Source: Macrostomum lignano
Lineage: Eukaryota
Direction of reading: 5' to 3'
NCBI GenBank assembly: GCA_002269645.1
Contig: NIVC01000032.1
Coordinates: 62,001-126,000 of the forward strand
Length of the DNA: 64,000 nt
The translations under genes were made by a program, and so were the position numbers. Positions 1 through 64,000 of the stretch are shown here, piece by piece; position 1 is the first letter of the stretch; each line of letters starts with the position of its first letter. Under the pieces are notes generated by a model that saw only the letters and a program-made list of their open reading frames with translations, ran no database searches and was not told where the DNA came from.

Positions 1-168
1 ATTGCCAATCAGACATGCTGCATAGCGACTGTGCATGATTGCCAATCAGACATGCTGCATAGCGACTGTGGCATGATTGCCAATCAGACATGCTGCATAG
101 CGACTGCGTCGTGATTGCCAATCAGACATGCTGCATAGCAACTGCGGTATGATTGCCAATCAGACATG
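1..168. repeat. Tail of a 38-bp satellite array (continues upstream of the window)
   Basis: Unit CATGCTGCATAGCGACTGYGGCATGATTGCCAATCAGA. It ends in CAGACATGACAGCAGCTGATTGA, the same exit sequence that follows this repeat near 21165, 27375, 46930 and 58160. Confidence 0.95.
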
Positions 169-190
169 ACAGCAGCTGATTGATCGAATT

Positions 191-285
191 GCTCACAGAA
201 TTCATGCCTGCTGCTCTCAGTGACGAGAGAGCTCACAGAATTCATGCCTGCTGCTCTCAGTGACCAGAGAGCTCACAGAATTCAT
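191..285. repeat. 40-bp tandem repeat, about 2.4 copies
   Basis: GCTCACAGAATTCATGCCTGCTGCTCTCAGTGAC(G/C)AGAGA starting at 191, 231 and 271. Confidence 0.9.
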
Positions 286-384
286 TCCAAGCAAAAGCAA
301 AAAGCAAAAGCAAGTAAGCAAAAGACAAAATCTTGTTCTTATTGAGTGATGCAGAATGGAGAACTGAAGCTGAACGAGAAAAAT

Positions 385-971
385 GGCACCGAGGACTGGC
401 AGGAGGGGCGGCACTGAGGACTGGGAGGAGAGGCGGCACTGAGGACTGGCAGGAGGGGGGCGGCACTGAGGACTGGGAGGAGGGGGCGGCACTGAGGACT
501 GGGAGGAGGGGCGGCACTGAGGACTGGAAGGAGGGGCGGCACTGAGGACTGGGAGGAGGGGCGGCACTGAGGACTGGGAGGAGGGGCGGCACTGAGGACT
601 GGGAGGAGGGGCGGCACTGAGGACTGGGAGGAGGGGCGGCACTGAGGACTGGGAGGAGGGGCGGCACTGAGGACTGGGAGGAGGGGCGGCACTGAGGACT
701 GGGAGGAGGGGCGGCACTGAGGACTGGGAGGAGGAGGGGCGGCACTGAGGACTGGGAGGAGGAGGGGCGGCACTGAGGACTGGGAGGAGGGGAGGCACTG
801 AGGACTGGGAGGAGGGGCGGCACTGAGGACTGGGAGGAGGGGCGGCACTGAGGACTGGGAGGAGGGGCGGCACTGAGGACTGGGAGGAGGGGCGGCACTG
901 AGGACTGGGAGGAGGGGAGGCACTGAGGACTGGGAGGAGGGGGAGGCACTGAGGACTGGGAGGAGGGGGCG
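385..971. repeat. 25-bp G-rich minisatellite, about 23 copies
   Basis: Unit ACTGAGGACTGGGAGGAGGGGCGGC (period 25, e.g. 541 and 591). It explains the low-complexity ORFs at 217-1034. Confidence 0.95.
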
Positions 972-3341
972 GCTCACCCCCAGCTCACAAGTGCTGCAAA
1001 TTTGACTGTGAGAACATTCAATCCGGCTGAGCAACTCAACAATTCAAAATGCTCGCTTCTGCTCTGCTCAGTGCAGATTCGGTCAATGTTTACTGAAGTT
1101 TCTGCAAAAATATAAATTACTGCTGTCATAGTTTGAATTTGTCTGAACTCAGCCAATTTATTATTTGGTAAGTTTGCCAAAAGTTTTGAACTTCCGGCAA
1201 GACAGACAGGATGCAAAGAACACAAATTAATGGTATGAAAGTGCAACTCATCTCTGAATCATCTGTCATATTCATTCCCAGCTGTGTACCCCATGCGTGG
1301 GTCATTGTGCATTCTGACAGCCTGACATTCACTATCATTTGGGGCATTGAAATTCAATTAACAAATTCTCATCAGCTGTTGCTGTGAAGAATTCGCACCT
1401 GGTAGGTGATTTGATTCGCTTGGCTGTCTACTTTCTCTCTCTACTTCTCTGCCTACCATCTGACCCTGAGCACACGTTGGTGGTGAGTTCTCGCCACCGA
1501 TTTCCAGCTCACTAAACTGTGAGTCACTTTTGTGTGCGACTGCAGTCTCAGTGCTGAGTTGCCTCTGTGACTGACAGTTGGGGCCTGGATCCACTTGAGA
1601 CAGCTGGTTTCTTAGAAATTATTTGAAGGCCTGCCTTGTGTAAAAATATGCATATGAAAAATGCAGCCACATATAGCTTTGCATGCGACTGCAGAATCAA
1701 ATGCTTGTGTTGAATGTGGCTTGCTGTTTTTGTAGTGAAATTAAACCCAATTAAATTTGTACACCATTAAATCATGAAGCTGTTAATAAATGACAGATAA
1801 ACACAAAAGCAGTTTATTTGCTTCTATAAAAAGATTTTGATGACCATAAAATCAATAGTTCTCTTCCGCTCTTCATTTTTCGCTCATAGCCAGCCTTCAA
1901 ATATTTTCTAGGAAACACACGCAATGATTTCCCGTCCATATACTGTACTTTGGTCGTCCTTGGTCCCACTGCAAGTCTGCAGTGACAAATTCCAGTCAGT
2001 AGGTGAACTCAGGTGAGTCTGGCATGCAGCAAACAGCATGCAGAATTCAAGTCGAGAAATGCGATTTGCACACCAAGACTGCATCTTGATGAAGTTAACG
2101 CAAGAGTGGTCTGTGCTGCCTGTGCTCAAATTGCTGCTCAAACTGCTGCTGCAGGTGGTAGCGAGATTCGATCGTTCAGGACCTCTGGCCCTGTGGATGG
2201 TAGTTGGGTTCGTGCTCGGGACCTCTGGCCCTGTTGTATGACTCTGTGCCTTTGAGGGCGCGGCTCTCATGGGTGCAATTTACAGTGCTCTCAAAAAAAT
2301 TAATTACAGGTAGGAATCGAACCCAGGTGCCAGTTTCATGCTTTCATGAGTGACCAGTTTGATGTCTTCCAGCCACTCAAAAATCCTCGAGTGCTCTAGT
2401 GTGCTCAGAAAATGCTCTGAGCAAATGCGGGATGTCTGTGCAAGTGCGCTCACAAGGTTTAGAAATCCGACCTCAACCTTTCAGTCATGTGTCTAACGCT
2501 CTAACCACTAGGCTGCAACCCCAGTAGTCCTGCAAATATTCGAAGTTCCCTTATTGATTTCGTGCTAAAGGCACGGCAGTATTCCGATCTCTATTGATCT
2601 CATCGGAGGTACGGCTGAAATATTAGACCAGAGAGGCTCATAAAATGCTCAAGGTCTCAGACTCGAACCCTCGACCTTTACCTTCTCGAACTTTACCTCC
2701 ACCACTTCTTCCACAGCTTAGTCAGCACCTGTGGAGCTCCGCGTTCATCTTTGACTCCAGCAAGGTGTAGCGGCCGTTCGATGCACGATCTCGCTGCACC
2801 CCGGCCGCCGTGGTGCTCGCGTACACCTGGGCGGGCAGACTGCTGGTTTACGGGGATCGCGGTGGTGTTCACGAGGATCTCCAGTTCTTCACGGAGATCT
2901 CGGGGTGTCACCGAATTGGGGGCACATGTAAGCATGTATGGCCACACCTGTGCTCAGCTGGGATCAGGGATTGCAGAAATTCCAGAGACGCAGGTGAGGC
3001 AGGCTGAGCAGTCAAATAATTAGAAGGTCCGGAGTTCGATACAACTCAGCTCACAGAGCGTGATCAGGTTGCGTAGAGCCAACACTTTGAGTTTGTGCTC
3101 AAATTTAAGATAAGCAGCTGCACAGAGCTTTGAGTCTGTGCGGTCGAATCACCTTTATCTGTGTGCAGTGCGGCTTTGCTGGCTGTCTGACTGTCCCGCA
3201 GTTTGGTAACCATGGCAACTGCTGATAGCACCGCTGCTGGGCTCAGTATGAATTGTATTAGCAACTGTGGCTCTGTTGAGACCCCAACTTAGAGATTGCA
3301 GCAGCCCAGCGCTTCACCCTGACTTTGCGCAGTTTTAGAAG

Positions 3342-3681
3342 GTGAGCTGGTTGTTAAAATCTGAATTATGTTCTTCTTTATTCCAAATCTCACCATTTCT
3401 GAGCAGGACATTTTTGATTATTTGTTCCTTCATGGGCCTTGTCTCCGACCTGACCTGAGTCTCCCACCTGATCTGATTCTCCCACCTGACCTGATTCTCC
3501 CACCTGACCTGAGTCTCCCACCTGATCTGAGTCTCCCACCTGACCTGAGTCTCCCACCCGACCTGAGTCTCCCACCTGACCTGAGTCTCCCACCTGACCT
3601 GAGTCTCCCACCTGACCTGAGTCTCCCACCTGACCTGAGTCTCCCACCTGACCTGAGTCTCCCACCCTGTCAGTTATTCAG
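3342..3681 (+). other. Putative 5'-UTR intron of copy 1
   Basis: Donor GAAG|GTGAGC at 3342 and acceptor TTATTCAG| at 3681, 13 nt before the ATG. Both sites are conserved in copy 3 (30999, 31335). Confidence 0.6.
3449..3667. repeat. 18-bp minisatellite (CCTGACCTGAGTCTCCCA)n
   Basis: About 12 tandem units. It produces the spurious PPDLSL N-terminal extension in the ORF track. Confidence 0.95.
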
Positions 3682-3694
3682 ATCGCCACTCAAG

Positions 3695-5398
3695 ATGAGC
3701 CGCAAAAGCTCCAGCGACAGCTCGAGTTCGGACGCGCCTCCCGCTTCCCCAACTCCTCTCTGCATCATCTGCGACCAAGCTGCAGTCGGTGTGGCTCCGT
3801 TCTCCCGCTGCCACATGTGCAGTCAACACCTCAGTGTCGATGTGGCCAATCTATTCAAGCTCAAGGAGGAGGTCGAAGAGCTGCTGCGTGCCTACTCACA
3901 AGAGTCACAAGAGTCACAAGAGTCACAAGAGTCACAAGAGTCACAAGAGTCACAAGAGTCACAAGACTCACAAGAGTCACAAGACGCAGCAGGTGCAGCT
4001 GGCCGTGCAGCTCAGCTGCGACCAAGACAAGACGCTGAGTCGCTGCGTCGTCTCGCTCTCGACATCCAACAGCAGCTGCAAGAGGTCAATCACAAATTCG
4101 ATTTGGTACAGCAACACATCGACTCGTTTCGTAGCAGGGTGACGGGCCCGCTCTCAGGTGTGCTTGAGGCAGTGCGTGTGTGCGAGCGGGACCTCGAGGA
4201 CGTCTCCAGCTACAAGCAGGAGGTGGCCACGGCGGAGGCTGCAGGCGACATGGCGGAGCTGCTTCGCCTGGTGCAGTCCATGCACGAATCGCTTGGAGAC
4301 TTGGAGGCCGACTTTGAGAGGTCAGAGCGCCTGCTCAGAGACCAGAGCGACAATGAGGAGCTGCAGCTGCGGCTTCTGGGCCAGCTCGAGCGGCTGGTCG
4401 GCATTTGTGCGGGACGCAGTGAAGAGGGCGACTGGTCGAGAGACGCTGCGGTGACCGCGACATCCGAGGAGATAGACGCTGCTGAGAGAGAGAGAATGTT
4501 AGAGCCGATGGTCTTCAGTCACGAGGTGAAGCTGAATGGTCCTGTTACATGGCTGGCTGTGTGCAGCGACACCAGCGGATTCGTTGGTGACCGCTCAGGC
4601 CGTGTGGTTCGCATCGACTCAGCGGGAGACGGCAGCGAGGCTCTGCCTCAGCCCTACATCCTGGCATCATACTTTTCCGACAGAGACCACCTACTGGTGC
4701 TGTCTGTGGATGGCTCAAAGAAGCTGCGGTGCCACTGCGACATCGACTGGAAGATTTTCATCCGTGGCCTTCACTGCGACCGTCAGCTGCTGTTCATTGC
4801 TCAGCGTGACGCAGTGACAGTGACGGACCTAAGCGGTCGCGCGGTGCGTCGAGTCCGCCCACGCAACGAGGGCTTCGGTGACATCAGGGGAATCGGCGGC
4901 AACGCAGCCTCCGTGTTTGTGTCCAGTGGAAACAAAATTGCTGCATTCAGCAAAGCGACTTGGCAGATGGAGACGGTCATTACGCTGTCTCAGCTTCCTC
5001 ATGCTGATCTGCTTAACATGGTGACTCACAACAACTGCATTCTGGTGACGGACTGGGAGCACAAGCAGGTGCACAGAGTGCGCATCGACACCCAGCAGCT
5101 GGTCGCCTCCTTCCCGACTCAGCGTTCCGGCCTCCAACAGTTTTCTCTTCCATATGATGTGGCCGTCGACAGCAGAGGCCGCCTGTTCGTGAGTGAATGG
5201 TTGGGTCACTCAGTGCGTGCTGTGGCTGCAGACGACGGGTCGCTGCTGTGGACTCTGGGGACTCCGGGCGAGAGCGGCAGCGGAGACGACAGATTCAGGC
5301 ATCCATGCTGTCTGGCGGTGGTGACTGGAGGTCCGCGCGAGCAGCTGGTGGTGGCTGACTTGTACAACATGAGACTGCAGGTGTTCAGTGCACCCTAA
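3695..5398 (+). CDS. RING-less TRIM-NHL-like protein, copy 1 (intact): Cys/His motif, (SQE)n, coiled coil, NHL propeller
   Basis: The ATG lines up with the starts of copies 2, 4, 5 and 6. C-x2-C-x12-C-x2-C-x2-H motif, a long helical region rich in L/E/R/Q, and NHL signatures PYDVAVDSRGRLFVSE and FRHPCCLAV...VADLYNMRLQVF. Stop TAA at 5396-5398. Confidence 0.88.
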   Translation: MSRKSSSDSSSSDAPPASPTPLCIICDQAAVGVAPFSRCHMCSQHLSVDVANLFKLKEEVEELLRAYSQESQESQESQESQESQESQESQDSQESQDAAGAAGRAAQLRPRQDAESLRRLALDIQQQLQEVNHKFDLVQQHIDSFRSRVTGPLSGVLEAVRVCERDLEDVSSYKQEVATAEAAGDMAELLRLVQSMHESLGDLEADFERSERLLRDQSDNEELQLRLLGQLERLVGICAGRSEEGDWSRDAAVTATSEEIDAAERERMLEPMVFSHEVKLNGPVTWLAVCSDTSGFVGDRSGRVVRIDSAGDGSEALPQPYILASYFSDRDHLLVLSVDGSKKLRCHCDIDWKIFIRGLHCDRQLLFIAQRDAVTVTDLSGRAVRRVRPRNEGFGDIRGIGGNAASVFVSSGNKIAAFSKATWQMETVITLSQLPHADLLNMVTHNNCILVTDWEHKQVHRVRIDTQQLVASFPTQRSGLQQFSLPYDVAVDSRGRLFVSEWLGHSVRAVAADDGSLLWTLGTPGESGSGDDRFRHPCCLAVVTGGPREQLVVADLYNMRLQVFSAP

Positions 5399-6648
5399 TT
5401 GTATTCACTGGGTGAATAATACTCGAACTGTGGGGTTTCTAATTTAATTTCAGCAAAGCTCCAAAAACCCAATTTTGTGCCTGTGAATCATTTTTGGAAA
5501 TCCCAATCACCCTGTGCTCAGTGAAACTCCAGCTTTTGACACTCAAACTGCTCATTCATTTTTATCAGTCGCTCGCTTTTGCAGTTTTCTTCAAACCGCC
5601 CCCTTAGCTTGCACTCAGACTTTATTGATACAATTATGCAAAGCAACTTTGATGCTTTATCATTTTTTCTTGGATATTAATGCAGCCTCTACGCGTCATC
5701 TTTTCTGTGTCAGAACTGATGTCAAATCTGATGTGATTTCTCTTTTAACTGCCTCACCCGAATTCATAATGCTATCCAGCTGAGTGCATTGCCAGCCAAT
5801 GAAACTGCTCAAAAAAGCAGAAGCTGAAGATGCGATCCCAGTCTCACCTAATAGGAAGTAGGAAGCAGCAAGGTGCAGTGGAAATCTCAAATGCGAAAGA
5901 CTGAAAAATTCTGTAAAACCGCAGGTTAAACCAGTCGGGAATCTCCGCCCTCCCTCCCTCGCACGTGCACTAGACTTTCTCCGACCTGAGCAGACAGTCT
6001 CAGCCGAACTACTCAGAGTGAGCAGATTAACCCAGCTGATCCTAGCAAAGCACTCCCTCTCCTCCACACACCGGATCGAACCGCTGGTTCGCTCTGACAG
6101 CAGAACCTCAGAGCGAGCACAAAATATTCGGAAACTCCTGACTTGGTGTGGCTGACCTTGCACTGTACTCTCTGCTGTAAGCCAGCATCACTGATTGACA
6201 CCATCAAATACATCTGCATCATCAGGAAAATTCAGTTAAATTGTCGGCTCAGTTACTTTGGCTCCGCCACTTGGAGTAGAAGTCACAGACAGCCACTGTA
6301 GTGAGAGTCACTGACTTGAGAGACTTGAGAGCCAAGATATTGAAATATTTCCCTCGCTGCAGACTCAGCGCTCGCTTTTGAGTTCCAATTTCCTCAATGG
6401 GTCACTGCTTTGTGTTCTATATGCATGGGCACTGGTGCTTTTAGCAGGGAAACTATTGTTAAAATATGAGTGCTTTGTAAAGTAGAAATTGATGGCACAA
6501 CACAACTGAATGTTACATAACAAAACAATTCTCATGTACGTTAGTTGGTCATCCCATCCGTTAAATTTTATTTTAAAGCAGCGAAATCCCAGAATGTCTT
6601 GGGTTCAAAGTCTCACAGGTTTTTTGGTACCACGTGACACCTGCTAGA

Positions 6649-6821
6649 GACTGGGTTTCATTGTGACTGGTAATCATGGTGGGTTTCACTGTGACTGGGT
6701 TTCACTGTGACTGGGTTTCACTGTGACTGGGTTTCACTGTGACTGGGTTTCACTGTGACTGGGTTTCACTGTGACTGCAGGCTTTCACTGTGACTGGCTT
6801 TCACAGTGACTGGGTTTCACA
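6649..6821. repeat. 16-bp minisatellite (GTGACTGGGTTTCAC[T/A])n
   Basis: About 10 units. Homologous arrays occur at 26330-26876 and 34549-34744. Confidence 0.9.
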
Positions 6822-6867
6822 ACGAACAACGTGCGGCTCTGACCTGTTCTGGCATCGCCAAACCAAC

Positions 6868-6945
6868 AAATGACGTCACCTGCCTTGCAGCGCTGTGATT
6901 GGCTAGAAAAATTGGGAGGGGTTGCGCAACAACAAGTCGCGTGAT
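6868..6945. promoter_or_regulatory. Conserved CRE + CCAAT motif module
   Basis: TGACGTCA at 6871-6878 and ATTGG at 6898-6902, with the same spacing in three other units. Function is inferred from motifs only. Confidence 0.4.
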
Positions 6946-7200
6946 AACTGATGGCAGCAGCTTACCGAGTCGGATCAAAATGCTGATTCAGAAAAAAAGC
7001 GAGTTTGAGGATGGGCGAAAAGGATTGGATGGGTGTAGGTTGAGTCATCGATGATTAATCGGGTAAAAAGGGACTTGCGATCCCAAAGTCGGGACCATGC
7101 AGGGTCTCGCGTACAATTGGGGACTCTTTAACATTGAAAATTCGTGAATGACTGCAAAAAACCTGTGCTGCATCAGAAGCTGAGAGGCTTTAACTGACGT

Positions 7201-9370
7201 CATGCTGCATAGCGACTGCGGCATGATTGCCAATCAGACATGCTGCATAGCGACTGTGGCATGATTGCCAATCAGACATGCTGCATAGCGACTGCGGCAT
7301 GATTGCCAATCAGACATGCTGCATAGCGACTGCGGCATGATTGCCAATCAGACATGCTGCATAGCGACTGTGGCATGGTTGCCAATCACACATGCTGCAT
7401 AGCGACTGCGGCATGATTGCCAATCAGACATGCTGCATAGCGACTGCGGCATGATTGCCAATCAGACATGCTGCATAGCGACTGTGGCATGATTGCCAAT
7501 CAGACATGCTGCATAGCGACTGCGGCATGATTGCCAATCAGACATGCTGCATAGCGACTGTGGCATGATTGCCAATCAGACATGCTGCATAGCGACTGTG
7601 GCATGATTGCCAATCAGTCATGCTGCATAGCGACTGCGGCATGATTGCCAATCAGACATGCTGCATAGCAACTGTGGCATGATTGCCAATCAGACATGCT
7701 GCATAGCGACTGCGGCATGATTGCCTATCAGACATGCTGCATAGCGACTGTGGCATGATTGCCAATCACACATGCTGCATAGCGACTGTGGCATGATTGC
7801 CAATCACACATGCTGCATAGCGACTGCGGCATGATTGCCAATCAGACATGCTGCATAGCGACTGTGGCATGATTGCCAATCAGACATGCTGCATAGCGAC
7901 TGCGGCATGATTGCCAATCAGACATGCTGCATAGCGACTGCGGCATGATTGCCAATCAGACATGCTGCATAGCGACTGTGGCATGATTGCCAATCAGACA
8001 TGCTGCATAGCGACTGTGGCATGGTTGCCAATCACACATGCTGCATAGCGACTGCGGCATGATTGCCAATCAGACATGCTGCATAGCGACTGCGGCATGA
8101 TTGCCAATCAGACATGCTGCATAGCGACTGTGGCATGATTGCCAATCAGACATGCTGCATAGCGACTGCGGCATGATTGCCAATCAGACATGCTGCATAG
8201 CGACTGTGGCATGATTGCCAATCAGACATGCTGCATAGCGACTGTGGCATGATTGCCAATCAGTCATGCTGCATAGCGACTGCGGCATGATTGCCAATCA
8301 GACATGCTGCATAGCAACTGTGGCATGATTGCCAATCAGACATGCTGCATAGCGACTGCGGCATGATTGCCAATCAGACATGCTGCATAGCGACTGTGGC
8401 ATGATTGCCAATCACACATGCTGCATAGCGACTGTGGCATGATTGCCAATCACACATGCTGCATAGCGACTGTGGCATGATTGCCAATCACACATGCTGC
8501 ATAGCGACTGTGGCATGATTGCCAATCACACATGCTGCATAGCGACTGCGGCATGATTGCCAATCACACATGCTGCATAGCGACTGTGGCATGATTGCCA
8601 ATCAGACATGCTGCATAGCGACTGCGGCATGATTGCCAATCACACATGCTGCATAGCGACTGTGGCATGATTGCCAATCACACATGCTGCATAGCGACTG
8701 TGGCATGATTGCCAATCACACATGCTGCATAGCGACTGCGGCATGATTGCCAATCAGACATGCTGCATAGCGACTGCGGCATGATTGCCAATCAGACATG
8801 CTGCATAGCGACTGCGGCATGATTACCAATCAGACATGCTGCATAGCGACTGCGGCATGATTGCCAATCAGACATGCTGCATAGCGACTGTGGCATGATT
8901 GCCAATCAGACATGCTGCATAGCGACTGTGGCATGATTGCCAATCACACATGCTGCATAGCGACTGTGGCATGATTGCCAATCAGACATGCTGCATAGCG
9001 ACTGTGGCATGATTGCCAATCAGACATGCTGCATAGCGACTGTGGCATGATTGCCAATCAGACATGCTGCATAGCGACTGTGGCATGATTGCCAATCAGA
9101 CATGCTGCATAGCGACTGTGGCATGATTGCCAATCAGACATGCTGCATAGCGACTGTGGCATGATTGCCAATCAGACATGCTGCATAGCGACTGCGGCAT
9201 GATTGCCAATCAGACATGCTGCATAGCGACTGTGGCATGATTGCCAATCAGACATGCTGCATAGCGACTGCGGCATGATTGCCAATCAGACATGCTGCAT
9301 AGCGACTGCGGCATGATTGCCAATCACACATGCTGCATAGCGACTGCGGCATGATTGCCAATCAGACATG
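7201..9370. repeat. 38-bp satellite array, about 57 monomers
   Basis: Continuous tandem array of the 38-bp unit with an internal 646-bp (17-mer) higher-order duplication. Confidence 0.97.
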
Positions 9371-10376
9371 CCTCTCTGGCGGCATTTCTCGGGTTGTGCG
9401 CAATCCAATTGGCCTAGCACTCGCTAGCCCAATCCAAATTGAGTCCTCACCGGAGGTGATGTACGAGGTACTCATCTAAAAATAACCCTATTTTTCTTTC
9501 CAATTATTTCGGCCCTCGGCCTTGGTTAGGGGGGTGTACCTGGAGTGAGTTGGAATTCTGGACTGCAGTGTGGCTAGAACAGGACTTGAGCCCCCCGGTC
9601 GCACCCGCCCTGCAGGAAAGACGACCATTCACAAAAGTGTACGGTAGAGCCCATTTGATGCCAGCCCTGAGGCTGAGCCCCGGGTTTAGGGTTCAGGTGC
9701 TCCTCCCTTTAAATCTCCCAGGGCGCCTTCCAAAAATTGGATTTTTGAGCTCTGGCCTTGTCTGGTCCATCTTGCTCCTCCTTTGGGTCCATCCGCTGTC
9801 TCCTCTGGCTGTCTCCCTGCTTTTGTGTCTCGGCTCTCATCCTGACAGTGGACTGGAGTCCTGGGGAATAAGTTCGTCCCGAATCGGGGAATACCGGCTG
9901 AGTCCGACCCCTTGGCCTTGACCCCAAAGTAGAGCTGGGTAGTGAAAAAGCCTTGAGGCTGGCAGCCCTATAGGAGGTTTTACAGTGGCCTACCTGACAG
10001 GAGGCTCGCCCTTGGTTAATAAGCTGCCCAGACTCGCTCCAAAATTAAGCTATTTCCGTAGACTTCCCGCTCTCAGACCGCTTTCAATAATTTTCCAATC
10101 TTTTTTCGCGCACTCCCGGGATTTGTCTGCTGGGTGGTGGCTTGGGTGGACTCGGTCTTAGCACCGTCCCTGATTCCACTTTGGGTTGGCGGTGTCTCAG
10201 TCCATAGGTTTGGGTTAGCAGCCCAATAGTTTACCAGGCCTTGAGACCTGGTACCAATCGTGGCCTCTCGGGCTATATGCCCCTTATAGTATGGCCCACA
10301 GTTAGATCCAGCGGCAGAGCCCTACTTGGGCTGATCCGCGGGGGCACCTGGCTTCCCACCCTCGTTTAACAACAAC

Positions 10377-10765
10377 AATCCACTGCTTATCCTTTTCTGC
10401 AATCCACTGCTTATCCTTTTCTGTAATCCACTGCTTATCCTTTTCTGCAATCCACTGCTTATCCTTTTCTGCAATCCACTGCTTATCCTTTTCTGCAATC
10501 CACTGCTTATCCTTTTCTGCAATCCACTGCTTATCCTTTTCTGTAATCCACTGCTAATCCTTTTCTGCAATCCACTGCTTATCCTTTTCTGCAATCCACT
10601 GCTAATCCTTTTCTGTAATCCACAGCTTATCCTTTTCTGCAATCAACTGCTAATCCTTTTCTGCAATCCACTGCTTATCCTTTTCTGCAATCCACTGCTT
10701 ATCCTTTTCTGCAATCCACTGCTTATCCTTTTCTGCAATCCACTGCTTATCCTTATCTGTAATCC
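10377..10765. repeat. 24-bp minisatellite (AATCCACTGCTTATCCTTTTCTGC)n
   Basis: About 16 units; source of the LQKRISSG ORF on the minus strand. Confidence 0.95.
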
Positions 10766-11260
10766 GTTGCTAGATTGTTCTGAAGTGCCAGAAATATGGC
10801 AAACTCAACAGGCTTGCAGCACACCGAAATGATGTCCTTGCAGCCACTTTGGAACGTGCGGTTGGCATTTTGATGCAGTGAGTTCGAATGAACCCGGAGA
10901 TTCTCTCTGAGTTATGCATCCGCTCCAATATACAGTTCACTTCTTCCTCCGAGTGAGTCACCTTTCAAACTTCCTTTGTTCATCAATAACGAGTAGACAA
11001 CAATATCGTTTGATAACGAGCTGAGATCGCAAAGTGAAACTACTCTTGTACCTTGGCATCTCTTGGGTTGGAGTTCACAGAATTTTAAATTTGACTCAGC
11101 TCATCCTCAAGAGTCCTGCAGGGTTGCTTCGGCCACCTCACAGCAGCTCGGTGCTCACCTAAACTTCGTCAGAGTCCTCGTCGCCTTTTTCGTTAAGAGC
11201 GCCATGTCGAGATTAAAAGTCTGGAACCACAGTTAGACCATAGACTGTACGTTCTCTTTA

Positions 11261-12612
11261 TAGTGTTCACAGTGTCTATAGTGAGTCTTGATAGTGTTCA
11301 CAGTGTCGATAGTGAGTCTTGATAGTGTTCACAGTGTCGATAGTGAGTCTTGATAGTGTTCACAGTGTCTATAGTGAGTCTTGATAGTGTTCACAGTGAC
11401 TACAGTGAGTCTTGATAGTGTTCACAGTGACTACAGTGAGTCTTGATAGTGTTCACAGTGACTATAGTGAGTCTTGATAGTGTTCACAGTGACTACAGTG
11501 AGTCTTGATAGTGTTCACAGTGACTATAGTGAGTCTTGATAGTGTTCACAGTGACTACAGTGAGTCTTGATAGTGTTCACAGTGTCTATAGTGAATCTTG
11601 ACAGTGTTCACAGTGTCTATAGTGAGTCTGGATAGTGTTCACAGTGTCTATAGTGAGTCTTGATAGTGTTCACAGTGACTATAGTGAGTCTTGATAGTGT
11701 TCACAGTGTCTATAGTGAGTCTTGATAGTGTTCACAGTGACTATAGTGAGTCTTGACAGTGTTCACAGTGTCCATAGTGAGTCTTGACACTGTTCACAGT
11801 GGCTATAGTGAGTCTTGATAGTGTTCACAGTGACTACAGTGAGTCTTGATAGTGTTCACAGTGTCTATAGTGAGTCTTGATAGTGTTCACAGTGTCTATA
11901 GTGAGTCTTGATAGTGTTCACAGTGACTATAGTGAGTCTTGATAGTGTTCACAGTGTCTATAGTGAGTCTTGATAGTGTTCACAGTGGCTATAGTGAGTC
12001 TTGATAGTGTTCACAGTGTCTATAGTGACTCTTGATAGTGTTCACAGTGTCTATAGTGAGTCTTGACAGTGTTCACAGTGACTATAGTGAGTCTTGATAG
12101 TGTTCACAGTGACTATAGTGAGTCTTGATAGTGTTCACAGTGTCTATAGTGAGTCTTGATAGTGTTCACAGTGACTATAGTGAGTCTTGATAGTGTTCAC
12201 AGTGTCGATAGTGAGTCTCGATAGTGTTCACAGTGTCTATAGTGAGTCTTGATAGTGTTCACAGTGTCTATAGTGAGTCTTGATAGTGTTCACAGTGTCG
12301 ATAGTGAGTCTTGATAGTGTTCACAGTGTCTATAGTGAGTCTTGATAGTGTTCACAGTGACTACAGTGAGTCTTGATAGTGTTCACAGTGTCTATAGTGA
12401 GTCTTGATAGTGTTCACAGTTTCTATAGTGAGTCTTGACAGCGTTCACAGTGTCTATAGTGAGTCTTGATAGTGTTCACAGTGGCTATAGTGAGTCTTGA
12501 TAGTGTTCACAGTGACTATAGTGAGTCTTGATAGTGTTCACAGTGTCTATAGTGAGTCTTGATAGTGTTCACAGTGGCTATAGTGAGTCTTGATAGTGTT
12601 CACAGTGACTAG
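11261..12612. repeat. 31-bp satellite (GATAGTGTTCACAGTGTCTATAGTGAGTCTT)n
   Basis: About 43 tandem units with point variants, ending about 800 bp upstream of the copy 2 ATG. Confidence 0.97.
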
Positions 12613-13194
12613 TGGTTCTTGACAGTGTAAGTCTCACAGCTCTCAGCCCTCATCGCACCTTCTCTCTCCCCACTCATTTCTCAGCCAGCAGTCTCCATTG
12701 TTACTGCAGGCCGCTCTGCACACGCGAGCTTCATCGCACAGCTGCTGGCAAAGTACACCAGACCGCAGGCTGCACACACAGAAACGGAATGAGAGGCGCA
12801 GAGACTGCAGAGCTCAGCTGAGTGCAGCAGGAGTTGCCAGCCAGACCAACTCGGTCTCCAATGCACATTTCCAACATCGAAAAGTTCGAAATTTAAATTT
12901 GGCACCGCTGCACAGACAAACAAAGTTAAATTAATAATTATCTGCAATAGAAAACTCACCCAGAACAGGTACCTGTGTGTGCTCAGTAATTTCTCAGACT
13001 GAGCATTCTTGCAGCTGCAGAGATGCAATTCTGTGACCTGCGATACTGGCACCGATTCAAAGTGTGTGGCACACTGGATTTGCAGAGCTCAGCAGCCTTG
13101 CACTGGCAGCAGAGGATATTCAGCCAAGAATTCCTTGACCAGCACTGACCAGAACTCCCTGACTCGAAATCTGACTGTATTTCGCATTTGACAG

Positions 13195-13401
13195 GTGAGT
13201 CGATTTGGAATGAGGCTGGAAATGCCTTGAAATCTGCTTTGCTAATCCCACTGTGCATTGAGCACTTCTGCCTTCTGCTCCCCCTGTTCTCCTTATTCTA
13301 TCTCTATTTTCCTTTCTCCTCTCTTCTCCTCCTTTCTCTCTCCTTTTCTCCCTCTCTTCTTCATCTCTCACTGCTCATTTTCAACTTAATCTGAATTTCA
13401 G
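13195..13401 (+). other. Putative 5'-UTR intron of copy 2
   Basis: ACAG|GTGAGT donor at 13195, a long pyrimidine tract at 13270-13380, and TTTCAG at 13396-13401 (alternative AG at 13411). Confidence 0.5.
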
Positions 13402-13848
13402 CTCATCACAGACTATCCAACAATGAGCCGCAGAAGCTCCAGCGACAGCTCGAGTTCGGACGCGCCTCCCGCTTCCCCAACTCCTCTCTGCATCATCTGC
13501 GACCAAGCTGCAGTCCGTGTGGCTCCGTTCTCCCGCTGCCACATGTGCAGTCAACACCTCAGTGTCGATGTGGCCAATCTATTTGAGGCAGCGCTGGATT
13601 CTACCGCTGTACTTATGACTAAGTGACTAGCTGATTGACTATTGAAATATTGACTGTACATCCAGTGTACCCACCACCCCGATTTCGTACCCCGTGCGCC
13701 CCGCCACCCCAATGCGTTAATAATTATATATTGAGCTTCGTTTGTGTTAGCATCGTTTATGATTAATATATCGAGACTGAGACATCGTTTATTTATAATA
13801 CCAAATCATCGTGTTGCTCAGTTGAAGTCTTAATTAAACGACGCGACA

Positions 13849-16800
13849 ATGGCGTCGCAAGCAGAAAGGCAGAGTCATGAACTCAATTTGGACGACGCCG
13901 ACATGGCCGAAGCATGGATGCAGCGACTCTCAGCCACAGCGCGCATCAAAAAGCTAACAGACTCGGATGAGGCTCGGGACAAAACTGACCTATTCTTATC
14001 TAAGGCCGGCCTTCAGGCAATTCGCACGCTATCCCTAATGGCAGCACCAAAAAAACTTGATGAGATGAAATTCGATGACATCAAAAAGCTAGTTGACGAG
14101 ACGATCCGGCCGAAAAAGTCACTTGTAATTGCCGAACGCACCAGGTTCCTCAGCTTGAAGCAGGAATCGAGTGAGACCGTCATAGCCTACTACCGGAGGC
14201 TGAGGGCTGCTACGTCACACTGCGAGTTTGAAAAGCTGGGCAGCAAGCAGACAAAGGAGGACGACATGATTACCATGCGACTAATTGACGGCCTCAACTC
14301 CTCAGAGCACAAAAAAAGAATCTTGGAGCGCCTACAAAACGAAGATGGAGAAACGCCACTCGACAGGATTTTGCAGAATTTGCAGCAGCTTGAGCAGATC
14401 CGTGACTACAACACGCCGGCTCCTGCTGACATCGCCTTCGCCGGTCAACAGAGGGGAGTCTCCTCACCTGCCAAGCCGCAGCCGTCAATCAAATGCGGGT
14501 TCTGCGGCGCCAATCACCTGAGGGGCAACTGCCCAGCCTACGGCAAAAAATGCTCCAAGTGCCAAAAAAGAAATCACTTTGCGGCTGTCTGCAGATCACG
14601 AGCTGTCCATCAGGAAATCGCAGTCGATGCAGAAGAAGCAGACGTGTATACTCTTAGCCCCAACAGAGCTAAAGCGGGCCTCTTCAAGACCATCAAAATC
14701 AACGGCCAGGGTATCTCAATGCAAGTCGACACTGGAACTGAGATCAGTCTGATTCCGCAGAACCTCTGGCGCCAGCTGGGCCGGCCCAACCTGCGCAAGT
14801 GCAGGAGAATTCTCCGGCAGTTCGACGGCTCCAGCATCGCCTGCCTCGGGGAATTCACTGCGTCACTCGAGACCAACTCGAAATTCGTCACGATTGACCT
14901 GGTTGTCACCGCCGCGGAGAAGAAGCACGGTCTGCTTGGCATGGACAACATAAAGCTCCAAGAAGACGCGGTCACCATCAACGCGGTCCAACAGCTCGGA
15001 TGCCTCAAAGGGTTCAAAGCTAAGATTAGACTGGTGGAAGGAGCCAAAGCGTTCTATTGTGCTGCCCGGTCCGTGCCGCTACACCTCAGAGACTTGGTGG
15101 TGCGCGAGCTGCAAAGAATGGAATCCGAGGGTATCATTGAGGCGGTCCCTCCCGGAGGCAGCCAGTGGGCATCGCCTATTGTCAACGTGCTCAAGCCAAA
15201 TGGAAAGGTTCGTGTCTGTGCCGATTTTAAAGCTGGTGTCAATCACCAGATATGCAATGACACCTACCCGATCCCGGAGATGGAGACGATTTTTTCTGAG
15301 ATAGCAGGCATGTCGCACTTTTCTAAACTGGATCTCTCTGATGCTTACCTGCAAATCGAACTCGATGAAGATAGCCGAGAGGTGACGACAATCGCGACAC
15401 CTTTGGGTCTCTTCCGCTACAAAAGGCTGGTTCCCGGGCTGAAATCTGCATCGGCCATTTTCCAGAAAGCCATGGAAACAATCCTACAGGATGTCAGCAA
15501 CAAGATTGTCTACCAGGATGACGTCCTCCTGGGAGCGAAGTCCAACGCCGAATTAAGGAGCAAAGTGCAGCACGTTCTCCAGACGATGCGAACTGCTGGA
15601 ATGACGATCAACCTAGAAAAGTCTAATCTAAGCGCAACGGAGGTCAGATTCCTCGGCTACAGCATCAGCGCGAGCGGGATCACCCCGGACCCCAATCTGG
15701 TCGGAAAAATTCGCTCAGTGAACTCGCCGAAGGACAGAAAGCAGCTCGAATCGTTTCTAGGACTTTCCAACTTCTTCGGGAGGTTTATTAAGAATTACTC
15801 TGACGTCATAGAACCGCTCAATCAACTCCGGGGCCGAAACGTTGAGTTCGTCTGGGGCCCAGCCCAGGAAGCTGCCTTCACGCGAATCAAGGATCTGCTG
15901 TGCAGCGAGCCTGTAATCAAGCCGTATGACAAGCACAAAGAGACCACGCTCACTACCGATGCTAGCGAGAAAGCCATCGGAGCGATCCTCTCGCAGGGCA
16001 ACCACCCGATCATGTACTTCAGCCGGAAACTGAGCAGTGCAGAAGCAGGGTATTCAAACATCGAGAGAGAGGCGCTGGCGATCGTTTGGGCTATGGAGCG
16101 TGCGAAACAGTTTCTATTAGGGTCGCGCTTCACACTCAGAACGGATCATCGCCCGCTGGAATTCATCTTCGGGTCGAGGCGCCAGCTGCCGAAGGTTGCC
16201 AATGCGAGACTTCTCCGATGGGCAATCGAACTGATGGCCTTTGACTATGACATCGTCTACACTAAAGGCGAATCGATTCCGCAAGTAGATGCACTTTCGC
16301 GGCTGGATTTTGAAGGTGACAGCGACACCGAGCTGACAGAGCGGCCGGAAAGCATCATTCACTGGACTGGCGAGGCTGTGATCCCGTGGCAGGAGCTGAA
16401 ATCAGAGACCCAAAGGGACCGACTGCTGCTTGATGTCATGAAACGCGTTGCTGTCAACAGATGGTCAAACTGCTCGCCAGCCGAACGACCTTTCAAGGCC
16501 ATCCGACACGCCCTCACGACCGACGACGGAGTTCTCTGCTACGGTGATCGCCCAGTCATCCCGGCTGTCCTCCTACAAGGCGTTCTTGGAATTGTGCACG
16601 ATACGCATCAGGGATCTGGCTCAACGCGCGCTCGCCTACAGAACTCAGCCTGGTGGCCCGGCTATTGCAGCGACGTCGAGGCCTACGTTCGAGGTTGCCC
16701 GACCTGCTCAAGACTGCGCCCGAGTGGTCTGGAGAGTGTCCACAGGTGGCCCGACGAGGAAAAGCCGTGGCACAGGGTCCACATGGATCATGCGTGTGTG

Positions 16801-17373
16801 CCGAGGGTCGGACTCCTGCTCATTCTAGTTGACGCTATGTCCGGCTGGCCCGAGGCTGTACGAGTGCAAAACAGGGACGCGGCGACAGTCAAGCGGGTGT
16901 TGCAGACAATCTTTGCTAGGAACGGCGTGCCTCATGTGCTGGTCAGCGACAACGCCGCCGAGTTCCACGACGCCAATCTGATTGCCTGGCTGGAAAGAAT
17001 CGGCTGCCGCGCCATCAAGACTCCCCCGCGACACCCTCAGTCTAACGGCTTGGCCGAGCGGATGGTCCAGTCTATCAAGAGAGCATCTGCGGCGTGGGAC
17101 CAGTCCGAAAGCTACGAGTCGTTCCTGTCCAGGGTACTCCTAAACTACAGGTGTGTGCCGCATGCTGGGCGCCAGCAGAGCCCGTCACAGCTCATGGGTC
17201 GACAACTACGCAACCCGATAACCATGCGCACACCAATCGGAGCGAGCCTGTGGTACACGCCTGGTGATCAGCAGCGTCAGGAGCGAGCTGAGTTCGTCGT
17301 GCAGAAGGGAACCAACACCGCCCTAATCGCTCGTCAAGGCGGTCGCATCGCCCTGGCGCAACGGATCAGCTGA
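13849..17373 (+). CDS. Gag-Pol polyprotein (Gag with double CCHC, protease, RT, RNase H, integrase)
   Basis: CGFCGANH...CPAYGKKCSKCQKRNHFAAVC; VDTG; YQDD; TTDAS; HQG..CPTC; VHMD..SDN..SNGLAER. The domain order is Gypsy. A probable 1-nt loss near 17360 truncates the integrase tail. Confidence 0.95.
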   Translation: MASQAERQSHELNLDDADMAEAWMQRLSATARIKKLTDSDEARDKTDLFLSKAGLQAIRTLSLMAAPKKLDEMKFDDIKKLVDETIRPKKSLVIAERTRFLSLKQESSETVIAYYRRLRAATSHCEFEKLGSKQTKEDDMITMRLIDGLNSSEHKKRILERLQNEDGETPLDRILQNLQQLEQIRDYNTPAPADIAFAGQQRGVSSPAKPQPSIKCGFCGANHLRGNCPAYGKKCSKCQKRNHFAAVCRSRAVHQEIAVDAEEADVYTLSPNRAKAGLFKTIKINGQGISMQVDTGTEISLIPQNLWRQLGRPNLRKCRRILRQFDGSSIACLGEFTASLETNSKFVTIDLVVTAAEKKHGLLGMDNIKLQEDAVTINAVQQLGCLKGFKAKIRLVEGAKAFYCAARSVPLHLRDLVVRELQRMESEGIIEAVPPGGSQWASPIVNVLKPNGKVRVCADFKAGVNHQICNDTYPIPEMETIFSEIAGMSHFSKLDLSDAYLQIELDEDSREVTTIATPLGLFRYKRLVPGLKSASAIFQKAMETILQDVSNKIVYQDDVLLGAKSNAELRSKVQHVLQTMRTAGMTINLEKSNLSATEVRFLGYSISASGITPDPNLVGKIRSVNSPKDRKQLESFLGLSNFFGRFIKNYSDVIEPLNQLRGRNVEFVWGPAQEAAFTRIKDLLCSEPVIKPYDKHKETTLTTDASEKAIGAILSQGNHPIMYFSRKLSSAEAGYSNIEREALAIVWAMERAKQFLLGSRFTLRTDHRPLEFIFGSRRQLPKVANARLLRWAIELMAFDYDIVYTKGESIPQVDALSRLDFEGDSDTELTERPESIIHWTGEAVIPWQELKSETQRDRLLLDVMKRVAVNRWSNCSPAERPFKAIRHALTTDDGVLCYGDRPVIPAVLLQGVLGIVHDTHQGSGSTRARLQNSAWWPGYCSDVEAYVRGCPTCSRLRPSGLESVHRWPDEEKPWHRVHMDHACVPRVGLLLILVDAMSGWPEAVRVQNRDAATVKRVLQTIFARNGVPHVLVSDNAAEFHDANLIAWLERIGCRAIKTPPRHPQSNGLAERMVQSIKRASAAWDQSESYESFLSRVLLNYRCVPHAGRQQSPSQLMGRQLRNPITMRTPIGASLWYTPGDQQRQERAEFVVQKGTNTALIARQGGRIALAQRIS

Positions 17374-17429
17374 GACGCGTTGTAGAAGACCAGGTACAGC
17401 CAAACCGATTCGGCCGGAGCCTACCTATC

Positions 17430-17645
17430 GAACTCGGTCAGGACCCGCCTGGCGAACTCGGTCAGGACCCGCCTGGCGAACTCGGTCAGGACCCGCCTGG
17501 CGAACTCGGTCAGGACCCGCCTGGCGAACTCGGTCAGGACCCGCCTGGCGAACTCGGTCAGGACCCGCCTGGCGAACTCGGTCAGGACCCGCCTGGCGAA
17601 CTCGGTCAGGACCCGCCTGGCGAACTCAGTCGGGACCCGCCCACC
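17430..17645 (+). repeat. 24-bp minisatellite inside the LTR element, reading (ELGQDPPG)n in the integrase-tail frame
   Basis: Eight full GAACTCGGTCAGGACCCGCCTGGC units plus one divergent unit. Confidence 0.93.
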
Positions 17646-19947
17646 GAATCCGAACAAGGCCCAAGTCAAACAGCAGTACGTCGCTACCCAGCTCGGTCAA
17701 CTCGAGGCGTGCCCCCTATCCGTTTCGAAGGGGGGAGATGAGGCAGCGCTGGATTCTACCGCTGTACTTATGACTAAGTGACTAGCTGATTGACTATTGA
17801 AATATTGACTGTACATCCAGTGTACCCACCACCCCGATTTCGTACCCCGTGCGCCCCGCCACCCCAATGCGTTAATAATTATATATTGAGCTTCGTTTGT
17901 GTTAGCATCGTTTATGATTAATATATCGAGACTGAGACATCGTTTATTTATAATACCAAATCATCGTGTTGCTCAGTTGAACTCTTAATTAAACGACGCG
18001 ACACTATTCAAGCTCAAGAAGGAGGTCGAAGAGCTGCTGCGTGCCTACTCACAAGACTCACAAGAGTCACAAGAGTCACAAGAGTCACAAGAGTCACAAG
18101 AGTCACAAGAGTCACAAAAGCCACAAGAGTCACAAGAGTCACAAGAGTCACAAGACTCACAAGAATCACAAAAGCCACAACAGTCTCAAGGCGCAGCAGG
18201 TTCAGCTGGCCGTGCAGGGCTGCTGCGACACCGACAAGACGCTGAGTCGCTGCGTCGTCTCGCTATCGACATCCAACAGCAGCTGCAAGAGGTCAATCAC
18301 AAATTCGATTTGGTACAGCAACACATCGACTCGTTTCGTAGCAGGGTGACGGGCCAGCTCTCAGGTGTGCTTGAGGCAGTGCGTGTGTGCGAGCGGGACC
18401 TCGAGGACGTCTCCAGCTACAAGCAGGAGGTGGCCACGGCGGAAGCTGCAGGCGACATGGCGGAGCTGCTTCGCCTGGTCCAGTCCATGCACGAATCGCT
18501 TGGAGACTTGGAGGCCGACTTTGAGAGGTCAGAGCGCCTGCTCAGAGACAAGAGCGACAATGAGGAGCTGCAGCTGCGGCTTCTGGGCCAGCTCGAGCGG
18601 CTGGTCGGCATTTGTGCGGGACGCAGTGAAGAGGGCGACTGGTCGAGAGACACTACGGTGACCGCGACATCCGAGGAGATAGACGCTGCTGAGAGAGAGA
18701 ATGTTAGAGCCGATGGTCTTCAGTCACGAGGTGAAGCTGGATGACGATGCTGCATGGCTGGCTGTGTGCAGCGACACTAGCGGATTCGTTGGTGACCACT
18801 CAGGCCGTGTGGTTCCTGCCGACTCAGCGGGAATTTTTAAAAAACCTCTGCCTCAGCCCTGCATATTTGCATCATTCTTAAGCTTCGCGAGCAAGGACCA
18901 CCTACTGGTGCTGTCTGTGGACGGCTCACAGAAGTTGCGGTGCCACTGCGACATCGACTGGAAGATTTTCATCTGTGGCCTTCACTGCGACCGTCAGCTG
19001 CTGTTTATTGCTCAGCGTGACGCAGTGACAGTGACGGACCTGAGCGGTCGCGTGGTGCGTCGAGTCCGCCCACACATCGAGGGCTTGGTGTCCATCTGTG
19101 GAATCGGCGGCAACGCAGCCTCTGTGTTTGTGTCCAGTGGAAACAAAATTGCTGCACTCAGCAAAACGACTTGGCAGATGGAGACGGTCATCACGCTGTC
19201 TCAGCTTCCTCATGCTCGACTGGGTAACCTGGCGACTCACGACAACTGCATCCTGGTGAGAGACTGGAAGCACAATCAGGTGCACAGAGTGAGCATCGAC
19301 ACCCAGCAGCTGGTCGCCTCCTTCCCGACTCAGCGTTCCGGCCTCCAACAGTTTTCTCTTCCATATGATGTGGCCGTCGACAGCAGAGGCCGCCTGTTCG
19401 TGAGTGAAAATTGGGGTCACTCAGTGCGAGCGGTGGCTGCAGACGACGGGTCGCTGCTGTGGACTCTGGGGACTCCGGGCGAAAGCGGCAGCGGAGACGG
19501 CAGATTCGACAGGCCATTGAGTCTGGCGGTGGTGACGGGAGGTCCGCGCGAGCAGCTGGTGGTGGCTGACTGTTTTAATAACAGACTGCAGGTGTTCAGT
19601 GCATTATAATTTTATTCACAGGCCGAATAATATTCGAACTGTGTGGGTTTCTGAAATGATTGATTTATTGGGGGTCGGGTTTTCGGTCGAGCTTTTCTTG
19701 TGATACAATTTTTTAAATATGATTAGCTTCTTTGCCTGATAATTGTTTTTTATGTCCAGTATTCTCAATTGATATTTATTGAATAGATGCACATTAGACA
19801 TTATGCTTTTATTAAGTAATTAAATTTAACTTTTGTTGGCTCTCACACCAAAAACTGGGACTTGACTGTTGAATTGAATTTCAGCAAAAATGGCATGCAG
19901 TTTGCTTAAATTGTCCCCACTCGCTGCAGACTCTCACTCAGGTGTGG

Positions 19948-20091
19948 CTCTCACTCCATATCTCACTCTCAATCTGTGTGACTCTCACTCCATATCTCAC
20001 TCTCAATCTGTGTGACTCTCACTCCATATCTCACTCTCAATCTGTGTGACTGTCGCTCCATATCTCACTCTCAATCTGTCTCACTCTCACC
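19948..20091. repeat. 34-bp pyrimidine-rich minisatellite, about 4 copies
   Basis: CTCTCACTCCATATCTCACTCTCAATCTGTGTGA starting at 19948, 19982, 20016 and 20050. Confidence 0.9.
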
Positions 20092-20096
20092 CTCAA

Positions 20097-20156
20097 GATG
20101 GCAGATTCAACAGGCCATGGGGTCTGGCGGTGGTGACTGGAGGTCCGCGCGAGCAG
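20097..20156 (+). pseudogene. Orphan 60-nt fragment of the last NHL repeat (DGRFNRPWGLAVVTGGPREQ)
   Basis: GATGGCAGATTCAACAGGCCATGGGGTCTGGCGGTGGTGACTGGAGGTCCGCGCGAGCAG aligns to the 3' end of all six CDSs. Confidence 0.9.
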
Positions 20157-20961
20157 CGAGTTTTTCATATAAATAATTGAACATGATGTGATGACGCGAT
20201 GACCTTCTTTGCCAGTATATTCTGAACTGATTCTGAACTGTTGCATTTTCCTCAGTGGGTCACTGCTGTGTTGTATATGCATGGGCACAGGTGTTTATAG
20301 ATGGGAAATTTGACTGCAGCGGTAGGCATTCTGATTGTCTGCCTCCAACAGCGAGATCTGCTAGCAGCCGGGCGAGGACAACGCGATGGGCCGATGGACT
20401 GAGTCGGATCTGGAGTCCATGAGTGACAAAGTGACTGCTTGAGTCTGAGCTGAGCAGACTTTGACTGCAGTTAGTGGAACAGGGTTTTTCTTTGCAGGTT
20501 GCTGGCTTCTTTTACGTGTAGCTCGTATTTGCTGTTTCTGCTGTCTTTGGTTTCCTTGCTTCCGTTTTGTGGTGGGGTGTGAGGCTTGGTTTATGTTTCT
20601 CGCGATCACCCTGGGCGGCTTGTCTCGCACAATTAATAGACGGACGCGAATACAACTTTTACTGTGCTGTTTATTCTGAAAAGAAACCTCTTAGGCTGAG
20701 CTCTTACTGAAGAATACTTTGAGTGCTGGCTTCTTTCTTGCTTTCGTCTTAAGGGGGAATGTCAGTGTTTCACGGAGATCTGGGCAGCTAAGTTATGATA
20801 GGTATATTAGCACATACGTGTAAGCAAGATGTTGTGGCTGGAGGTCAAGAGTGAGTCGAACGCGGGTCAGGTTAGGAGAAATTGATTAGAATCAGCCACC
20901 TGCGTGACACGCGAACAACGGGCGGCCCTGACCTGACTTTGACCAGCGTCGTTAAGCCAGC

Positions 20962-21016
20962 AAATGACGTCACCTGCCTAGCAGCGCTGTGATTGGCTAG
21001 AAACAAGTCACGTGAC
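20962..21016. promoter_or_regulatory. CRE + CCAAT + palindromic E-box module
   Basis: TGACGTCA at 20965-20972, ATTGG at 20992-20996 and GTCACGTGAC at 21007-21016. Confidence 0.4.
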
Positions 21017-24000
21017 AATGGATTGGGCCAAAAATGCTGATTTAAAACAAAATAGCGGAGGTTGGGGTCGGTGAAAAGGAGTGTGGTGGTGTAAGCGGTG
21101 AGTAATCAGGAAAAGGTCATGGCTGGATCCCAGAGCCGGGACCATGCATAGCGACTGTGGCATGACATGACAGCAGCTGATTGATTGAATCGCGGGATCA
21201 GAAACGAAGTCAGAATTTTTCATTGGTTAGGACACCAAATTTTATTTGTGGGGAGCTGGATTAGCTACAAATGAATAGTAAATTAGTTAATAAATATGAA
21301 CATCAATTTTAAATATTTATGATATCCTTTTTCTATTGCAACAATCGTGGCATCAGGGCGGGATCGCGAGGGGGCGGGTAAGGAACGCGTGCTTGTCGTA
21401 AAGATGACATAAGCAGTGGGTGAAGAGTTCGCTTTAGCACACTAGAGAGAGAGAAAGAGAAGAGAGAGAGAGACATAATTAGGTCTAGTGTCTAAACGCT
21501 CGAACTCCCACTTCCAGACTCTAAGCCTGGGAACAAAATCAGTGATAACTTACGGTTGCGGGCTCCTCTTCTTTGTCGTTTGGTTTTCCGAGCTCGTTCC
21601 TTGTTTTCTCTTTTTTTGCGCGCATCTGTAGAGCTCGTCTCCTCGAAGCTTTTTTCTTCTGAGTAGTCTTCTTGATTTCTTAAATCGGCCGAAATTGAGA
21701 GCGTCTCAATTAAATTCGTCGACGTAGCAGTATTCCTCGAGTGCCTCAAACTCAATAGACTCAATAAACTCGACTGAACAGTAACGGCCGGCAATAACAA
21801 TCGCTCTCAATAATCAAAGTAACGAAGCTTACCAATTGGTGTTTATCTCTTCCTCAGAGATATAGCCTCGTTTGGCTGCTCTTGCAAGGCCCAAAATCTT
21901 TGGAGGCTGCTCTGAGTCTGAGATTTCAGCTCGGATTTTGCGTTTGTATTTATACACAATTTGTCGGCCTTGAGTCGACCTTGAGCTCAAAACCGGTTTT
22001 TTGATGAGTTCACGAAAGGAATTTTATTATTTGACCGGTGGGGTTCTTAAATAGAAAGGGTGAGACTTGGGTCACATTCAGGTTAACATTTACCATATTT
22101 GGAAGTTCTAAAAATAGATGTCGAAAACCGGTTTTTTCGAACAATAGCATAGCCACTCGCTGTTTGCGTGATATTACTGGTATAACTAAAAATAGAGTAT
22201 GACGTGTAGCTATTTTTAAATTTGTATTCATAATGATGGGTTTCGACCTTTCGGCCCCCTTGTGGGGAAGCCTTCGGGCCTCAGGTCTCAGAAATAAATC
22301 ACTTAGAGTCCTGGCCCCCCACTCCTGTCAGATGGTCAGCCCCATGCGGGTGGTAGCTTGATCGTGTGGCGAGCAGTCTAGGTCCTATAGCTAAGAGAGG
22401 GACAGCGAGAGACAAGCAGGGTGAATTTTGCTGCAAAATTTCCTGCAAAGGAAATTAGTTAATCCGCAGATTAGCTAACTCGCTGCCACCAGCCCGTACG
22501 TCCTGGCTCACCACACCGGGACTCTCGAAATCGGGCTTCCGACTAGAAGGGGCTTTGCACTTACCTGCCAACTAGTGTCTTTTTGCTGTCAATCTCGAAG
22601 TCATAGCCGATGATAAGGGACACTGCTGGGACTTGATCGCATTGGCCATGCAGGTACAGAGGGGACTTGTGCAGGGGATTCTTGCAGTGGCGAGTCTATG
22701 GGGTACCTACATGTACTATTACATTGCTAAATACGAAGATATGTACTTTTGGCCTTCAACGCGCCAACCAGCCTCTCATAGCGCTGATGATAGGCTAACT
22801 CGAAAATCAGAGACCGCATGATTCATTACCCGAGCCGCTTGGCGAACCTAGAGTACACAAAGTACATCTCTGGAGCTGATTCTGCACTATTGGCAATTTC
22901 GCTATCTGATTTGGTAGATTGATCGACTGAGAACTGCCTTGCCATTGGTCCATGCTGTGACCGGCGCCTACTAGCTTAGCTATTCATCTGAGCCATCGGC
23001 GAACAAAGAAATAAAACCGATAAAAATAACTGTTAGATTTAACCTTCTCCTTAGATCACTTCACACTTCAGATTGAATTGGAGTTTCAGACTACTAGCAG
23101 TATTATTGAATGACTTCTGCCTCAGCAACAGCACTACTGAACAAAATGAGCAAAAGTGTGCGCCTAATCCAGCTACTGAAACAGGGGACAGATAGGGAAG
23201 CACCCAATCAAGCAAGTCTAGGTAGCCTCTCACCCAACCAATCAGAAACTCAACAGCTGGAGACCAGGTAATCCACAGTGACCGAATCGGCTTGATGCTT
23301 CGCAGCTGTAGACTCGGGATGATGCTGACACAATCTTCACTGTGTCAGGTGATGATCTTAACTTTGATGTTCGCTGCTGATGACCGGGGGATTCGTCCTT
23401 GATGATGATTGGGGGGGGGGGGGTAAGTCGCAATCCGTGATCAAGAAACGACGGTCAGTTCCTGGCTGGTGGAGCCAAGGGTGGCACCCGGTCGCAAGAA
23501 GGTTTGCAGGGGTAGCACCCGGAATGGTGCGGGTCAAAAACACCGGTTTAAATAGCCGCCAACTGGACCGCAGTTTGTTATAATGGGACACGTCGATTCT
23601 GATTGGCTGAGCCGATTTGTTAAAATGAGCGTCGAATTTTCTGATTGGCTAAGCTTGTTGCTACCCAGAATCACGTGACCGGGAGATCCTATCAGTTCCC
23701 TCGGGGTCGTAAAAACATGACAGGTGCGGCCATAAATCAATCAAAATCGCAACAAAATGATTTATGACTTTTCGCGTAGAATTGACAGAAATTAATGAAA
23801 AAATATACATTAGAAAACTCTTATTAAATAGAAAGTGAAGATAATGAAGAGAAATCGCTTATCGCTAATCCCAAGGTACTTTTAGGGGTCAAAAGCATAG
23901 CTGTCACGAACACGAACACGTGTACAGCTAACAGTTAACACGAACAATAGGCTCTGACCTCGTAAATCTTGATGGCCTGTCAAAATGATGAGAAAAAAGC

Positions 24001-24509
24001 TACCGCCCGCATCCTCTCAGACCATCTGGCGCCCGTCTCAACACTGAGTGAGGCGCAGGTGGCTGTCAGACCAGCTTCGAAAGCGATGATTTATGACCCA
24101 AAAAGCTGCGCCTATGTTATTATGACTACTAGTATGACCAAACATTATATCTAGTATAGATTCTATGACAATTCGCAGAAAAAGGATAAAAATGCCCATT
24201 GCTCACTGTTAGTAGGCAAGTAAGTTTAGAGCCCATGTGCTAGCGCGGGATTTGGGAAAAAGTGCGTCCTCATCAATAACTTTATGTTACTACTTTTAGT
24301 AGGCTACTATGTTTGGTGATCTCTACATGGAGTACATCGGAAACACGACTTTGCTATGGCATTTGCACATTCTGGAGATGAGGCGGAGGCTGGAAGGAGG
24401 AGGGGAGCGGCGGTTTTCATGGGTGCAAACTGCAGTGCACTAATTACGTACTGGTATATCTGGGAGTACATGTACGACGTTTGCTTGCGAGAAGTTTGCT
24501 TGCCGAAAT

Positions 24510-25290
24510 CAAGGACCACTAGAAGTTACCGTTGTAACTCTTAAATATTGTAAAATTATTTGAAGGCCCTCTTGTTTGCATGTACGAGCTATTTATCGGT
24601 ACTTGCCTTCAAAAAAGCATATGCACTACATTTGAGCCTCAGAAGCTTCATATAATATGTATTTATAGTTTTTTTAGGCTGTAATCTAGATATTTTGAGT
24701 AATTATCATTATATGCAACTCGTTTTAATATTTCCTAAGGTTTTAGACAGCAGACAGCAGATACTGCTAGTAATAGTACTACGAATTCAACAAAGCTTGA
24801 GAAAAGGATCAGAAGGGATTCTTACTAACTGAATCCTTTTATCCTGATTTTGATAATACTGTTTTTTGATAGTGAAGTGACGCCTTTGCAACCGACTGAA
24901 CTCTGTACAGATTATCCGCTTTATAAAGCTTCCAAACCACAGAGTATGTTGTATGGTCTGCTACTTTATCGAGACTAGGAAGCAATGGTTAAAACTTAAA
25001 CTTCTATTCATTTTGACTGCAATGAAGTATTGCGTATTGCCGTTACTTTACTGTACACCCGCCGCTCCTACATGTAGATATAGCGCCAAATTTTGCTTCA
25101 TGTTAAAGACAACAAAATTTCGAGCAACCTGGCAAAAAATTATCTTTCTAAGTGCAACCAGTCCGGAGTTACCAGTATGAGCATTTAAAGTAAAGCTGCA
25201 AGGCAAACAAGCGGGCCTTCAAATACTCGTAAGTTTGCAATATTTACGAGTGTTGCGTCCTGATCCAACGGTAACTTCTAGTGGTCCTTG
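24510..25290. mobile_element. 781-bp non-autonomous TIR DNA transposon (MITE; P- or hAT-like)
   Basis: Perfect 25-bp TIR CAAGGACCACTAGAAGTTACCGTTG (24510-24534) / CAACGGTAACTTCTAGTGGTCCTTG (25266-25290). Flanking 8-mers GCCGAAAT and GCCGAACT give a TSD with one mismatch. AT-rich non-coding interior. Confidence 0.85.
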
Positions 25291-26329
25291 GCCGAACTTT
25301 GCTTGCGGAATTTTGATGTCTGCTTCGTAGAAATTGGCAATCATAATTGCAAGGTTTTAACTTGCCGAATTATTTTCTTGCTTGCTTGCTTGCTTTGATT
25401 GCTTGTGAAGTTGTCAGTCAATTATTACTTACTACAGATGCTTTGCAAGTGGATTCTTATCAGGGTCGACGTAAACTGACTTGACACTGAGCTTTGAAAC
25501 TATAGGCTTGCAGAGTGCATTGTGAGTGCATTGCCAACCAATGAAACTGCTCAAACAAGCAGAAGCTGTGGATGGGAGCCCAGTTTCACCCAATAGAAAG
25601 CAGCAATGTGCATTGGAAATCTTCCAATGCTAGAGACTGAAGAATGCTGCAAAACCGCAGGTTAAACAATCAAGAAGCTCCAGCCTCTCGCACTCGCACC
25701 TGCACTAAATACTCTCCGACCTGAGCAGACGATCTCAGAAGACAGCCGAACTACTCGCAGTGAGCAGATTAACCCAGCTGATCCTAGCAAAGGGCACCCT
25801 CCACTCCACACATCAGATGGAAATGTCGGTTCGCCCTGACAGCAGAACCTCAAAGCGAGCAAAAATATTCGAAACTCCTGACTTGGAGTGGCTGTCTTTG
25901 CACTGCACTCTCTGCTGTAAGCCAGCATCACTGTGGTGACACCATCAAATGCATCGGACTGTGAGTCACCCTTGTGACTGCATCAACAGGAAAAGTCGGT
26001 TGAGTAGCTGACTCAGTGATTTGGCTCTGACACAGACAGTCACTGTAGTGAGAGTCCCTGACGCCGAGATATTGAAATATCGTCGTATTTATTCACTCGC
26101 TGCAGACTCATCGCTCGCTTCTGTATTGCATTTTCCTCAATGGGTCACTGCTTTGCGTTCGATATGCATGAGCACAGGTGTTTTTAGCTGGGAAATTATT
26201 GTTTAAATTTAAGTGCTTTGGACAGTTGAAATTGATGACACAATTGAGTGTACATGCAAAAAGTCAATTTTCATGTACATTTATTACTCATCCTTTTTTG
26301 GTAACACGTGACACGTGACAGCAAGTGGG

Positions 26330-26876
26330 TTTCACAGTAAAAGGGGTTCATAGTGTCTGGGTTTCACAGTGAATGGGGTTCATATTATCTGGGTTTCACA
26401 GTGAATGGGGTTCATATTATCTGGGTTTCACAGTGAATGGGTTTCAGAGGGACTAGGTTTCACAGTGAAAGTGGTTCATAGTGTCTGAGTTTCACAGTGA
26501 ATGGGTTTCAAAGGAACTGGGTTTCACAGTGAAAGTGGTTCATAGTGTCTGAGTTTCACAGTGAATGGGTTTCAGAGGAACTGGGTTTCACAGTGAATAG
26601 GTTTCAGAGGGACTGGGTTTCACAGTGAATGGGTTTCAGAGGGACAGGGTTTCACAGTGAATAGGTTTCAGAGGGACTGGGTTTCACAGTGAATGGGTTT
26701 CAGAGGGACTGGGTTTCACAGTGAATGGGTTTCAGAGGGACTGGGTTTCACAGTGAATGGGTTTCAGAGGGACAGGGTTTCACAGTGAATAGGTTTCAGA
26801 GGGACTGGGTTTCACAGTGAATGGGTTTCAGAGGGACTGGGTTTCACAGTGAATGGGTTTCAGAGTGACTGGGTTT
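26330..26876. repeat. 16-bp-derived array, evolving into a 32-bp dimer (GTTTCACAGTGAATGG GTTTCAGAGGGACTGG)
   Basis: Alternating 16-nt variants at 26580-26875. Confidence 0.9.
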
Positions 26877-27113
26877 TAATCAAAGAAAAGGGGGAAGATT
26901 ACGGAGATCTGGGCAGTCAAGAAAAGGACAGAATGGTTCATTCTCAAGCGAGCTCAATTTCTTAAGGAAAATGTCAGCTTTGGCCCTGGCATGGAGGTCA
27001 GGGGTGAGTCGAACCCGGGCCAGTTCGGAAGAAATGGATGAAATTCTGCTACGGGGTGACACGCGAATAACGTGCGGCCTTGACCTGTCCTTGACCGGCG
27101 TCGCCAAGCCAGC

Positions 27114-27189
27114 AAATGACGTCACCTGCCTAGCAGCGCTGTGATTGGCTAGATTAAATAGGGAGGGGTTGCGCAACAAGTCACGTGAC
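27114..27189. promoter_or_regulatory. CRE + CCAAT + E-box module
   Basis: TGACGTCA at 27117-27124, ATTGG at 27144-27148 and GTCACGTGAC at 27180-27189. Confidence 0.4.
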
Positions 27190-27620
27190 AATTGATGGGA
27201 ACAGCTTACAATGATCGGATCAAAATGCTGCTTCAGAACAAAAAACGGAGTTGAGGGTGAGCGAAAAGCACTGGGGTGGGTGTAAGTGGTGGGTCATCGG
27301 TTAGTAATCGGGGAAAAGGTCACGGGATCCCAGAGCCGGGACCATGCATAGCAACTGTGGTAAGTTTGCCAACCAGACATGACAGCAGCTGATTGATGGA
27401 ATCTCGGGAGCAGAGGCAAAGTCAGAATTTTTCATTGGTTGAAACGCCAAGTTTTATTTGTAGGGAGCTGGATTTGGTACAAATTAATAAAATGACCAAT
27501 AAATATGAAAATCAATTTTAAACATGAGCAATGATATCCTTTTTCTACTGGAACAATCGTGGGGTGAGGGGGATCTCGGGAGGGGGGGTAAGGAACGCAT
27601 GCTTATCGTTATCGTACGAA

Positions 27621-28124
27621 TGACATAAATACGCCAGAGTGACATAAATACGCCAGAGTGACATAAATACGCCAGAGTGACATAAATACGCCAGAGTGAC
27701 ATAAATACGCCAGAGTGACATAAATACGCCAGAGTGACATAAATACGCCAGAGTGACATAAATACGCCAGAGTGACATAAATACGCCAGTGACATAAATA
27801 CGCCAGAGTGACATATAAATACGCCAGAGTGACATAAATACGCCAGAGTGACATAAATACGCCAGAGTGACATAAATACGCCAGAGTGACATAAATACGC
27901 CAGAGTGACATAAATACGCCAGAGTGACATAAATACGCCAGAGTGACATAAATACGCCAGAGTGACATAAATACGCCAGAGTGACATAAATACGCCAGAG
28001 TGACATAAATACGCCAGAGTGACATAAATACGCCAGAGTGACATAAATACGCCAGAGTGACATAAATACGCCAGAGTGACATAAATACGTCAGAGTGACA
28101 TAAATACGCCACAGTGACATAAAT
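27621..28124. repeat. 19-bp minisatellite (GACATAAATACGCCAGAGT)n
   Basis: About 26 nearly perfect units; source of the ORFs at 27484-28327. Confidence 0.96.
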
Positions 28125-30254
28125 AGTGGATTATTATCGGGAACACGACTTTGCCATGGCATTTGCACATTCTGGAGATGAGGCAGCTCGGGTGGAGGCT
28201 GGATGGAGGGGCCGGCGGTTTTCATGGGTGCCAACTGTAATGCACTTATTAAATATATTTTCATGTAGGAATCGAACCCAGGACCCAAAGCTCCGTGCTT
28301 TTTCTGAGTTGACCAGTCTGCCGTCAAAGTTTGGTGAACAGCGGCTCACCACCAGTTCACAAGTGAAGCGGATTCGCCAACGTGAACACTCGATTCCTGC
28401 TAGACACTCAACAATACAATATTTTTGCTTCTGCCCTGCTCAGGCAGATTCGGTCAATGTTCATCGACATTTCTGCACAAATGATACATGTTCAGAAAAT
28501 TTATTATTAGGAAATCTCGCCAATAATTTCAAACTTCAGCAAGGCAATCAGGATCACAATACACAAATTAATGGTATGAGGGTGCAAATCATCTCTGAGT
28601 CGTCTGTCATACTCATTCCCAGCGGTGCACCCCGCACAGGGGCTCATTGTGCATTCTGACAGCCTGACATTCACTGTCATTATTGGGGCACCGAAATCCA
28701 ATATTAGCTAATTCTCATCAGCTGTTGCTGGGCAGAATTCGCACCTGGTTAGGCGATGTGACTATGCGCCTGTCTCTCTCTCCCACTCACTCTACTTCTC
28801 TGCCTGCCTGTGTTTACCATGGCTTGCTTTGTTTTTAATGAAATAAAATGCAATTAAATTTGTATGCCATGAAGAAAATTTATAATGCACCTGCTTAAAG
28901 TACTGATTAAAAACAAAAGCAATTTAGCTGCTTCTGCAGAAACATTCTGTCATTTCTTGGCGACTATCGAATAAAAAATTATCATCTGCACAGGTCATTC
29001 TTCAATCATAGCTTAGCCCTCAAATATTTTGTAGTAAACACACGCAATGATGTACCGTCCGTGTACTTTAGTCGTCCTTGGTCCCATTGCAAGTCTTCGG
29101 GGTGACAAATTCCAGTCAGGTGGGGAACTCAGGTGAGTCTGGCATGCAGCAAGCACAGCATGCAGAATTCAAGTCGGGAAATGCAATTTGCACACCAAGA
29201 CTGCATCTTGATGAAGTTAATGCAACTGTGGTGTGTGCTTCTTGTGCTAAAACTGCTGCTAAATCTGCTGCTCAAACTGCTGCTCAAACTGCTGCTGCAT
29301 CTGGTAGCGAGATTCGAATTCGGGACCTCTGGCCCTGTGAATGTAGTTGGGTTCGAGCTCGGGACCTCTGGCCCTGCTGTATGACTCTGTGCCTTTGAGG
29401 GCGGCTCTCATGGGTGCAAATTGAAGTGCCCTAATTACATGGAATTACAGGTAGGAATCGAACCCAGGACCCCTGATGCCAGTTCCATGCTTTCATGAGT
29501 GACCAGTTTGATGTCTTTTATTGGTTCGCAGCCACTCTCACAAGTCCTCAAGTGTTCTCAGCAAATGCTCTGAGCACATGCGGGATGTCTGTGCAAGTGT
29601 GCTCACGGAATTTAGAAGTCCGCAAGAATGGGCCGCATCCATAAAATGAATTCAAGATAAAAAGAACGCCAAAGCGAGGTGAGGTTGGTCTAGAAGTGCA
29701 AAAAGTAGAAGGGAAAGATAAGACGCTTAAACAGGACGATTAGAGGTCAGTAGGGGGGACGTGAGAATTTAACAACCACCCTCCATTCCAGATACCAAGC
29801 CGAGCGAGATGACGTCATCAATGTCAGCCGAGGCACTAGGCAGAGGCAGTCGGTGCCGTGTCAGGACGAACAAATCAAAACGGCAAGATGCCATGCAAAA
29901 CAGGCGATGACCAACCTGGCAACCGAAGGTCGGACCGGCGGTTAAGGATCAGAAAAATGGACTCCAGACTGACGTCACCTAACCTGGCTAAAATCGAGTA
30001 GCTGATATCGAATCATCCATCTCGCCTCGCAGCAACCCGCTTGTTTAAAACAGACTGACTCGGCTCCCAAGTAGAAGTAGCACCTGTCGCTTTTGCTGGA
30101 ACTCTGCCCAGTAGTCCTGCGAATACTCTGCAAATTTCACTCATTGATTTGTGCTAAAGGCACGGAGGTATTTCAATCTCCATTGTAAGCCTTTTGACAT
30201 ACGGTTAGAAAATAGAGCGCATAAAAACCGCCAGACGAGATTCGAATATCGGTA

Positions 30255-30552
30255 GTGAGTGTTCACGGAGATCTCGGAGTGTTCACGGAGATCTCGGAGT
30301 GTTCACGGAGATCTCGGAGTGTTCACGGAGATCTCGGGGTGTTCACGGAGATCTCGGAGTGTTCACGGAGATCTCGGAGTGTTCACGGAGATCTCGGAGT
30401 GTTCACGGAGATCTCGGGGTGTTCACGGAGATCTCAGGGTGTTCACGGAGATCTCGGGGTGTTCACGGAGATCTCAGGGTGTTCACGGAGATCTCGGGGT
30501 GTTCACGGAGATCTCGGGGTGTTCACGGAGATCTCAGGGTGTTCACGGAGAC
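30255..30552. repeat. 20-bp minisatellite (GTGTTCACGGAGATCTCGG[A/G])n
   Basis: About 15 units, against about 2 degenerate units at the paralogous site (about 2865-2905). Confidence 0.95.
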
Positions 30553-30998
30553 ATGTGTTCACGGCACATGCGAGCATGTAGGGCCACACCTGTTCTCAGT
30601 TGGGGTCAGGCATGGGAGAAATACCACAGAGACCAGGAGTTGTGCTGGTGAAGAAGGCTGAGCAGTCAAATAATTAGAAGGTCCTGAGTTCGACCGAACT
30701 CGGCTCACAGAGCGTGATCAGATTGTGCAGAGCCAACACTTTGAGTTTGTGCTCAAATTTGAGATAAGCAGCTGCACAGAGCTTTGATTCTGTGTGCAAT
30801 CGAATCACCTTTATCTGTGGGCAGTGCGGCTTTGCTTGCTGCCTGACTGTCCCGCAGTTTGGTAACCATGGCAACTGCTGATAGCGCCGCTGCTGGGCTC
30901 AGATTTGAGTTATATCAGCAAATGTGACTCTGTTGAGACCCAACTTTATAGACTGCAAAAGCCCAGCGCTTCACCCTGACTTTGCGAAATTGCAGAAG

Positions 30999-31335
30999 GT
31001 GAGCTTGTTACTATCTGCATTCTGTTCTCTTTTATTCCAAATCTCATCATTTCTGTGCAGGACATTCTTGATTGTTTGTTCCCACCTGACCTGAGTCTCC
31101 CAACTGACCTGAGTCTCCCACCTGACCTGAGTCTCCCACCTGACCTGAGTCTCCCATCTGACCTGAGTCTCCCACCTGACCTGAGTCTCCCACCTGACCT
31201 GAGTCTCCCACCTGACCTGAGTCTCCCACCTGACCTGAGTCTCCCATCTGACCTGAGTCTCCCACCTGACCTGAGTCTCCCACCTGACCTGAGTCTCCCA
31301 TCTGACCTGAGTCTATACCAACTCTGTCAATTTAG
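30999..31335 (+). other. Putative 5'-UTR intron of copy 3, containing the 18-bp minisatellite (about 31081-31312)
   Basis: GAAG|GTGAGC donor and CAATTTAG| acceptor, conserved with copy 1. Confidence 0.6.
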
Positions 31336-31348
31336 ATCGGCACTCAAG

Positions 31349-33043
31349 ATGAGCCGCAGAAGCTCCAGCGACAGCTCGAGTTCGGACGCGCCTCCCGCTA
31401 CCCCAACTCCTCTCTGCATCATCTGCGACCAAGCTGCAGTCGGTGTGGCTCCGTTCTCCTGCTGCCACATGTGCAGTCAACACCTCAGTGTCGATGTGGC
31501 CAATCTATTCAAGCTCAAGGAGGAGGTCGAAGAGCTGCTGCGTGCCTACTCACAAGACTCAGAAGACTCAGAAGAATCACAAGAGTCACAAGAGTCACAA
31601 GAGTCACAAGGCGCAGCAGTCTCAGCTGGCCGTGCAGCGCTGCTGCGACCAAGACAAGACGCTGAGTCGCTGCGTCGTCTCGCTCTCGACATCCAACAGC
31701 AGCTGCAAGAGGTCAATCACAAATTCGATTTGGTACAGCAACACATCGACTCGTTTCGTAGCAGGGTGACGGGCCAGCTCTCAGGTGTGCTTGAGGCAGT
31801 GCGTGTGTGCGAGCGGGACCTCGAGGACGTCTCCAGCTACAAGCAGGAGGTGGCCACGGCGGAGACTGCAGGCGACAAGGCGGAGCTGCTTCGCCTGGTG
31901 CAGTCCATGCACGAATCGCTTGGAGACTTGGAGGCCGACTTTGAGAGGTCAGAGCGCCTGCTCAGAGACCAGAGCGACAATGAGGAGCTGCAGCTGCGGC
32001 TTCTGGGCCAGCTCGAGCGGCTGGTCGGCATTTGTGCGGGACGCAGTGAAGAGGGCGACTGGTCGAGAGACGCTGCGGTGACCGCGACATCCGATGAGAT
32101 AGACAGAGATATAGCCGCTGAGAGAGAGAGAATGTTGGAGCCGATGGTCTTCAGTCACGAGGTGAAGCTGGATGGCCTTGTTCATTGGCTGGCTGTGTGC
32201 AGCGACACCAGCGGATTCGTTGGTGACCGCTCAGGCCGTGTGGTTCCCGCCGACTCAGCGGAAGACCGCAGAAAACCTCTGCCTCAGCCCTGCATATTTG
32301 CATCATTCTCTAGCTTCACGAGCAAGAAATGCCACCTACTGGTGCTGTCTTTGGACGGCTCACAGAAGCTGCGGTGCCACTGCGACATCGACTGGAATAA
32401 GGACATTTTTGGCCTTCACTGCGACCGTCAGCTGCTGTTCATTGCTCAGCGTGACGCAGTGACAGTGACGGACTTGAGCGGTCGCGCGGTGCGTCGACTC
32501 CGCCCACAAATTCGGGGTTTCAGGGGCATCAGGGGAATCGGTGGCAACGCAGCCTCCGTGTTTGTGTCCAGTGGAAACGAAATTGCTGTATTCAGCAAAG
32601 CGACTTGGCAGATGGAGACGGTCATCACGCTTTCTCAGCTTCCTGATGCTCGACTGGGTAACATGGCGACTCACGACAACTGCATTCTGGTGACGGACTG
32701 GGAGCACAAGCAGGTGCACAGAGTGCGCATCGACATCCAGCAGCTGGTCGCCTCCTTCCCGACTCAGCGATCCGGCCTCCAACAGTCTGCTCATCCAATT
32801 GATGTTGCCGTCGACAGCAGAGGCCGCCTGTTCGTGAGTGAATTTTCGGGTCACTCAGTGAGATCGGTGGCTGCAGACGACGGGTCGCTGCTGTGGACTC
32901 TGGGGACTCCGGGCGAGAGCGGCAGCGGAGACGGCAGATTCAGGGGTCCATGGGGTCTGGCGGTGGTGACGGGAGGTCCGCGCGACCAGCTGGTGGTGGC
33001 TGACAGTTTTAATAGCAGACTGCAGGTGTTCAGTGCACCTTAA
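31349..33043 (+). CDS. TRIM-NHL-like protein, copy 3 (intact)
   Basis: Open frame from MSRRSSSDSSSS to RLQVFSAP*, with the same domain order as copy 1. Confidence 0.88.
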   Translation: MSRRSSSDSSSSDAPPATPTPLCIICDQAAVGVAPFSCCHMCSQHLSVDVANLFKLKEEVEELLRAYSQDSEDSEESQESQESQESQGAAVSAGRAALLRPRQDAESLRRLALDIQQQLQEVNHKFDLVQQHIDSFRSRVTGQLSGVLEAVRVCERDLEDVSSYKQEVATAETAGDKAELLRLVQSMHESLGDLEADFERSERLLRDQSDNEELQLRLLGQLERLVGICAGRSEEGDWSRDAAVTATSDEIDRDIAAERERMLEPMVFSHEVKLDGLVHWLAVCSDTSGFVGDRSGRVVPADSAEDRRKPLPQPCIFASFSSFTSKKCHLLVLSLDGSQKLRCHCDIDWNKDIFGLHCDRQLLFIAQRDAVTVTDLSGRAVRRLRPQIRGFRGIRGIGGNAASVFVSSGNEIAVFSKATWQMETVITLSQLPDARLGNMATHDNCILVTDWEHKQVHRVRIDIQQLVASFPTQRSGLQQSAHPIDVAVDSRGRLFVSEFSGHSVRSVAADDGSLLWTLGTPGESGSGDGRFRGPWGLAVVTGGPRDQLVVADSFNSRLQVFSAP

Positions 33044-34548
33044 TTTTATTCACTGGGCGAATACTAATCAAACTGCAGGGTTTCTGGAGTGATTGATTTA
33101 TTGGATTTATTGGTCGAGTTTTTCTTATTATAGGATTTTTACATGCGATGACCTTTTTTGTCTGATAATTGTTTATTATGTCCACTAGCTTCAGAATTGG
33201 TATTTATTGAATGGAAGCACATCAAACATTATGCATGTATTAAGTGACAAAAATTAAGCTTACGTTGGCCCTCAAAACTTCTCTCATATTTTTTATTTTT
33301 CTAAAATTTTCAGCACCAGAAAATGGGACTTGACTGTTGAATTGAATTTCAGCAAAGACCCACAAACCCAATTTTGTGCCTGTGAATCATTTTTGGAAAT
33401 TCCCACTCACCCTGTGCTCAGTGAAACTCCAGCTTTTGACACTCAAACTGCTCAGTCATTTTTATCAGTCGCTCGCTTTTGCGGTTTTCTTCAAACCGCC
33501 CCCTTAGCTTGCACTCAGACTTTATTGATACAATTATGCAAAGCAATTTTAATGTTTTATCAATTTTTCTTGGATATTAATGCAGCCTCTACGCGTCATC
33601 TTTTCTGTGTCAGAACTGATGTCAAATCTGATGTGATTTCTCTTTTAACTGCCTCACCTGAATTCATATTGCTATCCAGCTGTGAGTGCATTGCCAGCCA
33701 ATGAAACTGCTCAAAAAAGCAGAAGCTGAAGATGCGATCCCAGTCTCACCTAATAGGAAGTAGGAAGCAGCAAGGTGCGATGTAAATCTCAAATGCGAAA
33801 GACTGAAAAATTCTGTAAAACCGCAGGTTAAACCAGTCGGGAATCTCCGCCCTCCCTCCCTCGCACGTGCACTAGACTTTCTCCGACCTGAGCAGACAGT
33901 CTCAGCCGAACTACTCAGAGTGAGCAGATTAACCCAGCTGATCCTAGCAAAGCACTCCCTCACCTCCACACTCCGGATCGAACTGCTGGTTCGTCCAGGC
34001 AGCACAACCTCAGAGCGAGCACAAAATATTCGGAAACTCCTGACTTGGTGTGGCTGACCTTGCACTGCACTCTCTGTTGTAAGCCAGCATCACTGATTGA
34101 CACCATCAAATACATCTGCATCATCAGGAAAATTCAGTTGAATTGTCGGCTCAGTTATTTTGGCTCCGCCACTTGGAGTAGAAGTCACAGACAGCCACTG
34201 TAGTGAGAGTCCCTGACTTGAGAGACTTGAGAGCCAAGATATTGAAATATTTCCCTCGCTGCAGACTCAGCGCTCGCTTTTGTGTTCCAATTTCCTCAAT
34301 GGGTCACTGCTTTGTGTTTTATATGCATGGGCACTGGTGCTTTTAGCAGGGAAACTATTGTTAAAATATGAGTGCTTTGTAAAGTAGAAATTGATGGCAC
34401 AACACAACTGAATGTTACATAACAAAACAATTCTCATGTACGTTAGTTGGTCATCCCATCCGTTAAATTTTATTTTAAAGCAGCGAAATCCCAGAATGTC
34501 TTGGGTTCAAAGTCTCACAGGTTTCTTGGTACCACGTGACACCTGCTA

Positions 34549-34744
34549 GTGACTGGGTTTCACAGTGACTGGGTTTCATGGTGACTGGGTTTTTTACAGT
34601 GACTGGGTTTTTTACAGTGACTGGGTTTCAAAGTGACTGGGTTTCACAGTGACTGGGTTTCACAGTGACTAGGTTTCACAGTGACTGGGTTTCACAGTGA
34701 CTGGGTTTCACAGTGACTGGGTTTCACAGTGACTGGGTTTCACA
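34549..34744. repeat. 16-bp minisatellite (GTGACTGGGTTTCACA)n
   Basis: About 12 units at the position homologous to 6649-6821. Confidence 0.92.
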
Positions 34745-34790
34745 ACGAACAACGGGCAGCCCTGACCTGTTCTGGCATCGCCAAACCAGC

Positions 34791-34825
34791 AAATGACGTC
34801 ACCTGCCTTGCAGCGCTGTGATTGG
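34791..34825. promoter_or_regulatory. CRE + CCAAT module
   Basis: TGACGTCA at 34794-34801 and ATTGG at 34821-34825. Confidence 0.4.
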
Positions 34826-34928
34826 CTAAAAAATTGGGAGGGGTTGCGCAACAACAAGTCACGAGATAACTGATGGCAGCAGCTTAAGGAGTCGGATCAA
34901 AATGCTGATTCAGAACAAAAAACAAGTT

Positions 34929-35735
34929 TGTAGAGTGTTCTACCTCCCGTAAAAAAGGAAAAGGAAGTTAATCGTAGGATGCTACTGTAAGTAAGTAAGT
35001 ACACGCATGCGCACCTAAATTTTAAATGAATCACGCTACCAGAAAAAGATGTTACCAGAAAAATACGCAATGAGCCATGTTCCCCTTTTAGCGCAACACG
35101 TGAGTTGTAATGCTGCTATTTTGGACTGAAAATGCGCCTATAAATACAAGCGGTCCGAAGCGGACCAGGAGCCAACTCCCGACGAGAGGAGAAGCTCCGA
35201 AGAGGAAGCCTTAGGAGGACTTCCTGATCAACCAAGTCAATTGAGACTCGGTCGAGTTGTTGCGGTAAGCCTTGCTTATTTGCACCCGTTGTGTTAGAGA
35301 CGTCACGCTCAAGTCTATTGAGACTTGAGTTTATTTGAGTCTGTTGAGACTCTACTGGTTGCAGTCTCCAGAAGGACTGCCCCTGATAGATCTTAGAAGA
35401 CTATCAGTGATTTCCGGAGCCATACCTAGAGTGCATAGAGGCACTGCTAGAAGAAGAAGGCTTAATTCAAACCGCAGTTTGGCGCAGGGATCCCATTGTT
35501 AAATTGGAAGCTTCCTATTGGTCCGAGCGACAGATTCCGGCCGGAACTATTTCTAAGGAAGAAAAGAAGACTCGGACCCGATCTACGAACGCAAGTCAGA
35601 AGCTGACTACACGATATCTCCTAAGGACTCAAGGTAATTGAATACCTTCTGTTGACTTACTGGGTTGCCTAGCTACTGAGCTAGAAGTGATTGTTCCTTG
35701 ATTACAGTTGAGGACGGGTAATAAGGAACACATCA
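34929..35735. mobile_element. Probable solo LTR (807 bp)
   Basis: Absent from the paralogous flank of copy 1 (about 6985-7000). TG...CA ends with an imperfect inverted repeat (TGTAGAGTGTTC / GAACACATCA), 4-bp TSD AGTT, and an internal TATA-like CCTATAAATA near 35137. Confidence 0.7.
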
Positions 35736-35936
35736 AGTTTAAGGGTAGCCGAAAAGGAGTGGTGTGGGTGTAGGTTGAGTCATCAATGATTAATCGAGGA
35801 AAAGGGACTTGGGATCCGAAAGTCGGGACCATGGAAGGTCGCGCGTAAAATTGGGGACTCTTTAAAATTGAAAATTAGTGAGTGGCTGCAAAAACAGCTG
35901 CTGCATTACGAACTAAGGAGCTTTAACTGCCTAATT

Positions 35937-36244
35937 CATGCTGCATAGCGACTGTGGCATGATTGCCAATCAGACATGCTGCATAGCGACTGTGGCATGA
36001 TTGCCAATCAGACATGCTGCATAGCGACTGCGGCATGATTGCCAATCAGACATGCTGCATAGCAACTGTGGTATGATTGCCAATCAGACATGCTGCATAG
36101 CGACTGTGGCATGATTGCCAATCAGACATGCTGCATAGCGACTGTGGCATGATTGCCAATCACACATGCTGCATAGCGACTGTGGCATGATTGCCAATCA
36201 GACATGCTGCATAGCAACTGCGGTATGATTGCCAATCACACATG
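35937..36244. repeat. 38-bp satellite, about 8 monomers
   Basis: Same unit, at the position homologous to 7201. Confidence 0.95.
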
Positions 36245-36859
36245 AAAACAGACATGCTGATTGAATTGCGAGAGCGGTGGCGTACACAGCATTTTTCATT
36301 TGTTGGGACGCCAAATGTATTTTGTACGAAGCTGGATTTTTCTTAGAAATGCATCGCAGTGCATTCAGTTCTCAGCTCTCGAGGATTTTCTTCACCGACT
36401 TTGTCTATGGCGAAACCCCATTCATTCGACAGAAAAATACGCAGCAGGTGACGGAAAAGTGCTCAAAGACAGCTCAGAGCAACTCACTGCAGGATTTTAT
36501 TTTTCAAACGAGTAAAGAGCAGGCGCTCCTTCGGTGCCGTGTCTGCTGCCTGCTGCTCTCCGCAATTTTTTTCCTTATTGAGTGATGCAGAATGAAGACC
36601 TGAAACTGCATGATAGAAATAACGGAACAATGCCTCAGTGCCAGATGAGCATTGGAGTATCAGGCACACGAAAATTCTTTTTTTTATTGCAGAAATTCGA
36701 CTTTGTCATAACATCTCCACATCCTGCTGACGTGCATCAACTCAAAGACTGAGTCACTGGGATAAAGCTGACAAACTGATGATGGGCACAAGGCACTGCA
36801 CTGCTGCATGCACCCGTAAACGCGGCACAGTTACACTGGTCCGCAGCTGCAAGTCCCAG

Positions 36860-37030
36860 CTGCTCAAACTACTGCTCAAACTGCTGCTCAAACTACTGCT
36901 CAAACTGCTGCTAAAACTGCTGCTCAAACTGCTGCTCAAACTGCTGCTCCTCTCCTGAGCACATCTCTCCTGAGCACATCTCTCCTGAGCACATCTCTCC
37001 TGAGTACATTTCTCTTAGGCACATCTCTCA
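36860..37030. repeat. Adjacent 12-bp (CAAACT[A/G]CTGCT) and 15-bp (AGCACATCTCTCCTG) tandem repeats
   Basis: About 7 and about 5 units respectively. The 12-mer also occurs near 2135 and 29250-29295. Confidence 0.85.
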
Positions 37031-37499
37031 GCCTTCTCATCCCTACTCTTCTCCCTCTTTACTCCTCTCTTCTTAAATTTTGAGTCATTTAAGTTTGCAT
37101 AATAAAATAATTTCTTAATGCATTGCTTCTTACTTCATCTGCATTTCAGCTTCTCCAGACAACAAGTATTTTATTCTATTTTAAGATACACTTGGCTATT
37201 TAATTTTCACGCCTTGCATGGGAATTGAGTACGTCGCCCACCTCCGGCCAGAGCATCGGCCAGGAGCCAACGGAGCCGCCATCAGTCCTGATAGCGCGGC
37301 GCAACCAAGCTGGCGACTCACAGGGGACGACGGAGTCAGGAGGCCTCTAAGCGCCGCCGGCAGCCCTTTAATGCGCGGCGCAAAGAGCTCCGCGCCAATG
37401 CCCGTCGGATCCACCAGGACTCGCGGCCTGCCAAGCCAGAGCCTCGAGGGCCATCGCTTCCACCCAACTCGGCCCCGCAATGCATGCACAAGCAGAGCC

Positions 37500-39551
37500 A
37501 AGAAGGAGACAAGTCGGCCGCATCTTTAAAACCAGATTCGGGTTGCCACCTTCAATGCCCGCACTCTCAGTCAGACATGGAGACTGCAGGAGCTGACCAG
37601 GCTGGCGGCCGACCTCAACATCTCCATCCTGGCAGTTCAAGAACATCGGCGACAGAACCCTGACGAGACTGTGCATCTGGGCCTAAGCTGGTAATTCAAG
37701 GCTGCCCCAGCCACTCCACAGGGAACTGGAGGTATCGGCTTCCTGCTGTCGCCCGCCGCATCCAGAGCGCTGCTGGACATCAGGTTCCCATCCGAGCGCC
37801 TGGGACACGCCTCCTTTGCCGGAAAAGACAGGCGTCTTCACATCATCTGCGACTGCGGCCCCTCGGGCCAGCGAAGATCCATCTGAGACAGAAGCCCTTT
37901 ACGACTCTGGGCTGCACGCAAGATTCCATCCCTGCTCGCGATTCTGTCATTGTCGCTGGTGACTTCAACTCGCCATTGCCAGCAGACGGCCGCCTGGTAA
38001 AGAACAGCTGTGGCATCCCCAATGCTAACTCTCCTTTTCTATCCAGTTTTGTCCAGGCCAGAGATCTGATGGCTGTCAATGGCACCACGCGACAGCGCTT
38101 CAGCAAGCTTCCAACTTTCTCTGGCCCCAACGGGCGAACCACTCGGCTGGACTGGATTCTCTGCCCAACTGCTCTGAGGTCCAGGGTGCGCAGAGTCCTC
38201 AACATCCGCCCCGACTGCGTTCAATCTGATCACCGCCTGGTGGCATGCGGCTTCGATCTGCACTGGCAAAAGCTCCGGCCTGCGCCACCTCACCCGCTCT
38301 GGGCCGACCTGAGAAGCCCGGACACGCGGCAGGCCTTCCAACTCAAGATGCTTGCCGCCACTCCTGCTCCAGCCGAGTCCTTCGAATCTTTCCATCACGC
38401 CATCGAGGATGCTGCAGCGCTTCTCCCACGGAGACAGGCAAACCATCCAAAGTCCCTGTGGGACCGCGATCTCATCATCTCCCAGGCAAGGCGGCACGTG
38501 CAGAGCACTGCTGCACCCCACGGCCATGACAGCGGCCAGGCCAGTGCTGCCAGGGACGAGCTGCAGGGTATTTATGCCCAGCGGACTATAGCCTTCATCG
38601 AAGAAGCTGTGAGCGAAATCCAACTCCCTACTGACAACTGCCGCCATAGTGCTGCCTGGAGGGCCATCAACCAGCTGACTGGCAGGAAGCCCAGGCCCAA
38701 CACCACCGTCGGCGCTGATTCCACCGAGCACCGCAAGGCCCTGCTGGCCGCCCACTACCGCGAGGTGCTCAACGCGCCCGATCCAACTACGCCTCTTCTG
38801 CCAATCCCAGACTTCGCTCCAGCCCAGCCAGACGCCTTCAACACCGGCCCCATCACTGCAGGCGAGGTTGACAGAGCACTGAGGACCATGCGAGCTGATG
38901 CCGCCGCTGGGGTGGAAGCCATCCCTCCCAGGGTCCTGAAGCTGGCCGAGCTCACCCGCGGTCATCACCTGCCTGCTGAAGAAGCACTGCAGCCTTGGAG
39001 GCAACGAGACCGCCTCAGCTCCTCAGCAATGGCGCACCTCCAAGATTTTCTCCATCCCGAAGAAAGGTGCCTCCACCAGCCCGGAAAACCAGCGGGGCAT
39101 CGCGCTGGAATGCACAACGCCGAAGCTGCTGAACGAGATTCTGCGCAACCGCCTCCTGCCCGGCCTTAACACGCTGCTGCTGAGCCTCCAAAGCGGCTTC
39201 CGCCCGAGCAGGTCCACTACCGAGCAGGTTGCCACCATCCACTCTGTCATCAAGGCCTGCAAGACACTCCAGCGCTCCGTGTCAATCATCTTCGTCGACT
39301 TTTGCAAGGAACGTTTTTAATTTAGCTGCCAGAGACGACCTGAAGGTGCGCCTGTTCAGCGCAGACGTCGAGCCGATCCTGATGTACGGCATGGAGGCTG
39401 TGCCGCTGACCGAGACGCGAGAGCGAGCCCTGGACGCGCTTTACCGATCGCTGCTGCGCTACGCGCTGGGCGTGCACTATCGGGATCGCCTGCCGACCAA
39501 CGCTCTGATGGCCCGCGCTGGAACTCCGCCCTTGAGCGCTATCCTGCGCCT
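37500..39551 (+). mobile_element. Degenerate RTE-like non-LTR retrotransposon (APE + partial RT) with an internal RT deletion
   Basis: APE motifs IRVATFNARTL, ILAVQEHR, AGDFNS, LDWIL, SDHRLV. RT motifs RGIAL, QSGFRP..STTEQV, IFVDF, then a jump at about 39308 to the C-terminal VEPILMYG, with no YADD. Frameshifted; the 5' boundary is uncertain. Confidence 0.85.
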
Positions 39552-40310
39552 GCCGTCCCCTGCCCTTCTCCTCTACTGCGTAGAGCCCTCCTCAGGCTCA
39601 ACCGCAGAGACCTCAGAGCAGTTAGCATGGCCCTCTTCGGGCATGGCTGCTTCTCTCGCAACCGTTTCCTTCAGGGCCAAGTTCCCGAGGAGCGGTGCCC
39701 CTTCTGCCGCTCAGGCAGTGAAAACGCCGAGCATTTTATCTGCCACTGCCCGGTTTTCACCAGGGCCAGGCTCACTCACCTCGGGCCAAACCCGGTTCTC
39801 TACGACGTTTGCAGGCCCGAGAGCATCCCGCTGCTCGCCCGGTACCTCAGGGACACGGGACGAGCTGAGTTCTTCCCCACTGTTGGTGAGAAGAACCGTG
39901 CTGCAGGCGAGACCGACGTGTCCCCCTGAGCGACATCGCTTCAGCGGAAGTCAATGGTCGCCAGGGGCCAGCGGAATGGGCGGTCCCCTCTGCCTCCTCG
40001 CTGCATCCGCCGGACGCCCCCTGCAGCTAAGTCAAGTCAAGCTATCCTGTGCCGGCACCGCCAGATGCTGCTGGGCCACAGCCTACGGACCCTGAGTCGC
40101 GGTGTGCCCGTCCCTCTGGCCCTGGCCATTCTGCACCGGCCGACCGAGCAATTGCACCGCGGCCAGGCTCGCACTGCCACCCTAACGAACTGCTCATCGC
40201 TGCTTGCAGGCGCTTGGGCTGACCCCTCAGGCTGCTGCTGCCTGCCCTTCCCGCCTGTTCGGCGAACGCGTGCGCGCGAGGGGCCTCCCCTCTGCGTCCT
40301 AATATATATA
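39552..40310 (+). mobile_element. 3' fragment of an RNase H-type (I/LOA-like) LINE
   Basis: LNRRDLRAVSMALFGHG...CPFCRSGSENAEHFICHCP..RARLTHLG resembles the C-terminus of the LINE at 44123-46516. The right boundary is approximate. Confidence 0.75.
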
Positions 40311-40319
40311 ATATATGCG

Positions 40320-40860
40320 TATGATACACGCGACCACCAAGAGAAACTTCATATGGCTTCGCCACACAGACACCACTTTGGTGGCAGCGGTAAAAGGAGA
40401 AAAGCTACATTCGCAATCAGAAGATGTACTATTAAGAAAATGCTGTGCAGGATGGCCTCAGCACAGTTCTAAAGCATTGGGCATTTCGATCCAGATGAAG
40501 ATCGCTCAACAATGCAGAGAAGTGGAGCCGCTATGTGCAGGAAGTCGAGCTGTTCATGGATGTGCAAGGAATAGCTGACGAAAAGAAGCAAGCCAAATTA
40601 TTGCTTCTAGCAGGGCCGAAAATCCTAAATTTGTTGCAGACTGTAAACTATGAACAAGGCTACGAAGCAATGAAGGAAGCGCTCAGCTCTCAATTCCATA
40701 AGGTGCAACCAATGGCGTCCATGAGACTTACAAGCTGCTGTCAGTAAGCCAGATAGAGGGAGAACCATTTGATTCGTTCTACAGTCGTCTAAAAAGTGCG
40801 GCAAAGTACTGCAACTTTCCCGTCGAGTACAAGCCTGAAAGAAAAGCCGCAGAAGCAATC
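40320..40860 (+). mobile_element. Truncated Gypsy relic: LTR end, PBS and gag start
   Basis: TGGTGGCAGCGGT at 40379-40391 is complementary to the 3' end of tRNA-Leu(AAG/UAG)-type tRNAs. Gag-like text follows: YVQEVELFMDVQGI..AKLLLLAG and GEPFDSFYSRLKSAAKYCNF. Confidence 0.7.
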
Positions 40861-40904
40861 TATATAACTAAATCCCCATGTTACCTAATGCTAAACAGCA
40901 TCTG

Positions 40905-40985
40905 AGTGAATGTCACTGGGCCAATGTCAGTGGGCCAATATCACTGAGCCAATGTCACTGGACCAACGTGACTGGGCCAATGCCC
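40905..40985. repeat. 14-bp repeat (GGGCCAATGTCACT), about 5 degenerate copies
   Basis: Homologous to the larger array at 60164-60672, upstream of copy 6. Confidence 0.8.
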
Positions 40986-41295
40986 ATAACGCATAAGCAA
41001 CTGATAGATCAGACCCTGCTGGCAAAAGTGATCTTCCGTCCCCCTGGCCTTCCAGGCCTCGCACAGAGCCAAGCGCACAGGTGCAACAGATAACGCAGTT
41101 GCTTTGTGACAGATTCAGCAGGCAGATGCGGTCTCTAGCCTGCAGACAGTCACCTGCCCTGTGCCAATGTAAACTGTGCGACCCCACCCATGCTGCAGCT
41201 GCCGCTCTCGTACATAAAAGTCAGACCTGTACGAAAATAATTCAGTTTTCGTTTCTTAATTAAAGAAATAAGATTTCAAAACCTGCGGTACTGCA

Positions 41296-42924
41296 ATGAG
41301 CCTTGAAGACTACAGCGACAGCTCGAGTTCGGACGCGCCTCCCGCTTCCCCAACTCCTCTCTGCATCATCTGCGACCAAGCTGCAGTCGGTGAGGCTCCG
41401 TTCTCCCGCTGCCTCATGTGCAGTCAACACCTCAGTGTCGATGTGGCCAATCTATTCAAGCTCAAGGAGGAGGTCGAAGAGCTGCTGCGTCCCTACTCAG
41501 AAGAGTCACGAGACGCAGCAAGTGCAGCTGGCCGTGCAGCGCTGCTGCGACCAAGACAAGACGCTGAGTCGCTGCGTCGTCTCGCTCTCGACATCCAACA
41601 GCAGCTGCAAGAGGTCAATCAAAAATTCGATTTGGTACAGCAACACATCGACTCGTTTCGTAGCAGGGTGACGGGCCAGCTCTCAGGTGTGCTTGAGGCA
41701 GTGCGTGTGTGCGAGCGGGACCTCGAGGACGTCTCCAGCTACAAGCGGGAGGTGGCCACGGCGGAGGCTGCAGGCGACATGGCGGAGCTGCTTCGCCTGG
41801 TGCAGTCCATGCACGAATCGCTTGGAGACTTGGAGGCCGACTTTGAGAGGTCAGAGCGCCTGCTCAGAGACCAGAGCAACAATGAGGAGCTGCAGCTGCG
41901 GCTTCTGGGCCAGCTCGAGCGGCTGGTCGGCATTTGTGCGGGACGGAGTGAAGAGGGCGACTGGTCGAGAGACGCTGCTGTGACCGCGACATCCGAGGAG
42001 ATAGACGCTGCTGAGAAAGAGAGACTGCTGTTCGATCCGATGGTCTTCAATCACAAGGTGAAGCTGGATGGCAATTCTCAATGGCTGGCTGTGTGCAGCG
42101 ACACCAGCGGATTCGTTGGTGACCGCTCAGGCCGTGTGGTTCCCGCCGACTCAGCGAGAGACGGCAGCGAGGCTTTGCCTCAGCCCTGCATTATTGCAGC
42201 ATTCTGTAAAAATAGAGACCATCTACTGGTGCTTTCTGTGGACGGCTCACAGAAGCTGCGGTGCCACTGCGACATCGACTGGAAGAAGAGCATTCATGGC
42301 CTTCACTGCGACCGTCAGCTGCTGTTCATTGCTCAGTCTAACGCAGTGACAGTGACAGAACTGAGCGGTCGCGCGGTTCGTCGAGTCCACATCGTGGGCT
42401 TCGGTGACATCTGTGGAATCGGCGGCAACGCAGCCTCCGTGTTTGTGTCCAGTGGAAACAAAATTGCTGCATTCAGCAAAGCGACTTGGCAGATGGAGAC
42501 GGTCATCACGCTGTCTCAGCTTCCTCATGCTGCACTGGGTAACCTGACAACTCACGACAACTGCATTCTGGTGACGGACTGGATGCACAATCAGGTGCAC
42601 AGAGTGCGCATCGACACCCAGCAGCTGGTCGCCTCCTTCCCGACTCAGCGATCCGGCCTCCAAGAGTTTGCTTATCCAAAGGATGTGGCCGTCGACAGCA
42701 GAGGCCGCCTGTTCGTGAGTGAATTTTTGGGTTACTCAGTGCGAGCAGTGGCTGCAGACGAGGGGTCGCTGCTGTGGACTCTGGGGACTCCGGGCGAGAG
42801 CGGCAGCGGAGACGACAGATTCAGGGGTCCATGGGGTCTGGCGGTGGTGACGGGAGGTCCGCGCGACCAGCTGGTGGTGGCTGACTGTGGGAACAGGAGA
42901 CTGCAGGTGTTCAGTGCATCCTAG
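41296..42924 (+). CDS. TRIM-NHL-like protein, copy 4 (intact, no SQ repeat)
   Basis: 542-aa open frame MSLEDYSDSSSS...RLQVFSAS* with the Cys motif, coiled coil and NHL signatures. Confidence 0.9.
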   Translation: MSLEDYSDSSSSDAPPASPTPLCIICDQAAVGEAPFSRCLMCSQHLSVDVANLFKLKEEVEELLRPYSEESRDAASAAGRAALLRPRQDAESLRRLALDIQQQLQEVNQKFDLVQQHIDSFRSRVTGQLSGVLEAVRVCERDLEDVSSYKREVATAEAAGDMAELLRLVQSMHESLGDLEADFERSERLLRDQSNNEELQLRLLGQLERLVGICAGRSEEGDWSRDAAVTATSEEIDAAEKERLLFDPMVFNHKVKLDGNSQWLAVCSDTSGFVGDRSGRVVPADSARDGSEALPQPCIIAAFCKNRDHLLVLSVDGSQKLRCHCDIDWKKSIHGLHCDRQLLFIAQSNAVTVTELSGRAVRRVHIVGFGDICGIGGNAASVFVSSGNKIAAFSKATWQMETVITLSQLPHAALGNLTTHDNCILVTDWMHNQVHRVRIDTQQLVASFPTQRSGLQEFAYPKDVAVDSRGRLFVSEFLGYSVRAVAADEGSLLWTLGTPGESGSGDDRFRGPWGLAVVTGGPRDQLVVADCGNRRLQVFSAS

Positions 42925-43750
42925 TTTTATTCACAGGCCGAATAAAAATCCAACTGTGGGGTTTCTGGAGTGACTGATTTATTGGAGGCTGGTTTTTTGT
43001 TGAATTTTTTATTACTGTGGAATAATTACCATGTGATTACCTTCTTTGTCTGTTAATTTTTATCATGTCTAGTATATTCAAAATTGATACTTATTGAATA
43101 GAATCACATTGAACACTATGCATGCATTCAGTAATTATGTTAAAGCACAGATACCGTATATCTGTGTGTTAAAGTATCTGTGTGTTAAAGTAACGTTTTC
43201 CCTCAACACTTCTCTCATTTTTTTATTTTTCTGGAAGTTTCAGCACCAGAAACTGGGACTGCACTGTTGAATTGAATTTCAGCAAGCACATTTGGTTCCT
43301 GTGCAACTTTTCCTGGAAATTTCTTATTACGCTGTGACGAATTAAACTCCAACTTTTGATTCTCAAGCCGTTCATTTCTCAGTTTGCATCTGATGCAATT
43401 TCTCTTTTAACCACTTCAACTGAATTCAAAATGATTTTTTCTCCTAAACTATATTCAGTCGTAAAACTTGTTTAGCAAATAATTATTTGGAGGTCAAGAA
43501 TGAGTCGAGTCGAACCCGGGTCAGTTGGGAGAAAAATATCGCCACAAGTCACGTGCCAATTCAATTGATGGGAACTGCTTAAGGAGATCGGGGCCACAAT
43601 TGCTGATTCAGAACAAAATAACGGAGGTTGGGGTGGGCGAAAAGGAGTGGGGTGGGTGTAAGTGGTGAGTCATCGCTGATTCATTGAAAATTAGTTAGTG
43701 GCTGCCAAAAGCCGCTGCTGCATCAGAAGCTGAGAGACTTTAACTGACGT

Positions 43751-44122
43751 CATGCTGCATAGCGACTGCGGCAAGATTGCCAATCAGACATGCTGCATAG
43801 CGACTGCGGCATGATTGCCAATCAGACATGCTGCATAGCGACTGTGGCATGATTGCCAATCAGACATGCTGCATAGCGACTGTGGCATGATTGCCAATCA
43901 GACATGCTGCATAGCGACTGTGGCATGATTGCCAATCAGACATGCTGCATAGCGACTGTGGCATGATTGCCAATCACACATGCTGCATAGCGACTGTGGC
44001 ATGATTGCCAATCACACATGCTGCATAGCGACTGAGGCATGATTGCCAATCAGACATGCTGCATAGCGACTGTGGCATGATTGCCAATCAGACATGCTGC
44101 ATAGCGACTGCGGCATGATTGC
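43751..44122. repeat. 38-bp satellite, left part (about 10 monomers)
   Basis: Array interrupted by the LINE. Confidence 0.95.
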
Positions 44123-46516
44123 TTGTTGACTGTTATACCACAGGTTACATTCCCACAATCTGGAGAATGTCCAGAGTCGTGTTCATCCCGAAACCTGCTA
44201 AGGGTGACTACACCAACGTGAAATCCTTCCGGCCCATCAGCCTCACTTCCTTTTGTGTTAAGCTGATGGAGAGGCTCATCCTGTGGAGGCTTCGAGAGTG
44301 CGACCTGCGCTCCGACCCTGTCAGTAAGTACCAGTACGCCTTCCAGCCTGGAGGACGACTGAGCATGCTCTCCACGCCATTACCTCCAAAATGAGAGTGC
44401 CATCCTTAGCAAACAACTCGCTTGCGGGTTGTTCGTTGACTTCGAAGGAGCATTTGACAATGTCCTCTTCCGCTCCTTCAGAAATTCTCTTTCCCGCAGG
44501 AATGTAAGACACAGCATTGTTCGCTGGATTTATTTTATGATCCGCAAAAGGTTTGTGACATCCACACTTATGGGCGTTACCCTCACCCGGGCGGTGATGA
44601 AAGGCGGCCCGCAAGGTGGCGTGCTAACTCCACTTCTCTGGAATCTCGTCATGGACGAACTTCTAACCGCTGACATTCCCAGCAGTATCACCAGGGCGGG
44701 CTACGCCGATGACGTTGCCGCGGTCGTCAGCGGACCCGACCCCGCCACTCTGCGCAACCTGATGCAGCAATTCGCCGACAAGGCGGCCGACTGGGCTACA
44801 CAGCATGGCCTAAAAATCAGCGTCACTAAGACTGTCGCTGTCGTTTTCACCAAGCGCCGTAAGTGGGAGATGAAAAACCTCACTGTCTATGGCAGAAACA
44901 TCCCCTTCAAGAAGGAGGTCAAATACCTCGGTGTGACGCTAACGCATGACCTGCGCTGGACGAAGCACCTTGATAACGTCATCGGTCGGGCAAAACGCTG
45001 CTTTGCCCAGCTGCGCAGAGCCATCGGGCCGACTTGGGGCCTCTCGCCTAGAACGGTCCGTTGGATTTATACCGGCATCATCCGGCCCAGAATCACATAC
45101 GCGAGTCTCATCTGGACTAGCGTGCTGGAGCAGAAGGCCGCCCGTCAGCGGCTGTACCAGCTTCAGGGCAGCATTTGCCGTGCCATCACAGGTGCGTACC
45201 CGTCCACCCCTTACGAGGGGCTGAACACTATCCTTAACCTACCTCCGCTTCACCTATTTATTAGGGCGGAGGCTATGAAGTCTGCCTCCCGGCTTATCAG
45301 AGATAAAACGTTAAATAACGCGCCCTCTGGCTTTATGCCAATGAAAACATTAATCCCGCATATGGACTTTGTCCGCCGCGACCTTAACAACATCCACATG
45401 GACCTGGGCAATGTGGATAGTCGACCTCCCGCCCTCAACATCAGGAGGGGCTTCAAGACCGCCATCCCTGGCCGAGACAACATTCCGCTGGATGTCGGTG
45501 TGAACCGGCGCAGCCAGGGCATTCACTGCTTCACCGACGGCTCGCTGTTCAACGGCCGCGCTGGAGCGGGTATTGCCATTTTCCACGAGGGTAAGATGCT
45601 TCTCCAGGAAAGTCTGCACCTCGGTGAGAACACCTCAGTTTTCCAAGCTGAAATTTGCGCCATTGAGCAGTGTGCCCAGCAACTGTTTCAGGCGAACATT
45701 AATAATTTTGACATTAATTTCTACACTGATAGCCAAGCTGCTATTAAGGCCTTAACCACTGAGAATATCTCCGCTGCTACAGTATCTCAATGCCACCGCA
45801 GTGTGCAATCTCTCTCAGTCCTTAACAGGATTAGAATTATCTGGACACCTGGTCACAGCAACATCCTGGGCAACGAGCTCGCGGACTCTCTCGCCAAGGA
45901 GGGCAGCAACCCAGACGGCAACCACCGTCTGATGAGGCTACCCACCCCCAGGTCGCAAGTCACCCGCCATATCAACAGGTGGCTCCATCAGCAGCACCAG
46001 CTCCACTGGAACAGCTGCACCGAGTACAGGCAGAGCCGCTCTGCCATGCCTAACCTGAACAGGAAAGTCTCTGATTATCTGATTTCGCTTAACAGAACCG
46101 ACCTCAGGGAGATGTGCATGGTCCTAACCGGCCACGGATTCTTCCAGAGACATATATCGTTGCAAACCGGTTGCCCTCCCACCTGTCCCTTCTGTGGCAT
46201 AGGAGAGGAGACCGCGGAGCATCACGTCACCTTCTGCCCTTACTTCAACAAGGCGCGGCACAAATACCTCGGCCACCCCAGCGGATGGACGAGCTGACCA
46301 CCGCGGACAATATCCGAGACCTCCGCGCCTTCGTCCGGGACTCCGGCCGGATGAGGGTCGCCGATGCCTCCACTGCGGACCTGCCGACTACTGGCGGGGA
46401 CTGGGCGCACCCCCAAGGCTAATCCTTGTGCTCTTTTACCTTGGGGTTGCGATAGGGGCCTCGCGGCCTATTCGCGGCGCCTGCGCCCCCCGTCAGTAGT
46501 AAGTAAGTAAGTAAGT
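44123..46516 (+). mobile_element. 5'-truncated non-LTR retrotransposon with RT, RNase H and a C-terminal Zn motif (I/LOA-like), (TAAG)n tail
   Basis: [89 protein letters not shown]. One frameshift near 44355-44395. Tail at about 46497-46516. Confidence 0.93.
44429..46297 (+). CDS. LINE ORF2 remnant (RT-RNase H); the start is not a true initiator
   Basis: 622-aa open frame carrying the RT and RNase H catalytic motifs. Confidence 0.8.
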
Positions 46517-46937
46517 ATGCTGCATAGCGACTGTGGCATGATTGCCAATCAGACATGCTGCATAGCGACTGTGGCATGATTGCCAATCAGACATGCTGCA
46601 TAGCGACTGAGGCATGATTGCCAATCAGACATGCTGCATAGCGACTGTGGCATGATTGCCAATCAGACATGCTGCATAGCGACTGTGGCATGATTGCCAA
46701 TCAGACATGCTGCATAGCGACTGAGGCATGATTGCCAATCAGACATGCTGCATAGCGACTGTGGCATGATTGCCAATCAGACATGCTGCATAGCGACTGT
46801 GGCATGATTGCCAATCAGACATGCTGCATAGCGACTGTGGTATGATTGCCAATCAGACATGCTGCATAGCGACTGTGGCATGATTGCTAATCAGACATGC
46901 TGCATAGCGACTGCGGTATGATTGCCAATCAGACATG
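46517..46937. repeat. 38-bp satellite, right part (about 11 monomers)
   Basis: Resumes directly after the TAAG tail and ends with the usual exit sequence. Confidence 0.95.
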
Positions 46938-47748
46938 ACAGCAGCTGATTGATCGAATCGCGGGAACTGCACGATATTTTAAAATCAGCAAATGAAGACA
47001 CGACCTGCTTTAGAAATAATTATTTCGATTTTTCTATTGGAAAATATTCTACGGAACATGCAGTTAGCCATCTGGAGCAGATGCAGCGTGGAAGAGGAAG
47101 AGAAGCCGGACGCAAGGCAGCAGCCGAGGAAGATGCTTCAGCTGCGCTCAGACCGGCCATTTCGCTGCTCAGTGCCCCAGCAGGAAGGCCAACCATGCCG
47201 TCTGTGTGCAGCCGCTGCCCAGGCAAAAGATACCGGGTCTCCGCCGGCGGCAGCTGGGGTCCTACCGCTGGCTCGAGAAGCTCAACCCCGCCACCTACCG
47301 AATCTCCAAACCCGCCGGCAGGAGGCGGAGCTCAGTTGTGGAACCACCGACTGGCTGAAGGTGTTCGTGCGCAGGCGGCCGAGGCCAACGATGGCGCTGC
47401 CTGCCGCTGGCTGACGCAGCAGGGGATGGTAGGCAGGATTTGTTTACGAGTACTTAGTTTGCATAAGAAAATGACGCACTGTAGGGTTGTGTCAACGGTA
47501 AACTTCTTTTTCGATACACATCGTTTCCGAACGCGAAACTCTGGTTGCAGCTCTGAATTTCCCGAAAGTTGCGAATGCTCGCGAAACGAATAAAGGATTC
47601 GAACTCAAGACCTACAGTTTTAATGCGAGGAGAGAATTAAGGCTGAGTTTAGGCTAACTGGTCAGCCAAGTCGGCAATTTCGACTCCTATGATTATAGTG
47701 CCTGATGTACTTTTATTGGCTCACCAGAGTACGCAAATTGAACACAAT

Positions 47749-48078
47749 CATTAGTCACAGTTCATTAGTCATTAGTCACAGTCCATTAGTCATTTAGTCA
47801 CTGTTCATTAGTCACTTAGTCACAGTTCATTAGTCACTAGTCACAGTTCATTAGTCATTTAGTCACAGTTCATTAGTCATTTAGTCACAGTTCATTAGTC
47901 ATTTAGTCACAGTTCATTAGTCATTTAGTCACAGTTCATTAGTCATTAGTCACAGTTTATTAGTTATTAGTCACAGTTCATTAGTCATTTAGTCACTGTT
48001 CATTAGTCATTTAGTCACAGTTCATTAGTCATTTAGTCACAGTTCATTAGTCAACAGTCACAGTTCATTAGTCATCAC
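47749..48078. repeat. 22-bp minisatellite (TAGTCACAGTTCATTAGTCATT)n
   Basis: About 15 units with 1-nt indel variants. Confidence 0.92.
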
Positions 48079-48708
48079 AGCAGGTGAAGCTGCACATTTG
48101 TTCTCAGAATTTTGTGTCCATGTTGAGGCTATAAGATACTGATGCATTTGACAAAGGCAGACAGCTTTCGGCTCTGTAGAGGCGGAGCCAAACAGCTATG
48201 GAAATCTCCGAGACTCGAATTTGCTGTCTCAGCCACCCTGAGACTCCATCAGTGCGGTCAGCACCGGAAGCATCGCACAGACACCTGTGCCACACGGAGC
48301 ATGGTGAGCATTGTTGCAGCCGTGAAAATCCTTGGGAATTGAGTGAGAAAGTCCTTGAGAGACGAATTGGGCTGGCTTTAGTTGATTCGGGTAATTCACC
48401 AATCTTCAGACAGAGACACAGAGGTGAACAAAGACCATCCTGCATGCTGGCCGACCACAACAATAAATAAACTGCATGATTTCAGCTCCTCCGCGCTCTT
48501 GTTTGTTTTGCTGCGAGATTTCCCTTGATTTTCGGTTCGACATCAGTTTTCGGGCTGCATAAGCCAGTAGCCTCCACTGCCTGGGGCAGATGCTTCATCT
48601 ATTGGCTGGATGCTTTTATCTATAAATGACTCACAGAGGATATCAACCCCCTTTTACTAACCTATTTTCAGGTAAACCAAAAACTCCTAAAATCAAGCAG
48701 TCAGTGTC

Positions 48709-48787
48709 ACTCAGTCACAGAGTGTCCCACAGTCACAGAGTGTCCCACAGTCACAGAGTGTCCCACAGTCATGGAGTGTCCCACAGC
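48709..48787. repeat. 18-bp repeat (AGTCACAGAGTGTCCCAC), about 4 copies
   Basis: Directly visible tandem units. Confidence 0.88.
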
Positions 48788-49096
48788 AGAGAGGCTTGAT
48801 GCGTACAACAAAAGAATGTGTTTAAAATACTTAATATATAATATATGTACAAATACATGTATACCGCCTCAGCATTCAGTGTGTTCTCAAGAAATAGGAT
48901 TTGCTCGACTGAATTTGTCTGCCGCGTTGGTTGCAGAAGCTGTGTGACACCTGTGTAATCCTGATCTTTCTTCGGTCTTGCCAAAGGCGTCAGGCTTCGC
49001 GGTGTCTGCCGAAACCAGAATCCGAACTTAGCGGCATCCTGACCGGCCTACAGCGGGCTGAATCGGCTTGGCTGTCGCTCATGCTGCATCAGAGTG

Positions 49097-52000
49097 TGTA
49101 GTGTACGCTCTGCGCGGTAATAATGTACAGCTGGCTTGGTCGATGAATTCCTAGAAATATTGATATTACGCAATACTCTCGTGCCTATAAATATAGTGAA
49201 TTGAGCAGTCGGCTCAGTTAAGTGCAATCATAGCGCACCCGAAGATATTACGTCAGTCTGCAAAGAGCGAGTTATAGTTAAACCCTATAGTTCACTCTCA
49301 CCTTGGCCTCTTGGGGGTGTGGTCGCAGCGCAATTGGAGAGGTCGCGGGTTCGCTCCCTGCAGCTTGTAGGATCGGAGGTGCGGGCTCCCCGACAGGAAA
49401 ATCAGGCTCAGTATCCGGCGCTACTCGCTTCAGGTCGGTGCAGTGTCGCCTGCAAACTCTGGCGCCCTGCCGAATGGTCATCGAGTCGCCCTTGACCTTC
49501 TCGACCAGCCAGGGTGCCCACTCGAACGGAGTCTCGCCCTTGAGCGGATTTAGTCGGCGCCGCAGCACTGTGTCACCGACTTTGAGACCGTGCGGTCTCG
49601 CCTGCCGTTGCTTGTCGGTGTAGCGCTTGCCCTTTGCCTTGCTGCTGGCGTCCTGCTGTCGGAGCCTCCTGTCCACGATGGCCACTGGTCTCGACGGCTT
49701 GACTGACGGGATGGCGTCGTTTGGGACGCGCCCCATAAAAAGCTCGGCTGGTGCCCGGTTGGTGGTTCGCTGCGGCGTGCAACGGTAGGCCAGCAGCCAC
49801 TCGTCAAGGGCTGCCCTCCAGTCGCTCTTCTGGGCAATGGCAGCTCGTACAACCTTATTGATGGAGCGGTTCAGGCGCTCGGTGATGCCGTTGGCCTGCG
49901 GATGCAGCGGTGTGATGAGACGCTGCCGGATTCCGTAGCTGTCCAGAAAGACTTTGAACTGGGCCGAGGAGAACGGCGGGCCGTTATCTGTGACCAGTAC
50001 CTGTGGGATGCCGAATCTGGCGAACGAATTCCTCAGCTTGGGAATCAGCGCTTCGGCCGTTGTGGTCTGGACGATCTCGACCTCAGGGAAGCGCGAGTAA
50101 TGGTCGACGCAGACGAGCAGCATGTTGCCTTGAATGGGGCCCAGCAGGTCTGCCCCTAGCGTTAGCCATGCAGCTTTCAGGATTGGCGTCGGCTTCAGCG
50201 GCGCCGCGGTCGCGTCGGCTTCAGCGGCGCCGCGGTCGCGTCGGCTTCAGCGGCGCCGCGGTCACGTCGGCCGCGTGCGACGTTGCTGCACAGGCTCGGC
50301 ACGCACGCACAAAGAGCTCCGCTTCTGTCTGCATCCTCGGCCACCAGACTTTGGTGTTCAAACGGTCAACCGTCTTGCGCATGCACTGATGACCACGGTG
50401 TGCCAGGTCCAACACCAGGCGCCGAAGCGCCGTTGGAACTACGATCCGCTGGTCCCGCAGGAGCAGGCCGTCCGCTGCCGATAGCTCGTCCCGTAGGGCG
50501 TGAAGCGATCGCATCTCCGCCGACTCGAGGCTCCATCGTCCTGTCTCCAGCGATCGAATAGCGGCTTGAATTGTTGCATCTTGCAGCGAACTCTCTTGCA
50601 CTAAGGACAGCGACAGAGCGTTCGGTATGGCCGCCTGGACAGTTGCTGCGATGCAGAGGGTGTCGAGCTCCTCGCCGACATTTCTTCCTCGTGTTGGCAG
50701 CGGCTGCTGGCTCAGCACATCCGCTGGGTTTAGTGGGCTGGTATTCGACTGTGAATTTCATGTTCTGAATGCGCAGCGCCATTCTTTCGATCCTCGGGGA
50801 GGCCTTGAGCGACTGCTGAACAATGCGATGAGCGGCTTGTGGTCCGTCACCACCGTAAATGTCGGGGCGCCGTGGAGGTAGTACTGAAATTTCAAACAGC
50901 CGTATTTGACTGCCGGCGCCTCCTTCTCAGTCTGGGAGTAGCGCTGCTCGACACCGGACAGCGTCCGGCTGGCGTACGCAACGGGCCGGTTGGTGCCGTC
51001 CGCTTGTGTCTGCGTTAGAATCGCGCCCAGGCCCGCTGGGCCGGCGTCGACGATGAGTTGCGTCGCTAGGCGGTGGTTAAAGGAGGCGAGGGTGCCGCTG
51101 GTCGCAATCAGGGTCTTGACGTCATCAAAAGCTCGTTTCTTGAGGTCGGTCCATGCCCAGGGCTCGCCTTTTCTAGTCAGATTGCGCAGCGGCTTCGCTA
51201 CGTCCGCCAGCCCGGGGGTGAATGAGGCCAGATAGTTTACCAGGCCTAGAAACGAGCGCACCTCTGTGACGGTCTTTGGCTCGGCGAATGCGTGGATGGC
51301 CTCCAGCTTGGACTGGGTTGGTCTGACCCCTTCACGAGACAGTCGCATCCCCATGAACGTGACCTCGGTACGGGCGAGCTTGCATTTTAACGGATTTAGC
51401 GTCAGCCCGTGCTGCGCCAGTCGTCGAAGACATGCCTGCAGGTTGCTGTGGTGCTCCGCCACGCTGTGCCCATACACGATGATGTCGTCGTGAATCCATT
51501 TTACTTTCGGAAGTCCAGCTAGCACGGATGACATGACCGCCTGGAGAATTTCCTGGGCCGTAGACAGTCCCATACAGAGCCGTGTCAGCCGCCGCAGGCC
51601 TCGTGGCGTCGAGAAAGTCAGAAGATGGCGGCATTCGTCGGCGACTGGGATTTGATAAAATGCCTTCGTGATGTCGAGCTCTGAGAATAGCTGCGCCCCT
51701 GCCATGTCTCCCGTCACCTCCTCGAATGTCGGGATGGGATGCCGCTCTCTAATGACCGACTTGTTCAGGTCTCTCAAGTCTTGCGTAATCCTGATCTCGC
51801 CCGGAGTCTGCTTGGGCACGACGACGATGCGAGCTACCCACTGACAGGGGCCTTCAACCGGCTTTGGTCCTCGAGGCACTGCAGCTCGGCGTCGACTGCC
51901 TGTGCGAGATGTATTGGCACCCTTGATGGGGGATGACCGACCGGCCTGGCTCCCTCTTCCAGGAAGATGCGGGCGGAATAGTTTTTGAGCCTGCCGATTC

Positions 52001-53587
52001 CGCTGAAGACTTGTGCGTTCTCCGTTAGGAGTTCGTCCAGGGCCGGTGCCCCTGGCGCATGTAGGACTTCCTTTGGGATCCCTGCTAGCATGCTGTCTAG
52101 CGAGACCTCAGGAGACGGACGCAGCTGGCATGCCACCTTGTTCTCTGGACCGACTCGCAGAATCTGAAGTCTTTCAGCGCTTCTCCGGCCAATGATGCAA
52201 GCGCCCTCACCGTCGAGCACCAAGAACGGTAGTGTCTCGTGGATCTCGAACACGCTGACTTGCAGGTCTGCCTTGCCCAGCAGTCTCAGTGGCTCTTGGC
52301 TTCCGTACGGGTAGACCTTGTCGCTGGCAGGCTGCAGCGCGGCTTTTTGCGGCATCCTGTCGTAGGCTGCCCTGTCGGTGATGTTGCAGGCCGCGCCGCT
52401 GTCGATGAGCACATTTGTCTTGAGCCCGTTAATGGCCGCAGGCGTCCAAGCTGAGCCGCAGTTCCGCAGGGGGAATAGCTCGTGCTCTAGGGGGTCGTCC
52501 TGCAGATATTCGACTCGACCCGGCGGAGCGCCCTCCTGCGGTTCGTCAACGGTCCTCAGAGGGACTTTAGCTGCTCCTCGACACGCCCGAGCGAAATGAC
52601 CCATCTTTCCGCAGCGTCGACACGCTTTGTTACGGGCTGCCTCGCACGTCCGATGTCCTGGCCGCCCGCAGCGATCGCAGTTAATGCCGCTGTCTCTTGC
52701 CGCGGCAGCCGGCCTGGGTGAATGCGACGGTCGGTTACGAGGTGGGCGCAGCGCCGCCACATTTGAAGCGGCAGGATGGCCCGTGTCGGCTGCGGTGCCG
52801 ATCTCAATGGCCTGGGCCTGCTGCTCCGCTGCCTCCCTCGCTCGGATTCGCTTCATAACGTCGTCCAAGGAGACATCGTTGAGCTGCAGGAGTTCCCTCC
52901 TGATCCTCTCGGACCGGTAATGAGCCACGATCTTGTCCCTGATGAGCGAGTCTCGGAGTTCGCCGGATGTGCATTGGTCCGCAGCCTTGCGTAGCCGACG
53001 GTACCAGGCCTCAATTGACTCTCCTTCTTCCTGACGGCAGATTTCAAATTGGTACCTGAGGAAGACAACGCTGTTCTTTTGGTCGAAGATTCCCTGCAAC
53101 TCTTTGATGAGCTCCTCCGCGGACTCTCCTTTCTCCACGCCGTTATCGTCCATAAGTCTTCAACCTTCTCGCCCGCTGTGTAAACTAAGAGTTCGAGCTG
53201 CTGTGTCGCATCTGAGATGCCGGCTGCGCGTATGTGGCTGTTGAACCTTCGCGTCCAGGTTTTCCATCGCTGAGCTCTTGTCAGAGGATCGCCTTCGAGG
53301 TCAAAGACGTCTGGTGCCGCGAGTTGCAGGGCCTGTGCCATATTTGCTGAATCACCGGTCGATATCAGTGTGCGGGGGGTGGGCCTCACTGAGAGTTTGC
53401 TTGCGACGCCATGTAATGACTCAGACTAGCTATTTAGTTTTGGCGAGAGAAAAACGATGCACTTAACTGAGCCGACTGCTCAATTCAGTATATTTATAGG
53501 CACGAGAGTATTGCGTAATATCAATATTGCTACGAATTCATCGACCAAGCCAGCTGTACATTATTACCGCGCAGAGCGTACATTACA
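49097..53587 (-). mobile_element. Ty3/Gypsy (Mag-like) element with inverted terminal repeats instead of a direct 3' LTR
   Basis: 176-bp 5' LTR at 53587-53412 (TGTAATG...CATTACA) and PBS at 53411-53398. Fragmented gag-PR-RT-RH-IN runs to a stop at 49278. 49097-49226 is the reverse complement of 53458-53587 (4 mismatches in 130). TSD GAGTG on both sides. Confidence 0.9.
49278..53341 (-). pseudogene. Frameshifted gag-pol of the second Gypsy element
   Basis: Motifs CDRCGRPGH..CRRCGKMGHFARAC, LIDSG, IHDD, IVDAG, HRGHQ..CRAC, CVDHY..TDNG..ANGITER. Breaks near 53155, 51870, 50780 and at a 26-bp triplication (50191-50268). Confidence 0.9.
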
Positions 53588-54127
53588 GAGTGCAGCTTCT
53601 TTCTCCATCGTAGTGCAGACTGGAAGCGGATCATCAAAAGTGCAGCCAGTAGCAGAGCCAGTGCACAGCTTGTGAAGCACTATGAATGTAAAATTACTGA
53701 AAAGGGCGGCTCTCTGCCCGCTGAGCACCCCAGCTGCTTAAACTGGGGATTGAGAATCAGTAGTGTTCAACGCCTGCACAGGACAGACAGACGGGGAGAC
53801 AGGAGCTCCATTGTCCCTTGCGACAGGCTGCTCAGCACCCACTGTGAGCACCTGAGTAGCTTTGAGCTGATTTGAATTTTTTACTTTTTAAGCATTATAA
53901 CAAAAACATTTTCCCTAACATCATACAATGAAAAACAATTTACATGTAGCCTCGTTTGATTGTTTTTACTTTACGTATTATAAAGCATCTATCTGCCATG
54001 AAGTACAACTTCACAGCCGTTTCCTTGGAAGACAGCACCAATTTAAGCAGATCTAAATGTAATGCTTGATTTTGCCGAAGCACTACCTATTTAATATTTT
54101 CAATAACAGGAAACTTCCTCACAAGCA

Positions 54128-55837
54128 ATGAGCCTTGAAGACACCAGTGACAGCTCGAGTTCGGACACGCCTCCCGCTACCCCAACTCCTCTCTGCATCA
54201 TCTGCGACCAAGCTGCAGTCGGTGTGGCTCCGTTCTCCCGCTGCCACATGTGCAGTCAACACCTCAGTGTCGATGTGGCCAATCTATTCAAGCTCAAGGA
54301 GGAGGTCGAAGAGCTGCTGCGTGCCTACTCAAAAGACTCACAAGAGTCACAAGACTCACAAGAGTCACAAGACTCACAAGAGTCACAAGACTCACAAGAG
54401 TCACAAGACTCACAAGAGTCACAAGGCGCAGCAGTTTCAGCTGGCCGTGCAGCGCTGCTGCGACCAAGACAAGACGCTGAGTCGCTGCGTCGTCTCGCTC
54501 TCGACATCCAACAGCAGCTGCAAGAGGTCAATCACAAATTCGATTTGGTACAGCAACACATCGACTCGTTTCGTAGCAGGGTGACGGGCCAGCTCTCAGG
54601 TGTGCTTGAGGCAGTGCGTGTGTGCGAGCGGGACCTCGAGGACGTCTCCAGCTACAAGCAGGAGGTGGCCACGGCGGAGGCTGCAGGCGACATTGCGGAG
54701 CTGCTTCGCCTGGTGCAGTCCATGCACGAATCGCTTGGAGACTTGGAGGCCGACTTTGAGAGGTCAGAGCGCCTGCTCAGAGACCAGAGCGACAATGAGG
54801 AGCTGCAGGTGCGGCTTCTGGGCCAGCTCGAGCGGCTGGTCGGCATTTGTGCGGGACGGAGTGAAGAGGGCGACTGGTCGAGAGACGCTGCGGTGACCGC
54901 GACGTCCGAGGAGATTGACGCTGCTGAGAGACTTCTGTTCGATCCGATGGTCTTCAGTCACGAGGTGAAGCTGGATGGCGATGTTAAATGGCTGGCTGTG
55001 TGCAGCGACACCAGCGGATTCGTTGGTGACCGCTCAGGCCGAGTGGTTCCCGCCGACTCAGCGGGAGACGGCAGCGAGGCTCTGCCTCAACCCTGCATCC
55101 TGGTATCATACTTTTCCGATAGAGACCATCTACTGGTGCTGTCTGTGGACGGCTCACAAAAGCTGCGGTGCCACTGCGACATCGACTGGAATAAGGACAT
55201 TTTTGGCCTTCACTGCGACGGTCAGCTACTGTTCATTGCTCAGCCTGACGCAGTGACAGTGACGGACCTGAGCGGTCGCGCGGTTCGTCGACTCAGCCCA
55301 CAAATTCGGGGTTTCTGTGGTATCTTGGGAATCGGTGGCAACGCAGCCACCGTGTTTGTGCCCAGCGGAAACAAAATTGTTGCATTCAGCAAAGCGACTT
55401 GGCAGATGGAGACGGTCATCACGCTGTCTCAACTTCCTGATGCACGACTGCACAACCTGGCGACTCACGACAACTGCATTCTGGTGACGGACTGGATGCA
55501 CAATCAGGTGCACAGAGTGCGCATCGACACCCAGCAGCTGGTCGCCTCCTTCCCGACTCAGCGTTCCAGCCTCCAACAGTCTGCTCATCCAATTGATGTT
55601 GCCGTCGACAGCAGAGGCCGCCTGTTCGTGAGTGAATTTTCGGGTCACTCAGTGAGATCGGTGGCTGCAGACGACGGGTCGCTGCTGTGGACTCTGGGGA
55701 CTCCGGGCGAGAGCGGCAGCGGAGACGGCAGATTCAGGGGTCCATGGGGTCTGGCGGTGGTGACGGGAGGTCCGCGCGACCAGCTGGTGGTGGCTGACAG
55801 TTTTAATAGCAGACTGCAGGTGTTCAGTGCATCGTAA
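54128..55837 (+). CDS. TRIM-NHL-like protein, copy 5 (intact)
   Basis: 569-aa open frame MSLEDTSDSSSS...RLQVFSAS*. Confidence 0.9.
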   Translation: MSLEDTSDSSSSDTPPATPTPLCIICDQAAVGVAPFSRCHMCSQHLSVDVANLFKLKEEVEELLRAYSKDSQESQDSQESQDSQESQDSQESQDSQESQGAAVSAGRAALLRPRQDAESLRRLALDIQQQLQEVNHKFDLVQQHIDSFRSRVTGQLSGVLEAVRVCERDLEDVSSYKQEVATAEAAGDIAELLRLVQSMHESLGDLEADFERSERLLRDQSDNEELQVRLLGQLERLVGICAGRSEEGDWSRDAAVTATSEEIDAAERLLFDPMVFSHEVKLDGDVKWLAVCSDTSGFVGDRSGRVVPADSAGDGSEALPQPCILVSYFSDRDHLLVLSVDGSQKLRCHCDIDWNKDIFGLHCDGQLLFIAQPDAVTVTDLSGRAVRRLSPQIRGFCGILGIGGNAATVFVPSGNKIVAFSKATWQMETVITLSQLPDARLHNLATHDNCILVTDWMHNQVHRVRIDTQQLVASFPTQRSSLQQSAHPIDVAVDSRGRLFVSEFSGHSVRSVAADDGSLLWTLGTPGESGSGDGRFRGPWGLAVVTGGPRDQLVVADSFNSRLQVFSAS

Positions 55838-56587
55838 TTTTATTCACAGGCCGAATAATAATCGAATTGTGGGGATTCTGGACTGACAGATTAATTGGTG
55901 TTTCATGGTGGGGGTTTCTCATTGTTTATCGTTTTCTAGAAGTTTCAGCACCAGAAATTGGGACTTGACTGTTGAATTGACTCAGCGCTCGCTTCTGTGG
56001 TGCATTTTCCTCGATGGGTCACTGCTTTGTGTTTTATATGCATGATTACAGGTGTCTTTGGCAGGGAAATTTGACTGCAGCGGTAGGCGTTGTACTTGTC
56101 TGGCGTTGACTTAGATCTGCTAGCAGCTGGGCGAGGACAACGCGGTGGTCGATGAACTGAGTCGGATCTGGAGTCCATGGGTGACGAAGTGACTGTTTGA
56201 GTCTATACTGAACTGACTTTGAGTGCGGTTATTGGAACAGAGTTCTGCTTTGCAAGTTTTCTGGCTTCTTTTACTTGCTTTTGTTGCTGTTTCATGGCTT
56301 GTGTTGTGTTGTGGTGTAAGCTTTGGTTTATTTTTCTCGCAATCACCCTGGGCGGCTTGTCTCGCACGATAAATAGACCCACGGGAATACAACTTTTACT
56401 TTGCTGTTTGTTCTGTAGGCTGAGCTCTTACTGGAGAATGCTGGAGTGCTGGCTTCTTTCTTGCCATCGCCTTATGGGGAATGTCACAGTGTTTCATAGT
56501 AAATGGGTTTCACTGTGAATCATGGGTTTCTTGAAATTATGCGATTGTCATAAAACTGAGGTGTCAAGATCTTATGGTGGTTAAGAA

Positions 56588-57290
56588 TCACTCAACCAGT
56601 AATGAATTCCATACCATATAAGCAAAAAACTGTAAACAATTCAACTCAAGAACACCTGGCATACAGTTTCCGATGCTTCTGTGTACTGTCGATCTAGACG
56701 GCAAGCAAAATCCAATGCTCCGCAGGTAGCGGTGGCATCGAGGACTGTAGTGAAGTATCCTTGTGGCAAATTTAATGGAATCACGCGTCGAGACAGGTCT
56801 AAGCCTCTTGGAATTCAAAAGTAGATCAAAAGCATTTGGATGAAAAGCGGCTGCGACGAAATGCAGCTTCCAATGTTGAATTCTTCAAAGACTTGACGGC
56901 AATTATCTGGCGTTTCAGCCTCTTCAATTGACTTCTAGCAACATGCAGCTTCCGATTCAGTTCTTGCCTTGTTGCAGGCTTTCTTCCTCTTGGTTGAGGA
57001 TCGTGAAGCGCAGCAGAAGAAGGACTGCAAGGACTGTAGGTATAGGAATTGCAGCCATTGGTATGCTGTGCTCCGGACGGGCCGTAGAGAATATTGTTGA
57101 GCTTTGCCAAGACAATATCGCTAATTCTACAATCTTCTGTGAATCACTTATTCAGCAATGCGCAAGCGGCAAGCTTGGATCTGTTTTATCATGCCGAGTT
57201 CTAGCTCCAGCAGTGCGGATTTACATGAAGAATCTAGTCATTCTTGGAATGACAATTGGAAGAGCGATGAAGCACTGAAACGCAAGAAGT
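56588..57290 (-). mobile_element. Degenerate P-element/THAP-type transposase fragment
   Basis: KFATRILHYSPRCHRYLRSIGFCLPSRSTV...PG resembles the P-transposase motif FAL.L..YSP.AY.YLR...LP..ST. It is preceded by a coiled coil (RQELNRKLHVARSQLKRLK) and broken THAP-like words (HRFP after a 1-nt correction, FTEDC, AIP.PT). Confidence 0.6.
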
Positions 57291-59000
57291 CAAAACTATC
57301 TGAGAAATGAGCTATAGCTCTGACGTATGCTCACTCGTAGTAGATTAGCTTTCGTTTTAACTTTTATAGAGTCATAAAGTGTTATTTTCATACAGCATGC
57401 CCCAGCACTTTTCTGCTCTGTAAGTTAATTTCACTCTGTTTTGCTGAAGTACATGTATCACCTAAGGATTTTCTCGCCATGATAAAATATTTCAATTCTC
57501 TGAAATTATTCGACAAATCTTTCCGTGGGTATCATTCCTTTTTTGTTTCATTGTATTTGCATGGCCTGAAGGGTTATAAAGTATTTTTATCGCACTAACA
57601 AAGCGAAAGTTTTTTGAATAATACAACTTAACGTTGGAGACCTAAAGTTCTGAATGTTTTGCGTTGAATAGTGCAAACCGCATCTTTCTTTTAGTTTAGT
57701 GATTTTTAGTTAAATCGTTATCAGTCATAAAAATGAAAAAATGTTGCATTTTCCTATTCATTCACTGCTTTCCAATTGAGCTTTTACCCCTAAACTTGTA
57801 TGCTGCCTAAACTAGTGTCCCTTCCTGGGGAGCGCAGGACCATAGAGGTTTCCCTGGCATATCTTTATACATGCTACTTGTCTTACTACTATGTAAGTAG
57901 TACGTTAACAATTTTATGCATTTTTTGAGGGAGACAGAATACTCTACACACGTAAACAAGATGTCGGTTGTGGTGTAAGTGCGGAGTCATCGGTGAGCAA
58001 TCGGAGTAAAAGCGGCTCGCGATCCCAGAGTCGGGACTATGCACGGTCGCTTTAGCATTGAAAATGAGTGAGTGGCTTCCAGAAACTGCTGCTGCATCAA
58101 AAGCTGAGGGACTTCAACTGACTTTATGCTGCATAGCGACTGGTGTGACTGTCAATCAGACATGACAGCAGCTGATTGATTGAATCGCGGGAGCAGATTG
58201 GTTGGGATGCCAAATTTTGTAAGGAGCTGAATTAAGTTACTACAAATTCATAATTTTACCATTCAATAAATGCAAAAATGATAATTAAATATGAACAAAT
58301 GAAGACACGATCTGCTTTCAAAATATGAAATTACTTTATATAGACTATTTTTATTTCTAATTTTATTTCTATTTTTTTATTAGAGAAATCAGTGGGTAAG
58401 GGAGGTAACAGCAGGGGCAGGAATGACAAAACCTGGAATGAACAGGAATGAACGTTCAAAATTAGCATGAACCTGATCGGTAAAAAAATAACATGCACTC
58501 GGACTACTTCTTACAAAAGAAAGTGATACGCAAACGCAAGTCAATTCTTCTGTACCCGAGCACAAATACTGACTGAATGTCGTCTTTGTGACGAATTAAC
58601 AGAAATAGAATATATACAGAGAAAGATGAATATAGATAGATAATTAGTTCATCTTCTGAGCAGAACTTTTCAGTCTACATCATCAAGACTGATTCTGTTT
58701 TCTGCATTTAGCACTATTAACAGATAGTGATTGAATTGCTTAAAGGTTGAGTTTTATATTTTTTCATAGCTTGAATAGTTTGTCTTACACTGCCTAAAAC
58801 TGAGACAAAACAAGATATATGTAGAAATTATTAAAATAGAAAATTTCGAGAAATTTATACGATATATTTTGGTTAAATAGAAATTGTCTGTGTGATGCAG
58901 AGTCAATTGATTTATTTATTCGGTATACAAGTAGCTACTGCACAAAAAGCTTTAAAAATTTATTCAACAAGTTTATTTATTTATTCGTCTATTTATTCAT

Positions 59001-59284
59001 GGGCCAATAGCGAGTGACCAACGCGGCTTTGTATCGCCGCGCCGGCCTGGTCCGTCCAAGCGACCTGTTGCGCCGTCGGCGACTCCAGCTGGCAGGCCAC
59101 ATCATCCGCGCCAAGTCGCACTGCCCTGCAGGAGGTGCAGCTGCTAACGCTGCTGGCACCCTACCGGCGAGTCGGCGTTTCGTTGACTGCCTACTGTCTG
59201 GCGATTCCCATGGCCATTCGCGACCTGGCCCTGAGACGTGCCTGCGACGCTGAATGCGTATTCTGTTGTTGTTGTTGTTGTTGT
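59001..59284 (+). mobile_element. 3' fragment of an RTE-like LINE with a (TTG)n tail
   Basis: RVTNAALYRRAG...LLRRRRLQLAGHIIR is an RTE-type C-terminus, followed by TTGTTG repeats to 59284. Confidence 0.7.
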
Positions 59285-60163
59285 ATTTATTTATTAATTG
59301 GGACGCACTTAGGCAAAAGGAGAAACTGTAGTGTAGCTGAGTATTTGAAAAGATAAACAAATGGAGGGGTGAATATGCTCATGAATAATTGCACAATGAA
59401 CTTGGCTGTCTTAGCAGGAAGTAGGTAAATAATATGGCCTCCGTCGCATAGCCACGGATACTCCGATACTCCACTCGATAAAATGTACAGTAATGTCGTG
59501 CAGTTTTAAAGTAGAATGCTGGTAAGAACCACTTGTCGCTGCTTGCAGTACTAACTTAATTCCACCTTAATTTGATTTGTAGAATGGAAGCAAAAGCTCC
59601 GAAGCCTTTTCCCCAGTACGTCTGCCACTGAAAAAGCGCTTTCGTCCTTCGATAGAAATCGTCGAATAGTGTCGATCGGCAGGATTAGTTTCTGGTGGAA
59701 GGCTTCTGCCTGCGTAGCACAGCTGTGTTGATGAGCAGCATCGGCGCCTTCTAGGCGAGCTGGAAGTCCTTCATCCGGATGTGAAGACATTTTTGAGCTG
59801 ATCAGATTTCTATACTAAGAATTCAGTGGGGAGAAGGAGCGAATTAGGAGCTAGGAGCAAAGAGTAGAGGAGCAAAAGCAGGCGGGATCGGGAGCTTCAT
59901 ACTCATTTAACGTGAGTATACGCTCGTATACTCATATATTTGTTTTCTATAACGCATTCCTTGGTGTTCGCTTCACGCAATTGGATCTTTACTGCCGCAC
60001 ATGCATGTGCTGTAAAACCTTCTGAAGTTCGCATTAAACTAAAAAAAGCGCCGTGCATTACATTTTTAAATCGAGATCACTTCACTACTGCCCACTCACA
60101 GCATTTTATCTCCTAAGCACAACTCGTAGCCCTCATCACTGCTGTACGCCCTCTCTTCTGTAT

Positions 60164-60672
60164 CACTAGGCCAATGTCACTGGGCCAATGTCACTTGGCC
60201 AATGTCACTGAGCCAATATCATGAGGTCAATATGACTGGGCCAATGTCACTGGGCCAATATCACTGGGCCAATGTCACTTGGGCCAATGTCACTGGGCCA
60301 ATGTCACTGAGCCAATATCATGGGGTCAATATGACTGGTCACTGGGCCAATATCACTGGGCCATTGTCACTGGGCCAATGTCACTGGGCCAATGTCACTG
60401 AGCCAATATCATGGGGTCAATATGACTGGTCACTGGGCCAATATCACTGGGCCATTGTCACTGGGCCAATGTCACTGGGCCAATGTCACTGAGCCAATAT
60501 CATGGGGTCAATATGACTGGTCACTGGGCCAATGTCACTGGGCCAATGTCACTGGGCCAATGTCGCTGGGCCAATGTCACTGGGCCAATGTCACTGGGCC
60601 AATGTCACTGGGCCAATATGACTGGGCCAATGTCACTGGGCCAATGTCACTGGGCCAATGTCGCTGGGCAAC
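60164..60672. repeat. 14-bp minisatellite (GGGCCAATGTCACT)n with longer-period variant blocks
   Basis: Tandem units, with a recurrent variant block GAGCCAATATCATGGGGTCAATATGACTGG. Confidence 0.93.
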
Positions 60673-60969
60673 TGCAATAGTTCAGACTCTGCTAAAAGAA
60701 GCGATCTTCCAGTCTAAGCCAAGAAGTAAACGAATTCGCTCTGCATTCAGCAAGTGCACAGCTGCATCAAATAACGCAGTTGCTTTGCGCCCTCTGAAGC
60801 AGGCAGATGCGAACTCTGGACCGTGAACAGTCACCTGCCCTCTGCCAATGTAAACTGTGCGTCCCCACCCATGCTGCAGCTGCCGCTCGTCTACTTAAAA
60901 GGCAGCCTTGTGCGAATCAACAGTTGTCGTTTTACAACGAAATAAAATTGAAGGACCTGCGGTGCTGCA

Positions 60970-62649
60970 ATGAGCATTGAAGATTCCAGCGACAGCTCGA
61001 GTTCGGACGCGCCTCCCGCTACCCCAACTCCTCTTTGCATCATCTGCGACCAAGCTGCAGTCGGTGTGGCTCCGTTCTCCCGCTGCCGCATGTGCAGTCA
61101 ACACCTCAGTGTCGATGTGGCCAATCTATTCAAGCTCAAGGAGGAGGTCGAAGAGCTGCTGCGTGCCTACTCAAAAGACTCACAAGACTCACAAGACTCA
61201 CAAGGTGCAGCAGGTGCAGCCAGCCGTGCAGCGCTGATGCGACCAAGACAAGACGCTGAGTCGCTGCGTCGTCTCGCTCTCGACATCCAACAGCAGCTGC
61301 AAGAGGTCAATCACAAATTCGATTTGGTACAGCAACACATCGACTCGTTTCGTAGCAGGGTGACGGGCCAGCTCTCAGGTGTGCTTGAGGCAGTGCGTGT
61401 GTGCGAGCGGGACCTCGAGGACGTCTCCAGCTACAAGTAGGAGGTGGCCACGTCGGAGACTGCAGGCGACATGGCGGAGCTGCTTCGCCTGGTCCAGTCC
61501 ATGCACGAATCGCTTGGAGACTTGGAGGCCGACTTTGAGAGGTCAGAGCGCCTGCTCAGAGAACAGAGGGACAATGAGGAGCTGCAGCTGCGGCTTCTGG
61601 GCCAGCTCGAGCGGCTGGTTGGCATTTGTGCGGGACGCAGTGAAGAGGGCGACTGGTCGAGAGACGCTGCGGTGACCGCGAGGCCGGATTTGAGAGACGC
61701 TGCGGTGACTGCGACATCTGAGGAGATAGACGCTGCTGAGAGAGAGAATGTTGGAGCCGATGGTCTTTAGTCACGAGGTGGATCTGGATGCCCCTGTTCA
61801 ATGGCTGGCTGTGTGCAGCGACACCAGCGGATTCGTTGGTGACCGCTCAGGCCGAGTGGTTCCCGCCGACTCAGCGAGAGGCGGCAGCGAGACTCTGCCT
61901 CAGCCCTGCATCCTGGCATCATTTCATCGCAATAGTAACAAAGACCACCTACTGATGCTGTCTGTGGACGGCTCACAGAAGCTGCGATGCCACTGCGACA
62001 TCGACTGGAATAAGAATATTCCAGGCCTTCACTGCGACCGTCAGCTGCTGTTCATTGCTCAGCATGACGTAGTGACAGCGACGGACTTGAGCGGTCGCAA
62101 GGTGCATCGAATTTACCGCCCACACATCGAGGGCTTCGGTGACATCAGTGGAATCGGTGGCAACGCAGCCTCCGTGTTTGTGTCCAGTGAAAACAAAATT
62201 GCTGCATTCAGCAAAGCGACTTGGCAGATGGAGACGGTCATCACGCTGTCTCAGCTTCCTTTTGCTTATTTAAACAACCTGGCGACTCACGACAACTGCA
62301 TTCTGGTGATAGCAGGGAGCGCGATAAGGTGCACAGAGTGCGCATCGACACCCAGCAGCTGGTCGCCTCCTTCCCGACTCAGCGTTCCGGCCTCCAACAG
62401 TTTGCCTTTTCAGAGGATGTGGCCGTCGACAGCAGAGGCCGCCTGTTCGTGAGTGAAAATGGTGGTCACTCAGTGCGAGCGGTGGCTGCAGACGACGGTT
62501 CGCTGCTGTGGACTCTGGGCGGGAGAGTCAGCAGAGACGGCAGATTTTGGCATCCATGGGGTCTGGCGGTGGTGACGGGATGTCCGCGCGAGCAGCTGCT
62601 GGTGGCTGACTGTTACAACAACAGACTACAGGTGTTCAGTGCATCCTAA
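60970..62649 (+). pseudogene. TRIM-NHL-like copy 6 (nonsense and frameshift mutations)
   Basis: CAG>TAG at 61438-61440, a 33-bp in-frame duplication near 61660-61715, a (GA)5 frameshift at 61738-61747, a second frameshift near 62310-62330, and a 9-bp deletion near 62520. Confidence 0.92.
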
Positions 62650-63280
62650 TTTTATTCACAGGCCGAATAATAATCAAACTGTAGTCTTACTGGAGTGATT
62701 GGTTTATCGGAGGCCGGGTTTTCGTTTGACGTTTTCTTATGATAGAATTTTACATTTGATAAGCTTTGAATGATAATTGTTTATCATGTCAAATACGAGC
62801 TTCATTCAGAATTTTCTATTTATTGAGTAGGAAGCACATAATTAATTAATCATGTGTATTAAAGTATTTACACTGGCTCATAACGCTTCTCTTTTTCTGT
62901 TTTTCTTTTTCTAGAAGCTTCAGCACCAGAAAATGTGACTGGACTGTAAAAAAATGATTTTCAACAGAAACTTAAAAAACACATTTTTTGCCTTTGCAAA
63001 TTATTTTGGAAATTTCTAATCACGCTGTGCTGAATCAATCTCCAACTTTTGACCTTCAGATTCAGACTGCTAATTTATTTTTATCAGTCGCTCGCTTCTG
63101 CAGTTTTCTCCAAAAAGCCCCTCAGTTTGCGCTGCAACTTACTCTCGTACTTGATTCAAATGCAAACGAATTTTGACTAATTTATCTATTTTTCTTATGA
63201 AGCCTTTATCGTACCGTTTCTATGTTAGAACTGATGTCAAATATATCTGGTCATTTCTCTTTTAATCACCTCCCTCGACT

Positions 63281-64000
63281 CAAGGACCACTTTAGTACAA
63301 GAGGACATTAAACTGCAAGATCTTGCCAATTTTTAGAAAAGAACTGCAGATGAGAAACATCTTTTTTCCATCACAAAATCAATGATTCCATTTGATCTGG
63401 GGCAGTGACGATGGCTATTATTCTTTGTCGCAGGGCTAAGTTGTCGCAGGGCTAATTCCTATACTTAATTTTATCAATGTACTTTTGCACGAATGTACTT
63501 TTACGATTGGTAGCGTGACTACTTCTCTATCTACTTCTATATTGGTAGCGTCTACTTATCTTATTGGTGGCGTCTGTACATGTACTGTACTCTTTGACCT
63601 GAGCGGTCTAATAGCACTGTCTACTCTATTTACTCCTATAGTTTTCTCAGTCCTGGGCGTTCCCGGGATCAGAGGGTCACAGCCTATGCTCTTTCTCTGC
63701 CCTGATGCGATCTTCTCCTGCTATATGAAGCGTTTCCCCGGTCCTGAGGCGATTTATACACTCTGAGGTTATTGTCCTGAGGCAATTCTCGCTTTCTAGC
63801 GGTCTATTACTACTCTCAATATGAGGATTTTTACTCTTGTAAAAATCAAAAAATAAAAAAAAGCAAATAACCAAGTCATAAGCGATTTCAATATTACAAC
63901 GAACTAAGTTTGCTTATTAAAAACCAAGAGGCGGCAAACGTGTAAAAAGTAAAAACAAGTTACAAGGAATACCTTTTAATTTACTCGATTACATTTTAAA
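63281..64000. mobile_element. Possible left end of a TIR element related to the 24510 MITE
   Basis: Homology to the conserved 3' flank stops at 63280, where CAAGGACCACT begins, identical to the first 11 nt of the MITE TIR. The right end is not seen in the window. Confidence 0.45.

Follow-up and report, generated by a model that had tools for sequence, protein, structure and literature searches.

Six tandem genes of the flatworm Macrostomum lignano encode proteins in which very strong diversifying selection acts on ~10% of the codons of a C-terminal beta-propeller. The reading that we consider probable is that of a tandem array homogenised by gene conversion, with diversified loops on the top face of the propeller, making up a germline-encoded repertoire of intracellular receptors.

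Results

Six paralogues in tandem

The window, i.e. the whole 64-kb stretch of DNA that was analysed, contains exactly six paralogues, all on the + strand (tblastn, with copy 5 as the query), and the cluster runs from the ATG of copy 1 to the stop codon of copy 6 (3695-62649). Four of the six are intact (copies 1, 3, 4 and 5), copy 2 is split by an LTR retrotransposon, and copy 6 has a nonsense codon and frameshifts. The features are:

3441..3666, + strand: 18-bp tandem repeat, directly upstream of the copy 1 ATG
3695..5398, + strand: copy 1, intact, intronless, 567 aa, propeller from 4505 (ORF, tblastn, Pfam NHL match, alignment)
13423..13583, + strand: 5' fragment of copy 2, codons 1-54, cut by the LTR retrotransposon insertion
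13584..18003, + strand: LTR retrotransposon in copy 2 (LTRs, target duplication, gag-pol ORF)
18009..19609, + strand: remainder of copy 2 (tblastn, ORF, alignment)
20097..20162, + strand: isolated family relic of 66 bp (tblastn)
31349..33043, + strand: copy 3, intact, 564 aa, propeller from 32141 (ORF, tblastn, alignment)
32775..33037, + strand: 263-bp tract of copy 3, matching 55569-55831 of copy 5 at every base
41296..42924, + strand: copy 4, intact, 542 aa, SQE repeat shorter than in any other copy, propeller from 42037
54128..55837, + strand: copy 5, intact, 569 aa, the reference for residue numbering
60970..62649, + strand: copy 6, pseudogene (ORF, tblastn, alignment)

The product of copy 1 consists of a Cys motif, an acidic (SQE)n repeat, ~190 aa of helices and an NHL-type propeller. 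The 18-bp repeat upstream of it is in frame and gives the program-called ORF a spurious (PDLSLP)n N-terminal extension; the same repeat is also found upstream of copy 3 (31080-31314). In copy 5, the candidate zinc-site residues are C23, C26, C42 and H45, the helices span residues ~50-242 and the propeller residues 273-569 (54944-55834). The retrotransposon insertion in copy 2 is very recent: the LTRs, 265 bp each, are 100% identical. The element has TG...CA ends, the target duplication is 5 bp long (CTATT), and the gag-pol ORF at 13849-17373 (1174 aa) is intact. In the remainder of copy 2, the (GA)n linker has lost 2 nt, which shifts the frame; the propeller ORF (18701-19609) is still open. 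The gene model P0008 of the ML2 assembly reproduces copy 1 as well as the junction between copy 2 and the LTR, running from the 5' fragment of copy 2 into the LTR. In copy 6, a CAG>TAG change at 61438-61440 creates a nonsense codon, 2 nt are missing from the (GA)n linker, and the propeller has deletions of 1 nt and 9 nt. The 66-bp relic, which encodes DGRFNRPWGLAVVTGGPREQ, corresponding to the final d-a loop together with strand a, is the sole fragment of the family in the window besides the six genes. Recently active retroelements are abundant at the locus and across the M. lignano genome.

The wider family

The top database matches of the copies are M. lignano proteins with 80-85% identity. 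The search of the genome for additional members found them on NIVC01000200.1 and NIVC01001900.1, for a total of at least 20 copies in at least 3 clusters; several of those in other clusters are pseudogenes, as are two of the six in the window, and thirteen full-length ORFs are still open across the family. Remoter relatives that share this architecture all come from M. lignano, apart from environmental transcripts, and the multigene family is intronless and Macrostomum-specific. The GenBank paralogues of Mlig_3_7 are annotated from RNA-seq-derived transcript models, which points to expression of paralogues, the signal of any individual window copy being confounded by multi-mapping. The gene identifiers were absent from the two supplementary data sets searched, including the text files of a paper re-analysing germline and neoblast data, and our literature search found no earlier description of this gene family.

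Hypervariable patches and diversifying selection

The original prediction had described a paralogue cluster with a constant N-terminus and variable patches in the propeller, and both parts of this observation were confirmed in the six genes. The N-terminal half, comprising the Cys motif and coiled coil that were said to be nearly identical, has pS 0.029 and pN 0.028 between copies, and every string of the six patch sets quoted occurs verbatim in the translations. These are, for copies 1 to 6:

after VKL/VDL: NGPVT, DDDAA, DGLVH, DGNSQ, DGDVK, DAPVQ
after DIDW: KIFIR, KIFIC, NKDIF, KKSIH, NKDIF, NKNIP
before VAVDS: FSLPYD, FSLPYD, SAHPID, FAYPKD, SAHPID, FAFSED
after SE: WL, NW, FS, FL, FS, NG
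after RF: RHPCC, DRPLS, RGPWG, RGPWG, RGPWG, WHPWG
after VAD: LYNM, CFNN, SFNS, CGNR, SFNS, CYNN

All six are real, but the list was incomplete, as there are about 12 variable patches. Propeller columns with at least three residue types (n = 43) are clustered far more than chance would give (mean nearest-neighbour distance 2.09 vs 3.85 ± 0.43 in 10,000 permutations), and the codons of these columns have pN 0.48, with pS 0.10 at the invariant propeller codons.

In our home-made implementation of the codon site models, with branch-length proportions fixed from M0, the gain of M2a over M1a was 2ΔlnL = 136 with all six window copies, 79 when only the four intact ones were used, and 483 with 16 family members, for which M7 vs M8 gave 521 and M8a vs M8 gave 472. 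M0 gave ω = 1.0, and ω over the whole domain was ~1; the positive class had ω2 ~9-11, comprising ~9.5% of codons at ω ≈ 9 in the 16-member set, where M2a placed ~57% of codons at ω = 0.13. Recombination violates the single-tree assumption of these models, and was handled by segmenting and by null simulation: the four segments, each on its own tree, gave 2ΔlnL = 91-114 apiece, and simulations under the null on a recombinant mosaic of four trees gave 1.7-17.8, the real signal being >25-fold above. The dN/dS above 1 anticipated for the patches is thus found, and it survives both controls. With naive empirical Bayes site probabilities, 22 codons had a posterior > 0.95 (M2a), all of them in the propeller (54944..55834, + strand, in copy 5), and per-segment trees recovered 21 of them:

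selected codons 1-11 (copy 5): D285, K287, G313, F329, S330, K356, D357, F359, P373, L400, D438
selected codons 12-22 (copy 5): R440, H442, M457, H487, I489, F504, S505, R537, S558, F559, S561

At these sites, Tyr (14x), Trp, Cys, Lys, Asn, Arg and His are over-represented. The pS of invariant codons (0.05-0.105) shows no steady gradient toward the selected sites, except at 11 adjacent codons with pS 0.168.

The face predicted to vary

When faces were assigned from predicted secondary structure and strand-parity topology, 18 of the 22 selected sites lay in loops of top parity (d-a/b-c) and three at the start of the next strand (Fisher p ~1e-6 to 1e-7), while the opposite face, with its a-b and c-d loops, was nearly invariant. 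On this assignment, the selected residues are not dispersed and do not fall within strands, and they would be almost entirely in d-a/b-c loops, i.e. on the top face; G313, F329 and S330, in two divergent N-terminal blade units, are ambiguous and may belong to the other face. Known TRIM-NHL propellers have their binding site on the top surface (PMC9634614; PMC5908797), and propellers of other kinds also take up ligands there. The earlier interpretation of a diversified recognition surface on a constant scaffold is supported by this arrangement.

Protein architecture

The propeller matches the Pfam NHL profile (33 bits vs a cut-off of 20), and in a PDB profile search it matches Thin (5.5e-23), TRIM71 (6e-22) and TRIM2/3 (1e-13 to 1e-15). 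Its AlphaFold model (pLDDT ~88-90, pTM 0.88) has TRIM-NHL propellers as top Foldseek matches (TMt 0.76-0.80, rmsd 3.3-3.8 Å). The NHL sequence profile fits the last two blades only, there are ~35-40 extra residues, and the blades within one protein are unlike each other; seven a-b-c sequence units are recognisable, and the blade count may be six with an insertion, or seven. Long helices come immediately after the Cys/His motif, then ~30 residues and the propeller, with no filamin domain, and the acidic (SQE)n repeat varies in length among copies. The N-terminal helices have low AlphaFold confidence (pLDDT < 50), and it is for this reason that a coiled-coil or dimer role is one that we infer.

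The proteins had been called RING-less TRIM-NHL. This holds for the RING, which is absent, and for the NHL-type propeller; as to TRIM membership, no B-box was detected with Pfam or the PDB profile search, and the only site conserved superfamily-wide is C-x2-4-C-x14-C-x2-H (CCCH). TRIM is only a resemblance here and not a demonstrated membership. Neither a signal peptide or signal-like N-terminus nor a hydrophobic or membrane segment is present in the protein sequences, and the proteins are predicted to be soluble and intracellular.

Gene conversion among the copies

Recombination between the copies is evident from PHI (0.509 vs 0.594 ± 0.017, p < 0.001; 50% of informative site pairs incompatible) and from patch variants that are shared among copies in mosaic fashion. 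The 263-bp tract common to copies 3 and 5, which includes the 3'-end patches RF-RGPWG and AD-SFNS, is a recent gene conversion or crossover; upstream of it the two propellers are only 74-90% identical. The tree is ~5x shorter for the N-terminal region than for the propeller (0.56 vs 3.0), with an N-terminal ω of 0.92, and homology between copies begins at the ATG, the upstream regions falling into four unrelated classes. The constancy of the scaffold is owed largely to gene conversion, more than to purifying selection, and with the scaffold homogenised in this manner the regime is one of birth-and-death plus concerted evolution. Birth-and-death alone, as first proposed, fits the copies lost to insertion, nonsense mutation and frameshift but is incomplete, since PHI and the 263-bp tract indicate concerted evolution as well.

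Discussion

Likeness to known systems

With the TRIM-NHL proteins (Drosophila Thin/TRIM32, Brat, NCL-1, TRIM71/LIN-41, TRIM2/3), the family shares the C-terminal NHL propeller, as seen in the top profile and Foldseek matches, and RING-less members such as Brat and NCL-1 exist among them. The order of Cys/His motif, long helices and propeller without a filamin domain is likewise a shared trait, and the end right after an RLQVF-type strand, with an N-terminal strand positioned to close the last blade, recalls LIN-41 (PMC5908797). The flatworm proteins differ in having neither a RING nor a recognisable B-box but one CCCH site, and in a propeller with extra residues that matches the NHL profile in its last two blades only and deviates from TRIM-NHL structures by more than human TRIM NHLs do from each other (0.75-1.33 Å; PMC9634614). 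Moreover, the canonical TRIM-NHLs belong to the 'group 1' genes, which are old, small in number and slow to evolve (PMC2533329), whereas the flatworm genes form a hypervariable, intronless multicopy family restricted to one lineage.

In the B30.2/SPRY TRIMs, as here, a constant zinc-motif/coiled-coil scaffold carries a C-terminal recognition domain with positively selected surface loops. Primate TRIM5alpha/TRIM22 and teleost finTRIM are antiviral, with B30.2 loops under positive selection, a role that is putative in the flatworm, where an NHL propeller takes the place of B30.2 as recognition module and there is no RING E3 domain. These 'group 2' TRIMs likewise form species-specific tandem clusters and are intracellular, and they were reported absent from invertebrates (PMC2533329).

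The likeness to the fungal NWD/HNWD NOD-like receptors (het-e/het-d type) lies in a beta-propeller as the variable sensor, in diversifying selection and in gene conversion between paralogues. Their WD40 propeller has a few diversifying positions per blade, reportedly on the top face, and concerted evolution through paralogue gene conversion keeps the remainder near-identical at the nucleotide level. The flatworm proteins, of an animal lineage, have no NACHT/NB-ARC or death-effector domain; their concerted evolution is between paralogous genes and not intragenic repeats, the blades being mutually dissimilar.

Alternative explanations

A role in RNA binding, as regulators or sensors comparable to Brat, LIN-41/TRIM71 or NHL-2, is unlikely for these proteins; each top face would then take a different RNA (e.g. 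transposon or viral transcripts, or different mRNAs), in an arms race with RNA sequences or structures. It is unlikely even though their nearest relatives in sequence and structure are RNA-binding TRIM-NHL propellers that use the same top face, Arg and Lys are ~1.8-2.4x enriched at the selected sites, and locus and genome are rich in recently active retroelements. The net charge is about neutral for the propeller (-6 to +11) and strongly acidic for the whole protein (-10 to -36), and RNA sensing is disfavoured because the propeller surface is non-basic. The selected sites favour Tyr, Trp and Cys most strongly, a composition typical of protein-binding hot spots. Further, some NHL domains do not bind RNA; Wech and Mei-P26 have negative patches on the surface that corresponds to the RNA-binding one (PMC5908797).

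It is rather improbable that the family works in reproduction or sexual conflict, e.g. as cytoplasmic factors of sperm or egg or in gamete competition, with sexual selection and not parasites behind its diversification in this outcrossing hermaphrodite. Reproductive genes do often form lineage-restricted, fast-evolving tandem families such as this one. Germline roles are common among TRIM-NHL proteins, e.g. NHL-2 (PMC6351104), and flatworm-specific reproduction genes exist in M. lignano (PMC5816591). However, without a signal peptide or membrane segment the proteins are neither secreted nor on the surface, their identifiers are missing from the supplementary text files of the germline/neoblast paper, and a repertoire of 20 or more nearly unique specificities, shuffled like cassettes, fits the recognition of many targets better than that of a single partner.

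A non-adaptive origin, by relaxed constraint, local hypermutation or error-prone repair, or recombination artefact in a decaying, recently duplicated family, is very unlikely and already largely refuted. The pseudogenes, the whole-domain ω of ~1, the raised pS of the 11 invariant codons adjoining selected sites, and the pervasive recombination, a known source of inflated site-model tests (17.8 in one null replicate), would all be in its favour. Decay, however, cannot outrun the synonymous rate, as ~10% of codons do at ~9x; the signal is present in every one of the segments as well as in the intact copies taken alone, and far exceeds the mosaic null, the variable sites are restricted to loops of one parity, and thirteen ORFs are open. 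Local hypermutation is disfavoured because, those 11 codons apart, the pS of invariant codons lacks any steady increase toward the selected sites.

Least probable of all is allorecognition, i.e. discrimination of self from non-self between individuals, one of the roles named in the original prediction, the cell-surface form of which is disfavoured because there is no signal peptide or membrane segment in these predicted soluble, intracellular proteins; M. lignano is a solitary animal without known tissue fusion, and the diversity documented is between paralogues. Tandem arrays, gene conversion and the pairing of hypervariable with constant modules do recall the fungal het/NWD loci (PMC13449251), but the sole copy found in two assemblies (copy 1 vs P0008) retains those patches that allow comparison (KIFIR, HADLLNM, WEHK, FSLPYD, WL), the first patch differing (NGPV vs DGLL) just before the apparent frameshift of P0008.

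A probable intracellular receptor repertoire

Gene conversion or recombination between paralogues homogenises the coding sequence, its N-terminal half most, and also reshuffles propeller blocks, while diversifying selection keeps positions of 1-3 residues in the ~12 loop patches different among copies, and copies are lost via transposon insertion, nonsense mutation and microsatellite frameshifts. In the reading that we prefer, that of a germline-encoded receptor repertoire, the helical region would be a constant scaffold for dimerisation or an effector function, and, as there is no RING, any effector step would proceed via oligomerisation, sequestration or a recruited partner. Each paralogue would display a top-face specificity of its own, and hence the family could serve as a repertoire of intracellular receptors against fast-evolving targets, the likeliest being proteins of viruses, transposons or other parasites, by comparison with the B30.2 loops of TRIM5alpha and finTRIM. 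It is by this analogy that we infer an immune-type receptor function: a constant backbone with hypervariable loops, mostly on one face, is what marks receptor families caught up in an arms race.

Gene copies in the window and their decay

A tblastn search with the longest copy as query recovered six paralogues in the window, every one on the plus strand, of which four are intact and encode proteins of 542-569 aa. Long single-exon ORFs interspersed with retroelements and satellites make up the window.

Gene copies (c1-c6) and other elements of the window
c1, 3695-5398, plus strand, intact
c2, 13423-13583 plus 18009-19609, plus strand, broken at codon 54 by an LTR retrotransposon
LTR retrotransposon inside c2, 13584-18003, 265-bp LTRs 100% identical, 5-bp target duplication CTATT
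Last-blade relic of 66 bp (DGRFNRPWGLAVVTGGPREQ), 20097-20162, isolated, ~490 bp downstream of c2
c3, 31349-33043, plus strand, intact
c4, 41296-42924, plus strand, intact
c5, 54128-55837, plus strand, intact
c6, 60970-62649, plus strand, nonsense codon and deletions
38-bp satellite (CATGCTGCATAGCGACTGTGGCATGATTGCCAATCAGA), 7201-9371, 1-168, 35937-36244, 43751-44122 and 46517-46937, up to 57 copies, 97% identity
LINE-like fragment, 37976-40095, plus strand, resembling an endonuclease C-terminus by eye, no Pfam match
Non-LTR element, 44429-46297, plus strand, RT (C-terminal part) and RNase H
Degraded LTR-retrotransposon gag-pol, 49278-53389, minus strand, gag, RT/RNase H and integrase each in an ORF of its own

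Pseudogenisation is ongoing in this family. Besides the LTR insertion, c2 has lost 2 nt from a (GA)n run, and in c6 the same (GA)n loss is accompanied by a CAG>TAG nonsense codon and by deletions of 1 nt and 9 nt. The run, GAGAGAGAGA, stands directly before the propeller (c2 ~18690, c6 ~61740), and the 2-nt deletion is identical in both copies. Frameshifts seem to recur at this (GA)n microsatellite and to inactivate copies. The retrotransposon in c2 has an uninterrupted gag-pol ORF of 1174 aa, with protease, RT, RNase H and integrase matched in Pfam and the gag region N-terminal to them; the insertion looks very recent and the element is possibly still active. The same event has left its trace in the older ML2 gene model P0008, a c1-like gene fused to the N-terminus of c2 and running into the LTR.

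Simple repeats also lie within and beside the genes, in a landscape that is rich in retroelements. An in-frame 9-bp microsatellite, (TCACAAGAG)n, encodes the (SQE)n repeat at the equivalent position in every copy (c2 18049-18190, c5 ~54330-54420). Its copy number runs from ~1 in c4 to ~16 in c2, and the acidic linker that it encodes, which connects the Cys motif to the long helices, differs in length accordingly. An 18-bp tandem repeat lies directly upstream of c1 (3441-3666) and c3 (31080-31314), and since it is in frame with the gene, the mechanical ORFs at 3368-5398 and 31055-33043 gain a false (PDLSLP)n N-terminal extension. The 38-bp satellite recurs between the gene copies and may be either part of the duplicated unit or a substrate for recombination.

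Family size, distribution and transcription

The window copies belong to a multicopy, transcribed, intronless gene family with an NHL-type propeller. Their best database matches are M. lignano hypothetical proteins at 80-85% identity. When the DNA around six annotated paralogues of the Mlig_3_7 assembly was surveyed, at least 15 more copies, several of them frameshifted, were found in other tandem arrays on NIVC01000200.1 and NIVC01001900.1, which answers the proposal in the original prediction to look for more copies in the genome. In the region L002 (NIVC01000200.1 280294-334562), the GenBank model for the family protein P0003 extends over 34 kb, linking the 5' end of one paralogue with the 3' end of a different one, and annotated members around this locus are partly chimeric models across an 8-copy tandem array.

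In an exhaustive profile search, the distant proteins with the full-length architecture were all from M. lignano, in several subfamilies, together with short environmental transcripts. The search is dominated by giant multi-NHL proteins, which match through the two canonical blades only. One of the environmental sequences, a 1.9-kb transcript-like contig (L007; JGI metagenome 3300040775, contig Ga0450778_159907), encodes a relative of the same architecture, which places the family in at least one organism outside the M. lignano entries. Its called gene starts at an internal Met, and the in-frame sequence upstream, CSIRSC...LCQSHL, has the CCCH motif of the family, as C-x4-C-x14-C-x2-H.

Since the Mlig_3_7 GenBank genes come from RNA-seq transcript assemblies (PMC5730564), members of the family are transcribed; multi-mapping keeps transcripts from being assigned to individual copies. 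With no introns at all, the family genes differ from the average M. lignano gene, for which ~4.9 are reported (PMC5730564). We found no literature linking Macrostomum with NHL or TRIM genes or describing this family, and the six Mlig gene identifiers were absent from the literature searched and from the supplementary files of two M. lignano expression studies.

The N-terminal region and the TRIM question

The original prediction had described the cluster as RING-less TRIM-NHL genes. The NHL propeller and the lack of a RING hold, and "RING-less TRIM-NHL-like" is a fair description of how the protein looks, but, with no detectable B-box, the likeness does not establish membership of the TRIM family. 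Pfam searches gave no RING family, either for the window copies (E <= 1) or for 10 members of the superfamily (E <= 0.1). A hidden RING exon was rejected as well, since no RING-bearing candidate ORF was found upstream of c5 and the transcript-derived models P0001-P0006 of annotated paralogues begin at the same Met as the window copies. Likewise, there was no zf-B_box match in Pfam, and the N-terminal profile retrieved no B-box PDB chain at E <= 10; filing the family as TRIM was therefore rejected. A B-box has 7-8 ligands for two zinc ions, and across the subfamilies only C23, C26, C42 and H45 (c5 numbering) are conserved, as C-x2-4-C-x14-C-x2-H in the wider superfamily, so that the ligands suffice for one zinc ion. 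Automatic UniProt names disagree, some members being called "B box-type domain-containing" and others "RING-type domain-containing", and it is thus possible that the Cys motif is a degenerate remnant.

Behind the Cys motif, AlphaFold predicts helices at 50-84, 98-173 and 181-242 with low confidence (pLDDT < 50). Only ~30 residues lie between the helices and the propeller, which leaves the protein without a filamin domain. No signal peptide or membrane segment was found in it.

The propeller fold

At the C-terminal end, Pfam matches NHL repeats only: PF01436 hits one or two stretches, with 33.2 bits in c5, 32.6 in c4 and 25.2 in c1 against a cut-off of 20. A family profile searched against the PDB retrieved the NHL domains of Thin/TRIM32 (5.5e-23), TRIM71 (6e-22), TRIM2/3 and Brat, the last two blades alone contributing to the match. 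In AlphaFold modelling, which included a second model of the propeller alone, residues 273-569 of c5 form an all-beta propeller (pLDDT ~88-90, pTM 0.88). Foldseek, too, places TRIM-NHL propellers first among PDB structures, at TMt 0.76-0.80 and rmsd 3.3-3.8 Å, compared with a TMt of 0.55-0.63 for seven-bladed WD40 proteins.

This comparison favours a six-bladed NHL-like core. However, 25-27 strands are present in the model, and seven a-b-c units can be read in the sequence, with the a strands WLAVCSD, CILVSY, GLHCD, GIGGN, LATHD, DVAVD and LAVVT, so that one of the seven units would be inserted or form a seventh, incomplete blade. In the model, a strand at 276-281 precedes the first blade and the protein ends 2 residues after the strand 562-567 (RLQVFS), as do the chains of Thin and TRIM71; in the NHL topology, the N-terminal strand is the outermost one of the last blade (PMC5908797).

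Diversifying selection in the propeller

The six sets of variable patches listed in the original prediction were all found verbatim in the window copies, but that tally was short, as the propeller has ~12 variable patches. In a nucleotide alignment, the copies have long runs of full identity, synonymous positions included, that are interrupted by short blocks differing at all three codon positions. Columns with at least three residue types are significantly clustered, and each patch exists in 8-16 versions among 16 family members. The near-identity of the Cys motif and coiled coil that had been noted in the same prediction is borne out by pairwise Nei-Gojobori distances, with pS 0.029 and pN 0.028 in the N-terminal half, the values for the propeller being pS 0.128 and pN 0.108. 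Within the propeller, amino-acid-invariant codons have a pS of 0.10 and codons with at least three residue types a pN of 0.48.

Site models were fitted with our own maximum-likelihood implementation of the Goldman-Yang F3x4 model, on a propeller alignment of 16 sequences, i.e. the six window copies and ten from Mlig_3_7. While the overall ω is 1.00 (M0), a class of codons with ω > 1, as had been proposed for the patches, is supported with 2ΔlnL = 483 for M2a over M1a, 521 for M8 over M7 and 472 for M8 over M8a: 9.5% of the codons have ω ~9.1, and 57% have ω = 0.13. With the six window copies alone 2ΔlnL is 136, and with the four intact copies alone it is 79. Because the family recombines, the test was redone with the alignment cut into four segments and a separate tree for each, giving 2ΔlnL of 91-114 and ω2 of 8.6-11 in all four and recovering 21 of the 22 selected sites (codons with an M2a posterior > 0.95). 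Data simulated under the null model on the four-tree mosaic and analyzed with one tree gave a 2ΔlnL of only 1.7-17.8. Recombination as the sole source of the signal was rejected on these two results. Local hypermutation was rejected as the main cause, since the synonymous divergence of invariant codons does not climb steadily towards the selected sites and is raised only in the 11 immediately adjacent codons. Positive selection is extreme at ~22 loop positions.

The N-terminal half, otherwise uniform, has a signal of its own (M2a 2ΔlnL = 63). Codons 3-6 of every copy (c5 54134-54145) are positively selected, the residues after Met-Ser reading LEDT, RKSS, RRSS, LDDS, LKNS, LGHS and so on, and so is the codon aligned with V103 of c5, in a GAAxAAG stretch.

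The face that carries the selected sites

Faces were assigned from the strand order, anchored on the two canonical NHL blades and the published topology, with successive loops alternating between faces. This strand topology puts 18 of the 22 selected sites in loops of d-a/b-c (top) parity, in agreement with the earlier placement of the variable residues on the predicted recognition face; three are at the first residues of the following strand and one is in a bottom loop. The enrichment in top-parity loops is significant (Fisher p ~1e-6 to 1e-7), with hardly any variation in the a-b and c-d loops. The assignment is robust for the five C-terminal units, and G313 and F329/S330, in the two divergent N-terminal units, could lie on the other face. 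TRIM-NHL propellers bind their ligand or RNA at the top opening (PMC9634614; PMC5908797), and from the topology we infer that the selected positions together make up this ligand-binding top face. Among their residues, Tyr (14x), Trp, Cys, Lys, Asn, Arg and His are over-represented.

Gene conversion and the uniform scaffold

The tree of the N-terminal half is ~5x shorter than that of the propeller (length 0.56 vs 3.0) and yet its ω is ~0.92, so purifying selection alone does not explain the uniformity. Gene conversion is pervasive in the family. Recombination was detected by the PHI test (0.509 vs 0.594 ± 0.017, p < 0.001), and half of the informative site pairs are incompatible. A tract of 263 bp is 100% identical between c3 and c5 (32775-33037 = 55569-55831), the propellers being 74-90% identical further upstream. 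Patches are shared in a mosaic manner, patches 4 and 9-12 between c3 and c5 and patches 1-3 between B7 and B8.

In the 5' flanks of the six copies (~1.5 kb each), homology begins at the ATG or at most 3 nt upstream of it. An origin of the intronless copies by retroposition might be read from this start, against which two pairs also have upstream sequence in common, and the copies share 40-450 bp of 3' flank. The upstream regions fall into four unrelated classes, c1 with c3 (850 bp, 86%), c4 with c6 (390 bp, 76%), and c2 and c5 each on its own, so the copies may have different promoters in spite of a homogenised coding sequence.

A bank of donor cassettes in the style of VLR or chicken Ig genes was rejected for this window, since a short-word blastn search with all copies finds only the one 66-bp relic outside the genes. 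On a different contig, a comparable last-blade relic follows downstream of a paralogue (L006 12261-12326). The evolutionary regime is one of gene conversion (concerted evolution) combined with diversifying selection and gene death. Of the birth-and-death evolution proposed originally, gene death stands, but plain birth-and-death does not suffice, as the PHI result, the 263-bp tract and the mosaic patches point to gene conversion.

Possible function and relation to known systems

A small number of ancient, conserved TRIM-NHL regulators, such as Brat, LIN-41/TRIM71 and TRIM2/3/32, are the known bearers of NHL propellers. The TRIM-NHL proteins are the nearest relatives of the family by sequence and fold, and they count among the conserved "group 1" TRIMs, few in number and of ancient origin; clustered, fast and species-specific TRIM evolution has been described for the vertebrate B30.2/SPRY "group 2", reported to be absent from invertebrates (PMC2533329). 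The flatworm family resembles TRIM5alpha and the finTRIMs of that kind in having clustered, species-specific paralogues with the surface loops of the recognition domain under positive selection, but there the variable loops are held by a C-terminal B30.2/PRY-SPRY domain, whereas here they belong to an NHL propeller, with no SPRY match in Pfam. With the fungal NWD/HNWD WD40 sensors it has in common the combination of concerted evolution and diversifying selection at few propeller positions. In the flatworm family, however, exchange is between genes and not between the repeats of one gene, and there is no Pfam match for the NACHT/NB-ARC domain that lies upstream of the repeats in those NLRs.

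We tentatively propose that macrostomid flatworms may have independently built an intracellular immune-receptor repertoire on the NHL beta-propeller, in which at least 20 germline genes would combine a scaffold kept uniform by conversion with ~12 top-face loop "cassettes" that are shuffled between paralogues and pushed apart by selection against fast-evolving viral or transposon ligands. By analogy with known systems, the family would provide, encoded in the germline, a set of intracellular receptors directed at fast-evolving ligands, for which viral, transposon or other parasite proteins are the most plausible candidates, and the helical region would serve as a dimerisation or effector scaffold. 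Recognition of RNA, which some TRIM-NHL propellers bind at the same opening, seems unlikely, as the propeller has a net charge near zero and the protein as a whole is strongly acidic, unlike the basic RNA-binding face of LIN-41 (PMC5908797). Reproductive conflict as the force behind the diversified loops is an improbable explanation. That the pattern is a non-adaptive artefact is more doubtful still, given that the signal persists in each segment and that the mosaic null falls so far below it, and we give hardly any credence to allorecognition, one of the roles first suggested for the variable face.

If the immune-receptor reading is true, the family would stand as the invertebrate equivalent to TRIM5/finTRIM and to the fungal and plant NLR sensors. 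It would also be the first instance of hypervariable recognition by an NHL domain, which otherwise occurs in developmental regulators that evolve slowly. The family shows that the NHL propeller can also be used as a hypervariable recognition surface in an invertebrate, with a selection signal (ω ~9 at ~10% of codons) among the strongest obtainable. It is a natural experiment in which gene conversion and diversifying selection jointly yield a constant scaffold with a variable paratope, and the map of ~22 putatively specificity-determining top-face positions could guide engineering and ligand discovery for NHL domains generally. Transgenesis and RNAi exist for M. lignano. The family is relevant to invertebrate immunity, gene-family evolution and NHL domains, as a candidate family of innate-immunity or genome-defence receptors in a genetically tractable flatworm.

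Follow-up and report, generated by a model that had tools for sequence, protein, structure and literature searches.

Sequence exchange between paralogues and hypervariable propeller loops in a tandem NHL gene array of Macrostomum lignano

MHC class I and II genes, KIR genes and plant NLR clusters are known to evolve by birth and death, inter-locus conversion and diversifying selection. In Podospora anserina, the products of the HNWD, het-d and het-e genes are NLR-like and carry hypervariable beta-propellers of the WD40 type (PMC1805685, PMC2873952). The fish finTRIM (ftr), btr and trim35 (hltr) genes and the primate genes TRIM5 and TRIM22 represent lineage-specific tandem expansions of TRIM-type architecture, in which the N-terminal and coiled-coil part is conserved and the surface loops of the C-terminal domain show hypervariability and positive selection; for the fish families, the analyses take recombination into account (PMC3137616). 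In chicken Ig pseudo-V genes, VSG genes, Neisseria pilE/pilS and Borrelia vlsE, segments are copied among homologues, which gives mosaics of a conserved framework and variable patches; these programmed systems are characterised by one expression site and by donors that are silent and mostly truncated; transfer goes one way, and change takes place inside an individual or a clone. The canonical TRIM-NHL proteins (Brat, Mei-P26, LIN-41/TRIM71, TRIM2/3/32, Thin and NHL-2) are single-copy, slowly evolving developmental regulators with a zinc module, a coiled coil and an NHL propeller in this order. The NHL propeller's top surface is made up of the b-c and d-a loops and binds RNA in Brat (PMC4015489).

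We analysed a stretch of 64,000 nt from the flatworm Macrostomum lignano (GCA_002269645.1, NIVC01000032.1:62001-126000; hereafter the window), which contains six same-strand paralogues without introns, four intact and two pseudogenes, of a zinc-knuckle/coiled-coil/NHL-propeller family. All features given below lie on the + strand. Copy 1 (c1, 3695-5398), delimited from the ORF list and the alignment, has an intact CDS of 567 aa that starts with MSRKSS, and its NHL propeller was located by Pfam NHL at about 4496-5395; an in-frame extension of the ORF begins upstream at 3368 and crosses a (PPDLSL)n repeat. The other intact copies are c3 (31349-33043, 564 aa), the ORF of which also reaches upstream, to 31055, across the (PPDLSL)n repeat, c4 (41296-42924, 542 aa) and c5 (54128-55837, 569 aa). 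The pseudogene c2 begins with a fragment of the first ~54 codons (13423-13583), 98.8% identical to c1 3695-3855, and is then broken by an LTR retrotransposon (13584-18003; LTRs 13584-13848 and 17739-18003) with two identical LTRs, a 5-bp target duplication (CTATT) and an intact gag-pol ORF of 1174 aa. The remainder of c2 (18004-19609) has a 2-nt deletion after 18696, and an open ORF of 302 aa remains in its NHL part (18701-19609). The other pseudogene, c6 (60970-62649), is interrupted by a premature TAG at 61438 and has lost 2 nt after 61743 and 1 nt after 62312, besides several in-frame indels. Outside the six copies, tblastn and blastn over the window found no family fragment besides an orphan piece of the last NHL blade, about 62 nt long (20096-20162). 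The tandem array, of which the window covers a part, also holds many repeats and transposons.

A further 12 copies, 3 of them pseudogenes, are present in arrays on two contigs of the public assembly, which brings the family to at least 18 copies. The close protein matches are all from M. lignano, where UniProt labels the homologues 'B box-type domain-containing', and the gene family is young and was found in Macrostomum only. The label RING-type is given to some of the more distant relatives in M. lignano. The region 19962-31152 of the window is collinear with NIVC01001900.1 at 97-100% identity. Over all pairs of copies, the coiled coil is about 96% identical and the NHL domain about 88.6%, so that the family is star-like.

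The proteins consist of a short N-terminal CxxC...CHxC zinc-knuckle (B-box-like), about 200 residues of predicted coiled-coil helices and a C-terminal NHL beta-propeller. The NHL domain scored 33.2 bits in Pfam (gathering cutoff 20), and in phmmer searches against PDB, Thin matched at 7.7e-22 and TRIM71 at about 1e-18 to 1e-19. Structure models were built from c5. The NHL domain, as modelled by AF2 (pLDDT 88.5), has about 27 strands, in six or seven blades, and its top fold matches in Foldseek were the NHL domains of Thin, TRIM2, TRIM3 and TRIM71 (TM 0.72-0.78). In the full-length AF2 model, a monomer model, helices were predicted at residues 43-85, 104-186, 189-220 and 224-246 with pLDDT of 50-70, and the CxxC-x11-CHxC-x2-H motif forms small hairpins; C23, C26 and C42 are invariant throughout the wider superfamily. 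The N-terminus gave no Pfam match to zf-B_box or to RING, and the zinc-knuckle is preceded by only about 22 residues. RING is also absent from Brat. The family proteins have no signal peptide and are presumably intracellular. The canonical TRIM-NHL proteins are the best sequence and fold matches of the flatworm family and share its predicted domain order, but the flatworm family, in which neither RING nor a Pfam B-box was detected, has at least 18 copies that differ on the very face that binds RNA in its single-copy relatives.

Most differences among the six copies lie in short hypervariable loops of the propeller's predicted binding face, and the framework between these patches is conserved. 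In c1 the patches lie within 4529-5371, at 4529-4549, 4625-4643, 4651-4690, 4753-4765, 4841-4888, 5000-5023, 5049-5066, 5138-5155, 5198-5207, 5296-5309 and 5360-5371, and every copy has patches homologous to them. In those blades of the AF2 model that had an unambiguous assignment, the variable positions lie in every other loop, d-a and b-c. Since the NHL top surface is formed by these loops, the proposal that the patches are specificity determinants is plausible on the model. With codons partitioned from the structure alone, dN/dS was 1.19 in the top loops (dN 0.22, dS 0.185), 0.50 in the bottom loops (dN 0.038) and 0.53 in the strands. For the 28 most variable codons dN/dS was 2.2, which has an upward bias, since variability was the ground for picking them. 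Basic residues (24% versus 10%) and aromatic residues (15% versus 6%) are over-represented at the hypervariable positions. Silent diversity is raised as well, with a dS of 0.185 in the top loops versus 0.075-0.098 outside them and a diversity of 0.10 at four-fold sites adjoining variable codons; therefore positive selection may not be the sole source of the contrast between patches and framework, to which old patch alleles, mutations of several nucleotides at once or counting artefacts may contribute.

The coding sequences are much more alike than their surroundings. As far as the ATG itself, the 5' flanks belong to classes that are not homologous. Diversity is 0.17-0.26 in the 3'UTR, compared with 0.030 at four-fold sites before the NHL domain and 0.065 at those inside it, so that silent sites of the CDS have diverged 3-8 times less than the 3'UTR. 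Judged by these sequence comparisons, homogenisation appears to be limited to the CDS.

The original prediction held that variable patches are exchanged between the paralogues, and pointed to a stretch of identity between c3 and c5 and to ten shared motifs, all of which we found again on re-inspection. The two arms of the tract, 32775-33037 in c3 and 55569-55831 in c5, are identical at 263 of 263 nt, span four hypervariable patches and, in c3, end 6 nt short of the end of the ORF. Identity ends sharply at both borders, with 33 mismatches in 440 nt upstream (7.5%) and 14 in 62 nt downstream (about 23%), and the run of 54 polymorphic sites compares with a maximum of 33 in 5000 permutations. The motifs are NKDIF and PQIRGF (c3 and c5), GDGSEA and SYFSDR (c1 and c5), TDWMHNQ and LFDPMV (c4 and c5), KIFI and FSLPYD (c1 and c2), KPLPQPCIFASF (c2 and c3) and TDWEHKQ (c1 and c3).

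Statistical tests also showed exchange. Of the site pairs among the 89 informative sites of the six copies, 46% are incompatible (46-48% overall), and in the PHI permutation test none of 5000 shuffles was as low as the observed value (z about -7). With 17 sequences, z was -8 to -9 (p<=0.0005). Neighbour-joining trees of adjacent segments gave conflicting splits at 96-100% bootstrap, namely {2,3} (96%) for patches P1-P4, {3,5} (98%) and {1,2} (96%) for P5-P7, and {3,5} (100%) for P10-P14; together with the PHI result, this rejects a single tree for all segments. Among the 17 copies, four tracts of 121-765 nt were globally significant: c3-c5 (261 nt), c3-L005a (121 nt), L003a-L003b (216 nt) and L003f-L003g (217 nt without a mismatch, 765 nt with 5). 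Patch-level splits at least 3 nt from all non-members made 16 incompatible pairs, corresponding to a minimum of 4 recombination events. On all these lines, the predicted exchange among paralogues stands.

Part of the pattern could nevertheless arise with little or no exchange of single patches, if the family had radiated in a rapid burst along a star tree, only a few long tracts being real and the other sharings being ancestral states or convergent substitutions at few selected codons. This is consistent with the star-like pairwise distances and with the fact that 35% of informative site pairs just 1-3 nt apart are already incompatible, which indicates much homoplasy; variants like WEHKQ, moreover, can be built from states present separately in other copies. 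PHI was not significant once the sites kept were spaced by 12 nt or more, so that a large share of the local signal comes from inside the patches, and none of the single-patch sharings (15-60 nt) was individually significant. A copying model did better than permuted site order for c3, c5, c6, L003c, L003f, L003g and L006b, 7 of 17 copies showed no significant mosaic under it, and a mosaic beating permuted site order was found in only about half of the 17 family members. The nearest-neighbour switches along a copy were no fewer than with permuted columns. From these last results it follows that part of the patch regrouping is noise, and much of it is the expectation for a star-like family with recurrent change at few codons. 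A burst alone, however, leaves unexplained why the silent divergence of the CDS is low relative to the 3'UTR and why the 5' flanks are non-homologous; PHI is significant on framework-only sites (n=71, z=-3.3, p<=0.0005), and some complex patches are identical in nucleotides, such as the 19-nt P3 of c1 and c5, up to 13 nt from the other copies, and P1 of c4 and L002a, at least 7 nt from every other copy. We regard the burst as an unlikely account of the whole. An error of assembly or polishing, in which reads of one paralogue built or corrected another and left false identical tracts and chimeras, could likewise yield a perfect tract with razor-sharp edges like that of c3 and c5, the more so in an array rich in repeats and transposons, and the exact c4 and c5 proteins had no match in any other public assembly. 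But four copies keep open reading frames across all junctions, like tracts exist between other copies in GCA_002269645.1, the signal is spread over many copies and framework sites, and the c3-c5 tract stops where homology falls, near the stop codon, as a true conversion tract would. Such an artefact is very unlikely.

The original prediction went further in likening the locus to avian Ig and VSG genes, with short-tract conversion recombining specificity cassettes combinatorially. A dedicated, high-rate and possibly somatic conversion that copies loop cassettes and creates receptor diversity within individuals would fit the mosaic patch sharing; the inter-patch framework is conserved enough for homologous pairing, and the pseudogenes c2 and c6 have patches in common with intact copies and so could be donors. 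However, in place of one expressed locus with an archive of silent truncated donors, there are six full-length copies, each with a start codon of its own and with 5' flanks that differ, and one 62-nt orphan, so that this organisation does not support the analogy. Short tracts are not supported either, those that reach significance being 121-765 nt, while the evidence at patch scale is formed by the non-significant sharings and the thinned PHI test described above. Among 17 copies, 14-17 distinct haplotypes occur per patch, which means that sharing is exceptional and most diversity private to one copy; this is not a small reused cassette set, no donor cassette bank was seen, and the idea of combinatorial cassettes is not sustained. 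Later mismatches within shared segments (5 between c1 and c5 in the 49-nt patch P4, and 5 in the 765 nt of L003f-L003g) point to old germline events on an evolutionary time scale, and comparable mosaics are fixed among other copies in the reference assembly. We consider a dedicated mechanism extremely unlikely.

The array resembles HNWD in being a paralogous family, pseudogenes included, with a beta-propeller as (here putative) recognition module, in which few positions of the interaction surface are under diversifying selection, with a remainder kept alike by concerted evolution and with exchange between loci. It differs in that Podospora swaps whole WD repeats, with a varying repeat number and a possible contribution of RIP hypermutation, whereas the flatworm propeller is of the NHL type with a fixed layout and its exchanged tracts ignore repeat units; moreover, the N-terminus is a zinc-knuckle and predicted coiled coil instead of a NACHT/HET module, and the host is an animal. 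From the fish and primate TRIM genes it is set apart by its variable domain, NHL in place of B30.2 (PRY/SPRY), and by the RING, which they keep. With MHC, KIR and NLR genes it has in common tandem arrays, pseudogenes, patchwork motif sharing among paralogues, dN>dS at (here putative) ligand-contact positions and raised silent diversity beside selected codons, but the fold and presumed intracellular location are different. As expected under concerted evolution with diversifying selection, paralogues exchange sequence, the CDS is more alike than the flanks, and non-synonymous changes are in excess on the putative ligand surface.

Thus, the array was probably shaped by birth-and-death evolution, gene conversion or unequal crossing-over between paralogues, and diversifying selection. 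Tandem duplication, transposon insertion and frameshifts, along with structural differences between haplotypes or assemblies, would reflect the birth and death of copies. Ectopic homologous recombination in the germline, by either route, would repeatedly swap sequence and thereby hold the CDS, chiefly the beta-strand framework and the 5' half, at a much greater similarity than that of the flanks, and would now and then move blocks of one to several loop patches between copies, giving mosaics; diversifying selection would create and retain patch differences, so that homogenisation of the framework leaves the patches variable. We infer that conversion predominates over crossing-over, although one haplotype fits either, and that the exchange events are confined to the germline. 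The top surface would bind an RNA or protein ligand, the diversity or evolution of which would drive the selection.

The process is therefore of a known kind; an NHL-propeller scaffold for it has no earlier report that we found, and the literature searched yielded no hypervariable NHL family. It is conceivable, although highly unlikely, that the germline encodes, in this family, a repertoire of diversified intracellular receptors based on the RNA-binding NHL face, and that conversion from one paralogue to another, some donors being pseudogenes, generates new surface combinations. If this were true, the targets might be, for example, viral or transposon RNAs, or the family might have a role in reproductive conflict, and in the boldest form of this reading individuals would also form new mosaics at a measurable rate, either somatically or in a single generation's germ line.

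Self-comparison of the window revealed six copies of one gene, all on the + strand, in DNA with few ORFs and many transposons and satellites, a content typical of a eukaryote. The copies, termed c1 to c6, are located at 3695-5398 (c1, with an in-frame ORF extension upstream to 3368), 13423-13583 plus 18004-19609 (c2), 31349-33043 (c3), 41296-42924 (c4), 54128-55837 (c5) and 60970-62649 (c6). Four of them are intact and without introns and encode proteins of 542-569 aa, and c2 and c6 are pseudogenes. The c2 copy is split by an LTR retrotransposon and also has a 2-nt deletion after position 18696, and the frame of c6 is broken by a premature TAG at 61438 and by two frameshifts. The same 2-nt deletion is found in c2 and in c6 (after 61743), within a (GA)n run where the coiled coil meets the NHL part; it reflects either recurrent slippage or a lesion moved by conversion. 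Retroposition was rejected as the origin of the intronless copies, because they are in tandem and on the same strand, their 3' homology continues beyond the poly(A) signals, and c1 and c3 have 1.5 kb of 3' flank in common.

Twelve additional copies, 9 of them with open frames, were obtained from six other loci of assembly GCA_002269645.1 and are named by locus and letter (L001a, L003f, etc.). The close protein relatives are all from M. lignano and share 80-85% identity. An exhaustive profile search confined the family to M. lignano and a few short metagenome contigs; the same search detected more distant M. lignano proteins, 500-580 aa long and 26-35% identical, that make up a wider superfamily. 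Immediately 5' of c1 (3441-3666) and c3 (31080-31314), and in frame with them, is an 18-nt tandem repeat that encodes (PPDLSL)n; it adds about 100 codons to both ORFs as a putative extension and also precedes L003c. A 9-nt coding microsatellite, (SQE/SQD)n, occupies homologous sites between the zinc knuckle and the coiled coil (3896-3984, 18049-18190 and 54329-54425), and its copy number ranges across paralogues from about 1 (c4) to about 20 (c2). About 20 nt 5' of the ATG of c2 (near 13400), L001a, L002a, L003d, L003f and L005a, a polypyrimidine tract is followed by TTTCAG. Judged by its sequence, this motif resembles a splice acceptor and could belong to a 5'UTR intron or to spliced-leader trans-splicing; the 5' flanks of the other copies are unrelated to this type.

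The last 300 residues of the protein form an NHL propeller, with a Pfam NHL score exceeding the cutoff. By phmmer against PDB the NHL part matched Thin (7.7e-22) and TRIM71, TRIM3 and TRIM2 (1e-19 to 1e-12), and its AF2 model (pLDDT 88.5) gave the NHL domains of the same four proteins as top fold matches (TM 0.72-0.78). In the AF2 model the NHL part is preceded by long helices and a small CxxC...CHxC knuckle, and Pfam found neither a B-box nor a RING in the protein. These features together indicate a TRIM-NHL-like architecture minus the RING, as is likewise the case for Brat. In the c5 NHL domain (54929-55834), about 27 beta-strands are predicted in 302 residues. Canonical NHL domains have six blades; the c5 propeller model also matches seven-bladed WD40 proteins (TM about 0.63), so that either six or seven blades are possible on the model.

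According to the original prediction, variable patches are shuffled between the paralogues as a mosaic. The variation is packed into about a dozen patches of 10-50 nt each, and the framework between them is nearly invariant. The predicted identity of c3 (32775-33037) and c5 (55569-55831) was confirmed over 263 of 263 nt, with the two copies diverging by 7.5% beyond its 5' end and by about 23% beyond its 3' end, and all 10 motif sharings claimed between copies hold. Among the six window copies, 46% of the informative-site pairs are incompatible, and compatibility between adjacent sites is far greater than after shuffling (PHI z about -7, 0 of 5000 shuffles). With 54 polymorphic sites, the c3-c5 run is longer than any seen in 5000 permutations; by this test c1-c2 was borderline and the remaining pairs were not significant. 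No single tree fits all windows, as the neighbour-joining bootstraps of adjacent segments conflict, passing from {2,3} (96%) to {3,5} (98%) with {1,2} (96%) and then to {3,5} (100%).

Analysis of 17 copies gave PHI z values of -8 to -9. The test remained significant with framework-only sites (z -3.3, p<=0.0005), a result that speaks against convergence at selected codons as the sole cause. Global significance was reached by four tracts: L003f-L003g (217 nt without mismatch; 765 nt with 5 mismatches), c3-c5 (261 nt), L003a-L003b (216 nt) and c3-L005a (121 nt). Patch haplotypes differing by at least 3 nt from every non-member yielded 16 incompatible split pairs and at least 4 recombination events. 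We concluded that exchange between the paralogues is real.

The part of the prediction that makes each patch an independently shuffled cassette exceeds the data. Each patch has 14-17 distinct haplotypes among the 17 copies, so sharing of a patch is the exception. As 35% of the pairs of sites only 1-3 nt apart are already incompatible, much recurrent change must have occurred. PHI lost its significance once the sites were thinned to a spacing of at least 12 nt, and this limits claims on tracts of intermediate length. Li-Stephens-type painting gave the same switch counts in the real data as in permuted columns, and these counts are uninformative. A likelihood copying model clearly beat permutation for c3, c5, c6, L003c, L003f, L003g and L006b, was nominal for c1, L002a and L005a, and did not beat permutation in the other 7 of the 17 copies. 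The family is star-like: nearly every pair of copies has an identity of about 96% over the coiled coil and about 88.6% over the NHL domain. Nor is the proposed short tract length supported; the proven tracts span 121-765 nt, a usual size for ectopic conversion.

The 5' flanks fall into unrelated classes all the way to the ATG, and a joint 5'-flank alignment was therefore discarded as meaningless. Diversity in the 3'UTR is 0.17-0.26, and that at four-fold sites is 0.030 in the N-terminal and coiled-coil part versus 0.065 in the NHL part (p=0.007), reaching 0.10 at sites adjoining variable codons. With four-fold diversity below that of the 3'UTR and the 5' flanks unrelated, the CDS has been homogenised relative to its surroundings, least near the patches. 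A homogenised CDS with diverse patches is the pattern expected from conversion together with selection protecting particular codons; alternatively, the patch alleles could be older than the framework.

In the five unambiguously assigned blades, the variable positions lie in every second loop, that is, in the d-a loop (before strand a) and the b-c loop. These loops by definition make up the top surface of an NHL domain, with which Brat binds RNA (PMC4015489). When codons were partitioned by structure only, dN/dS was 1.19 in the top loops (dN 0.22), 0.50 in the bottom loops and 0.53 in the strands. For the 28 most variable codons it was 2.2, a value biased upward as the codons were picked for variability. 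Basic and aromatic residues are enriched at the variable positions. Since dS is raised in the top loops too, selection is probably not the sole cause of their variation.

The element in c2 (13584-18003) is an LTR retrotransposon of the Ty3/gypsy type with protease, RT, RNase H and integrase. Its 265-nt LTRs are 100% identical, it is flanked by a CTATT target duplication and it has an uninterrupted 1174-aa ORF; it was thus inserted very recently and, judging from these features, is possibly still active. A second LTR-type element (49278-53153, - strand) is degraded, with separate ORFs for a gag zinc knuckle, RT/RNase H and integrase, and a LINE-like ORF (44429-46297, + strand) that encodes RT and RNase H is located between gene copies. 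Arrays of a 38-nt satellite, with up to 57 units, are found at 7201-9371 and also at 1-168, 35937-36244, 43751-44122 and 46517-46937; the satellite recurs between gene copies, including those of the M. lignano reference loci. Other satellites have units of 31 nt (11255-12611), 25 nt (385-973), 19 nt (27621-28125) and 20 nt (30259-30551). Such arrays could promote unequal crossing-over.

The region 19962-31152 is collinear with NIVC01001900.1 (loci L005/L002), with 97-100% identical intergenic DNA. The genes beside these shared flanks differ (c2 and L005a, 90.5% identity over the NHL domain), and that contig lacks a counterpart of the c3 gene body, from which it follows that array structure varies between haplotypes, subgenomes or assemblies. 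We rejected the use of c2 and L005a as an orthologous pair for dating conversions, for which the 97-100% identical flanks had made them candidates. Homology is lost at 19666-19960, directly 3' of the gene, and their 5' flanks are unrelated, so they are not simple orthologues. The reference pseudogenes L003b and L003e (L003 10200-11725 and 34754-36278) are 99.7-100% identical, suggesting that a segment of about 24 kb inside the array was duplicated very recently.

The best-supported explanation is one in which the tandem array would undergo birth-and-death evolution, its copies would repeatedly recombine ectopically in the germline, and the top-surface loops would be under diversifying selection. 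The original prediction had likened the process to the conversion of avian Ig or trypanosome VSG genes; exchange stands, whereas this analogy, like cassette shuffling, is not supported. Such a system would draw on an archive of silent cassettes, and a search for donor cassettes within the window found one 62-nt fragment only; instead, every copy is a full-length gene. Moreover, later mismatches have accumulated in the shared tracts, and like mosaics are fixed among the copies from the other GCA_002269645.1 loci. Chimeras of assembly or polishing are unlikely as a general explanation in view of the open frames, the like mosaics at those other loci and the spread of the signal over copies; exact-sequence look-ups of the c4 and c5 products, meant to rule out chimeras, found no record in other public assemblies.

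Conversion mosaics of paralogues under diversifying selection are familiar from MHC, KIR, plant NLR and fungal HNWD genes. The process is thus a known one, and any novelty may lie in the scaffold. In logic the array comes nearest to the HNWD family of Podospora, in which hypervariable WD40 propeller surfaces are positively selected and the repeats evolve in concert within and between loci (PMC1805685). The closest analogues in architecture and genomics are fish finTRIM, btr and hltr and primate TRIM5, with variation in the B30.2 loops (PMC3137616). Literature searches found neither a hypervariable NHL family nor an account of this Macrostomum family. To our knowledge, TRIM-NHL proteins in other animals are single-copy, slowly evolving RNA regulators; in M. 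lignano, the differences among at least 18 recent copies are almost confined to the surface equivalent to the RNA-binding face of Brat. If the top surface binds RNA or protein targets here too, the family would offer a candidate for a diversified recognition system in a laboratory-tractable regenerating flatworm, and a natural experiment on how the specificity of an NHL surface is coded.
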